A DNA stretch of 64,000 nucleotides, from contig NC_086097.1 of the NCBI RefSeq assembly GCF_963921235.1, positions 24,368,001 through 24,432,000 of the forward strand. The letters are read 5' to 3'. Below the pieces are notes generated by a model. That model ran no database searches. It was given only the letters and a program-made list of their open reading frames with translations, and was not told where the DNA came from. Of this stretch, positions 1 to 64,000 are shown piece after piece (positions within the stretch are counted from its first letter, which is position 1; each line of letters begins with the position of its first letter). The DNA comes from Mobula hypostoma. Taxonomy: Eukaryota. A program made the position numbers and the translations under genes.

Positions 1-575
1 TGGGTTTTTATTACTCAGCCTGGTACCCCTTCAGGGCCAGATGCTTTCATGGATTCACCTTCTGGAAGGATGCTCTCACGTTGCCTCAGAGACTATAATC
101 ACGGTCATCGGGGCCTATGGGAATTCGCAAAGGTGTCTCCATGTGTTGATGATCAAAGTGAACATGAGAGGCATTGAGCTCATCTGGGCGTGAAGCCTTG
201 CTGTCACCAATGTCACATGGTTTCACTTCATAGGAGGTGATAGTGTCCAAGCCCTGCCACAGCTGTTGAGCATCTTTCAGTGATTCAAGTTTGGCCCGGA
301 ATTGCCACTCTGCACGTGAGATGGCTTTCCGGAGACCGTAGCTGGATTTCACTTGGTCACCAGGCCTGAGTGCCACTGCTCTGGCCCTCAGCAGATTGCA
401 GATCTCATGGTTCATCCAGGGTTTCTGGCCGAGGAGGACACTGAATGATATCATGGGGGCACACTCATCCACGACTGTTTTAATAAAGTCCATGACAATC
501 GTGGTGTGTGCATTCAGATCTTCTGACAAATCCTTGAACACAGTCCAGTCCACCGACTCAAAGCAACCCCAGTGC
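1..575 (-). mobile_element. Rex1/Babar-type non-LTR retrotransposon fragment (endonuclease-RT linker)
   Basis: ORF 86..553(-) DWTVFKD...DFIKTVVDEC...QKPWMNHEICNLLRAR...LWQGLDTITSY is typical of the Rex1/Babar ORF2 linker; runs off the window start. Confidence 0.75.
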
Positions 576-1539
576 CTAGGAAGATCCTTGTCATGTCAGT
601 GTTAATAAACCTGATTCTGATGCTGACTTTGAATCTGAATGTAGTAAGAGATTAAGATACAGTCGCAGAACTCAAACAGAAGAGATACTATTAAGGACAT
701 TCTGTTCTTCTCTCAGATTGAGCTGTTCTGGAGGGAAGGTGACAAAATGAAGGAGATTCACATGAAGGATGGTGCGGATGGAGGAAGGGGATGAGTCGAT
801 AGAGAGTAAGGGTGAGGAGAGAGGGATTCAAATAAGAGGAATGATAACTTCATTTAAGAAAATTCAATGATATCAAAATAACATGTTCAAACTGCTAAAA
901 TTAATTTTCCAACAGATTACTGAGGCAGCATATACCAGTATAAATTCCATCTCACATTTCTTCTGATTATCTGGTCCAGTGGGTCTGTAATAATCCAGCT
1001 GTATTCGAGTCACTGTTTGGAGTTTACAGAAAACACAAACCAAATGTCTGCAGTAATAACCTCAGCTTTGATCACTGTCAAAATGTTGTCAAGTGACCCT
1101 CCCGAGAGTTTTCCATGGAGCTAATCATCTAGCTATCACTGCGATGCCACTCTCTCTCCCGCCAATGCTTCCGTGACCCAAAGGACCTTCAGATGGTTAC
1201 GAGCAGATGCACTAAAGCATAACCTGTGTGGGTTGTTTTCCTGGAGCAACAGCAAAACTGGGAGCGGGGCTGAGGAAAATGTTAGGGTCAGAATTTGCAG
1301 GGCCACTGAATGCAGAGGTCATAGGCCTCTGGTTAGTTGGGTGATTTCTGGGCAGTTTCAGTGGCCCTCTGTAGCCCTGCTCCACCATGCGGTATTCAAT
1401 GTGTGACTGAAACCCATGACCTACCATTCTTCTATATAGTGAAAAATTCAGTTGACAAAAACCTGTGCACCACAGATTTAAAATTGGAAGTTTGACTCAA
1501 TATCAATTTTCATAGTCATTCTGCACAGAAACAGATGCA

Positions 1540-2420
1540 CCTACTGAGGAAGGGTATCAAAGCTCATAGTGTGATCTTGGCCAGTTGGGAAAATGAGCTG
1601 AAAAATGGCAGACAGAATTTAATGCAGACAATTGTGAGATGTTGCGCTTTGGGAGGACAAACCTGGGTAAGACTTGTTCAGTGAATGGTAGCGCTCTGAG
1701 GTGTGCAGTAGAGGAAAGGAACCTGGGAATTCAGATCCATAATTCCTTGTAAGTGCCATCACAGATAGATAGGGTTGTAAAGAGAGTTTTCATCACATTG
1801 AATACTGGAGGAACTCAGCAGGTCAGGCAGCATCCAAGGCGAGGAATAAACAGTCCATATTTCAGTCTGAGACCATCCATCATCAGTCCTGATGAAGGAT
1901 CTCAGTCTGAAACGTTGACTGTTTATACTTCTCTATCGATTCCGCCCGACCTGCTGAGTTCCTCCAGCATTTTGTGTGTGTTACTGTGGATTCCCAGAAT
2001 CTGCAGAATCTCTTCTATTTTTTACACATTTTCCTTCATAAATCAGAGCATTGAGTAGCAGGAATTGGGATGCGATGTTGAAGTTGTGCAAGATATTGGT
2101 GAGGCCAAATTTGGAATATTTTTTGAACCTACCCACAGGAAAAATATTAGAAATAGTGAAAGAATACTAAGGAAACTTTCAAAGATTTTGCTGGGTCTTG
2201 AGGACGTACATTATCAGGAAAGGTTGAATTAGTTAGGACTTTCTTCCCTGAGACATAGGAGAATGAGGAGAGAACTTGTAGAGGTATACAAAGCTGTGTT
2301 AGGGGACTATAGATAGTTTAAATACATGCAGGTTTTTTCTCCTGAGGTTGGGTGAGACTGGAACTGGAGGTCATCGGTTTCGTGTGAAAGGTAAAATATT
2401 TAAGGAGAACCTGACGGAGA
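1540..2420 (+). mobile_element. Degenerate CR1 LINE RT 3' fragment, interrupted by a Penelope pLTR piece (~1801-2015)
   Basis: Decayed KWAEKWQ(T)EFNAD.CE, SQIDRVVKR and LVRPNLEY motifs, collinear with the cleaner CR1 at 39791-41800. Confidence 0.8.
1884..1921 (+). ncRNA. Minimal type-I hammerhead ribozyme in a Penelope pLTR
   Basis: cagtc-CTGATGA-aggatctcagtct-GAAACGTT-gactg: stem I cagtc/gactg, CUGANGA and GAAA cores, palindromic ACGU stem III, GUU cleavage triplet. Confidence 0.65.
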
Positions 2421-3249
2421 ACTCAACAACCTAAGGGATTGCTAGGTTACGATCAATTGGTCGATTGACTGAATGAATAAATAAGCAAACAAAAATTAAA
2501 TACTGCAAAAGAGGAACAGTGAGGTAGTGTTCATGGGTTTATGGACTGTTCAGAAATCTGATGGCAGAGGGGTAGAAGCTGTTCCTAAAGCACTGTGTGG
2601 GTCTTCAGGGTCTTGAGGTGGGTACCTCCTCCATGGTGGTAATGACAAGAAACCATGTCCTTTATGGTGAGTGTCCTTCATGATGGATGCCATTTGAGGA
2701 TAATTCTTTTGATGGTAGCACGTTTCTGGGTTGTGGGTTGAAACCAGAATTCCTTGCAGTCACAGGGACAATGTACAAGTTCCACACTCTCAACACCAGA
2801 GGTTGGGATTTAACCTGGGTCTCTGGAGCTACCGCCAAAATTTGCAATTAATGCAATTTGACTGGGGATTAGATTAGCAAAGTTACCTTGGTGCCATGGG
2901 AACAGACTGAATGCAGCCCACGGGCATTTCCAGTCTCTGCAGATCATAAACGACCCAAGGGATAGGGACTGCAGATCGGTTCTCACATCACAAAGAAATT
3001 AGTTGCTTTAAATAGCACTACTACATCCTTGGAATCTCCGGATGTGCTTCACTGTTAGTGAATTACTTTGAAATGTAATCTCTTCAATTTTTTTCCCTTG
3101 GTTTATCTAATGCTACCAAGAGAGGCCATTTAGCTTAATGAGACCACTCTGGCTCCCAGAAGAGAAATCTCATCAGTCCCAATCCCCTTCTACATATTTC
3201 CCAGTTACCCTGGAATATGACAATAGTAAAGCTGCATTTGGAATATAGT

Positions 3250-3439
3250 AACACACATCAAAGTTGCTGGTGAACGCAGCAGGCCAAGCAGCATCTATAG
3301 GAAGAGGCGCAGTCGACGAAGGATCTCGGCCTGAAACGTCAACTGCGCCTCTTCCTATAGATGCTGCTTGGCCTGCTGCGTTCACCAGCAACTTTGATGT
3401 GTGTTGCTTGAATTTCCAGCATCTGCAGAATTCCTGTTG
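3250..3439 (+). mobile_element. Fold-back Penelope pLTR mini-insertion inside a CR1 relic
   Basis: Inverted arms ~3250-3317 and ~3339-3405 plus a 34-nt 3' tail; 13-bp TSD tttggaatatagt at 3237-3249 and 3440-3452. Confidence 0.85.
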
Positions 3440-3509
3440 TTTGGAATATAGTGTTCAGTTTTGGTCACTCTGATATACAAACGTTTGTAGAAACAATCTG
3501 ATTAAGCTG

Positions 3510-4210
3510 GAACAACACACACAAAGTTGAGGAGGAACTCAGCAAGTCAGGCAACACCTTTGGGAGAGGATGAACAGTTGATGTTTCAGACTGAAACCCT
3601 TCATCAGAAGTGAAAAGGAAAGGGTCAGAAGCCAGATTAAGGTGATAGTGGGTGGTGGGAAGAGTACAAGCTGACAGGTGATAGGTTAGGCCAAACTCAG
3701 GTTGAAGGAGCAACATCTCGTATTACATTCAGGTAGCCTCTAACCTGATGGCATGAACATCGATTTCTCTAACTTCCAGAAGTTTCTCCCCTCTTCCGTT
3801 ATTTCTTTTTCCATTCTTCATTCTGGTTCCTCTCTACCCCTTCTCATCTCCTCAACTCCCTCAGGTTCTCCTCCTCCATCCATTTCTCCCATGGTTTACA
3901 GTCCTCTCCTATTGGAATCCTTCTTCTTCAGCCCTTTACCTCTTCTGCCTATCACCTCCCAACTTCTTTCATCACCACTCCCCCACCTACCGACCTTCCT
4001 TCTCACCTGTTCTCACCTATCACCTGCCAGCTGTACTCCTTCCCTCACTCCACCTTCTTATTCTAGCTTCTGTCTGCTTCCTTCCCAGTCATGATGAAGG
4101 GTCATGCCCCAAAACATTAATCGCTTATTCCCCTCCGTAGATACTGAATTTCTACGGCATTTTGTGTGTGTTGCTCAAGATTTCCAGCATCCGCAGAATC
4201 TCTTGTGTTT
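3510..4210 (+). mobile_element. Older Penelope 3' end/pLTR with an inverted 5' piece
   Basis: ctcaggttgaaggagcaacatc...cctgatggcatgaacatcgatttctc, a pyrimidine tract, a decayed hammerhead and the ccagcatccgcagaatctc tail; inverted copy at ~3510-3690. Confidence 0.75.
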
Positions 4211-4578
4211 GTGATAAGTGGAAAAGAGTGCAGAGGAGGTGTCTATGGATGTTACGAGGACTCATGGACATTTGAAAGAGTTTGAGCAGCTTGCTTATTT
4301 TCTCGTCGGAGTTTGGAGAATAAGGAGTGAATTTGCTGAGGTGTATTAAATCATGAGGGTCCATGAACACATTTTTTTCCAGGGCAGAGGATCAAGAACT
4401 AAAGGGCATTAGGTTTAGCGTGGGAGGAGAGAGATTCAGTAGAAAGATGAGGGGCAACCTTTTCACCCAGTAGGTGATTAGTATGTGAAATGAGCTGCCA
4501 AAGGAAGTGACTGAGGCAGGTGCATTAACACTATTTAAAAGGCACTCGGGCAGGTGAACAGATATGAAAGGTTTAGAA

Positions 4579-4658
4579 CAGGGGTTCCCAACCTGGGGTC
4601 CATGGACCCCTTGGTTAATGATAGAGGTCCATGGCATAAAAATGATTGGGAACCTCTG
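4579..4658. mobile_element. ~80-bp hAT (Charlie/Buster-like) MITE inside CR1 debris
   Basis: TIRs caggggttcccaa ... ttgggaacctctg; same family at 32560-32638 and 61316-61396. Confidence 0.8.
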
Positions 4659-5534
4659 GAGTAAAGGAGTATAGGCCAAATGCAGGCACCTGGGACCAGT
4701 TCAGATGGGACCAGCTTAGGTGCCTGGAATGCACTGCTGGAAGTGGTGGTAGAGGCAGATATATTAGACACATTTAGGAGACTCTTAGATAGGCATATGG
4801 ATGAAAGAAAAATGGGTTGTGTAAGAGGGAAAGGTTAGATTGAACGTGGAGAAGTTTTATTTAGGTTGGCACAATAACCAGGGCTGCACTGAACTATACT
4901 GTTCGATGTTCTATGTAAACCACATCAGCTACATAAGGCAGTTTATTGAACATAGGATGTCTATTGCCTGCAGTTTATACCTTTCAGCTGGTGGTCGTTG
5001 TTCCCTTTAAGGCCACAAGGGCATGTACAAGAACATTTCTGACCACTCAGGCAGAGAGAACCATGAACTATTCATTTATGTGACCTGAACCTGACTCAAG
5101 GTCATAAGAGACACACTGTGCTGGTGATTTTTACTCCGGTCCCCAGACTCTATTGACACGAGTCCAGAGCTGAGAAACTTGGCAGCTTTACTTGAGGAGA
5201 ATGGAAACTGATACCAACTTGGGAGAATTGGGATGAAGTCAACTGGGGTCTAGGTTGAAGTCTCCTTGATAATTTCCTACTTGGATCAAGAATTCCTCCT
5301 GCATGAGGAGTAGCATCAGGGTGAACCTCAGGAAGTAGTGTAACTTACATGTGTAGGTTGTTTGCCATTCATCGGGAAGAGCAACTTAGACCCTTGATTG
5401 CAATAAAACATCCCACAGCACTTCAGAGGAGATGGATGAAATTTTAACACGAATGACATATGGGAAAGTGATCAAAGCCTTCATCAAGGACATAAACTTA
5501 GAATTGGAATTAGCTTGTCTTTATTGTTATTTTT

Positions 5535-6215
5535 ATTTTTTCTCAGCTCAAGCTGGTAATACCTGAAGTATGGGCGTAGCCAAGCACACTCATTTTTCAA
5601 TTGCTAGGAATTTTCAGACTATTCCAGTGGTATTTAGTATTGTGGCTTTCTTGGATTTAGATAAATAGTGCAACTTTGGGATGATACCAGTTGTAGATAT
5701 TACTATTGGAATAATGTATACCCTGTTCACGTTCCATAGTCTTTCAGTTTCCTCTTGTAATTCAGCATAATTCAAGTGTTTTTTACTTATTGATTTCTGA
5801 ATGTTATCTGTGCTTGAAATGACAATATCTATTAAGTAAGTTGTTCTTCTTTGTTTCTCCTGTAATATTATTTCTGGATGATTATTATAGATTGTCCTAT
5901 CTGTAATAATAGATTAGTCATATTATAATTTGTATGATTCTGACTCTAAAACTGGACCAGGCTTGCATTTATAGTAAGGTATGTTGTTTTTCATGAGTTT
6001 GTATTTTAAAGCAAAATTTTGGTGAATGAAGTTTGTCACTTGATTGTGCTTGTGCAAGTAATCAGATTGAGTTAAACTGCTGCAGTATCCTGTAATGTGT
6101 TGAACTGTTTCTTCTTTCTCTTGGTATTTTCTGCATTTAGCATCTTGAATTTATTGGTCTTTTATTTTGTGTTAACCACCTGGTCCTGCATTGCCAGAAG
6201 GAACAACTCCTCTTC
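5535..6215 (-). mobile_element. 5'-truncated R4/Dong-clade non-LTR retrotransposon (zinc knuckle plus restriction-like endonuclease)
   Basis: Minus-strand translation gives FLLAMQDQVVNT, a decayed CCHC (KCRKYQEKEETVQHITGYC), YLHKHNQV, a PD..D nuclease region and KATILNTT; same family as 51050-51508; TAA-rich sequence on both sides. Confidence 0.8.
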
Positions 6216-6249
6216 TTCTTCTTCTTATTATTATTATTACATGACTGGA

Positions 6250-6530
6250 GAGGCACGGTAGTGTAGCAGTTAGTATAATTGAGGTTTGATCCCCACCGCT
6301 GTCTGTAAGGAGTATTTTTGTACTCCCCATGACTGCTTTGCTTTTCTCCACATGCTCTGATTTCCTCCCAAATTTCAAAGACATACATTTTAAAGTAAGT
6401 GAGTTGTGGGCAAGCTATGTTGGTCCTGGAAGTGTGGCAACACTTAATTGATATGATTTGATGCAAAATGACACATTTCATTGTATGTTTTGATGTTTCA
6501 ATGTACACGTGACAAATAAAGCTAATCTTT
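6250..6530 (+). mobile_element. V-SINE (tRNA-derived, HE1-like)
   Basis: tRNA-like head ggcacggtagtgtagcagttag, followed by a V-domain-like ttttctccacatgctctgatttcctcccaaatttcaaagac. Confidence 0.65.
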
Positions 6531-6839
6531 ATTGTGACATGTACCGAAATGCAACAGAAATCTTTTGTTACTGTGCCATCCAGAGAGATCATTCCATATC
6601 TAATGACATTGAGGTGGTCAAAAGGAAAACAGAATGCAGACTATGGTGTGGCAATGACAGGAAAAGAGCAGAGTAGGCAGACAAATCAAGTTCAAGGGCC
6701 ATGGCAAGGTGTATTGGGAGATCTTTTAGCACATGACATTCAAGTTTCAGCATTTGGGATCAACTTCAAGAAAGAGAAAGGGTCAGGAACTGTACAGCAT
6801 GGAAATAAGCCCTTTGGCCCAACAACCTGGCACTCAGAT

Positions 6840-7655
6840 CATTAAGACGAACAAGCTGATTGTGGACTTCAGGAAGGGTAAGATGAAGAAACACATACCA
6901 ATCCTCGTAGAGGGATCAGAAGTGGAGAGAGTGAGCAGCTTCAAGTTCTTGAGTGGCAAGATCTCTAAGGATCTAACCTGGTCTCAACATATCGATGTAG
7001 TTATAAAGAAGGCAAGATAGTGGCTATACTTTATTAGGAGTTTGAAGAGATTTGGTATGTCAACAAATAAACTCAAAAACTTGTATAGTTGTACTGTGGA
7101 GAGCATTCTGACAGGCTGCATCACTGTCTGGTATGGGGGGGTGGGGGAGATACTGCACAGGACCGAACGAAGCTGCAGAATGTTGTAAATCTAGTCAGCT
7201 CCATCTTGGGTACCAGTCTACAAAGTACCCAGGATATCTTTAGAGAGCGGTGTCTCAGAAAGGCAGCATCTATTATCAAGGACCTCCAGCACCCAGGGCA
7301 TGCCCTTTTCTCACTGTTACCATTAGGCAGGAGGTCCAGAGGCCTGATGGCACATACTCGGCGATTCAGGAACAGCCTCTTCCCCTCTGCCATTCGATTC
7401 CTAAATGGACATTGAATCTTTGGATACTACTTCACTTTTATTTTTAGTATACAATATTTCCGTTCTTGCATGTCTTTTTAAAATCTATTCAATATACGTA
7501 ATTGATTTATTTGTTTATTTATTATTATTTTTATTTTATTTATTACTATTTTTTCTCTCTCTGCTAGATTATGTATTGCATTGAACTGCTGCTGATAAGT
7601 TAACAAATTTCTCGTCACATGCTGGTGATAATAAACCTGATTCCTATTCTGATGA
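6840..7655 (+). mobile_element. Rex1/Babar LINE 3' fragment
   Basis: LIVDFRK..., VERVSSFKFL, HPGHALFSLLPLGRR and RFRNSLFPSAIRFLN; 3' UTR ends in aataaacctgatt...ctgat repeats. Confidence 0.85.
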
Positions 7656-8459
7656 TTCTAAAGTTCATTCCAACCATCAGGCAGTCATTTACTCAGATCC
7701 TAAAGCGATCCTAACTTTTTTTAATTCTCACAATCCCATCAAATTCCGCCCCCCCCCACCTATTTCTTCCACATATTTACACAGTAGGGGTAAATAAAAT
7801 AATCAGAATAATCAGAATCAGGTTTATTATCACTGACATGTCATGAAATCTGTTGTTTTAAAGTACAGTGCAATCATAAAATGTACTGTAAAGTATAATT
7901 TAAAAATATGTGTGTGTGTATCTATATATAAATAAGTAGTACACGAAAAGAAAGAAAAAAGTAGTGAGGTAGTGTTCATGGATTAATTGTCTGTTCAGAA
8001 ATCGGATGACAGAGGGATAGAAGCTGTTCCCAAAACACTGAGGAGGCTCCTGTACCTCTTCCCTGATGGTAGTAATGATAATTGGGCATGTCCTGTGTGG
8101 TGGGGATCTTTAGTTATGGATGCTGCCTTTCTGAGGCATTGTCTTTTCAACAGTGGTCCAATAACGTCAATATGGAAAGAGACTGGAGCACCCAGTGCCA
8201 GTCAATCTGGTCACAGGGAGAACCTGCAGTCTTCATAGCGACAGCTTTGGAGATCAGAACTGAACCAAGAATGCTGGGCAGTGACGTAGCAGTTTTACTG
8301 GCTAAACTTCGGTGCTATGACATAAGGAGTTAGAGAGATTTAAGGAATGGACTTCTGAGATTGAAACCCAGGAAATAGTAACCATTGTCCCTGAGAAGAA
8401 CTCCATCAGCAGATGAGAAAGAGACAGAAATCGGAGGAGAGCAGAGCTTTAGGACAGGG

Positions 8460-8810
8460 AGGTGGGGGTTGATTGTGGAACGGGTGGGGGCTCTACTAGT
8501 GGTCTTGCTCCTGGATCTGGTCAAGATGGCCATGCTTGGGACAGGCGGCAGTTAGTCGAGGGTTCTGCCAAAGCTAACTGTTTGCCCCTCTTCTGGGCTT
8601 ATGTTCATGCTGAGTGTCCTTAGGGAGGGAGCATGCCGTCACTATGGGCTCAGTGGGGGAGTCCCAGGAATGGTGGGACCCCCATGGAATTGGGTGCTTT
8701 GAAGATGATAGTAACCATATTTTAATTGAAATTGTAAGTAATATTGTAAGTCCCTGATTATTGTGTGTATTTCGTGAGTGAATAAACTTCTGTTGTTTTG
8801 TAAAAATAAA
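8460..8810 (+). mobile_element. L1/Tx1-clade LINE 3' end
   Basis: Frameshifted LLVVLLLDLVKMAM...ANCLPLFWAYVHA..VSL.REHAVTMG..W.P.GI.C..D..NHILI* resembles the Tx1 ORF2 C-terminus; followed by AATAAA and an A-rich end. Confidence 0.55.
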
Positions 8811-10146
8811 CTGGAGCCTAAATCAAACATAAAGAGAACAGAGGACATGAAGGGCTTTGAACGCAAAGATATGGGTTTTAAAATGAAGGGGTAACTGGTC
8901 CAGAAGACAAATAGGAGATGAGGCATGCGTTAGGGTGTGAGCAACGGAGTTTGGAAGGTAAGTGATATGAGGAGGAGGGAGAGATAATATTTCAGGTCAG
9001 TGAGCTTCCACTGGAACTCCTGTCGGGATGCGTGTTAACATCCAGGATGGAGAGAGCGGTAAGGAGAAGAGCAACAGATCACCAGGGACTTGAGATATGA
9101 CCGGACTCATAGTAACATCCCAGCAAGGAGAGAAGATTATAATTAACTATATCTGGACTATGTGGGAAGTAGAAGAATTCTGTCCATTAGAGCATGAGGA
9201 AGTAAGTCAGAATAACCCAGTACTGCTCCTCCATTCTGCTCATGGCTGAACTTAACCTGACCTCAACTCCATGCTCTCCTTAACCTCTGAATCCCAAGAT
9301 GAACAGAAGTCTATCAACTTTGAATATATTAAATGAGAACTCACCGGGTTAGAAAATTCCGGAGTCAAGATCCTCATCTCTCCTCATCTGTACCTTTTGG
9401 GCTCAAATGAGTTTTGACCCAGGCTGCTCGAACTCTCTTCTTTTGATAACTCTTTCATCCCAGGAATCAACTGAGTGAAGCTTTCACCAAATGTTTGCCA
9501 TATAGCTACATCCCTCTGTTTACAAGGAGTCTAAAACCCGGTCTGATTTCACTGATGCTCTTTTGCTTTGTAGCAAGGCTCCCCATACTTTTCTTTATTT
9601 TATTTCGAGATGCAGCATGGTAACTGGCCCATCCAACCCATTGAGTCTGTGCAACCCATGTGGCAAATTAATCTGCTAACTTGTTCACATTTGGAATCTG
9701 GGAGGAAATTGGTAGGTCAAATATGATGGTAGAATATAGTATTAATAGTTAGACTCTTGGCAGTGTGGTGGATCAGAGGGATCTTGGGATCCGAGTCCAT
9801 AGGACACTCAAAACTGCTGCGCAGGTTAACTGTGTGGTTAAGAAGGCATACGGTGTATTGGCCTTCATCAACCGCGGGATTGAGTTTAAGAGCCGAGAGG
9901 TAATGTTACAGCTATATAGGACCCTGGTCAGACTCCACTTGGAGTACTGTGCTCTGTTCTAGTCACCTCACTACAGAAAGGGTGCAGAGGAGATTTACAG
10001 GGATGTTGCCTGGATTAGGGAGCATGCCTTATGAGAATAGGTCGAGTGGAAACAACAGGAATTCTGCAGATGCTGGAAATTCAAGCAACACACATAAAAG
10101 TTGCTGGTGAATGCAGCAGGCCAGGCAGCATCTCTAGGAAGAGGTA

Positions 10147-10288
10147 CAGTCGACGTTTCAGGCCGAGACCCTTCGTCAGGACTAACTGAAGGAAGAGTTA
10201 GTAAGAGATACAATTGACGTTTCAGGCCGAGACCCTTCGTCAGGACTAACTGAAGGAAGAGTTAGTAAGAGATTTACAGTCGACGTTT
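10147..10288 (-). ncRNA. Tandem minimal hammerhead ribozymes (two full cores and one partial)
   Basis: Units start at 10147, 10211 and 10277 (periods 64 and 66 nt); minus strand reads tagtc-CTGACGA-agggtctcggcct-GAAACGTC-gactg. Confidence 0.75.
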
Positions 10289-10654
10289 GTGGACTTGGTT
10301 AAAGTGGTCTTGGCCTTTTTTTCTTGTAGCGACGGAGGATGAAAGGTGACCTGATAGAGGTGTATAAGATGATGAAAGGCATTAATCATGTGGATGGTTA
10401 GAGGCTTTTCCCCAGGGCTGAAATGGCTAGCATGAGAGGGCACAGTTTTAAGGTGCTTGGAAGGAGGTACAGAGCAGGTGTCAGGGGTAAGTTTTTTACA
10501 CAGAGAGTGGTGAGTGGGTGGAATGGGCTGCCGACAATGGTGGTGGAGGCAAATATGATAGGATCTTTTAAGACACTCCTGGATAGGTACTTGGAGCTTA
10601 GAAAAATAGAGGGCTATGGGTAACCCTAGATATTTTTTAAAGTAAGTACATGTC

Positions 10655-11222
10655 TCTACTTTATACTTTATTGTCGCCAAACAATTGGTACTAGAACGTA
10701 CAATCATCACAGCGATATTCGATTCTGCGCTTCCCGCTCCCTGGATTACAAATATTAAATATTAAAAGTAGTAAAAATTAGTAAATATTAAAAATTTAAA
10801 TTATAATTCATAAATAGAAAATAGAAAAATGGGAAGTAAGGTAGTGCAAAAAAAACCGAGTGGCAGGTCCGGATATATGGAGGGTAGGCCCAGATCCGGG
10901 TCAGGATCCGTTCAGCAGTCTTATCACAGTTGGAAAGAAGCTGTTCCCAAATCTGGCCGTACGAGTCTTCAAGCTCCTGAGCCTCCTCCCGGAGGGAAGA
11001 GGGACGAAAAGTGTGTTGGCTGGGTGGGTCGTGTCCTTGATTATCCTGGCAGTACTGCTCCAACAGCGTGCGGTGTAAAGTGATTCCACGGACGGAAGAT
11101 TGGTTTGTGTGATGTGCTGCGCTGTGTTCACGATCTTCTGCAGCTTCTTTCGGTCTTGGACAGGGCAACTTCCATACCAGGTTGTGATGCACCCTAGAAG
11201 AATGCTTTCTACGGTGCATCTA
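10655..11222 (-). mobile_element. Rex1/Babar-type LINE 3' fragment
   Basis: ORF 10901..11131(-) RIIKDTTHPANTLFVPLPSGRRLRSLKTRTARFGNSFFPTVIRLLN; minus-strand AATAAA near 10670. Confidence 0.8.
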
Positions 11223-11289
11223 TATGGGTTAGCATTGTGGGCTGAAGGGCCTGTATTATATTGTATGTTTTCTATGTTTCTATGAAATA

Positions 11290-11415
11290 GGAGAACCTGA
11301 GGAAACCCATGAGATTACAGGGAGAATGTATAAACCTCCTTATGGACAGCAGCGGGAATCAAACCCAGGTCACTGGTGCTGTAATAGCATTACGCTAACT
11401 ACTACACTACCGTGC
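11290..11415 (-). mobile_element. V-SINE 5' part
   Basis: Reverse complement has a tRNA-like head (gcacggtagtgtagtagttagcgtaatgc...gggtttgattcccg) and the start of the V domain. Confidence 0.6.
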
Positions 11416-11669
11416 TGACCCAATAGCGCGGTTTGAAATAATCTTAAATTTTATAGGATCTGTTGACTTCCAGTGGCTGAGCTGGATGGCCTACATGAAG
11501 CTAGTAACGTGTGATCAGAAAAGAGAGTGCTTGGTCCCCCATTAACAGAAAAGTTCTGGGAACGATGTCCCTGTAAAATTTTCTTGTGTACATTGTGCGG
11601 AATCTAGCACACGAATCTTGTTCGAATTCTCCAAAGATAATCATCTCACTTCCTTTAGTTATTGCTGTT

Positions 11670-12120
11670 CATAGAAAATTTGCAAGGATGTTGCTTGGAC
11701 TTGAGTTACAGAGAAAAGCTGAATGGATTCGGACCTTATTCTTTGGCGTGTAGGAGAGTGAGACGGCATCTTCTCGAGATATACAGAATTATGAGGGATA
11801 TCGATAGGATGAACTCATAAAGCTTTTTCCACTGAGGTTGGATGAGATGAGAACTGGAGGTCATAGGTTAAGTGTGAAAGGTGAAATATGTAAGGGGAAC
11901 TTGAGAAACCTCTTCACTCAGAGGATACTGCCAGTGTGGAATGAGCTGGCAGCGGAAGTGGGTGATATGGGTTCAATTGTAACACTTAAGAGAAGTTTTG
12001 GATAAGTACATGGTGTGGGAGTTTCAGTGGGATACGGTCTGGGTAGTTGGGACTAGGCAGGAGATCAGGTTGGCATGGACCAAAAGGCCTTTTTCTGTGC
12101 TGTAGTCTGTGACTCTATAA
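11670..12120 (+). mobile_element. Degenerate CR1 3' fragment
   Basis: Decayed RKFARML.GL, RR.R..L.EIYRIMR, TGGHRLSV and FTQR motifs, then a CR1-type 3' UTR. Confidence 0.7.
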
Positions 12121-12444
12121 CTTGTGTCCAGACTTCTAGTTAATATGAACTGAAGTCATTATGATCTTGCACCTTATTATCTGTCTGCAACGTACTTTCT
12201 TTGAAACTGTTACACGTTATTCTACATTGTTACTGTTTTACCTTGTACTACCTCAATGTACTGTGTAATGATTTGATCAGTAGGAACAGAATGCAAACCA
12301 AGATATAGATGTGACAATAATAAACCAATTCCGATTCAACATTCACCGGGGATTATCCGGAAACTGTTGAGCGGCCAAAACCCCAGCTTCTTTCATATGA
12401 CACAAGTTCATGGCATGCAAACAGGTACAACGAATAATTTATTC

Positions 12445-12932
12445 AACCAACATCAAAGTTGCCGGTGAACGCAGCAGGCCAAGCAGCATCTATAGGAAGA
12501 GGCGCAGTCGACGGTTCAGGCCGAGACCCTTCGTCAGGACTAACTGAAGGAAGAGTAAGTAAGGGATTTGAAAGCTCTGAATATTGTCCCTCTGAATATA
12601 CCTCTTGCCCATCCTCTGGGTTCCCCCCCCCCGTCTTTCTTCCCGGACCTCCTGTCCCATGATCCTCTCGTATCCCCTTTTGCCTATCACCTGTCCAGCT
12701 CTCGGCTCTATCCCTCCCCCTCCTGTCTTCTCCTATCATTTTGCATCTCCCCCTCCCCCTCCAGCTTTCAAATCCCTTACTCACTCTTCCTTCAGTTAGT
12801 CCTGACGAAGGGTCTCGGCCTGAAACGTCGACTGCGCCTCTTCCTATAGATGCTGCTTGGCCTGCTGCGTTCACCAGCAACTTTGATGTGTGTTGCTTGA
12901 ATTTCCAGCATCTGCAGAATTCCTGTTGTTTG
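12445..12932 (+). mobile_element. Fold-back Penelope pLTR insertion with a 14-bp TSD
   Basis: Inverted arms ~12449-12577 and ~12764-12892; TSD cgaataatttattc at 12431-12444 and 12933-12946. Confidence 0.9.
12797..12834 (+). ncRNA. Minimal type-I hammerhead ribozyme, intact core
   Basis: tagtc-CTGACGA-agggtctcggcct-GAAACGTC-gactg; predicted cleavage after C12829 (GUC). Confidence 0.75.
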
Positions 12933-13049
12933 CGAATAATTTATTCTATTTTTTTTTACCCATATGTCAGATGTGATCTCAGACCAGAGTGCACCTTCTT
13001 CCCCAGACCTGGTTTCAAAGAAAAGCTGTGGAATTCTCCCCAGCATCCA

Positions 13050-13530
13050 GGCCAATATTGGAGAGGGTACAAAGGAGGACTTTTGAGAATGATCTCAGGA
13101 ATGAAAGAGTTAACATATGAGGAGTTTTCATGGTTCTGGACCTTTATTTGCTGGAGATTAGAATAATAAGGAAGAATCTCGTTGAGACATTGAATATTGA
13201 AAGACCAAGATAGAGGATGTTTCCAATAGTGTAAGAGGCTGGGAATAGAGAGCACAGTCTCAGAATAGCAGAATGTCCCTTTAGAACAGAGATGAGGTGG
13301 AATTTCATTAGCCAGAGGATGGTGAATCTATGGAATTCATCGCCAGAGATAGCTATGGAGGCCAAGCCATTGGGTATATTTAAAGCAGAGGTTGGTAGGT
13401 TCTTCATTGTTAAGGGCATCAAAGGTTCCAGGAGAAAGCATGGAATTAAACGTGATAATAAATCTACCGTGATGGAATGGGAAATAGACTTGATGGGCCG
13501 AATGGCCTAATTCTGCTCCTGTGGCCTTGT
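13050..13530 (+). mobile_element. CR1 3' fragment
   Basis: LERVQRR.LRMISGMK; MRWNFISQRMVNLWNS; 3' UTR gatgggccgaatggcctaattctgctcc. Confidence 0.8.
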
Positions 13531-13881
13531 ATTAACCATTCAGACAACAGGCTATTTCCCATTTTTGTGAGCTTGCTCTTCACAACTTGTTTGCTACGTT
13601 TCCAATTGCAAAGATAGCACTTCAAAATACTTCATGGGCTGTAAAGTGCCATGAGAACTCCTAAAAGAGACAACAGAAGTACTATGGAGATATGCATCTG
13701 ATTTCATACCTTCATGTTTCTTGGCTGAGATCTGTTTTGAGGGAAGGGAGGAGGAGGTGGGAACCCAATCATCAGTCTGCATTGCATTTAATTACTTGTC
13801 AGTTTACATTTTCCCATAACCAATTCCATCAGTTAGCTTAAGGAGTAACAGTATTACTTTTATTTCATCAGCTAACTGTAA

Positions 13882-14183
13882 TAGAAACATAGAAACAAAG
13901 AAAATAGGTGCAGGAGTAGGCCATTCGGCCCTTCGAGCCTGCACCGCCATTTATTATGATCATGGCTGATCCTCCAACTCAGAACCCCGCCCCAGCCTTC
14001 CCTCCATACCCCCTCACCCCCGTAGCCACAAGGGCCATATCTAACTCCCTCTTAAATATAGCCAATGAACTGGCCTCAACTGTTTCCTGTGGCAGAGAAT
14101 TCCACAGATTCACCACTCTCTGTGTGAAGAAGTTTTTCCTAATCTCAGTCCTAAAAGGCTTCCCCTCTATCCTCAAACTGTGG
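13882..14183 (-). mobile_element. Young CR1 3' end
   Basis: GHSLRIEGKPFRTEIRKNFFTQRVVNLWNSLP; (tttctatg)n tail at ~13882-13900. Confidence 0.85.
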
Positions 14184-15244
14184 CCTAAAATGTAAACTAA
14201 TTTCTCATTCTTTTGTTGCATACTGATTAAGGTAAGGATCTAAATATTTACCGAATGCACTGACAATTGATTATTATAAAGAATGAATCAAATTTGGCAG
14301 AGAATGATTCAGTTGTATTCCTCTGAAATATCCCCCACTGCATGTAATGGATGCATTTCCATTGTCCATTGTCACTCTAAGTTGAGAGGCGGCACTCTGA
14401 GAGGGGTAAAATATCAGTCATGATGGAATGGCGAAGCAGACTCGAAAGGCCAAATGGCCTAATTCTGCTCCTTTCTGTTATGTGTAAACAAGATGGAACC
14501 TCCTATCCTCACACCATCAAATCAAGGAAGATTCCTTACAAAAGAATTTGTGGATGTGGGTTTGATTTGAACATTTCAGGGATGTATGGAAGGGTAGGGT
14601 ATGGAGGGCTATGGTCCAGGTGTGTGTCGATAGGACGAAGTAGAATAATAGTTTAGCAAGGACTAGCTGGGCCAAAGGGCCTGTTTCTGTGCTGTGGTGC
14701 CCTGCGACTGAGTCTAAGACACAGGCTTCTTGTTCCTTGAGCTTAGTTCCATTCACCTTCTCCCCATATTAAGAAGGAATGAATGCCGAGGAGATTCCCC
14801 AGTGACATTTTCAGGAATGGAGGGCTGGAGTAATAAGAGTGATTAAGAATTATTTGGTCACGTGGACATCAAAATATGCAGTGAAATGAAGGTACAGCAA
14901 GAACCTGTAGGTGGAGCTAGCCAGATATTCCTTCTCAAAAGCAGCAACAACCCCTTCCTCATAGAACCTGATCGAAACTCACGCACCTGGGATCCTGCAG
15001 GACAGAAGCACGCCCTTTGGCCCACCTTGTCCATGCTGACCATGGCACCTAGCTGCACTAATACTATTGACTTGATTTAAGTCCATATTTCTCTCCACCT
15101 TCCCTTTCCAAGTATCGCAATCGTAACTACATTTTCAATTTTTTTTTTGCACAGTTCTCTGGTGCTGGTTACAACAACTTGGAGTTATTACAGATCTGTA
15201 CAGGCCACACAGTAGTAGTTATCATACAAAGCTTGACAACAAGT

Positions 15245-15830
15245 CACATAAGATTATAAGACCATGAGACATAAGATCAGAATTAGGCCATCCTACCCAT
15301 CGAGTCTGCTCCACCGTTTCATCCTGGTTGATTTATTATTCCTTTCATCCCCATTCTTCAGCCTTCTCCCTGTAATGTTTGATGCCCTGACTAATCAAGA
15401 ACCTATCAAACTCCACTTTAAATATACCCAGCGACCTGGCCTCATTATGAATTCCACAGATTCATTCCCTCTGGCTAAAGAAACTCCTCCTGTTCTGTTC
15501 TAAAGGGACTTCCTATTATTCTGCAGCAGTTCCCTCTGGTCCTAGACTCACCCACTATAGGAAACATCCTCTTCTTTATGTAGGCTTTTCAATATTTGGT
15601 ATGTTTCAATGAGATCTCCCCTCATTCTTCTAAACTTCAGCAAGTACAGGCCCAGAGCCATCAAACTGTTCCTGTAACATTTACTCTTCCAATCCCAGGA
15701 TCATTCTCATGAGCCTTCTCCAGATCTTCTCCAACATCAGCATACCCTTTCTTAGATAAGGGATCCAAAAATGCCTTCAGTGCTCCAAGTGCAGTCTGAC
15801 TAATTCCTTATAAAGCCTCAGCATTGCGTC
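15245..15830 (-). mobile_element. CR1 3' fragment
   Basis: Reverse complement gives LRLYKELVRLHLEH..FWIPYLRK and a cttatg-type tail. Confidence 0.75.
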
Positions 15831-15964
15831 AGGATGTAGTTGAGTGAGTGACAGACACCTGGCCAAAAATAATTTGAACTAAAGTAATTTTTTTCAGAGA
15901 AAAGAGACGGAGACCAGAACAGTTGCAAAATTTGGTTATGCAGCCAGGCTTGTGCCTTACCATT

Positions 15965-16780
15965 CTTGGCATATTGAGCAGTGCTTTGGCTTTGAGTCAG
16001 GTGGTTATGGGTTCAAGTCCCACTCGAGAGCTGTAGTTCACTGCCGCACAGAAACAAGCCCAACTTGTTAGTCTTGTATTTTCATGTGTAGTTTTTCATT
16101 GATTCTTTTATATTTCTTCTGCAAGAAAATGAATCTCATGGTGACATATACATACTTGGATATTAAATTTACTTTGAACTTTGAATTATTATTCTGCCTA
16201 GTCCCATCAACCCACACCTGGACCACAGCCCTCCATTCCCCCGTCCCGACCATGTACCTATCCAAATTTCCCTTAAGTGTTGAAATCAAACCAACATCCA
16301 CCACTCCTGTTGGCAGTTCATTCCATAATCTCACGATCCCTGAGTGAAGTAGTTCCCTGAAACGTTTCACCTTTCAACCTTAACCCATAACCTCTAGTTC
16401 TAGTCGCACTCAACCTCAGTGGAAAAAGCCTGGATGCATTTACATCTAGAACAAGAAATTCCTGATTGACATACTCTGGAGGAACGCTGCCTTGTCAGGG
16501 ATGTGTATTCAAAGGCAGATTAAGCTGATGCCCAGATGATGTCCAGTTTGGCAGCTATCTCCGGTGTCCCAGAGTTCATTCTGCTGCCTGGGATGGAATC
16601 GCTGATCATTATCACGCTGTTTGTAGAGACTTTCTGCAGGCGAAACTTCGCCTATCTACTCCCCATATTACGTCAGTGATCGCGCTTCAGAGAACATCAC
16701 CCCTTTTAAAAACAAAACTCTGAAACAGCCTGTTTGTGGAAGACGGCACCAAGATGCAACTATTCCTTTCTCAGCCTTGC
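15965..16780 (+). mobile_element. Old Deu-domain SINE (SacSINE1-like), split by CR1/Rex debris
   Basis: Head gagtcaggtggttatgggttcaagtcccact at ~15993; Deu-like ctgatcattatcacgctgtttgt...cagtgatcgcgcttcag at ~16600-16700. Confidence 0.5.
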
Positions 16781-17219
16781 TTCCGATGCATCATCCGAAC
16801 CTCTGTGGGAGCACATGAATAAAATCCCAGTGGTAAATTATACAAACATCTGTACAAGTCAGGTGTAGGATTTACAGAAGTGATCCCCTCTCCCAGTTGG
16901 TTTGAAGAGTGTTTGAATAATATTCCCAGTAGCATTTGTCATTTAATCCAACAACGTTTTATCTGTATCGAGCCCTGGTTTGCTTTCAGTGTTTTATTTC
17001 GCAAGGTGGAATCATCCAAGGGAGAAAAAAACCAGATGAATTTTCAAGGGGAAAATGAAGAAAGACCCCCTGAGTGGTACCTATCGTGTTCTCATTTCTC
17101 AAAAAGGGAAGCTGCACTATACTTTTTGAATATTTTGCAAACAACAGGGACAAAAATGACACGATTAAATAGCACCCTCCTTTAAGAACATTTCAAAGAA
17201 CTTAACAGTCTTCTGACTC

Positions 17220-17440
17220 AAAGTACTTCAGAAGTGCAGTTGTATAGTCGCACTGTGCACAGTCAGTTTCCACAAAGGACAGTGTGATAATGAACATTTG
17301 GTGATGTGAAGTGAGGGATGGTTATTGGCCAGGGTAACTGCTGTTTTTCAGAATAATGCAGTGAGATCTTTTGCATCCACATCGGAGAGCAGACGAGGCC
17401 TTAGCCTAACACATCATCATAATGACACCTCAGAGGGATG
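17220..17440 (-). mobile_element. Old Deu-domain SINE relic
   Basis: gtgtgataatga...tgatgtgaagtgagggat..tattggccagg...gagatcttttgcatccacatcggagagcagacgaggcc; homologous to 26530-26780. Confidence 0.55.
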
Positions 17441-17719
17441 ATGCTGCTTGACACGCTGAGTCCCTCCAGCATTTTGTATATTGCGCCACAGAATCTCGGA
17501 TTTATGATCAGAAAGACCACTGCACAGCTCCAAATGTCCCACAATCCAGGCCTTTTAATATAAGAAAGCCAACAGTCAGTTTGTGCATCTCTCTCTTTCA
17601 CCAGCAGCATGATAAGGTAATCTGCTTAGTCAACATTCATTGGGGTATAAATGTTTTTGGGCATAGTTATTAACTGCTCAGGTCTCTAGAGTGGGGCGAC
17701 CCTGAACCCACACCCTTTA

Positions 17720-18315
17720 GATATATAAGGATGTAATGCTAAGGCTTTATAAGGCATTGGTCAGACCTTACTTGGACTAATGTCAGCAATTTTGGGCTCC
17801 TTATCAAAGAAAGGATGTACTGACATTGGAGAGAGTCCAGAGGGGGTTCATGAGAATTATCTCAGGAATTAAATGGTTAATGTACGAGGAGCATTTGATG
17901 GCTCTGGGCTTGTACTCTTGGAGTTGAGGATAATGAGGGAGATCTCATTGAAACCAAGGCCTAGAAAAAGTGGACATGGAGAGCTTGTTACCTATAGTGG
18001 GTGAGTCTAGGACCAGAGAGCACAGTCTCAGAAAAGAAAAGGACATTCCTTTAGAACAGAGGTGAGGATTAATTTTCTTCATTCAGAGGGTAGTGAATCG
18101 ATGGAATTCATTGCCACAGATATGTGTGGAGGCCAAGACATTGGATATATTTAAAGCAGTTTGATAGGTCTCTTGATTAGTAAGGGTGTAGGAGGTTATG
18201 GGAAGAAGGCAAGAGTATGGGATTGAGTGGGATAATAAATTAGCCATGAATGAATGGCGGAGCAGACTTGATGGGCCAAATGGCCTAATTCTGCTCCCAT
18301 GTCTTGTGGTCTTTT
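17720..18315 (+). mobile_element. CR1 3' fragment
   Basis: KDVMLRLYKALVRP.LD.CQQFWAPYQRKDVLTLERVQR and QRVVNRWNSLP, followed by a CR1 3' UTR. Confidence 0.8.
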
Positions 18316-19295
18316 AGAGATGCAAAGTGGTTTGTCCTGAGATAGCAAATTGTTAAATTGTCCATTATTGTTACATGTATTGAGGTCTGGTGAAAAACCT
18401 ACATGTCATCCATACAGACACATTGAGGTAGTAAAGGGGACAATAATAACAGAATGCAGAGTAAGTGCACTTTATTCTGCACTCTGTTACAGAGAACAGA
18501 GTCACAGAGAAAATGCAATGCTGACAGGTATGCCTTTTCGTACTAGGGAACTGTCCAGTAGACATATAACACTGGGATAAAGCTGCCATTGCGTGTGCTG
18601 GTACGTGCTCTCAACATTTGTACCTCCTGTCCAATAGGAGGGGGGGAAGAAGAGGGAATGTCCGGGGTGAGTGGTGTTTTTGATTATGTTGGCAGCTTTA
18701 ACAAATCAGCACAAAATGTAGATGGAGTCCATGGTTGGCTTCTGTGATGTGTCCACAACTCTCTCCATTTTCTTACAGTCTCAGGCAGAGGCTAGAGTCC
18801 CTTACATGGACTCTGTCTACACTTCTCACTGAACATCATCCAGCAAGCAGTTGCAGGGATAGGAGAGAAACTCAGAAAAAACTCTTCCAATACATCGGCC
18901 ATCATCTTTGCCACTTTGCAAACCAGTTATCTTGGTTTGTGAACAATGAGGAAGGAAGTTCTGTTTATTTCTGCTGTTGAATGGAGTCTTTGTCTCATCG
19001 GTGAGGCCTTTGCTCATGGCTCCTTGTACGGAGGCCACTCACAGGTCAACCATGTCATTGTGGGTTGGGAGTCACAAAAATGGAACATACCTGAAATGCT
19101 GGAGGAATTTAGCAGCTCAGGCAGTACCTATGGAAAGGAATAAACAGTCAGGCCAAGACCTTCATCAGCAGTGGAATTCTTGCCAGGCTCATACAGGTAG
19201 GCCTGGAAATGGAGCTGCAAGTCACATGATGCAAGATGACGACAGAGACAAGTTCCCAGGAAGGATATGTGGCTGTGGTAGTGAGACCGGCTAAA

Positions 19296-20630
19296 TCATA
19301 GAACATAAAACATAGAATAGTACAGCACAGTGCAGGCCCTTCGGCCCACAATGTTGTGCCGACCCTCAAACCCTGCCTCCCATATAAGCCCCCACCTTAG
19401 ATTCCTCCATATACCTGTCTAGTAGTCTCATAAACTTCACTAGTGTATCTGTCTCCACCACTGACTCAGGCAGTGCATTCCACGCACCAACCACTCCCTG
19501 AGTAAAAAACCTTCCTCTAATATCCCCATTGAACTTCCCACCCCTTACCTTAAAGCCATGTCCTCTTGTATTGAGCAGTGCTGCCCTGGGGAAGAGGCGC
19601 TGGCTATCCACTCTATCTATTCCTCTTATTATCTTGTACACCTCTATCATGTCTCCTCTCATCCTCCTTCTCTCCAAAGAGTAAAGCTCTAGCTCCCTTA
19701 ATCTCTGATCATAATGCATACTTTCTAAACCAGGCAGCATCCTGGTAAATCTCCTCTCTACCCTTTCCAATGCTTTCACATCCTTCCTATAGTGAGGCGA
19801 CCAGAACTGGACACAATACTCCAAGTGTGACCTAACCAGAGTTTCATAGAGCTGCATCATTACATCGCGACTCTTAAACTCTATCCCTCGACTTATGAAA
19901 GCTGACACCCCATAAGCTTTCTTAACTACCCTATCCACCTGTGAGGCAACTTTCAGGGATCTGTGGAAATGTACCCCGAGATCCCTCTGCTCCTCCACAC
20001 TACCAAGTATCCTGCCATTAACTTTGTACTCTGCCTTGGAGTTTGTCCTTCCAAAGTGTACCACCTCACACTTCTCCGGGTTGAACTCCATCTGCCACTT
20101 CTCAGTCCACTTCTGCATCCTATCAGTGTCTCTCTGCAATCTTTGACAATCCTGTACACTATCTACAACACCACCAACCTTTGTGTCGTCTGCAAACTTG
20201 CCAACCCACCCTTCTACCCCCACATCCAGGTCGTTAATAAAAATCATGAAAAGTAGAGGTCCCAGAACAGATCCTTGTGGGACACCATTGGTCACAATCC
20301 TCCAATCCGAATGTACTCCCTCCACCACCACCCTCTGCCTTCTGCAGGCAAGCCAATTCTGAATCCACCTGGCCAAACTTCCCTGGATCCCATGCCTTTT
20401 AACTTTCTGAATAAGCCTACCATGTGGAACCTTGTCAAATGCCTTACTAAAATCCATATAGATCACATCCACTGCACTACCCTCATCTATATGCCTGGTC
20501 ACCTCCTCAAAGAACTCTATCAGGCTTGTTAGCCACGATCTGCCCTTCACAAAGCCATGCTGACTGTCCCTGATCAGACCATGATTCTCTAAATGCCTAT
20601 AGATCCTATCTCTAAGAATCTTTTCCAACA
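19296..20630 (-). mobile_element. Young 5'-truncated CR1 LINE with an uninterrupted RT-to-C-terminus reading frame
   Basis: ORF 19366..20664(-): [45 protein letters not shown]; (ttctatg)-type tail at 19296-19320; the first ~11 codons of the track ORF are flanking DNA. Confidence 0.95.
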
Positions 20631-22554
20631 TCAAAGAAGAATCAAACAGACCAGCAGAGATCAAAGAGGGATAGCTGTGAGAGAGGGCTTTACTGAGCCT
20701 GCATGAAGAGATTTAACCTTCTTCAAGGGAGCCATGTCTCGAAGAGGCTTTGTAGCAGAGCAGATCATAAACGGAGGAGATTTTGCAGATGCTGGAAATC
20801 TTGATACTGACTGTTTTGGTGAAGGTTTTTGGTCAGAACTATCAACTGTTTATTCCCCCTCCATCAATGCGCCCTGACCTGCTGAGTCCCTCCAGCCTTT
20901 TGTGCATGTTACTCTGGATTTCCGGCATCTGCAGAATCTCCTGTGTTTATGACTTGCATGTAAAGCCTGGAATTAGAAAACATGGCAAACTTCTTTTCTT
21001 GAAGGGACACATGACCCTGTTTTTCTGCATTAAAGTAACTTGCTTCTTCATTACGCTTTATCAATAGTAATTCAGCATCCCAACCACCAAGACGGGTCTT
21101 GAACCCGTGTTGTTTGGCGCAGCTTCAGTCAATTAGTCTAATATTATAACCATTATGCAACTATGTTCTTTAACTACTGGCCTTCTTTTAGTGTTTCTTA
21201 CAACTTCGCAACATACCAATGTGGCCTTTTAGCTATAATGTTGGCTGTAGGTTTAAATATTTTAAGTATATCCAGCAGTATTTTCAAGTATTGGTCAAAT
21301 AATATTAATTAGCGATACCTGCGGGCTGCCCCCAGCCCATCCTTGAGTGTGTGGGTGGTTAACGCAAACAACGCATTTCAGTGTGTGTTTCCATGTACGT
21401 GTGATAAATAAATGAGTCTGAATCTATTTTGGAGGGAAATATGGAGAGGTAGTCCCTCAATGAGGCTTGCGCCCTGGAGAAGAAGGTGGAACCACTCACC
21501 TCTTTCACAACCCCTTCTCCAGTGATGCTGCCTCGTACTCAGATTCTTAATTCTATCTCACTCAGTTACTCCATTATTGTCACTTGAGTGTTTGTCATTG
21601 TGTTGCTCCTGATTGTGCTATGGTTTTTGCACTGTTCTGTTCTTTCGTAATGTTGTATTTATTGTTACAAAGTTTATGCTGAAATTTTTGTGTATAGGGA
21701 ATTTCACTGCACCCTGGTGTATATTCGATATACTAAATTAACTTGACTAACTATGTAAGACTGCACATTGGTGAATGCCTCTTCCAACATTGACGCTGCT
21801 TGAGTCTGGTTATTGGTGCTCAAGGGTGTGAAGCCAGGCTTGAACATTTGAACACACAATTTGGAACCAGAGTTTCTCTCCTCCAAAAAGCACTGCCTTC
21901 CCCGACTGGGTTTGAGCATCAGAATTAAACCAATTTTGCATTCACTCTCTGCTTGAAGGAAGACGGAACATTTTTTGTTTAAAACACATTTGGCCAGGTG
22001 CATGGATAGGATCAACTTTCTCAACATTATTCACCAAGTACGTTTCCATTTATTCAGAAATTGTTGTGGAGTGTTGGCATGACATGTGACAAGAAATGAC
22101 AAAATTTCAGCAATTATACAGATTAGCAAATTGTATAAAAGTAAAGATAGTAGATATGGAATAAAATGTGCATAAATACATGGCAAATACCAGTATGTAT
22201 TCCAATGTAAACGATATAATAAAAAGTTGTTTAAAACGTTAACAGTGCAGGGACTGATGCGGTAATAGATAGTGCAATAATAAACAGGGAAGGTTTGGAG
22301 GGATATGGGTGAAATGCAGGAAAATGAGATTGACAGCTTGTCAGCAGGGATGAATTGGACTGAAGGGCTTGTTTCTGTAGAGTATAACTCAGTGACTATA
22401 AAACAGAAAGCATAGTTACCCCATGTATCAGGATCTCTATAACATCTGTGTATAGCAAACTGGGGTAGGAGGGCATTGAATTCAATTTCACCTTTAAACT
22501 GTGTTCCAGAATCCACTGTACATGAGCTTAATGAGAGAGATTAGGTCCATAAAC

Positions 22555-22830
22555 TTCGAAACATACATTGAAATGTGTCATTTGCATCAACGACCAACAC
22601 AATCCCAGGATTGTGCTAGGAGCAGCCTACAAGTGTAGGCACACTTCCGGCGCCAACATAACATGTCTGCAACTCACTAATCCTAGCCCTCACCATACGT
22701 CTTTGGAATGTGGGAGGAAACCAGAGCATCCTGAGGAAACCCACGCAGTCATGGGGAAATGTGCATACTCCACAGATAGCGGTGGGAATCGAACCCCAGT
22801 CAGTGATCACAGGTGACGTAAAGCATTGCG
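22555..22830 (-). mobile_element. V-SINE
   Basis: Reverse complement: B box ggttcgattccc, then V domain gggtttcctcaggatgctctggtttcctcccacattccaaagac. Confidence 0.75.
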
Positions 22831-23176
22831 TGCAAGGAGAGGCCTCCTTGCAATATCCTTGAGCAAGAAGGTTTGAGAATGGGGACGGCTCTGAGAGAGT
22901 GGAATGCACACAACCACCCTGCCGCCCCTGACTTAGTTTGAATATCTTAGGCCTGGCAGTTTAAAAGGAAACTTCTCTGTTGGTTTATTTATTTATTATT
23001 ATTATTATTATGATTTTCTTTCTGTGTTTGCACAATTCGTTATCTTTTGCACACTGGTTGAATGCCCAAGTTGGTACAGTCTTTCATTGATTCTAATATG
23101 GTTATTATTCTATAATAGATTTATTGAGTATGCCTGCAAGAAAGTTAATCTCAGGATTGTATATGATGACATATAT

Positions 23177-23481
23177 CATGGCCAAGTGGTTAAAACATTG
23201 GACTAGTGACCTGAAGGTCGTGAGTTCGAGCCCCAGCCGAGGGAACGTGTCGTGTCCTTGAGCAAGGCACTTAATCACACATTGCTCTGCGACGACGCTG
23301 GTGCCAAGCTGTATGGGTCCTAATGCCCTTCCCTTGGACAACATTGGTGTCGTGGAGAGGGGAGACTTGCAGCATGGGCAACTGCTGGTCTTCCATACAA
23401 CCTTGGCCAGGCCTGCGCCCTGGAGAGTGAAGACTTTCCAGGCACAGATCCATGGTCTCGCAGGATTAACGGATGTCTTTA
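23177..23481 (+). mobile_element. tRNA-derived SINE with a CORE-like segment and possible RTE-type 3' end
   Basis: A box tggccaagtgg, B box gttcgagcc, CORE-like gtgtccttgagcaaggcacttaa, 3' tccatggtctcgcagg. Confidence 0.7.
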
Positions 23482-24844
23482 TATAGACCTTAAACCCATA
23501 AGATACAGGAGTCATTTGGCTCTTTGAGTCTGCTCCAGCATCTTATCACGGCTGATCCATTTTTCCTCTCGGCTCCAAATCTCCTGCCTTCTCCCCATAT
23601 CCCTTCATGCCCTGACTAATCAAGAATCCATCAACCTCTGCTTTAAATATACCCAATGGCTTGTCCCAGTGACATATACAAAGTATATGTACTTTGATAA
23701 TAAACTTACTTTGAACTTTGGAAAAACTGGAGCCTGTGGATCACCATCCATAGTCTGCAGTGCCATGAGCAGGCCAATTTCATTACCGATTTGTAAGTTG
23801 GGGGCATGCTATGTTGGCATCCTTGGGAAGCAAGGCAACACTGGCAGGCAACACCCAGCACCATCCTTACTGATTTGATTTGATGCAAATGCTGCATTTC
23901 ACTGCACGTTTCAAAGTACATGTGACAAATACAGCTAATCTTATTTAAATAAAATCTGATTGGGGACCCTTGGCAAAACTTGTAATTTTGTTTGGTGTCA
24001 GTATAATTGTCATAAGGGAGATAGAGGGGTTAACAAACCCTTTGGATTAGAAATTAAATAATATTTCATTGAAAAGCAAAGTTTATTATTTCATCAGAGC
24101 TCAACTGAAGACAGCTTCACGGGATCCTGAGCACCTATTACAGGCTGTGTAATGTTTAATTGCCACATTATCTGGATACAGAGTGGAGTCGATATTAATT
24201 AATTTGCCAGCCTGCAATAAATACCCAGCAATGTATAGAGCAGCTCGGTTGCAATGTCCAATTATGCTTGGATCCGAATCACTTGTTTTTTTTTCCACAT
24301 CTGTGAAATTATATGAGGAGGAATTTCCCCAGGGAAGTTCTGTTGAAATCACATCTCTCCACTGGCTCCCAGTAGTCCTATCGTAAAACATTTTAGAAGC
24401 TCACAATCACCCCTCAGTTTTCCCTGATCTTCAAGGATCGGCAGGCGTCTAATTTATCCTCTTTGGGTTTTAAAGGACAGCATTTATGGATATTTTCTAA
24501 TGGCCCTTGAGAAGGAAGAGTTTCGAAGTCATTGTTTCACAGAGTGGAGATGGTAATCATGACAACTCAACCCTCCAGTTTATTTGTGGGACCCAGGCAA
24601 ACAATTCACAATCCTCTTGGCCTACAAGGAGAATTGAACAAATATATAAACTTGCCTTTCTGGTCTTCTTTTTAAAGAACATACAGCACTCTACAGACTC
24701 TTTGTAAGTCAATAATACTGAGTTGCAGAGTCTTGAAAGTGATTCTCTAAGTTGTGGAATCAGTTCAGAGTTGAGGTAAGTGAAGATATCCACAGTAGTT
24801 CAGGACCCTGATGGTTATAGGGTAATAACTACAAGTGAACCTTA

Positions 24845-25960
24845 AACACAAAATAATCTGCAGATGCTGTGATTAAAGTAACACTTTCAGTATGCTGGAT
24901 GAACTCAGCAGGTCGGGCAGCATCAGTCAGAAACGATGAGTCGATGTTTCGGGCCGGAACCCTTCGTCAGGACTGAAGAATGAAAGATGGGGAAGGATTT
25001 GAAGAATGCTTGTAGCTTCAGTTGAAAGACCAGTAATTTGAAAGACAAAGAGGTGGGGGAGGGGAAGCATTGACATCATAGCCCTGAAAACAATGGGTGG
25101 TAGAAGAAGGAGGCAGAACCATGAGGGAGCTGGGGGAGGGGGTAGAGTGAAATAGGGATAGGGGAAGGGAGGGGGAGGGAATTACCAGAAGTTGGAGAAT
25201 TCTATGTTCATACCAAGGGGCTGGAGACTAACTAGACGGTATATGAGGTGTTGCTCCTCCAACCTGAGTTTAGCCTCATCATGGCAGTAGAGGAGGCCAT
25301 GTATGGACATATATGTGAATGGGAATGTGAAGCAGAGTTGAAGTGGGTGACTACCAGGAGATCCTGTCTGTTGTGGCAGACGGAGTGGAGGTGCTCGATG
25401 AAGTGGTCCCCCAATCTGCGTCGGGTTTCACCGATGTAGAGGAGGCCGCACCGGGAGCACCGGATGCAATAGATGACCCCAACAGACTCACAAGTGAAGT
25501 GTTGCCTCACCTGGAAGGACTGTTTGGGGCCCTGAATGGTTGTAAGAGATGAGGTGTAGGGACAGGTGTAGCACTTACGCTTACAGGGATAAGTGCCGGG
25601 TGGGAGATCAGTGGGGATGGACGTGTGGATAAGGGAGTCACGGAGGGATTGATCCCTGCGGAAAGCGGAGAGGGGTGGAGAGGGAAAGATGTGCTTAGTG
25701 ATGGGGTCCTGTTGAAGGTGGCGGAAGTTGCGGAGGATAATGTGCTGGATCCGGAGGCTGGTGGGGTGGTCGGTGAGGACAAGGGGAACTCTGTCCCTGT
25801 TGTGGTGGCGGGAGGATGGGGTGAGGGCCGAAGTGTGGGAAATGGAGGAGATGCGGGTGAGGGCCTTATTGATGACGGCAGAAGGTAAACCACGATCCTT
25901 AAAGAAAGAGGACATTTAAGATGTCCTGGAACAGAAAGCCTCATCCTCAGAGCAGATGCA
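24845..25960 (-). mobile_element. Penelope-like element 3' part: Zn-finger linker, GIY-YIG endonuclease and pLTR
   Basis: ORF 25232..25915(-): PCKRKCYTC, FTCESVGVIYCIRCSRCGLLYIGETRRRLGDHFIEH; pLTR with a hammerhead at 24939-24975. Confidence 0.9.
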
Positions 25961-26529
25961 GATGCATCAATGATGCCCTCACCCGCATCTCCTCTTCTAC
26001 CGTCATCAATGAAAGTGTTACAAGTGAACCTTCCACTCTGGTATCTCCTGCCTGATATAACAGTGAGAAGAGAGCATAGTGTGGGTCTTAGATGATGCAT
26101 CACCTCCCTCTGGTTCCCCTTCTCCTTCCCTTTCTCCCAAGTTCCACTCTCCTGTTAGATTCCTTCTTCTTTACCTCTTCTACCTATCACCTCCCAACTT
26201 CTCCCTTCATCTCTGCTCCTCCACCCACCCACCTTCCTTGTCAAATGGATTCACCTGTCACTTGCTAGCTTGTACTCCTTCCCTTTCCCTCCCCTCCCAC
26301 CTTCTTATTCTGGTTTCGTACTCTTTCCCTTCCAGTCCCGATGAAGGATCTCAGCACGATATATCACCTGTTTCTTCCTTTCCATAGATGTTGCCTGACC
26401 TGCTGATTTCCTCCAGCATTTTGTGTCTGATGCTGTGGGTGAACTTCTAATGATGGTGACTGTGACAACTTTATTTGGACCTTAGCAACCCTGAAAGGGG
26501 CGATTAAGGTGTTCAATGGTAATCTGCAA

Positions 26530-26780
26530 ACTTACAAGGATTTACTTCCACAATGCCTTTCACAACATATCAAAGCAAATTTTTTCAGCCATGGAGGAGG
26601 TGACAGCTTCATTGTAAGGTAGAAAACCCAACGAGCAAGCGACACACAGCAAACTCTCAGCAGCAGCAATGTCCTGATGACCAGACGGTCTCTCTTAGAG
26701 ATGTTGATAAATATAGACCAGGCCAGCAAGGATAACTGCCCTGCTCTGGCTTGCAATCTTTAGCGCTCATCTGAGAGGCA
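26530..26780 (-). mobile_element. Old Deu-domain SINE relic
   Basis: cacacagcaaactctcagcagcagcaatgtcctgatgaccaga...gatgttgataaatatagaccagg...ggataactgccctgctct. Confidence 0.55.
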
Positions 26781-27111
26781 TTAAAATGAAATAGAAAGGA
26801 TCTGGAGTTGGCCATGTGATTTTCCCCCTCAATAAGATCATGAATAGTCTGATTTTGGCTTTCCTGCCTGTTCCCCATCACCATTCGGAATCAGAATCGG
26901 GATTATTATCACTGACATACATGATATTTGTTGTATTGCAGTAGCTGTACATAACAATACTGTAAGTTACAGTAAGTGTAAATAATAAAATAAAGTGGTG
27001 CAAATAGATAGCAAAAATAGAGCTAATTGTTGTGTACTTAGCATTTCAAGTGACAAGAGAGGTTTATTGTCATTTAACCACATACACATGTACATAACTA
27101 CATATAACAAA

Positions 27112-28750
<1,639 letters not shown>

Positions 28751-28764
28751 TATATAACGTATAG

Positions 28765-29125
28765 ATAAGATAGAAGTAGGAAAGTTGTTTCCATTGGTAG
28801 GTGAGACTAGAATTAGGGGACATTGCCTCAAGATCCAGGGGAGAAGATTTAGGACGGAGATGAGGAGAAACTGTTTTTCCCAGAGAGTGGTGAATCTGTG
28901 GAATTCTCTGCCCAGGGAGGCAGTTGAGGCTTCCTCACTAAATATATTTAAGAAACAGTTAGATAGGTTTTTACATAGTAGGGGAATTAAGGGTTATGGG
29001 GAGAAGGCCGGTAGATGGAGCTGAGGTTACGGACGGATCAGCCATGATCTTATTGAATGGCGGGGCAGGCTCGATGGGCCGGATGGCCTACTCCTGCTCC
29101 TATTTTTTATGTTCTTATGTTCTTA
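28765..29125 (+). mobile_element. Young CR1 3' end
   Basis: FPLVGETRIRGHCLKIQGRRFRTEMRRNCFSQRVVNLWNSLP; (ttatgttc)n tail at 29108-29125. Confidence 0.9.
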
Positions 29126-30909
29126 GGCATATAGAAACGAGATAACGTTTCTTCAAACCAGGGTGAAAAACACCTAACACACATAGCACATGATAAGTTA
29201 TGAAGGTAAGAATAAAATCTACAGATGAACCACACATAGATCACAAAGTGAAGTGTATTAATATTAAATATTGTAAGGTACGGAACAGATTATCCGGTGA
29301 CACTTTGAATACGATGAATAAGAAACTGTTTCTCATCTTGACCGTTCTTGTCTTTATGCATCGTAGTCTCCTGCCTGATAGTAGAAAATCAAAGAGGATG
29401 CTGGATGGATGGGTGAGATCCATGGTAATACTAAGGATCCTGCATATGCAGTGTTCCTGATAAATGTCCCTGATGGATGGTGGCTAGACCCCCATGTTCC
29501 TCTCACCTGTTCTCACAGTCCTTTGTAGGGACTTCTGGTCCAATGCTCAACTGCTCTCATACCAGATGGAGATGCAACTTGTCAGGATGTTCTCACTGGT
29601 GCTCCTGTAAAATACAGTTAATATAGATGGTGGGAGCCTTGCTTACCTCAGTCTTCTTAGGAAAGGGAGGCAGTGCTCTGCCACCCTGTTCAGGGAGGTG
29701 ATATTAAGGACTAGGTGAGGTTATCCATGTTGTGAACTCCCAGGAACTTCGTGCACGTAACTCTCTCTACGGATGAACCATGTATTCACTGAGGGGCATG
29801 GCTTATCTGCAGCTCCCTGAAGTCCACAATGATTTCCTTTGTTCTCCTCACACCAATCCTCCAGCCTCTCCATTTCCTCTCTGTACTCCACCTCGACATC
29901 GTTCTGTTTGATGCCACAGCTTGAGCTGGATCCTGCGACACAGTCATGCGTCAGCAGTGTGTACGACAGCGGGCTGAGCACACAGCCTTGGGGAGCGCTA
30001 GTGCTCAGCATAATTGGACGAGAGATGTTGCTGCCCACACGGAATGACCGTGGCCCTTACTGATAAGAGGTCCAGTATCCAATTGCAGAGGGAGATGTTG
30101 AGACCCAGCAAACAGAGTAATATTTGAGTAACATTATAAATATATTGCTTGATTCAGCATTCTTTGTTGTTTAAATAATTTATTATGCGTTATATGTAAA
30201 GTGGTACACATCATTACGCCACCACGTCATAACTGGGTGCCTCACTAGAGTAAAGAATAGAGCAGACATGCTTATCTCCAGCTCTGTGTTTTTCTTTCAA
30301 TTAGTTTTATGTTTTGGAGTTACAAAACATAACAATTGTGTTCACAGTTGGTTCAATGTCCATTCTGAAATCTGATAGCAGAGGGGAAGAAGCTATTGCT
30401 AAAACACTGAGTTTGTGGCCTCAGGCTCCCGCATCTCCGACAGTAGTAACGAGAAGAGAGTGTGGCCCGTGTGGTGGGGATACTTAGTGATGGATGCCGC
30501 CTTTTTCAGTCCTGTGCTTTTGAAACGGTGACTTTACTATAAATCTAAAACTTGTCTCTTCTGTAATTTAATCTTTTCCACAATACTTCCTCACTTCCTG
30601 TAGGTTCCTTTCCGACTGACCTATAGCAAAGGCAACTTACAATTTCCCTGATGGTGGCAATGCTGGTACACAAGGTGGTGAAGAAGGCATTTAGCACACT
30701 TACCTTCAGTGGTCAGGGCACTGAGTTCGAGGGTTGGGACAGTACATCGTAAAGGCATAAGTCATTTGTGAAAGCAGACTTGGAGTATTGTGCTCTGTCT
30801 GATCGCCCGGCTTTAGGAAGGATGTCATGATCAATTCCTGTCAAATGTTACCTCGAATCAAATGCTGGAGACAATTTGCATTATTCTATTAACCTAACAA
30901 CCTGCACAC

Positions 30910-31720
30910 AAAACATAGAACACAAGAGCACAGTACAGGCCCTTGGGCCCATTATGTTGTGCCGACCTTTTAACTTACTATAAGATCAATCTAACCCTTC
31001 CCTCCTTCATAGCCATAAACAGGAGGAATTCTGCAGATGCTGGAAATTCAAGCAACACACATCAAATTTGCTGATGAACGCAGCAGATTTTAAAAAAGAC
31101 CGGCACGGATGAGAGCTGGGATCAAAGGGGGGAGGGGGGAGGCTGGGGGTGGGGGTCTCAGCCCAAAACGTCGACTGTACCTCTTTCTAGAGATGCTGCC
31201 TGGCCTGCTGCATTCACCAGTTAATTTGATGTGTGTTCCTCCCTCATAGCCTCCCATTTTTCTATCATTCATGTGCCCATCAAAAAATCTCATAAATGTC
31301 CCTAATGTGTCTATCTCTATCACATCCCCTGGTAGGGTGTTTCACGCCCCCACCACTCTCTGCATAAAAAACGTACTTCTGATATCCCCCTGCCATACCA
31401 TTTCCTCCAATCATCATAAGATTGTGTCTCCTCACAATATCCATTCTTGTGCTGAGTTGTTGTCCCTGGCTGTCCATCCAATCTATGCCTCTTGTCATCT
31501 TGTACATCTCTATCAAGCCAGCTTTCATCCTCCTTCGCTCTAAAGAAAAAAGCCCCAGCTCACTCAACCTTTCTTCATAAGACATGCTCTCTAATCCAGG
31601 CAGCATCCTGGTAAATCTCTCTGCACCCCGTCCAAAGTTTACTCGTCCTTCCTATAATAAGGCAACCAGAACTGAATGCAATATTCCAAGTGTGGTGTAT
31701 CCAGGGATTTGTAGAGCTGG
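30910..31720 (-). mobile_element. CR1 3' fragment containing a fold-back Penelope pLTR insertion (31015-31237)
   Basis: MLPGLESMSYEERLSELGLFSLERRRM; insert flanked by cctcc(t/c)tcatagcc at 31001-31014 and 31238-31251. Confidence 0.8.
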
Positions 31721-32519
31721 TTTCCTTCTGTATCTTTGGGATTTGGGAGGTATCTGAATAACTAGGTATATTGCCAATATTTTGTAAACAGCTTTGACCA
31801 TTCCTGAATGGTATGTTGTATTTCCATTAAAGTGAAAGTTCACATGACAATTCTGGGAATCCGAAAAAGCGTCACGATATTAAGCTGTACAGATTATATG
31901 CACAGCTATTCATCTTTTGCAGATTGGATGTTTGCCAGTCTTTGTTATGTATAGTATTTCATAAATTCTATTGTATTTTATTTTCCTGCAAATGCCAGCA
32001 AGAAAATGAATCTCAAGGTAGTATATGGTGACATATACATACTGTACTTTGGTAACAAATTTACTTGGAACTTTGAAGGAAATGATGCTCAGAAATACTT
32101 ACCGAAGGTTCTGTCAAGGTATCTTTCTCAGTTTCTTTTCAAAGGTTAGCAGGTTCTTTGAGGTGTATGGTAACATGCAGTTTAAAATGCCAGCAATCAG
32201 CAAATGGGATTTAATTCACGCTGTTGTCTGTAAGGAGCTTGTATGTTCTCCCCTTGACTGCATGGGTTTCCTCTGGGTGCTCTGGCTTCCTCCCACATTC
32301 CCAAGAAGTAGATGTTAGGATTTGTAAGTTGTGGGCATGCTATGTTGTTGCCAGCAGCATGGTGACACTTGCGATATATTTCTATTGCATTTGATGGTAG
32401 AAAAATGCAGGGCTATGTAGGAGGGAGGGTTAGATTGATCTCAGAGTAGGTTAAAAGGTTGGCACAACATTGTGGGCCAGAGGACCTGTACTGTGATAAT
32501 ATGTTCTATGTTCTATATT

Positions 32520-32900
32520 CAGATTTGTTTTTTTGCACCATTCTCTGTAAACTCTAGAGCAGGGGTTCCAAACTTTCTTATGTTATGGACCCGTACCACT
32601 AAGCAAGAGGTCTGTGTACGTCAGCTTGGGAATCCCTGCTCTAGAGACTGCCGTGCATGAAAATCCCAGGAGATCCACAATTTCTGAGATAGTCAAACCA
32701 CCTCGTCTGGCACCAGCAACCATTCCACGGTCAAAGTCACTTCGATCCCATTCTGATGTTTGGTCTGAACAACAACTGAACCTCTTCACCATGTCCTCAT
32801 GCTTTTATGCATTTGAGTTGCTGCCACATGATTGACTGATTAGATATTTGCATTAACGAGCGGATGTACGGATATACCTAATGAAGTGACCAGTGTGTGT
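32520..32900 (-). mobile_element. Tc1-derived non-autonomous fragment (transposase HTH N-terminus plus one TIR)
   Basis: SDFDRGMVAGARRGGLTISEIVDLLGFS; end acctaatgaagtgaccagtgtgtgta; same family as 43412-43837. Confidence 0.75.
32560..32638. mobile_element. 79-bp hAT (Charlie/Buster-like) MITE
   Basis: TIRs caggggttccaaa / ttgggaatccctg; perfect 8-bp TSD ctctagag at 32552-32559 and 32639-32646. Confidence 0.9.
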
Positions 32901-35900
32901 AGGTTTAAGGTGAGAGAGTACTGTGTATGGAATAAGCTGCCAGAGGACATGGTTGAGGGAAATACAACATTCAACAAACACTTAGCTAAATAGTTTGATA
33001 GGACAGTTGAGAGAGATGGGGCAATGTGCAGGCAGATGGGACCAGTGTGGTGGGCAACATGGCCAGCAAGGACCTGCTTGGGCTGAAGGGCCTGTTTCCT
33101 ATGTAGGAAAACCCCACAGTCGTAGGCAGAACTTCAAAACTCCACGCAGATGGAGCCCGAGATCAGAACTGATTGAAGGTTTCTTCCACTGTGAGGCAAC
33201 ATTCATCAACTACATCCTGTGAAACTGCACAGAGATGAGACCGGAACCGCTGCCCTCACTGTCACTTTGAGAGACTGAGCAGTGGCTGTGGCCAGGACTT
33301 GTTTATTCCGCTGCACTTTCCTCCCCATGCTCTCGGGATTGGAGCAATCCCATCACTCTGTTCCACTCTGGGGAAGAGCTGCATTCAGATTTTCTGAACT
33401 ACTGGCATTCTGCACAGTGGCATCAGGTGTCTGGGCAAAGGCACGAAGTTGGAGAATACCGGAGAATTTCATGGCACTAAAATGAAATTGGAAGCTTTGA
33501 AAGAGGAAATGGGCAGAACTCTGAAAGAAATGCTGTAGTTGCTGTTCCCTCGTAGCTGTGCAGTAACTGAAATGCTCCCGCGCATATAGCCTTTGTTGCC
33601 ACGCGGCTGGAATTTACTTGACGTTTAAACATTTAAAGTGCCATGCAGTTTTCAGGCCATGTAAAAATTTCCTGCTCAGAGCACTGGTTGCACCATGCAG
33701 CTGTTTAAAAATAATTAGAGGAAACGTTGGCTGTAGGATTTGTTGGGTTACTCTTCCAAAGAGCCATGGTTGGCCTGGTGAGTCAAGGGGGCTGAATAAT
33801 TCAATAATTCCTTTAACTACTCAGTCATGATTCACGTTTATTATGCACCTCTAATTGTTCTGAAACTGAGCAGCTTGTTAGGCCATTCGAGGTCAAACTA
33901 AACCAGGTATGCTCAACGGATTTCCTTCCTGAAAAGATATTAGTGTGACACACAGATTTTTCAACAATACAAGAGTCATCTCATTATTACTTTTAATATT
34001 TATAACGTAGAACATAGAGCATAAAGCGTAGAACAGTGCGGCGCTGTGTGGGCTCTGCGCTCATGATATTGTGCCAGCCCTTTAACCTGCTCCACAATTA
34101 ATCCAACCCTTCCTCCAAAATAGCCTTTTATAGGGTTCAGGAACAGTTATTATCCTGGACCCATCAGGCTCATGAACCGATGTGGAAAACTTCATTCACC
34201 ACTGCTCTGAACTGATTCTATGACCTACAGAATTATTTTCAAAGACTTTTTTGGAATTCAAGTTTTCAGTTTTATTTTTCCTTGCATAGTTTGTCTTCTT
34301 TTGCACCATGTTTTTTTTTTGTCAGCCTTTGTTGATGTATAGTTTTGCGTAAATTGAATTGTTTTTTTAACTTGTAAATGCCTGCAAGAAAATGAATCTC
34401 AGAATGGTATACGGTCACAAGTTCATATTTTGATAACAAATTTACTTTGTACTTAATACTTAGTTTAGATCATCCATTATTAAATTGGCTTGAAGGGGAA
34501 TGTGGCCTTCATGCTCCGATTTTATTGCACTTTGTTCATTTGTCAGTCTTTGTCCGTTTATATGTAATTTTTCATAAAGCTCTATTGTATTTATTTTTTT
34601 CCCTGTAAATACCTACAATAAAATGAATCTCAAGATAGCATCTGTTAACATATATTTACTTTGATAACAGATCTATTTTGAACTTTGAACTTTTGAGCTT
34701 TGCAGGGACACTGTGTGTGTATTGATTCAAAGTTCAAAGCAAATTCATTATCGAAGTATTTATACCATCGACAAACTTGAGATTCCCTTTCTTGCAGATA
34801 CCGACAGGAAAATAAAGAAATGCGATTGAAACCATGAAAAGCTATACGTAATAAAGGCTGATAAACATCCAATGTGCGTAAGATGTCAAATCGTGCAATA
34901 AAAAATGTAAATAAATAATATTGAGTGCGTGAGTGGCAGAATCTCCGAAACCGAGTCTACTGGCTGTAGAGTCAGAACTTTACACATGGGTGAAGCGGTT
35001 CAGGAGCCTGATGGTTGTAGGGTAACAACTGTTCCTGAACCTGGTGGTGTGGGACCCAAGACTCCTGCATCTCCCGTCCAATGGCATTAGCCAGAAGAGA
35101 GTGAGATGGGTCATATGCAGGTAGATGGTATGGGCTCAGGTGAGGTTCTTGCCTAGCACAGAGTAGTGGGGCTGAACATTGTTTTATTTTCTGCTCTTGG
35201 GCCTCAATGCTTGAAGTCCACCCTGGACATGGCTGAGCTTTGTCTGCTTCAATGTGCCGGACCTGCATTCCCGAGAGATCCTTCAGGAGATTGTAAAATT
35301 GCTAGTATGCTTAGACGGTTCAAATGTACGTTTCTAAAGGGAAATTACAGGTGGATTGCAGTGACTGTACTTCAGAAGAAGTATATCTAGTCATTTTGTG
35401 AGCTGCCCGCAAAACATCACAGGCAGAAACTTTCTGATCCACCGATTAAAATCAAAACTGAAAAACAGCAGATCATGCCAGGCAGCTTCCTCAGAGAGAG
35501 AACAGTAGAGTTCTCACCAATCTTGCCTGAGCAGTGTTTGTTCTCATTTCAGCATCTGCCTTATTTTGCTTTTCAATCCAACAATTACGACTCAGACCTT
35601 CACTGCGAGAGAATTGTTTCTGAGAGCAACACACACAATTTGCTGGAGGATTCAGCAGGTCGGGCAGCATCTATGGTAGAGGATAAACAGTTAACGTTTC
35701 AGGCCAAAACCCTTCATCAAGACTGGAAATGGTCTCAACCTGAAACTCGACTTCTTATTCCTCTCCATAGATGCTGGCTGGCCTGCTGAGTTCCTCCAGC
35801 ATTTTATGTGTGTTAGTCTGTATTTCCAGCATCTTCAGAAGCTCTTGTGTGAATGATTTTTCAGTTTGCGTTTGCTGATATTTGAAGCTTTTGTGTGTTT

Positions 35901-35963
35901 AGTAATGATGGTGACCCGCAATGAATAATTCAGAATAATATTTGTTTTTATTAGGGATCCTCA

Positions 35964-35978
35964 ATTTGCATAACAAAC
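35964..35978 (-). promoter_or_regulatory. Sox-Oct (POU) composite motif
   Basis: Minus strand GTTTGTTATGCAAAT versus the consensus C(A/T)TTGTTATGCAAAT, in a repeat-free island; motif match only. Confidence 0.35.
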
Positions 35979-36457
35979 AGCAGTAATCACTGATCTGTCT
36001 TGGTCAGCAAGGGTTTGAAACCCTTGGGCTAATTAATATTTTAGACTCGAATGTGCATTCTGTCAAGTACTTCTTTTTGCTTTACTTCTGCTTCTTCCCG
36101 CGGTAAAAAAGGATCGGCACAAGTGAACACCTGCTGCGATTAGTTTATAACGATATATATGTTTTCAAAAAAGCTGCTCACTTCTTACAAACAGTCAAAG
36201 TTTAACGAGTGTGCATTGTTTCCACAGCAAGTGTGAGCATCTGTGCCTCCGCGGGTGGCATTGGGTAATGTGCTTGCTGTCAGACTGTAAAGCAGGGTGG
36301 GCGTACTGGCAATCTTCAACAACGGGAACACACCGAGAGCTGCAGAACAAGGGTCTGTTCATTATTAAAGTCCAGCAGAGTGGACACAGAGAGATCATGT
36401 TAACATGGAGTGCAGAACAGTAGAGCACAGGGTGGAGGAGCAGCACCTCATATTCTG

Positions 36458-36864
36458 ACGTACAGACGTTTCATCACCAGTCGAGGTGACATCCTCAGTG
36501 CACAGTTATTGGTGTTTCTCTCTGGCAGTGCTTGTTGATTAGGCCCCCGCTCACTTACCTCGGTTCTGATTGGCTGCTCCTTCAGTTGACCTTTGAACTC
36601 TATTGGCTCATGTTTCTTTGGCTCTTGGGGGTTCATAGATGGCATCTATTTCAATATGCTTGTTTACGGAGTTATCAGAAGAGAACCACTCTTCTAAAAA
36701 TTCTTGTGCCTGCTTCATGTTTGCCTGTGCCAGATCCTCCGTGGTGCCCCAGTTAAAGTGGTGCCCTTCTCGGCCTTCGTGTACGGAGCTCAGCGACAGT
36801 AGATTATGTCTCCATACCGACAGTTTGTGTTTCCATAAACAAGTTGATTGAGAGTATAGGTCCC
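36458..36864 (-). mobile_element. Second Penelope family (Poseidon-like) 3' end
   Basis: ORF 36608..36889(-) LSLSSVHEGREGHHFNW....LAQA..KQAQEFLEEWFS..NSVNKHIEIDAIY resembles a GIY-YIG C-terminus; TSD catattctg at 36449-36457 and 36865-36873. Confidence 0.75.
36460..36503 (-). ncRNA. Minimal type-I hammerhead ribozyme, second family
   Basis: gtgca-CTGAGGA-t-gtcacc-tcgact-ggtgat-GAAACGTC-tgtac: stems I and II pair; GUC cleavage triplet. Confidence 0.75.
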
Positions 36865-37934
36865 CATATTCTGTTTGGGGAGCCTCCAATCTGATGGCAT
36901 GAACATCGATTTCTCTAAATTCTGGTAATTTGTCCCCCCTTCCCTCTTTTCCCGTTTCTCATTCTGGCTCCACGCTTACCTTTTCTCTTCTCTTCACCTG
37001 TCCTTCACCTTGTTCTGGTGCCCTTACTCCTTCTCTTTCTCCCTCCTCCTTCCCTTCCTCCCTCCTCCTTCCCTTCTCTCCTCTCCTATAAAATTCCTTT
37101 TCAACTGTTTATCTTTTCACCTACCACCTCCCAAATTCTTACTTCACACCTCCCCTCCCCATCCAGCTAGCTTCACCTATCACCTTCTAGCTTGTCTTCC
37201 TTCTCTTCCCCCTTCTTTTTCTATTTCTAGTGCTAATGGAGGATCTCAGCCCGAAGCATCAGCACTTTATTCCTCTCCTGACCTGTTGAGTTCCTCCAGC
37301 ATTTTGTGTGTGTTGCCCTGGATATTTGGCATCTGCAGAATTTCTTCTACTTATGATTTGCAGCACAGTACAGGCCCTTCGGCCCACGGTGCTGTGCTGT
37401 TCTTATAGCCTACTCGAAAATTGATCTAACCCATCCCTCTTGCATAGCCCTTCATTTTCCTATCATCCACATGCCCATCTAACAGTCTCTTAAATGATCC
37501 TATTGTATCCGCCTCTACCACCACCCCTGACATGGAGTACCACGAACCCACCACTCTCAGGAAGAAAAAATCTACCTTTTTCATGCCCCCTGTACTTTCT
37601 TCCAATCACCTTAAATATTGTCACCTCATATAGTATTGGCCATTTCCACCCTGGGAGAATGTCTCTGGCTGTCCACTTGATCTATTCCAACCATTTTTCT
37701 ATCATCCATGCACCTACCTAAGAGTTTCATGTACAGGGTCTTCAGCCCACTGTGATGTACCATCCCACCTTTAGTCTGAAGGTTAGTGGTGTGATGGAAA
37801 AATAGGCCCACCAGGTCTTTCAAACCTGTCCCTCTGTTGAGTAAGATCATGGCTGACCCTAGCTGGTCTCACCTCCTCTGCTAGACCAGTAGCCTTCAAA
37901 TCTTTGGCCTTTCAAACATTTACTTAATATTAAC

Positions 37935-39080
37935 ATAGAACAGTATAGGCCCTTCGGCTTATAATGTTGTGCCGACCTTTTAACCTATTGTAAAATCAAT
38001 CTAATTCTTCCCACAGACATAGTCCTCCATTTTTCTATCATCAATGTGCCCATCTAAGAGTCACTTAAATGTCCTTAATGTATCTGCCTCTACCACTAAC
38101 CCTGGAAGTATATTCCTCAAAACCACCACTCTCTGTGCAAAAAGAATTACTTCCAACCTGTGACATCACCCCCCCCCCCCGATACTTTCCTTCAGACACC
38201 ATAAAGTTATGCCCCCCCATATCAGCCATTTTCATTTTGGGAAAATGCTATCCACTCAATCTGTGCCTCTATCCTCTTGGGCACATCTATCAAGTTGCCT
38301 CTCATCCTCCTTCGCTCCAAAGAGAAAAGCCCTAGCTCACTCAACCTATCCTCATAAGGTATACTCTCTAATCCAGGGGTCATCCTAGTAAATCTCCTCT
38401 GCACCATCTCTGAAGCTTCTGCACCCTTCCAACAATCAGACGACTGGAACTGAGCACAATATTCCAAGTGTGGTCTGACCAGGGTTTCACAGATCTGCAA
38501 CCTTACCTCAAGGCTATTAAGCTCAACTCTTCACTTTAAATATGTACAGTGATCTGGCTTTCCCTGGGCAGAGAATTCCAGATGTCTACTCCCCTTTGAG
38601 AGATGGAATTTCTGCACACCTCAGTTTTATTTATGCAGCAATAGTCCCTGAAACACAATTATTTTCTGTGTCTTTAAATGAGCTATCCAGCCCTGCATTT
38701 CTTAAAACTATGAAACACAGGAGCAAAATTATACCATTTGCCTCATCAGATCTGCTCCGCCATCATGGCTGATGTATTATCCCTTTCATACCCATTCTCC
38801 GGCCTTAGCTCTATAACCTTTGAAACCCTTGCTAACCAAGAACATATAAACCACCGCTTTAAGTATACTCAATGACTTGGCCTCCAAAGCTGCCTGTGGC
38901 AATGTATTCCACCGATTCACCACCCTCTGGGTAAAGAAATTCCTCCCCATCTCCGTTCTAAAGGGACGCCCTTGTATACTGAGTCTGTGCCCTCTGGACT
39001 CCCTCACTATAGAAAACATCATCTCCACTTTCAGTCTATCAGGGGCTTTCAACATTCAATAGGTTTCAGTGAGATTCCCC
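37935..39080 (-). mobile_element. Two CR1 3' fragments (~37935-38530 and ~38710-39080)
   Basis: ORFs 38222..38500 (LVRPHLEYCAQF) and 38786..39055 (NFFTQRVVNRWNTLP). Confidence 0.8.
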
Positions 39081-39790
39081 TGCAAACCTTGGACCATAAG
39101 CCCTGGTTAGGAAAGGGGTTCAAATCCCTCTGCTATCTGTGATGTGTTTGTACATTCTCCCTGTGAGTGTGTGGGTTCGCTCCAATGTTCCAGTTTTCTT
39201 TCACATTCCAAAGATTCACAGGATAGTAGGTTAATTGATCACATTGGTGTACTTGCCAGCAGGGACTCATTGGGCCAGAAGAGCCCATTGCCCATTACTA
39301 TGTGGTAGCTTGAGATAAATAAATACATAAAAAATAGATACAGAACTGCTTTGAATGTATCTGACTCCTCTTTCCTAGTGAAAGTCAAAAAACTGCAGAC
39401 ACTGAAAATCTAAAACAAAAATAGAAAATACGTGACCTGAAATTTTGACTTGTTCCTACTCCACAGTTTTTGCCTGACCTACTGAGTATTTCGAGCATGT
39501 TATGGTTTTTTTTTAATTTTAAACCTTCTCCGAAGACACTGAGGGTTGTGTAGTCTCCTTATACTAAATGAGTCACTCTGAACAAAGCAAGATGCCCCGA
39601 ATATTTAGCAGTCGTTCAGATTTTGATGAATTGCACCAATTGTAAAAAGAGACTTGAGAATGTGGCCCAGTAAACTGTGATGCATCTCATCTGCAGTCTT
39701 AACATTGCACTCAGCTCATGTACTAGAATTAGCTTTTGTGCGTTGTTAACTTAGGTGAGAGCTAGATCAACTGAAAGGCTAGCTGCATGT

Positions 39791-41800
39791 TAGAAACCAT
39801 AGAAAAACTACAGCACAGAAACAGGCCTTTTGGCCCTTCTTGGCTGTGCCGAACCATTTTCTGCCTAGTCCCACTGACCTGCACACAGACCACATCCCAT
39901 CCATGTATCTGTCCAATTTATTTTTAAATATTAAAAAAAGAACCCGCATTTATCACCTCGTCTGGCAGCTCATTCCATACTCCCACCACTCTCTGTATGA
40001 AGAAGCCCCCCCAATGTTCCCTTTAAACTTTTCCCCCCTCACCCTTAACCCATGTCCTCTGGTTTTTTTCTCCCCTTGCCTCAGTGGAAAAAGCCTGCTT
40101 GCATTCACTCTATCTATACCCATCATAATTTTATATACCTCTATCAAATCTCCCCTCATTCTTCTACGCTCCAGGGAATAAAATCCTAACCTATTCAACC
40201 TTTCTGTTACTGAGTTTCTCAAGTCCCAGCAACATCCTTGTAAACCTTCTCTGCACTCTTTCAACCTTATTTATATCCTTCCTGTAATTTGGTGACCAAA
40301 ACTGAACACAATACTCCAGATTCGGCCTCACCAATGCCTGAAACAACCTCATCATAACATTCCAGCTCTTATACTCAATACTTTGATTAATAAAGGCCAA
40401 TGTACCAAAAGCTCTCTTTACGACCCTATCTACCTGTGACGCCACTTTTAGGGAACTTTGTATCTGTATTCCTAGATCCCTCTGTTCTACTGCACTCCTC
40501 AGTGCCTTACCATTAACCATTACCATGTTCTACCTTGGTTTGTCCTTCCAACGTGCAATACCTCACACTTGTCTGTATTAAACTCCATCTGCCATTTTTC
40601 AGCCCATTTTTCTAGCTGGTCCAAGTCCCTCTGCAGGCTCTGAAAACCTTCCTCACTGTCTACTACACCTCCAATCTTTGTATCATCAGCAAATTTGCTG
40701 ATCCAATTTACCACATTATCATCCAGATCATTGATATAGATGACAAATAACAATGGACCCAGCACTGATCCCTGTGGCACACCACTAGTCACAGGCCTTC
40801 ACTTGGAGAAGCAATTCTCTACTACCACTCTTTGGCTTCTTCCATTGAGCCAATGTCTAATCGGATTTACCACCTCTCCATGTATACCTAGCGACTGAAT
40901 TTACCTAACTAACCTCCCATGCGGGACCTTGTCAAAGGCCTTACTGAAGTCCCTGTAGACAATATCCACTGCCTTCCCTTCATCCACTTTCCTGGTAACC
41001 TCCTCGAAAAACTCCAATAGATTGGTCAAACATGACCTACCACGCACAAAGCCATGTTGACTCTCCCTAATAAGTCCCTGTCTATCCAAATGCTTGTAGA
41101 TTCTGTCTCTTAGTACTCCCTCCAATAACTTACCTACTACCAACATTAAACTTACCGGCCTATAATTTCCCGGATTACTTTTCGATCCTTTTTTGAACAA
41201 CGGAACAACATGAGCCACTCTCCAATCCTCCGGCACCTCACCTGTAGACAGCGACATTTTAAATATTTCTGCCAGGGCCCCTGCAATCTCAACACTAGTC
41301 TCCTTCAAGGTCCGAGGGAACACCCTGTCAGGTCCTGGGGATTTATCCACTTCAATTTTCCTCAAGACAGCAAGCACCTCCTCCTTTTCAATCTGTACAG
41401 TTTCCATGATCTCACTACTTGTTTCCCTTAATTCCATAGACTTCATGCCAGTTTTCTTAGTAAATACAGATGCAAAAAACCTATTTAAGATCTCCCCCAT
41501 TTCCTTTGGTTCCGCACATAGCTGACCACTCTGATCTTCAAGAGGACGAATTTTATCCCTTACAATCCTTTTGCTCTTAATATACCTGTAAAAGCTCTTT
41601 GGATTATCCTTCACTTTGACTGCCAAGGCAACCTCATGTCTTCTTTTAGCCCTCCTGATTACTTTCTTAAGTATTTTCTTGCACTTCTCAAGCACCTTAT
41701 TTACTCCCTGTTTCCTATACATGTCATACAACTCCCTCTTCTTCTTTATCAGAGTTGCAATATCCCTTGAGAACCAAGGTTCCTTCTTCCTGTTCACTTT
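39791..41800 (-). mobile_element. 5'-truncated CR1 LINE (~2 kb), frameshifted
   Basis: ORFs 40901..41797 (KSPGPD, PGNYRPVSL, QHGF, DFSKAFDKVPH), 40520..40792 ([17 protein letters not shown]) and 40191..40526; tail at ~39791-39805. Confidence 0.95.
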
Positions 41801-43024
41801 GTTGATTACAGTGTGCTTACATTTCTCTAGGAAAGTGCCATAGATCCAAACTGGTGCCCATTTAAGGTTGGAAAAGGAAGAACCAGCCCTTTGTTAAATC
41901 ATGCTCAGGGAGCCTTGACCATTTCATGTTCAGTGGAGTATTTTTCAAGTGTACTCATTGCTGTAATGACCAGCGAACAATTTGAACACTGCAAGCTCCC
42001 ACAAGCAAGCTAAGAATTCCAAGATGGTGCTGGCAATATACAGCGAAGTTCTGAGGGCAGCTCACAAAACTACTCGATATTCCGCTGCATAAACTTCTGA
42101 ACCATGATCTCTGCAATCACACTGAGCGTTTGCTTTTCTACATTGCTTGTTTGTCAGTTTTCATGTATAGTTTTTCATTGATTCTATTGTATTTCTTTGT
42201 TCTACTCTGAATGCCCACAAGAAAAAGAATCTCAGTAATATATAGTGACATATACATACTGTACTTTAATATTAAATTTACTTTGAAATTTGAATTTTGA
42301 ACTTTGATGTGATAACAACTTGATTGCTTTTAAAGATGCTGGATCAAAGAATAACAATTGGCTGGGATATGAGAGATATCTGTGCAATTTGTTGCCACAG
42401 GGGACTGTAGAGGCCAAGTCATTGGGTATTAAGGCAGAGGTTGATAGATTCTTGATTAGTCAGGGCATGAAGGGATACAGGGAGAAGGCAGGAGATTGGG
42501 GCTGAGAGGGAAAATAGATCAGCATTGATGAAATGCCAGAGCAGAATTGATGGGCTTCTGTTCCTATATCTTATGGTCTTAGGGATATGTCCCTCTCATT
42601 CTTTTAAGATCTTTTACCATCACCCAGGAAGGCAAACATTTGCAAGACAGAAGCTAAGAAGGTGTGTGTTGCTCTGGAAGTATCAAATACTGGAAGCCAA
42701 TAGTTTCAGGTGAGAGGGGAAAGATCAAAGAAGATTTACAAGGTGGATTTTATTTGACACGATGAGTGAAAGTATAAATTTTTTTTAAATGGGGATACTC
42801 AGCACGTCATACAGCATCTGTGGAGAGAGAAAAAAAAACAGAGTTAATGTTTCAGGTCAACTGGTTTTCAGGTTTACAGCTCTGATGAAAACTTACCAGC
42901 CTCGAACATTAACTCTGATATTCCTTTTCTGCAGTTACTCAGTGACCTGCCAAGTACCGCCAGCATTTTCTGCTTTTACCGTAATTCTGATTTTCAGACC
43001 TTTCTTCATGAGAAGCTGCTTGTT

Positions 43025-43272
43025 ACAGTAGCATAGCGGTTAGAATAACGCTTTACGGTGCTAGTGGCCGCAGTTCAATACCTGCTGCTGTCTGTAAGGA
43101 GTTTGTACATTCTCCCATGACTGCGTGAGTTTCCTCCGGGTGCTCGGGTTTCCTCCAACATTCCAAAGGTGTATGGGTTATTAGGTTAATTCATCACTTG
43201 GGTGTATTTGAGCATCACGGACTTGTTGGGCTAGAAGCGCCTTCTACTGTGCTGTACCTATAAATAAATAAA
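43025..43272 (+). mobile_element. V-SINE, near complete
   Basis: tRNA-like head, V domain gtttcctccgggtgctcgggtttcctccaacattccaaag, CR1-like tail and (taaa)n. Confidence 0.75.
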
Positions 43273-43411
43273 TGTTGTGTTGACCTTTTAACCTACTGCA
43301 AGATAAATCTGACCCTTCCAGCCACATAGCCCTCCATTTTTCTTTCAACCATGTGCCTGTCTAAGAGAAGCCCTTCAAGAATTTCAAAATAACTCCAAAA
43401 GAATGAAAATA

Positions 43412-43837
43412 TACTCAGTGGCCTCTTTATTAGGTACCACTGTTGTAACGCATGGTTATTTGAGTTACTGTCGCCCTCCTGTCAGCATGAACCAGTCTGG
43501 CCATTGTCTTCTTACCACTTTCATTTACAAGGCATTTTCACCCATAGAGCTGACACTCACTGGATGTTTCTTTTTTTTTGTTTTTTGCACCATCTCTGTA
43601 AGTTCTCGAGATTTGTGTGTGAAGATCCCAAGACATCAACACTTTCTGAGATATACAAACCACCCAGTCTGGCACCGCCAAAGTCACTTGAATCACATTT
43701 CTTATCCCATCCTGATCTTCATTCTGACCATGTTTGTATAGCTTTATGCATTGAGTTTCTGCCACATATTTGTCTGATTATATATTTGCATTAATGAGTA
43801 GGTCTACAGGTGTAGCTAATAAAGTGACCACTGAATG
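43412..43837 (-). mobile_element. 426-bp Tc1-derived MITE with TA TSD
   Basis: TA|tactcagtggcctctttattaggtac ... gtagctaataaagtgaccactgaatg|TA; internal minus-strand relic of the transposase N-terminus. Confidence 0.8.
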
Positions 43838-45479
43838 TACCTCTCTCTAAATGAACCATGAGCATTATACAGCAGAAGTGCAAAGAGATGCTTAAAAAAG
43901 AAAGCAAAATTTACTTTAGAACGTGAGTTAAACCATCTTTTGAGCAGTAAATTCAACATTTATAATAATCGAGTAGAACTGGAAGTTATAAAGCAGACTG
44001 AGGAACCAGATACTGTATAGTGCACAGTACTGGGCCCAACATACTGATGCAATTACAAAGAAGGCATGTCAGCATCCATATTTCATCAGGAGCTTGAAGA
44101 GATTTTGTGTGTCACCAAAGACGCTAGTAAATTTCTACAATTATCCATCACCATTTGTTATGGAGGGGCCATGCACAAGATTGGTAAAAGCTGCAGAGGG
44201 TTGCAAACTCAGCTGGCTCCATCGTCAGCACGAGCATTGAGGACATCTTCAAAATATAATGACTCAAAAAGGTGGCATCCATCAATAAGGGCCTCCATCA
44301 CCCAGAACGTGCCCACCTCTCACTACTGACAACAGGGAGAAGGTTCAGGAGCCAGAAGGCACACATTCAATGTTTCAAGAACAGCTTCTTCACCTCCACC
44401 ATCATTCTGAATGGACAATTAACCATTTCTTATTGTAATTTATAATATTTTTAATGTCTTGCACTGTACTGCTGCCGCAAAACAGCAAATTTTATGACAT
44501 ATGTCAGTGGGATTAAACCTGATTCTGGTTACAGAAAATTCAAGGCTCAGGATTAAATAGCGAAGCGTAAATCGTATTTAGAAATGCCGCAGGGAGAAAA
44601 CAGTGAGAGGAGGATGAGCTACACTCATTAGAGATAATGGATAGCTGTAGAAAAAAGGTGACATGGGAAATACAATGCATGAGATAAAAAATGGAGAAAG
44701 GATTTAGGCTCCAATTACAGTCAGTCAGCTTTCTTAGGCAGGCCACTTTGTTCACATGCTCAATATCAGGCTGCTGATAGCAGACTCTATTCTGCGCTCG
44801 GTTGCAGGAAGATGGGTAGAGGAAAGAAACTGAAGAGTGTTCACAAAACCTCCGTGAATGTTTCAGCATCGTTGCTGACCTGAGATGATTCCTGGCCCAT
44901 GCCCATTGCAACAGCAGCTCAAAGAAGCCCAGTGCAAATGGGGAAGGTGGGCACCATCTCCTAAATTACCCACCCACTTAATCTGTCAGACACCCCTCAA
45001 AATGCTGAAGAATGCAGCTGGTCAGGCAGGATCTATGGAGGGAAATAAACAGTCAATGATTTTGGCTGAGTCTCTCCATCAGGCGGACCTGAAACGTCAA
45101 CTGTTGCTGTCCCTCTATAGATTCTACCTGATCCACTGAGTTCCTCCAGCATTTTATGTGTGTTGATCCAAGTTTCCAGCATCTGGCATACTCTCTTGTG
45201 TCTTTGTCAAACATCTCAAGCCCCACCTGTGGCAAAGTCTACAGGACCTATGTTGGCCTCATCAGGCACCTCCAAATCCTTAGAACTGATGAACAAGACA
45301 TGTACAAGATATCCTCAACCTCTCAGACACTGACTAAGAAGTGTTAACAGAGAAAAAAAAAATCAATCATATTGATAGGGTAATCTACAGTGTAAACAAC
45401 AGAGGGAGGAAAAAAGAAATGTGCAAAGAAAAAGGGGAACTAGATTAACAGAATTGAATAAAGGCTAGTGATCTTAACT

Positions 45480-46050
45480 CATTTAATCTTTATTTATCCA
45501 AAGTGGTAAGCAAAGGAATAAGGTAATGGATTTCCTAGGATATATATGGGGCCCATTCTAATCCAAAATCTAAGAAACCAACATATAAGGATTTCATGAC
45601 TAAGCAGGGCAATATTGAAGTCAGTTTAAGTATGAGAAATTGGGGAACATTTCGACAACAGTGATCATTATGTAGTACAGCTTCAGATAATAATTGAGAA
45701 TGCAGTAAGTCTAGGAAAGACCAGAAGAAGGTAAGGAAATAAACTAAAACTTGGAAAATAAAATAGACAATGATTTGGCAAGTATTGGCATTGAGGAGCT
45801 ATGGGAAATGTTCAGAACAGTGTTCAAACAAGACCAGGAAAATATTGTGCCAAATTCAAGATCAAACTAAACAGTAATGAGACACCAGAGATAAATAAAG
45901 ACATGAGGGGAAAATTGAGAGTGACAAATTAAAAGCATGGACAGCAGGGGAGAGCACGGCATGGAGAAGATTAGGAGAGAAGCCAAAATGCCAGTCAGAA
46001 AGGCAAAGTGGATCTACAAAATGAAGTTATCGAGGACCATAAAACAAACT
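45480..46050 (+). mobile_element. Very old CR1 ORF2 relic (endonuclease C-terminus and linker)
   Basis: GEHFDNSDHYVVQLQI (SDH motif) and EELWEMFRTVF. Confidence 0.5.
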
Positions 46051-47541
46051 AGTTATACCTCACAGACACATAACCTGAGGAACAACAGAAATAAAAAAAC
46101 AGTAAATGTTGGAACTTCTCAGCAGGTCAGCCAGCATCGGTGGAAAAGGAATTGGAATTAGCATTTCAGGTCACTTACCATCACCACGGTGGGAATACAG
46201 CCTCTAAAGGATAGACAATGCTTCACATATTTTGTAGAGATAGCACATGTTATATAAATACATGGTCATGGTCCATCTTCTTATTGTTGACTATGAAACC
46301 GCTGGTTTGCTGTAAAAGCCTCCCATTCTTGAATGTCCTTAAGGGAGAGAAATTTAATGATTTTCTCAGTTCAAAGTTCAAAATAAGTTTATTATCAAAT
46401 TATACGACCATATACAACCATGAGATTCATTTAATTGCAGGCACCCACTGAGATACAATAGAAGCCATGAAAAGCCATCCAACACTAAATTCAGGCTGTG
46501 GAGTTAGTTCAGTGCTAAGACGAGTGAAACTGTCCACACTGGTCCGGCAACCTGATGGTTGTAGGACAACAACTGTTCCTGAACCTGGTGGTGTGGAACG
46601 CAAGAGTCCTGCACCTCACACCTGATGGTAAAAGGAGGAAGACAGGCAGACATGTTGAACACAGACAGATGGGATAGGCTCAGGTGGGGAATCTACTCTG
46701 GCACAGAGTACCAGTTCGTTTTCCACTCTCGGGCCTCGACACTTTAGTTTGGCTTGAAGTCCACCCTGGCACTCCGGTGATGGCCACCCTTCCTCTGCCT
46801 GAAGATACCATTCCTGCTTTCTTGAAAATCCGGCCCACACATGACTTAAGACCCACCCAAGTGGATGAAATGATTGAGTGAGCCATTTGTTCATGAATAA
46901 TTAGAAGTAAACAAGAAACAAACTGCTGGAGAGGAACAAAGTCAGTGTTGGGGGGGAGAGGAATTGTCCACCTTTGGGGCTGAGACCCTGAATTTCCTCT
47001 CGTCTCCCTCCACTCTCAGTCTTGATGCAGGGCTCTGACCCAAAGCATCAACAATTCGGTTGGGACATTATTGGTGGCATCCTGCAAAGCTTCTTTTGCC
47101 CTATTGGGTATATTTCTCACTCAATAATGCACATTTGAGACTTTTGTGTTTGCTGCTCCTCTGTTTCCTCTCCCTCAGCCTGTTTCCATGGAAATATTCC
47201 TCTGCCAACATACAGCACAGGGAGAAACCCCATTCCTGGGCAGATCCTCTCATGTGAAACAGCAAAACAAGATGGCCCGGTGTAATGAGACATCCCCAGG
47301 CACTTCACCCCAACCGACATGAAGGAGTTGGGACAGCTGACCAAAAGCATCAAAGTTCAAAGTAACTTTATTATCGAAGTACATATATGTCACATCATAC
47401 AACCCTGAGATTCATTTTCTTGCGGGCATTCACAATAAATACATGAAACATAATAAATCAACGAAAGACCACAACCAACGGGACAGACAGACAATAAAGA
47501 AAAAAAAGACAAAAAATAAATAATTATAGTAATAATAATAA

Positions 47542-50500
47542 TATACCTGGCTGTCGGTATAAAAAGCAGTACCCTTTTGCATTAGAAATGGAGGGATGTC
47601 AATGGAACAGAGAAATGCGGCTGCTCCCTGAGGATCACCAGGGTGTGCCCAGAGCTCACAGTGGGCATGGGAGTAAGTGAACCGCTAGCGATACACTGCT
47701 GAACAGGTGGCAGGCGCCAGGAAACCTGAAAGAGATACTGCCCACATTCACAGTAGCCAACCAACATCACAGGCTGCGACTGCTGCGGATGTTTCTCAGC
47801 GGAATCGTCCACTTAAAACTGAGATCACTCAAGCAGTTAAGAGGAGAAAGACGCACATGAAATTGTCATTAGAAGTAAACACATTCATAATGCATGTATA
47901 TTACTGAGTAACGGAACTTGAGACTTATATGGCAGGATACTGGGACAAACTTCATCAACAGTTTATTGCACCGTATCTCTCCATGCAAGTAAATGCACAA
48001 TGCATAGCAGATCAATGCAGAGTGATAATTTAAAAATAACTTAATCCCTATAGACATGTTAAACCAAATAAAACATTAGCTGCGCAAGAGCTAGAAAGAA
48101 ACCAACCTAAAGACCATGACAATGCCATGCAAGAAAATAATGAAGATGTACAAAAACACTGATGAAGATACAATTATTTCAACTGCTCACAATCGGATGT
48201 TAACAGCAACTACACAGCTCTAGAGACCCCGCAGAATGCTGATGATGAAGCTGAGCTTAACAGACAAAGTTATCCTAATATTTAACACCACACTAACAGA
48301 ATATATGGGCATTGACTCAACGAAAAGACCCTACATCCCAAAACAAAATATGTCATGAAAATTTGCAAAAATTGTTAATACTCTCAACTATTATATTGCC
48401 ACATTTAGGAAAACTCGAAACGTTTGAAGAACTACACACAATAACATACCATGTAGCATTAACGACAGTACAGTGCAATGGCTCCAAAATAGAGGCACTC
48501 ATCAATAGAAACTCAAAACTGAGTAATGAAATGAGAACACCAAAATGGCAGAAGAGACTAAAGAACAAAATTGAAACCTTAAGAGCAGAAATAGCCCACC
48601 TAATGGAGTGTGAAATGAATAACCCAAACAAGAAAGTTAGGAGAAAAGCTAAGGAACTATAAGGTCCATATAAGATACGATCAACCTAACAAAAGCATTG
48701 TAGAGTTTATAGATACACTAAAACAAAAGTTTGGTGCATTCAAATCCAGAGAAAATAGATACATGAAATGCACTAGATGAAGAAAACAGCATTATCAGTT
48801 CAGAAACAATGGAAAAAAGATTTACACTGGACAGTGAAACAAAATTAGGTGTATGAAAATGTCACCAACCCCAGTGCAGAATTACCAACAACCACAGAGA
48901 TAATGAAATTTTGGTCTAATATTTGGTCAGACAGGGTGAGACACTATCAAGAAGCAAACTGGATTAGGAAGGAAAGAGAACGCACACACACGATTGAAAA
49001 AATGCAAATACCTGAAGTTACAATGGATTTGCTAAAAAAGGTTATAAAAATATCTACAACTGGAAAAGTACTGGCAGTGATGATGTTCATAATTATTAGT
49101 ATAAAAATTTTACTGGCCTTCATTCATACCTATTAATGCATATCAACAATTTTATTAATAATCCTGAAAATGTACCTGAAGTTTTGACAGAAGGTAAAAC
49201 ATATCTTTTACCTAAAGGGGAAATCACAAAAGAGCCATCAAAATATCTTCCTATTACTTGTTTATAAACTATATGTAAAATTGTAACATCATGTATCTCG
49301 CAACTAATCACCATTCACTTAGATAACCACAACATACTTACAGAAGAGCAGAAAGAATGCCTTTAAGGGTATGAAAGGATGTAAACAACAACTGATAATA
49401 GATTCCGTAATTCTAAATCAAGCCTGGTGGACAAACAGAAATATTTAATTTTGTTAATTTGACAACCAAAAGGCAATTGACTCTGTCCCACACTCATGGT
49501 TAATAGAAGGTCTTAATATATATAAACTGCACCCAATACTTGAGAAATTCCTGCAACATCTGATGAAGCATTGGCGTACTATAATCACCCTATCTATTAA
49601 CAATCAAAAAACAACCACCATTATTAAAATAAACTGAGGCATTTTCCAAGGTGACTCTCTAAGTCCACTATGATCGTGTTTAGCTTTAAATCTGCTCTCT
49701 AATATACTGAATCGTATGACAATAGGGTATCAAATCAGAAACAATGAAATGAGCTATACCTTAAAACATTTTCAGTACATGAATGATTTGAAATGATATT
49801 CTCCTTCATCAGTAAAGCCAAAGCAATTAATTCAAATAGTAGAACCATTTTTGAAAGATATAAGCATGAACTTTGGACTGAATAAATGCAGAACATGAAA
49901 CAGAAAGAAAGGTGCAATGGAGCTCATAGGATACAAAGCAGACTCTGTTACTTATAAAAGTGCCATCCCCTTCTCTCAATTTCTCCATCTGCTCTCAGGG
50001 TGGGGCTTATCATTCCAGAATGAAGGAGATGTCCTCCTTCTTCAAAGAAAGGGGCTTCCCTTCGTCCACCATGAATGCTGCCCTCAACCGCATCTTTTCC
50101 ATTTCACATACGTCTGCCCTCGCCCCATCCTCCCACTACCCACCAGAGAAAGGGTACCACTCCACCAGCCTCCATGTCCAGCACATAATACTCCATAAGT
50201 TTCACCATCTCCACTGGAATCCCACCACCAAGCACATCTTTCCCTCCCCCCACCCCCAGTTTCTGCTTTCCAGGGGGATCACTCCCTATGTGACTCCCTT
50301 GTCCATTCATCCCCACTGATCTCTCTCCTGGCACTTTTCCTTACAAGCAGAACAAGTGCTACACCTGCCCCTACACCTCCTCCCTCACTACCATTTAGGG
50401 CCCCAAACAGTCCGTTCTGGTGAGGTAACACTTCACCTGTGAGTCTATTAGGGCCAACTATTGTATCCAGTACTCCTGGTGTGGCATCTTGTATATCGGT

Positions 50501-51508
50501 GAGACTCAGCATTGATTGGGAGACCGCTTCACCTAGCACCTATGCTCCATATGCCAGAAAAAGCGGGATCTCCCAGTGACCACCCATTTTATTTCCACTT
50601 CCCATTCCCATTCAGATATATCCATCCATGGCCTCCACTACTGTCACAATGAGGCCACACTCAGGTTGAAGGAACAACACCTTATATTCCGTCTGGGTAG
50701 CCTCCAACCTGATGGCATGAACATCGATTTCTCGAACTTCTGGTAGTGGCCTCAAACCACCCCCCACCCTTCTCTGTTCCCCATCCCCTTTTCCCTCTCT
50801 CACCTATCTCCTTGCCTACTCATTGCCTCCCTCTAGTGCTCCTCCCCCTTTTTCTTCCTCCCCCTTTTTCTTCCTCCCATGGCTTTCTGTCCTCTCCTAT
50901 TATACTCCCCCCTTCTCTAGCCCTGTATCAACTTCCCAACTCTTTACTTCACCCCATCCCCCACTCCTGGTTTGACCTATCACCTTGTGCTTCTCCCTCC
51001 CCTCCCCCACCCTCTAACTCTGACTCCTCATCTTTTTTCTCCAGTCCTCACTATAAATACAAGCCTGATCCAGTTTTAGAATCAGAATGCTACAAATTAT
51101 ATTACAACTGATGGTTATTACAGAGAGGACGATCCATTATAACCATCAGGATATAAAATTACAGAATAAACCCTTACTTAATAGAAATAGCCATTCCAAA
51201 CACACATAACTTACAGAAATCAATAAATGAAAAACATCAAAAGTATGCTGAATTAAAAGAGGAAATCGGAAGACTTTGGAACATGAACAGAGTATACATT
51301 ATTCCAATAGTAATATCTACAACTGGTATCATCCCAAAGTCACTACACAATGACATTAAACAGTTAGGTCTACACAGTAATATCCATGTAAATCCACAGA
51401 AAGCCACAATACTAAACACCACTAGAATAGTCCAAAAGTTCCTAGCAATTGACAAATGAGCATGCTTGGCTATTCCTATACCTCAGGTTTTACCAGCTTG
51501 TGCTGAGA
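47542..51508 (+). mobile_element. Near full-length, decayed R4/Dong-clade non-LTR retrotransposon
   Basis: N-terminal RRKTHMK.SLEVNTFIMHVYY; TPKWQKRLKNKIETLR; FWSNIW; NWKSTGSDDVHNY; QKAIDSVPHSWL; GIFQGDSLSPL; YMND; FGLNKC; C-terminal YLIEIAIP...KHQKYAEL...PIVISTTG...KATILNTTRIVQKFL; starts right after (TAA)n. Confidence 0.85.
49945..51047 (+). mobile_element. Penelope GIY-YIG/pLTR fragment nested in the Dong element
   Basis: MKEMSSFFKERGFP...KHIFPSP, CYTCPYTSSLTTI and LYIGETQH, homologous to 24845-25960; ends at ccagtcct, the start of the hammerhead. Confidence 0.85.
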
Positions 51509-53529
51509 ATTGTTAAAAACATTGTTAAATAATAACAATGATAATAACAAATATATATTCAATAAATATTGAAAACATAGATGAAGAGGTTGTGGGAACA
51601 GTTCAGTGATGGGGCAAGTGAAATTGAGTGAACTTATCTCCTTTGGTTCAAAAGCCCAATGGTGAAGGGTAATAACTGTTCCTGAAGCTGGTGATGTGGA
51701 TCCTGAGGCTCTTGTACCTCCTTCCTGGTGGCAACAATGAGAAGAGAGCATGACCTGGATGCTTTGAGTTCTTGAGGATGGATGCTGAAGAACGGATGAT
51801 GGTGACAGGTTCTTGACAACAGTACTTCTAGTCGGTGCGCTCAAAGGTGGGGACGGCTGTACTGAGATGGACCGGGCTGTATCCATTATTTCTTGTAGGC
51901 ATTTCCCTTCAAGCGCATTGGGGTTTCCATGCCAGGTTGTGATGCAACTAGTCAATATACTATTCACCACACCTATAGAAGTGACTCAGGGCAGATCCCC
52001 TGAAATGATAACACGAAGGAGTTTAAAGTTGCTTATCCTCTCCACCTCTGATACCCTGATGAGGGTTGTCTCATGGGCCTCTAGTTTCCTCCTCCTGAAG
52101 TAACAGTCATCTCCTTGGTCTTGCTGACATTGAGTGAAAGGTTGTTATTGTGGCACCACTCAGCCAGATTTTCCTCCCTCCTTCATCACTACCTTTGATT
52201 CGGCCAATGACAGTCGTGTCTTCAGCAAATTTAGATATATCATTGTAGCTGTGCTTAGCTTCGCAGTAAGAAGTATAAAGCAAGTAGATCAGGGGGCTAA
52301 GCACACAGCCTTGTGATGCACCTGTGCTGGTGGAGATTGTGGAAGAGATGATGTTGCTAATATCAACTGTCTAGAGTCTGCAAGTGGAAATGTAGGATCC
52401 AATTGCACAAGAAGGTATTGAGTCCTAAGTTTTGAAACTTATTGATTAGTTTTGATGGGATGATGGTATTGAATGCCAAGCTGTAGTCAATGGAGACACC
52501 CTGATGTCTGCACCTTTGCTGTCCAGATATTCCAGGGTTGAGAGAAGAGCCAATTAAGTGGCATCTGCTGTTGACCTGTTGTGATGGTAGGCAAATTGCA
52601 AAGGATCCAAGTTGGTTTTCAGGCAAGAGTTGATACGTTTCATCATCAACCTCTCAAAACATTTCATCACAGTGTATGGGAGTGCTACTGAGTGAGTCAT
52701 TGAGACAGGCTACCACCGGTATAATTGAAGCCCATTTGAAGCAGATGGGTCAGACTGCCAAAGTGTGAGTTTAAAGATATTGGTGAACATTTCAGCCAGT
52801 TGATCAGCATAGGTATTCAGTACTTGGCCAGGTAGCCCATCTGGGTTCACCCTCATAAAGGTTGCTCTCATGTCAGCTTCAGAGACTGAAATCACGGAGT
52901 CATCAGCTGGCGAGGGTGGGGGGTGAGCCTGGGAGTTTGTGAAGGTGCCTCCATGTTTTGATGATCAAAGCGAGCATGGAAGGCATTGATTTGGGGAAGT
53001 GCAGTGATTTATGAGAGAAATTGGGAGAGGAATCATTGACTATTTCACAGAGAAATGGCAATGAGTGTGGTAATCGAGGAGTATATCATGACAATGGATC
53101 TTAACCCTGTCCTTATTCTTCATTCATAGAATTAAACATTTAAATTGAAACCTCTATTATCCCTTCTGAATGAGCTGCCTCTTGATTTCATTCTGCTTGT
53201 AGACCTGCATATTTTCAGGCAGTTTAGCAACGTCCTTTTGAAAGCTGCTTTGGACATCTGCCCTTATCTCTCCCTGGCATGATGTCAAATTTTATTTGAT
53301 AAAGCTCCTGTGAGAGAGCTTGAGAGCTTGGTGTGTTCTGCAATGATAAAGGCCTTACATAATTCAAGCGGTTGTTACTGTTCACTCTGTAGAAAGAACA
53401 TTCAGAGCACTGAAGCAATGGCCCAGGCAATGAGCACCCTGTTCCTAAAGGATATTTTTCAAAGGTACAGGGGATAGTGGGGGGAGGGAGAGTAGACAAA
53501 AGAAGCCACTAACTCTCATCCGAAAGAGA

Positions 53530-54545
53530 CATAGAACATAGTACAGAACAGACCCTTCAGCCCACAATGTTGTTCCGACCTTTTAACCTACTCCCAAGTT
53601 CAAGCAAATGCTTCTCTCCCACATAGCATTCCATTTTTACTTCATCCGTATGCCTTCTTAGGAGTCTTTTAAATGTCCCTAAAGAAAGTGTCTCTAAACC
53701 ACCACCCCTCCAGGGTATTCCATGCACCTACCACACTATGTGTAAGGAACTTATCTCTGACATTCCCTCTATACTTTCCTTCAATCACCTTAAAATTATC
53801 AGAATCAGAATCCGGTTTATTATTGCCGCCATGAATTGTGAAATTTGCTAACTTAGCAGCAGCAGTTCAATGCAATGCAAGATAATATAGAAGAAGAAAA
53901 AATCCATTGGGAGTTCTGTTGCCACACAAGTCGCGTCAAGATGCCCTGGAAGTCGCTTGCCCCTTGTGTTAACTATTTCCACTCTGGGAAAAAGGTGCTG
54001 GCTATCCACTCTATCAGTGCATCTTATCATTTTATACACCTTCATGAAGTCACTTCTCATCCCCTTTGCTTCAAAGAGAAAACCCCTAGCTCACTTAAAC
54101 TTTGCCTACGAGACATGATCTCCAATCCAGGCAGCATCCTGGTAAATTTTCTATTCACCCTCTCTGAAGCTTCCACATCCTTCCTATAATGAGATGACCA
54201 GAACTGAACACAACACTCCAAGTGTGGTCCAATCAGAGTTTTATAAAGCTGCAACATTACCCCACAGCTTTGAACTCAATCTCCTGACTAATGAAGGCCA
54301 ACATACCATACACATTTGTAACCAGCCTGTCAACTTCCATGGCAACTTTGAGGGATCTATGGACATTGACCCCAATTTCCCTCTGTTCCTTCACTGCTAA
54401 GAATCCTGCTAATAACCCTGTATTCTGCCTTCAAGTTCGACTTTCTAAAGTGCATCACTAAACATTTTACCGGGTTGAACTCCATCTGCCTCTTCTCAGC
54501 CCGGCTCTGCAGCCAATGAATGTTCCATTCTAACTTATGATAGCC
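53530..54545 (-). mobile_element. CR1 3' fragment with a small Rex-tail insert
   Basis: QMEFNPVKC, LQLYKTLIGPHLECCVQFWS, MRSDFMKVYKMIR. Confidence 0.8.
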
Positions 54546-55636
54546 TTGTGAGAGAAATGCCGGATAACTCACTAGTCAAGCAGCATTTATGAACAGTCAG
54601 CTTTCTGGGTTATAGGCACAACTGATTTTGCAGATGCTTGAAATCTGGAGCAACGTACACAAAATACTTAAGGAACCCAGCAGGGCAGGCAGCATCTATG
54701 GAGAGAAATAAACTGTCAACATTCAGGGATGATGAAGGGTCCTGGACTGAAACATCAGCTATTTATTCCCCCTCCAAGATGCTGCCTGAACTGTTGAATT
54801 CCTCCAGCATTTTGTGTGTGTTACACAATATTTCGGGTTACCAGAAGTTTTGCGGAAGGATCGCCAAACCAAAACGTTGACCGCTTTCTCTTTCCGCAGA
54901 AGCTACTTGACGAGCTGAGCTCCTCCAGCATTTCAGTTTATGCATCAGATTCCAGCATCTGTAATTTTTTATTTGTTTGTCACTTTGCCTCAGGACATGG
55001 AATGTACCTGTCGAGTGTTTGCAGAGACGTCCTGTGAGTGGTATTGGCTTAGTTTATTAGTGGTTCATGTACCAAGACACAGTGAAAAGCTGTTTGCATG
55101 CCATCCAGAGGTATAAACACAAAATGCTGGAGGAACTCAGCAGGTCAGGCAGTACCTATGGGGAGAAATGAACAGTTGACATTTTGGGCCAACGCCCTTC
55201 ATCAAGATCGGGGGTTTATGTTTGTTACTCTAGATTTCCAGCATCTGCAGAATCTCTTTGTTCAAGACCAGTGAAGTAGTTAACAGAGAAAGAATGTGGA
55301 ATGTAGTGTTACAGTTGCAGAGAAAGAGCAATGTAGAAAAACAATTAAAGTGAAAGGGCCATGACGAGGTAAATTCAGAGATCAAGAGTCCATTTTATCT
55401 TACTAGGGAACAATTAAAGAATGTAATTACGGCAGGATAGAAGCTGTTCTTGACTGAGCCTGGTGGTACATGTTTGCAGGATTTGTATCTACTACCTTAC
55501 GGGAGAGGGGAGAAAAGAGAAGTACTGGGATGAAGGGCCTCGAATATGCTGGCTGATTGATCATGGTTTTAAATGCTCTACCCCTCCCCCACCCCCCACC
55601 GAGGACTGTGGAGGCTCGGTAAATGAAGTTCCATAA

Positions 55637-56039
55637 TGTTACTGTCCAATACGCCCATTACACTGCTGGCATTTAGGGCAACAATGAAGGTCCTCCCTCT
55701 CCAGTGGTGTTCAGACCTTTCTTTATCATGTCAATAGCTTCCTCTTGGTTTTCACTACTCTCATACAAGTCCAGGTGGAGACTCAGGAATACCGTCACAC
55801 TCAGATGTAGAAGGATTCTTCATTGCTGTTTCCTTAACAATTCTGTTTTACCAGTGAGCTTCTAGACCTGGAGAATCGGTGGACCACTCTTAGTCTGTCC
55901 TTTACACTTTGACCTGTTTGGCATGGGTGATCCTACCAAGAGCCAAAGCATAAAGCCTTGACTGCAGCCAACAGAGCTCTCTGGGTCATTGGGACGCAAA
56001 AGCCTCTAAACCACGACAAGGTTGTAGTCCTCTTGGAGA
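55637..56039 (-). mobile_element. 403-bp RTE-derived non-autonomous retroposon with a 12-bp TSD
   Basis: Minus-strand 5' ccttgtcgtggtttagaggcttttgcgtcccaatgacccagagagc...ggtaggatcacccatgccaaacaggtc resembles RTE 5' UTRs; TSD gaagttccataa at 55625-55636 and 56040-56051. Confidence 0.75.
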
Positions 56040-56389
56040 GAAGTTCCATAAAAGGGATGTGAATTCTTTAAAGCTTAGCAAACTTATCTATGTGGATTTG
56101 GCATAGGAACGGGCACTATTACCATCAGGTAGGAGGTACAGTAGTTCCTAACGCTTTCAAAGAGCACAATAGTGTAGTCTAACCAGGGTTTCGCGGAGCT
56201 GCAATACATTTGAGGTGACCCAGTTTACGAAGGGAGCTGACAAATTATTTGATGTGACAAAGAGTTCAATGGTAATTAGAAAAGTGCAGATGTGGTTAGA
56301 AGTGAGAGGTGTGTAAAGAGCATGCCAACAGTATGGGGCTGAACTGTGACTGAATTGCGAGTAGCCTTCACTGGAGTACGGCAGAAGGG

Positions 56390-56650
56390 AATAGTGAGAT
56401 AATGGTTAAGTTACTCAGTGAATGATCTATAAACCTGGATTAGAGACTCGAGTTCAAATCCTACCTCAGCAGTAGAGGAATATAAAATCCAGTTGATTGG
56501 AAACCTGGTATCAGTAATAGTGATCACTAAAATACTGAATTATCACTGAAAACTCATCTGCTGCACTAATCCCTTAAAGGGAACAAAACCAGGGCTTTCA
56601 CCCACCTCCAGCAATATGAGTGACCTTCAAATGGCCTTGCAAGGTGTCCA
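56390..56650 (+). mobile_element. Old tRNA-derived SINE
   Basis: B-box-like gagttcaaatcc; body tcagtaatagtgatcactaaaa...aaaactcatctgctgcactaat. Confidence 0.45.
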
Positions 56651-56699
56651 ATTCTAGCTATGTAACGTCACCATTGATTGCCACAATTGAGGAAGGCAC

Positions 56700-57260
56700 C
56701 GACTCCAGGCATTGAAAGGCCTAGATAGAGTGGACATGGAGAGGGTGTTTCCTACAATGGCGAAAGGGCACAGCCTCAGAGTAGAAGGACATTCCTTTGG
56801 ATCATTGATTAGGAGGATTAGTAACTCAATAAATGTATCCAATTTATAGGACTTTATTCCTTTGGACATGGAAGATTGAGGAGCGGCCTGATGGGGGGTA
56901 TGTAAGATAATGAGGGGATTTGATAAGTTAAAAACAAATTCTCTTTTTTTTCCAGGAAGAGAGTGCTAAAAGTAGAAGAACTTAGGTTTAAAGTCAGAGG
57001 CAGGAAATTTCAAGAAATTTTGAAAGAGACATGACGGCCAGTTTCTTCACGTAAAGGGTATGCATATTTGGAATGAGCAGCTAGAAACGGGGTTGAGGAG
57101 GGCACAACAGCTGCAATTAAAAGCCGTCTAGATATTTATGAGGACTGAAGATCTTTGGAGGCTATTGAGCAAACACAGGCAGGTGAGATGAGCTTGCTGG
57201 ACAGTGCAGTCAGCATGGATAGGTTGGGTCAAAGGGCCTCTTCCCAGGAGGAATGACTCT
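56700..57260 (+). mobile_element. Old CR1 3' fragments
   Basis: Decayed LKGLDRVDMERVFP, GLYS...RLR..L and FFT.RV..IWNE motifs, then a CR1 3' UTR. Confidence 0.65.
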
Positions 57261-57504
57261 GATTAAAAAGGTCAGTGGGGAGCTGAGATAGAACCTGAGA
57301 CTGGAAAACATTATCAAATCTCCAGTGCTCAACAGAGAAACAATGATTGCAAAAGATTAAACTTTGCAACATACAAATAATCCTGACCTGCCTCGGTGGT
57401 GTTGTGTTCCCCCATGTTAAGGTAGCTTCAGTAACAGAAATTTGCCCTTACAAAGTCCGCATATCACCAATGAAACTTTTGAGATAAAAGTTTGATTTTA
57501 GTGT

Positions 57505-59190
57505 CATAGAACACTACAGAACAAACCCTTCAACCTATCTAATCCATGCTGACCTGGTATTCTGCCTAGTTCTATCGACCTGCACCTGGACCATATCCCT
57601 CCATACTCCTCCCATCCATGAACTTATCCAAACGTCTCTTAAATGTTGCACTAGAATATTTCACATCCACCATATCCACTATTTGTGCTTTCAGCTCATT
57701 TCACACTCTCACCACTTACTGAGTGAAGAAGTTCCTCCTCATTATCCCCTTAAACATTTCACCTTTCACCCTTAACTTATGGCGTCTAGTACTGGGCTCA
57801 CCCAACCTCAGTGGAAAAAGTCTGCCTGCATTTATCTTATCTATACCCCTCATAATTCTGTATACTTCTATCAAATTTTCCCTCATTTCCTATGCTCCAG
57901 AGCATAAAGTCCCAACCTATTCAACCTTTCCCTATAACTCAGGTCCTCAAGTCCCAGCAACATCTTTGTAAAATTTCTCTGTACTCTTTCAATCTCTTGA
58001 TATATTTCCCGTAGGCAGGTGACCACAATACTCCAAATTATGCTTTACAACTTCAACATGGCATCCCAATTCTTGTACTCATTTCTTTGATTTACGACGA
58101 CCAATGTAACAAAAGATCTCTTTAAAAACACCATCTACCTGTGACACACACACAATGCTGGTGGAACGCAACAGGCCAGGCAGCATCTATAGGAAGAAGT
58201 ACAGTCAACGTTTCGGATCGAGACCCTTTGTCAGGACTAACGGAAAAAAGAGATAGTAAGAGATTAGAAAGTGGGGGGGGGAGGGGAGACCTGAAATGAT
58301 AGGAGAAGACGGGAGGGGGAGGGATGAAGCCAAGAGCGGAGAAGTTGATTGGCAAAAGGGATACAAGGCTGGATCCAAGAGCTGAGAAGTTGATTGCAAA
58401 AGGGATACAAGGCTGGACTTCTTCCTATAGAGAAGTGTCTCGACCTGAAACGTTGACTGTATTTCTTCCTATAGTTTCATCCCTCCCCCTCCTGTCTTCC
58501 CCTATCATTTCAGATCTCCCCCTCCCCCTCCACTTTCAAATCTTTTACTATCTCTTCTTTCAGTTAGTCCTGACGAAGGGTCTCGACCTGAAACGTTGAC
58601 TGTACTTCTTCCTATAGATGCTGCCTGGTCTGCTGCGTTCCACCAGCATTTTGCGTGTGTTGCTTGAATTTCCAGCATCTGCAGATTTTCTCGGGTTTGC
58701 ATTTTAAAATCTACCTGTGACACTTCTTTTGTGGAATTATGGATCTGTACTCCCAGATCTCTCTGATGTAATGCATTTCTCAATGCCCTACCACTCATAA
58801 ACCATAAGACACGGGAACAGAATAAGGCCACTTGGCCCATTGACTCTGCTCTGCTATTCCATTATGGTTGCTCTGTCGTCCCTCTCAATTCTATTCTCCT
58901 GGCTTCTCCCTGTAACTATTGAAGCCTTTACTGATCAAAAACCTATCAACCCCTGCTTTAAATATACCCAGTGACTTGGCAATGAATTCCACAAATTCAC
59001 CATCCTCTGGCTAAAGAAATTTCTCCTCATCCCTTTTCTGAAGAGATGCCCTTCTATTCTAAGGCTATGTCCTCTGGTCCTTGGCTCCCCGCTATGGAAA
59101 ACATTTTTTCCATATCTGCTCTGTATAGGCCTTTCCATATTCGATAGGTTTCAATGTGATCCCCCTTCATTCTTCTAAACTCCAGCGAGT
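57505..59190 (-). mobile_element. CR1 3' fragments (~57505-58795 and ~58795-59190)
   Basis: ALRNALHQRDLGVQIHNS and NFFSQRMVNLWNSLP; tails at ~57505 and ~58797. Confidence 0.8.
58148..58708 (+). mobile_element. Fold-back Penelope pLTR insertion with a 15-bp TSD; intact hammerhead core at 58565-58602
   Basis: TSD atctacctgtgacac at 58133-58147 and 58709-58723; tagtc-CTGACGA-agggtctcgacct-GAAACGTT-gactg. Confidence 0.85.
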
Positions 59191-60199
59191 TTCCTGTGTA
59201 AGTCCCACCCTGGTTTGTCCTCTGGTTTGTCTGCCCTGATCTGTCTACCCTGGATTGAAATGACTGAGTATATCGGTAACAGACCGAGCAGAGGGTTTCA
59301 CTAACATCTCCCCCAGCAACACAAGGCTGATAATGACAGTATTTTCAACCCAGTCAAGACTTGATATTATCTGTTTCAGGCAACAGTGATGAGTACTGGC
59401 TGCACAGATGATCTGCAAACAGCCCTTTTAATTCAGTGACAGCTCGTCCCTAGAGGCTTGTGTTTTATTTTTCCCTTTCTATGTCTCCCTGTCTCTCTGT
59501 CTTTCTCTCTCCCTCCTTCTGTTCACAGTCACAGCTGCACAGCATGGACCCTCCCAGTCCGACACTAATGTATCTCTTCATTAAAAAAATACAAATCTGA
59601 CAAGCAATATCGCAGCGGCTTGGATCGCGGTGTTACTGCCTACTCCGCACTATTTTTTTTAATAATAAGAACAGTGGCCTCACTTTGGCTGAAGCCCCTC
59701 AGCAGATTTTCTTTCCTCAAATAATGAGCCAACAGAAATAACTACTGCCATTGTGGGTGAGGCAGAATTCTCCAGCTCCTTCCACAGCTCATTAGAGGAA
59801 AGTGGAGTTGACTTGCGTATGTGTGTAGTCTTACCTGCGCTGCCTCTGGGAAAACGTTGATGTATTGGAGAGGGACAGATGTGACTAGGAAGGACATTTT
59901 CAGTACTTCGTCTTTGAGAGCATTGTTGGTTCTCATTTAATTAGAGGAGAGAAGTCAGATGAGACATAACACATTATTAATGGCCTTGGTAAAGTTTACA
60001 GAGGCAGCTCTGACTTCGTTATAACACGTAAGCGTGCTGGAGGAACTTTGCAGGTCAGTCAGCATCTGTAGAGGGAAATAGACAGGTGATGTTATAGATC
60101 GAGACACTTCATCCGGACTGAAAGAACAGAGTATTAAAAAAATAGTGAAGGGAAGACTTGGAGCAACAACTGGCAGGTGATAAGTGGATCCAGGTGCAG

Positions 60200-60520
60200 C
60201 AAGGTAGTGTGGTGGTTAGTGTAATGCTTTACAGCGTCAACAATCTGATCAGTGTTTACCTTTTGCCTCTGTCTGAAAGGAGTTTGTACGTTCTCCCTGT
60301 GCTGAGTGGGTTTTCTCCAGGTGCTCCAGTTTCCTCCCACATTCCAAAGACCTACAGTTTAGTTAGTGAGTTGTGGGCATGCTATGTTGGCGCCAGAAGC
60401 ATGGAGACACTTGCCAGCTGTCATACAACACATCCTCGGACTGTGTTGGTCGTTGGCACAAGTGACGCATTTCACTGTCTGCTTCACTTTTCCACACACA
60501 TGCGACAAATAAAGCTAATT
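60200..60520 (+). mobile_element. V-SINE inserted in a Penelope pLTR relic
   Basis: ggtagtgtggtggttagtgtaatgctttacagc head; V domain gggttttctccaggtgctccagtttcctcccacattccaaagac. Confidence 0.75.
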
Positions 60521-61315
60521 GTACCTCGATCTCATCTCAGTTGAGGGTGGGATGAATGACAGATGGAGGAGGGAAGAGTGGGAATAGCAACAAGTGGCTG
60601 TGAGGTGATCTGTGGAGGCACCCAAGGGCTGTGGATGATGGGATCTGATAGGACAGGAAGGTGCAGCATGGAACTCTGTGAGGGAGCTGGGGTGAGCAGG
60701 CAGGAGGACAAAGGAGGAGAGGAAGCTGCGGCAGGTTGGGCAGATGGAGTGGGTGGAAAGGTGGAAAGAAACAAGGTGTTGTCATTGTTACCTTTACACT
60801 CAAATGTTTCAAAGCTCCCTGGCTGGTCATCTGCCTTCAGACTTGGTGGGGAAAGAAAAAGTCAGGTAAAATGTTCCCCTCTTTGCTCTTGAGATCCTGA
60901 TAAGGATAACAGGTTTGAACGTACCCCGTGTTGCCATAAAGGACAACATTTGAGCCCAGTTTCCACTAGGCATGTACTTTGCACGCATCTCGGGTCAATG
61001 GTTTTGTTACTGGGCAGGTAATCTCAAGGCTCTGGTGAACTGGAGACATGGTGCAATGGGAAAACCCACAGTTACAACATTAGTTCCCACTTTCACAAAA
61101 CCTCATACCAAGTGTTGTAAGTGTTGTAACACTCATGTGTTGCCAGATCCATCATCTGTCCCATCAGTCCAAATGAAGGGTCTCGACTTCAAATGTTGAT
61201 TGTCCGTTTCTTTCTACTGATGTTTCCTGACCTGCTGAGTTCTTCCAGCAGTTGGCTTTTTGCTCCAGTCTCCATCTTAACCACCTCAATCAGCCTGTTT
61301 CGTCACTTTGTATAA

Positions 61316-61396
61316 CAGGGGTTCCCAACCTATTTTTATGCCATGGACCCCTACCATTAACCAAAGGGTCCACGGACACCAGGTAGGGAACCGTTG
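61316..61396. mobile_element. ~80-bp hAT MITE (third copy)
   Basis: caggggttcccaacc ... ggtagggaaccgttg; internal sequence matches 4579-4658 in reverse orientation. Confidence 0.75.
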
Positions 61397-61444
61397 CTCT
61401 TGGATATAAATTACTCCAAACTGGGTGTTGAGAACCCACCTCAT

Positions 61445-62365
61445 AAACAAAAAAAAACGGATTCAGCAGATGCTGGAAATTCAGAGGAACGCATCCAATG
61501 TGCTGGAGGAACTCAGCAGGTCAGGCAGCATCCATGGAAGGGAATAAACTGTCAATATTTCGGGCCGAGACCTTTCATCGGGATTGGAAAAGAAGGGGGC
61601 AGAAGCCAGAATAAGAAGTTGGGGGGGAAGAGAAGGAGTACAAACTGACAAGTGATATGTGAAACCGAGTGAGGGGGAAGGTGGTTATGTGGGGGAGGGG
61701 GGATGAGGTGAGAAGCTGGAAAATGATAGGTAGGAGAGGTAAAGGGCTGAAGAAGGAATCTAATAAGAGAGGGCAGTGGACCATGGTAGAAAGGGAAGGA
61801 GGAAATGAACCAAAAGGAGGTGATGGGCAACAGAGGAGAATTGAGCTAAGAAGTAAACCAGAAAGGGGAATGGATATAGAGAGAAGCAGGGAGGAAGGAG
61901 TAATCACTAAAAGTAAGAGTAATTGATACTCATGCCATCAGGTTGGAGACTACCGTGATGGATTATGAGGCGTTGCTCCTGCACACTGAGTTTGACCTCA
62001 CCTATCTACCTGTCAGTTTGTACTCTTCCCCCTCCATCACCGTCTTATATTGGTTTCTCTCCCCTTTCTTTCCAGTCCTGATAAAGTCTTGGCCTGTAAT
62101 GTCGACTGTTTATTCCTTATGTACACAGTCTTTGTGTTCGGGCAATATCCTCCCACATTTCCCTCCCTTATTGCTTGTACATTGTGACGAAGATGCAACG
62201 TAAAGATTTTTACTCCCTCATGTTGTGAGATGGATGTAAGAAATGAAAGAAATTCTACTTCTAATTCTAATAATTCTCCACAAATGCTGCCTGACCTGTT
62301 GAGTTTCTCCAGCACTTTATGTGTGTTGATCAAAATTTCCAGCCTCTGCAGAATCTCTTGTGTCT
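61445..62365 (-). mobile_element. Penelope pLTR/3' end with an inverted piece
   Basis: gcagatgctggaaattc..., a purine tract and catgccatcaggttggagactacc; inverted copy at ~62000-62365. Confidence 0.7.
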
Positions 62366-62914
62366 ATTTCCTGACATTAGTAATCCAATCGACAGGGACA
62401 ATTTACAACAGTCACTTCACCTACCAGCCTTCCTGTCTTTATGACGTGGGAAGAAACTGGAGCATTCGGAGGAAGCCCACGTGGTGGCAGACAGAACATG
62501 CAGACTCCCCATAGAAAGTATCAAAGATCAGAATTAAATCTGTGTCACACCAGATCATAATCAGATGAGATTTTACCGATGCTGGAGATCCAGAGTAGCA
62601 CACACACAATATTGGAGGATCTCTGCAGGCCAGGCAGCATCTGTGGATAGGAATAAACAGTCAATATTTTGGGCCGAGGCACTTCGTACCTCTTGTATTT
62701 GAGAGACCCATTTTGACCTGCTGAGTTCCTGCAGCACTTTGTGTGCATTGCAGGAGATGTGAGGCTGCGCTGCTTTTCCACCCTAAATGCAATATTACCA
62801 CGGGAATGGCCATCGGACACAGAGCACTGAGGATGTGAAAGGCGCCTCATAAATGAAGGCTTTTCTCTCTCAAGTGCCGGTAAGACAGCAGCACAAACCC
62901 TCCACATTCCCTGG

Positions 62915-62929
62915 GTTGCCACGGGTAAC
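62915..62929. promoter_or_regulatory. RFX X-box-like palindrome
   Basis: GTTGCC-ACG-GGTAAC fits GTNRCC-N0-3-RGYAAC; motif match only. Confidence 0.3.
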
Positions 62930-63597
62930 CACGCTGGAGGTTAATTACGTCATTGGTTTTCTTCTGAAGTACTTAATGCCTCCTTAAGCGACAGAATGGG
63001 ATATATATTGTTCCAATTGTCAAGTTATTAATGTAAAATATAGCGTCTCTAAATGAAGCAGTGAGATCTGTTGGAAAAGCACGGTCTCTAAGGTCATTGG
63101 CAAGAAATGAATGAAGTCTCATTTACATTCTTTACCTGTACCCAGCAAAGTCCAATCATGTCTTGATTCAGACCGGCACCAACAGCCTGCACAAAACCTT
63201 GCGTCTTTTATATATGTTATTGCTCTAATTTGTCTCCCTGATATTTTGATAGCTTAAGGAGAGGCTGCAGGATGGAGGCCATTAATTATCTTACTTCATT
63301 AAGTACTCCTTGCTCTGCTGGAAGCAGATCGAGTGTGTAGCTGTTGGCTTCACCTGTCTGCAGCAAATGAAGTGGGTAACCCTTGGTGTTCTGCTGCCCG
63401 ATTTGAGATGGCACCCAGCCTGCACTGAGCCATGCTCGGTCACTGGTCACTGTCCTGGGGACAGGTTTCTTACTGAGGACATACATGCACTAACATAGAC
63501 ACCTCTAATACACAGACGTGCAAGTAAGCACACACACAACCACAGTCACACGGACCAGACGAGCATATTTCCGTCTCCCGTATACTCGCACATAAGC

Positions 63598-63870
63598 CGC
63601 TGTGGTAATGTAGCAGTTAGCGTGATGCTATTACAGCTGAGGGCACCAGAGTTTGCAGATCAGTCCCGATGTCCTCTGTACGTCCTTCCCGTGGAATGCA
63701 TGAGGGCTCCAGTCTTCTCCCACAGTTCAAAGTCATACCGGGTAGGTTAATTGTCATTGCAAATTGTCCTGTGATTAAGTTAGGGTTAAATCGGGGTTGT
63801 TGGGGGTTGTTGAGTGGCGTGGCTCGTAGGGCCGGAAGGACCTATTCCTCACTATATCTCTACAGGAATA
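63598..63870 (+). mobile_element. V-SINE
   Basis: gtggtaatgtagcagttagcgtgatgctattacagc head; ctccagtcttctcccacagttcaaag V domain; gggccggaaggacct tail. Confidence 0.65.
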
Positions 63871-64000
63871 AATTATCTGTCTATCTCATGCACAGATCTC
63901 TTTCTCTCTCTCCATCTCTCTCTCTCTCCTCCCTCTCTTCTATCTCCCGTATATTCACAAATAAGATATCTGTCTACCCCATGCACACACAATGTATCTG

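Follow-up and report, generated by a model that had tools for sequence, protein, structure and literature searches.

The stretch of DNA analysed here (the window) is 64,000 nt of contig NC_086097.1 of the ray Mobula hypostoma. A profile made from 10 window copies and searched at a cut-off of E<1e-3 found 41 copies or fragments of a ~160-nt 3' end of a Penelope-like element (PLE), 22 on the + strand and 19 on the - strand. The family unit consists of a pyrimidine tract, a minimal hammerhead motif, a downstream hairpin and an optional tail. In shuffled controls (n=5 windows) the best profile E was 0.048-1.1, and an edit-distance search with the 1884 copy gave 17 matches at <=10 edits versus 0-1 in each of 10 shuffles. 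The 38-nt motif was overlapped by at least 10 columns in 36/41 copies and by at least 30 columns in 26/41; the latter number agrees with the roughly 25 copies counted in a first-pass annotation of this DNA. Its six intact or near-intact motifs were all found where it had placed them, and its 14 decayed sites coincided with profile matches in every case (14/14). The family and its best-preserved motifs are as follows.

1800..62758, both strands: dispersed family of 41 copies or fragments, from profile matches
1884..1921, + strand: fully intact motif (U17, G10.1.U11.1), within an inverted repeat (arms 1794-1882 and 1890-1978)
3575..3612, - strand: core-intact motif, stem III non-palindromic, one stem I mismatch
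10147..10184, - strand: fully intact motif, C17 at 10152, the sole intact motif without an antisense twin
10211..10248, - strand: core-intact motif, stem I 3' arm mutated (2.1-1.1 mismatch)
12797..12834, + strand: fully intact motif, predicted cut after C12829, predicted to pair with its twin in read-through RNA
24938..24975, - strand: motif with core and G10.1-C11.1 intact, stem III non-palindromic, stem I 5' arm overlapping an acceptor-like YAG
58565..58602, + strand: fully intact motif (U17), predicted to pair with its twin in read-through RNA

The motif agreed with the published minimal hammerhead consensus (Cervera & de la Peña 2014, PMC4209133). The column majority matched the invariant core (C3 U4 G5 A6 G8 A9, G12 A13 A14 A15.1, U16.1, H17) throughout; all core bases were kept in 7/41 copies, and core plus stems in 4/41. 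The extra base between A9 and stem II was A in all 29 copies covering that column. Stem II was short (4 bp), with 87.5% of cells paired in 22 aligned copies. Its closing pair G10.1/11.1 was G.U in all four fully intact copies and in ~79% of the depth of whole-genome run X1, and G-C in 8 of the 22 aligned copies. The CG palindrome at 15.2-16.2 was present in 5/7 core-intact copies and lost to CpG decay in the others, and there was no stable helix III. The form of the motif first proposed left out the extra A and the G.U closure of stem II in intact copies. Its identification as a minimal type-I, dimer-type hammerhead was borne out by the match to the 2014 consensus on a Penelope-like terminal sequence, and the cut predicted after C12829 is at the correct position for C17. 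The motif at 3575-3612, previously labelled decayed, kept all 11 invariant core bases, with its palindrome broken as at 24938; the one at 10211-10248, previously labelled intact, is intact in its core and mismatched at the core-proximal stem I pair.

Could the motif resemble a hammerhead by chance alone, within the tail of an ordinary SINE or LINE? Rfam at E<=1 returned no hammerhead family, only four rows, all of them miRNA-type hairpin matches below the gathering score. Covariation among the decayed window copies that were gap-free over the motif (22/41) showed no excess over shuffles (79.1% paired versus 79.3%). Copies that decay within a single family would not be expected to covary. The 11 invariant core bases, the extra base 9a, the stems, the palindrome and the U-rich 5' flank, however, match the consensus at the published PLE position, and we regard a chance resemblance as extremely unlikely. 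Judged by its sequence, the motif is the hammerhead signature of PLE ends known since 2014.

The published motifs in metazoan PLE pseudo-LTRs (pLTRs; PMC4209133) share with the ray family the U-rich 5' flank, the short stem I, CUGANGA plus an extra base, stem II, GAAA, the 2-nt palindrome and UH. Most of them, too, are single motifs scattered on truncated elements, pairs on opposite strands are spaced 100-700 bp apart, and the layout of the Acropora Neptune example is very close to that of the ray family. The ray motif differs in its short stem II (4 bp) with G.U closure in the young subfamily, although a few published examples are also G.U, and cartilaginous fish are absent from Table S1 and Fig. 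S3 of that paper.

Coding remnants of the element were found at two places.

25188..25960, - strand: 5'-truncated, frameshifted PLE ORF remnant with RT thumb, CX3CxxC linker and GIY-YIG with internal CxxC
49981..50740, + strand: second, more decayed PLE ORF remnant, whose 3' end stops where the hammerhead core would begin

The first remnant showed 79% identity to a Hypanus RT-thumb/GIY-YIG protein, and the nearest Mobula protein showed 81%. A C-terminal GIY-YIG with CCHH after the RT was visible in the window ORF, with a Pfam score below the cut-off (E 0.014); in a Rhincodon relative GIY-YIG passed the cut-off and RVT_1 was also present. A PDB sequence search with a full-length relative returned nothing significant. 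The hammerhead motif lies 213 nt downstream of the ORF end at 25188 and follows ORF ends at ~3776, ~36930 and ~61900 as well; among four further ORF-end remnants, the pyrimidine tract came next in all and the motif in three. The motif placed directly downstream of a GIY-YIG ORF at 24939 is thus downstream, but 213 nt past the end of a frameshifted, 5'-truncated remnant. Carriage by Penelope pseudo-LTRs was likewise right as to the Penelope-like terminal sequence; here, however, the copies are 3' ends of truncated insertions, and a direct pseudo-LTR pair around a full RT-EN ORF was absent from the window, which holds only the two truncated remnants.

The CX3CxxC linker was present in the window ORF and its relatives and fits the CX2-5CxxC diagnostic of Neptune/Nematis. 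The element fits a Neptune/Nematis type, a clade suggested by one linker motif in a window without the RT core. EN+ PLEs of this type (Craig et al. 2021, PMC8557442; Arkhipova et al. 2013, PMC3846280) also have GIY-YIG with internal CxxC, the linker, 5' truncation, head-to-head inverted copies, a one-sided tail and target duplications. They differ from the ray case in that the window is without a full-length element and Neptune and Nematis are taken together, the placement being by linker motif and not by tree.

Head-to-head arrangement was found for 30/41 copies in 15 pairs, against 7.6 expected and 0 in 20,000 permutations. Target duplications of 13, 14 and 15 bp were found in 3 of the 14 insertions tested, and the maximum in 500 random pairs was 9. 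The three insertions and the antisense motifs in them are listed below.

3237..3452, both strands: young head-to-head twin insertion, 13-bp target duplication, junction truncating both motifs, only the right end tailed
12431..12946, both strands: single young insertion of antisense twin and sense copy, 14-bp target duplication, arms of 141 nt, 94% complementary
12505-12542, - strand: motif of the antisense twin with A15.1 changed, part of the 12431..12946 insertion
58133..58723, both strands: single young insertion of antisense twin and sense copy, 15-bp target duplication, arms of 185 nt, 91% complementary
58202-58239, - strand: motif of the antisense twin with G8 changed, part of the 58133..58723 insertion

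Head-to-head twins and a one-sided tail of 30-40 bp are described PLE signatures. The repeats are of PLE origin, as seen in the linker and GIY-YIG remnant, the twin insertions, the one-sided tails and the target duplications of 13-15 bp. In the Anolis Poseidon element PAc (Frangieh et al. 2024, PMC11167929), which also carries a minimal hammerhead and a tail, cleavage and extension take place on both target strands, and this fits the twin insertions in the ray. PAc differs in belonging to another clade without the linker finger, and protein-assisted cleavage was measured there, while the ray family is known from sequence alone. None of the 41 alignments (0/41) began within 3 columns of the predicted cut site. 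The junction at 3315 fits the cut site via a 4-nt microhomology, about chance level.

The core decayed like its flanks. In the window copies, 243/271 core positions and 672/751 flank positions matched (p=1.0); this flank set omitted two subfamily-diagnostic columns, and with a wider set including both (929/1091) the core was slightly more conserved (p=0.06). The first-pass annotation had named a core no more conserved than neighbouring sequence as evidence against its own model, and this is what the window copies showed at p=1.0, with p=0.06 for the wider flank. At CpG columns of the motif, 84/89 changes were of deamination type. In X1 contigs, the inactivating change G8>A (8.4%) was no rarer than CpG changes at 15.2, 16.2, 17 and 1.1 (7.1-8.5%) and of similar frequency to those at a downstream CpG (8.9 and 11.2%); these genome-wide fractions are depth-weighted contig sums from the rows listed, with some differences uncounted and intronic sense copies pooled with the rest. 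Run X5 was alike. In a run guessed to be RNA (the RNA-guess run), CpG decay of the motif was lower (1.7-3.3%), so that expressed copies were on average more intact than genomic ones. Neither the window copies nor the whole-genome contigs gave any indication that the core is under selection in either direction.

The first-pass annotation had proposed that dispersed same-strand cores, at about one copy per 2.5 kb, could meet in long pre-mRNAs and cleave as double hammerheads. The motif is of dimer type, cores are identical within one subfamily, and the repeat occurs in contigs of the RNA-guess run (8,341 contigs) and in annotated ray protein models. Fully intact motifs, however, occur at 1 per 16 kb (4/41 copies). 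Those on the + strand are 10.9 and 45.8 kb apart, each with an antisense twin just upstream, and the - strand has one fully intact motif and one neighbour with a stem I mismatch. Three of the four fully intact motifs adjoin an antisense twin, and folding favoured long hairpins over the ribozyme shape by 31-68 kcal/mol. Even the isolated motif was 2.7-4.2 kcal/mol against its own hammerhead shape, so that small gaps carry little meaning. With two free copies of 38 nt, the double hammerhead came to -10.5 to -11.1 kcal/mol, two separately folded monomers reached -20 to -22, and the best dimer of inactive shape reached -29 to -30; these energies leave out tertiary contacts, proteins and co-transcriptional order. 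With no sign of selection on the core and no host exon found in the window, we judge pairing of dispersed cores very unlikely; fully intact same-strand motifs are 11-46 kb apart, and the idea of several cores pairing within a single pre-mRNA found no support.

Of 441 open frames, the 261 of at least 68 aa were scanned with Pfam, which gave only RT, a Tc1 transposase and two weak matches, and no host gene. The weak matches were ALKBH8_N on a retroelement-like frame and PEMT below the cut-off. A crude exon finder gave 13 candidates in the window; 10 of them and 2 other frames were scanned without a convincing match. The best-looking candidate, 25983-26051, was dropped, as its donor is the antisense of a PLE fragment.

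Cutting of host RNA by the family is unlikely because most copies are mutated or lie beside a blocking mirror-image copy, and we infer that cleavage is absent in cells. In published tests the PLE hammerhead monomer was inactive and dimers were weak. The Anolis motif was cleaved only with protein, with no RNA-seq ends at the site, and one of nine Xenopus dimers was cleaved. A rise in the RNA/DNA depth ratio from ~0.06 over the motif to ~0.11 downstream of 12850 was rejected as a sign of cleavage, since starts are not visible in contigs and the subfamilies diverge in that part. Ends did not accumulate at the cut site in the contigs either, although contigs are unable to reveal them. A search of sequencing runs with 5900-9700 listed no RNA run, which says nothing about expression.

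We consider it very probable that the repeats as a whole are neutrally decaying 3' ends of an amplified ray Neptune/Nematis-type PLE, with twins that give hairpins and not a ribozyme network. A hugely amplified Neptune/Nematis-type Penelope-like retrotransposon of rays would leave its 3' ends behind; insertions would be heavily 5'-truncated, and therefore mostly the 3' end would be copied. One insertion event would usually yield two head-to-head copies, and the inserted copies would decay neutrally, chiefly by CpG deamination. Twins would pair in host read-through RNA, and the family would therefore be a source of double-stranded hairpins rather than a working ribozyme network. Any importance of the motif would be confined to RNA of the transposon itself, where it would act in tandem transcripts or aided by the protein that the element encodes, a role suggested by the literature on other species.

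As a complement to this explanation, the main effect on host RNA might be exerted by hairpins and splice sites and not by cleavage, with Alu-like, ADAR-edited twins and with the tract and the stem I AG serving as an acceptor. Splicing would also swap a stem I arm, as in D. virilis Penelope. We hold this reading to be possible, though tentative. A candidate intron was noted next to the first ORF remnant.

24973..25185, - strand: possible pLTR intron of 213 nt, pyrimidine-rich, suggested by a donor-like GT at the ORF stop and an acceptor-like AG in stem I

Two annotated ray proteins (P0011, P0002) pass into or out of the element at precisely the acceptor-like or donor-like position, although these are predicted protein models only, and the published end of the D. 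virilis intron maps to helix I. The high share of copies in inverted pairs (30/41) agrees with the hairpins, and a lizard Penelope is heavily edited (PMC5625713). A>G at >=2% was found at 7 places in the RNA-guess run versus 2, 3 and 3 in DNA runs, reaching 9.2% at 12846 and 7.9% at 12848 against 0.2-1.2% in DNA, a comparison of contigs only, from different RNA and DNA samples, with the kind of run guessed. However, T>C, expected from antisense arms, was not raised (4 places versus 6, 6 and 8), nor was A>G at 12880 and 12900, and G at the 12848 position is also a DNA variant among window copies. From the head-to-head twins one would expect rays to have a large, Alu-like supply of double-stranded RNA.

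One array in the window brings two cores close together on the same strand.

10135..10288, - strand: direct tandem of 2.4 units of 64 nt at 91% match, the window's only natural pair of cores close together on one strand

Such rare direct tandems might be working double hammerheads, similar to small retrozymes, with the 10211 core cleaving the 10147 copy after C10152. The required pairings are present (5 bp of stem I across units, the 4-bp palindrome and stem II), the 10211 core could serve as the enzyme half on the 10147 copy, and short joints that go back at the motif were found in contigs of three runs. The array also fits the sequence criteria of a 2026 preprint on retrozymes (Li et al.), with units from 51 bp. 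The active shape was, however, 14-25 kcal/mol above the ensemble in five contexts, the unit ends resemble slippage between the two similar pyrimidine stretches flanking the motif, no 64-nt joint was among the 15 of 57 contig joints listed, and eight of nine Xenopus dimers stayed uncleaved. We consider a working tandem quite improbable. It is the one array of tandem units with a hammerhead, and one of its two cores has the stem I mismatch. Non-LTR retrozymes (Cervera & de la Peña 2020, PMC7229834; Li et al. 2026 preprint) also carry type-I hammerheads in tandem units, are proposed to derive from PLE ends, and were reported by the preprint as hammerhead tandem repeats in one chondrichthyan. They differ in forming arrays whose units mostly measure 150-450 nt, in hammerheads that are often canonical and in having circular RNAs, whereas 39/41 ray copies are not in direct tandem.

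What is new here is the lineage and the density, and not a mechanism; motifs of this kind have been known since 2014. No paper on this hammerhead family was found in the literature on rays, and exact scans with the degenerate motif gave 0 matches each in metagenome and viral contigs. The claim of a very high-copy family held, with 41 copies or fragments in the window and abundance in whole-genome contigs. Summed depth over single-piece depth gave ~3e4 to 1e6 copies, which is a bracket and not a copy number. Should the window be typical, rays would provide dated copies of a single minimal hammerhead in numbers of tens of thousands or more, and genomics alone could then test whether PLE hammerheads ever cut in vivo. 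It is improbable, in our view, that the hammerhead load of this ray lineage is among the densest known in vertebrates and that a minority of twinless or short-tandem copies also cuts host transcripts in cis, refolded or bound by protein; if it were so, twin insertion, A-to-I editing and stem I splicing would keep the remaining copies silent. The density of fully intact motifs, estimated from the four in the window, was ~60 per Mb (95% range 17-160), against ~4.5 per Mb derived from a published count in axolotl and far above the ~4,000 motifs per genome in coelacanth and ~9,000 in X. tropicalis (PMC4209133).

The hammerhead motif dispersed over the window is real and was correctly identified in the first-pass annotation. 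The six motifs that it named have the sequences it described, and the sites that it called decayed coincide in 14 of 14 cases with matches of a profile built from 10 window copies of the ~160-nt repeat, the 3' end of a Penelope-like element (PLE). Searching the window with this profile at a threshold of E<1e-3 gave 41 copies or fragments, 22 on the + strand and 19 on the - strand, while the best E in five shuffled windows was 0.048. The 38-nt motif was overlapped by 36 of the 41 copies, and at least 30 motif columns were covered by 26. No Rfam model detected the hammerhead motif in a search of the window. An older, diverged subfamily, in which stem I and stem II differ, has left remnants at 42792-42971, 39390-39502 and 46117-46172, again head-to-head; the stretch at 42877-42971 (E 0.033) fell short of the cut-off and was left out of the copy count.

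The motif is composed of stem I of 4-5 bp, CUGANGA, an extra A, stem II (4 bp, loop of 4 nt), GAAA, the palindrome CG, U and H17. This layout agrees with the consensus that Fig. S3 of PMC4209133 (Cervera & de la Peña 2014) gives for minimal hammerheads, and cartilaginous fish are absent from that figure. The kind, the minimal hammerhead of PLEs, is already known, and the ray family adds a member. Our literature search found no account of this PLE hammerhead family in rays; hammerhead tandem repeats in one chondrichthyan are mentioned in the accessible text of a 2026 preprint.

All 11 invariant bases were kept in 7 of the 41 copies (1884, 3575, 10147, 10211, 12797, 24938 and 58565). The stems were also kept in four (1884+, 10147-, 12797+ and 58565+), in each of which stem II is closed by G.U. 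These four motifs correspond to a density of 62 fully intact motifs per Mb (95% Poisson 17-160), compared with about 4.5 per Mb in axolotl, a figure for canonical motifs, and hence only roughly comparable, that we derived from a count of 126,247 (PMC7229834) and a genome of 28.21 Gb (2026 preprint).

Thirty of the 41 copies sit in 15 head-to-head pairs within 1.5 kb, and the 41 copies therefore represent roughly 26 insertion events. When strands were permuted, the mean number of pairs was 7.6, and 15 was reached in 0 of 20,000 trials. In most pairs a tail makes one end longer. Target duplications of 13, 14 and 15 bp were found in three of 14 insertions tested (3237/3440, 12431/12933 and 58133/58709), against a maximum of 9 bp among random pairs (n=500); the other 11 had none above background. 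Head-to-head inversion of copies, and a tail of 30-40 bp that may be present or absent, are among the PLE features described in PMC3846280 and also PMC8557442, and the window insertions likewise show head-to-head copies and a tail. The insertion at 3237-3452 placed a second, opposite-strand copy, its twin; one reading of the junction has this inverted copy begin precisely where cutting is predicted. Four nt of microhomology with core bases 5-8 leave the junction ambiguous, and this one case is at about chance level. The young twin insertion 58133-58723 contains a 44-nt direct tandem of two copies (95%) at 58330-58417.

Two remnants of the PLE ORF were present in the window:
25188-25960, - strand: ORF remnant upstream of the 24938 motif
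49981-50740: second ORF remnant, located by tblastn

In tblastn the first splits into 25960-25319 and, in another frame, 25310-25188; it is therefore frameshifted, and it is without the RT core. A CX3CxxC linker and a GIY-YIG domain with an internal CxxC are visible in it, features that mark Neptune/Nematis elements according to Craig et al. 2021 (PMC8557442). Pfam GIY-YIG on the window frame (E 0.014) was under the cut-off, which the Rhincodon relative, a protein that has RVT_1 as well, does pass. Among 603 candidates, the remnant at 25235-25915 (-) had nine relatives, including those in Mobula hypostoma (81% and 73%) and Hypanus sabinus (79% and 68%) and, more remotely, three sharks (57-65%), a coral (35%) and a frog (25%). 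From these relatives, the window probably derives from a myliobatiform ray. At 24938, 4086, 37228 and 61549 the motif lies 3' of an ORF end, with a pyrimidine-rich spacer of 210-330 nt between.

For the 24938 motif, on the - strand, the spacer has a donor-like GT at one end, where the ORF stops (25185), and an acceptor-like AG within stem I (24973) at the other; these are also the points at which two predicted ray proteins, P0002 and P0011, exit or join the element. Judged from these signals, 25185-24973 (-) is a possible pLTR intron, whose removal would alter stem I of the hammerhead. The arrangement recalls the D. virilis intron, which ends at helix I as described in PMC4209133. Annotated isoforms of three ray host genes (P0002, DIPK1C-like; P0005, chitinase-domain protein; P0010, STARD3NL) consist partly or wholly of PLE ORF or terminal repeat, by either exonisation or mis-annotation.

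The first-pass annotation further proposed that dispersed same-strand cores in pre-mRNA could pair as active double hammerheads. Host RNA is unlikely to be cut in this long-range way, given the spacing, the twins and the unfavourable folds. The intact + strand motifs are spaced 10.9 and 45.8 kb apart, and all but one of the four intact motifs lie immediately downstream of an antisense twin, with arms of 89 nt (78%), 141 nt (94%) and 185 nt (91%). By nearest-neighbour estimates, made without an active-ribozyme control, the hammerhead-shaped fold with 450 nt of upstream context cost 31, 68 and 61 kcal/mol for the three twinned motifs, 10 kcal/mol for the untwinned 10147 copy, and 2.7-4.2 kcal/mol for isolated motifs. 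The isolated young motif is predicted to prefer a hairpin pairing core bases 5-8 with the palindrome and C17, and for two free copies the double-hammerhead shape came to -10.5 to -11.1 kcal/mol, versus -20 to -22 for separate monomers. Published assays point the same way: minimal PLE hammerheads showed no cleavage as monomers and low cleavage as dimers or trimers (PMC4209133), those of Anolis cleaved only with protein and gave no RNA-seq ends at the site (PMC11167929), and one of nine Xenopus dimers was active (2026 preprint). The single close same-strand core pair in the window is a 64-nt tandem (10135-10288), in which the 10211 core could in principle cut after C10152; the modelled active shape lies above the ensemble by 14-25 kcal/mol. 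The search for host exons in the 64-kb window found none, which is still compatible with an intronic position.

Among window copies the core was no better conserved than neighbouring sequence, an outcome that the first-pass annotation had itself held to speak against its proposal. Non-CpG core positions had the majority base in 243/271 cells, compared with 672/751 in the downstream hairpin with two subfamily-diagnostic columns omitted (p=1.0) and 929/1091 in the wider flank (p=0.06). The CpG columns of the motif kept the presumed original base in only 120/209 cells, with 84 of 89 changes of the deamination type. Covariation in the motif showed no excess over shuffles among 22 window copies.

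Contig records from DNA sequencing runs X1 (97,003), X5 (57,860) and X14 (19,423), and from X22 (8,341), a run guessed to be RNA, were placed on 12750-12950; variant fractions are depth-weighted contig sums from the variants listed, with some differences uncounted. In X1, the inactivating G8>A reached 8.4%, versus 7.1-8.5% at other motif CpGs and 8.9/11.2% at the downstream CpG, and X5 was similar. Decay was stronger overall in X14, where G8>A (9.3%) was below the other CpGs (13-26%), a difference due in part to a smaller number of X14 copies having a CpG at that place. Among the variants listed in X1, none of a core A was at 2% or more, while the flanks hold many subfamily differences; active lineages therefore seem to retain the hammerhead core. 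Position 11.1 is U in the young subfamily (about 79% of X1 depth; 12821-12822), which removes the CpG on the catalytic G12; G12>A was then just 3.6%, versus 7-8.5% at other CpGs.

A>G at 12846 and 12848 was 9.2% and 7.9% in X22 versus 0.2-1.2% in the three DNA runs, which come from different samples, and T>C did not rise in X22. This is a weak hint of A-to-I editing, of which lizard Penelope is a known major target (PMC5625713).

Self-similar sequence made up 44% of the window, which also contained many shorter remnants of non-LTR retroelements throughout and the following longer elements:
27111-28751: Tc1-like transposon with inverted ends of 435 bp (95%); its transposase frame (Pfam HTH_Tnp_Tc3_2, DDE_3) spans 27722-28519
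19366-20712 and 40523-41893: long non-LTR retroelement RT frames (Pfam RVT_1)

We take the two RT frames to be CR1-like. The A-rich 2.5 kb at 47470-49981, without a self-match, is possibly a remnant of another retroelement; Pfam gave no convincing match for its lysine-rich 121-aa frame (48297-48659).
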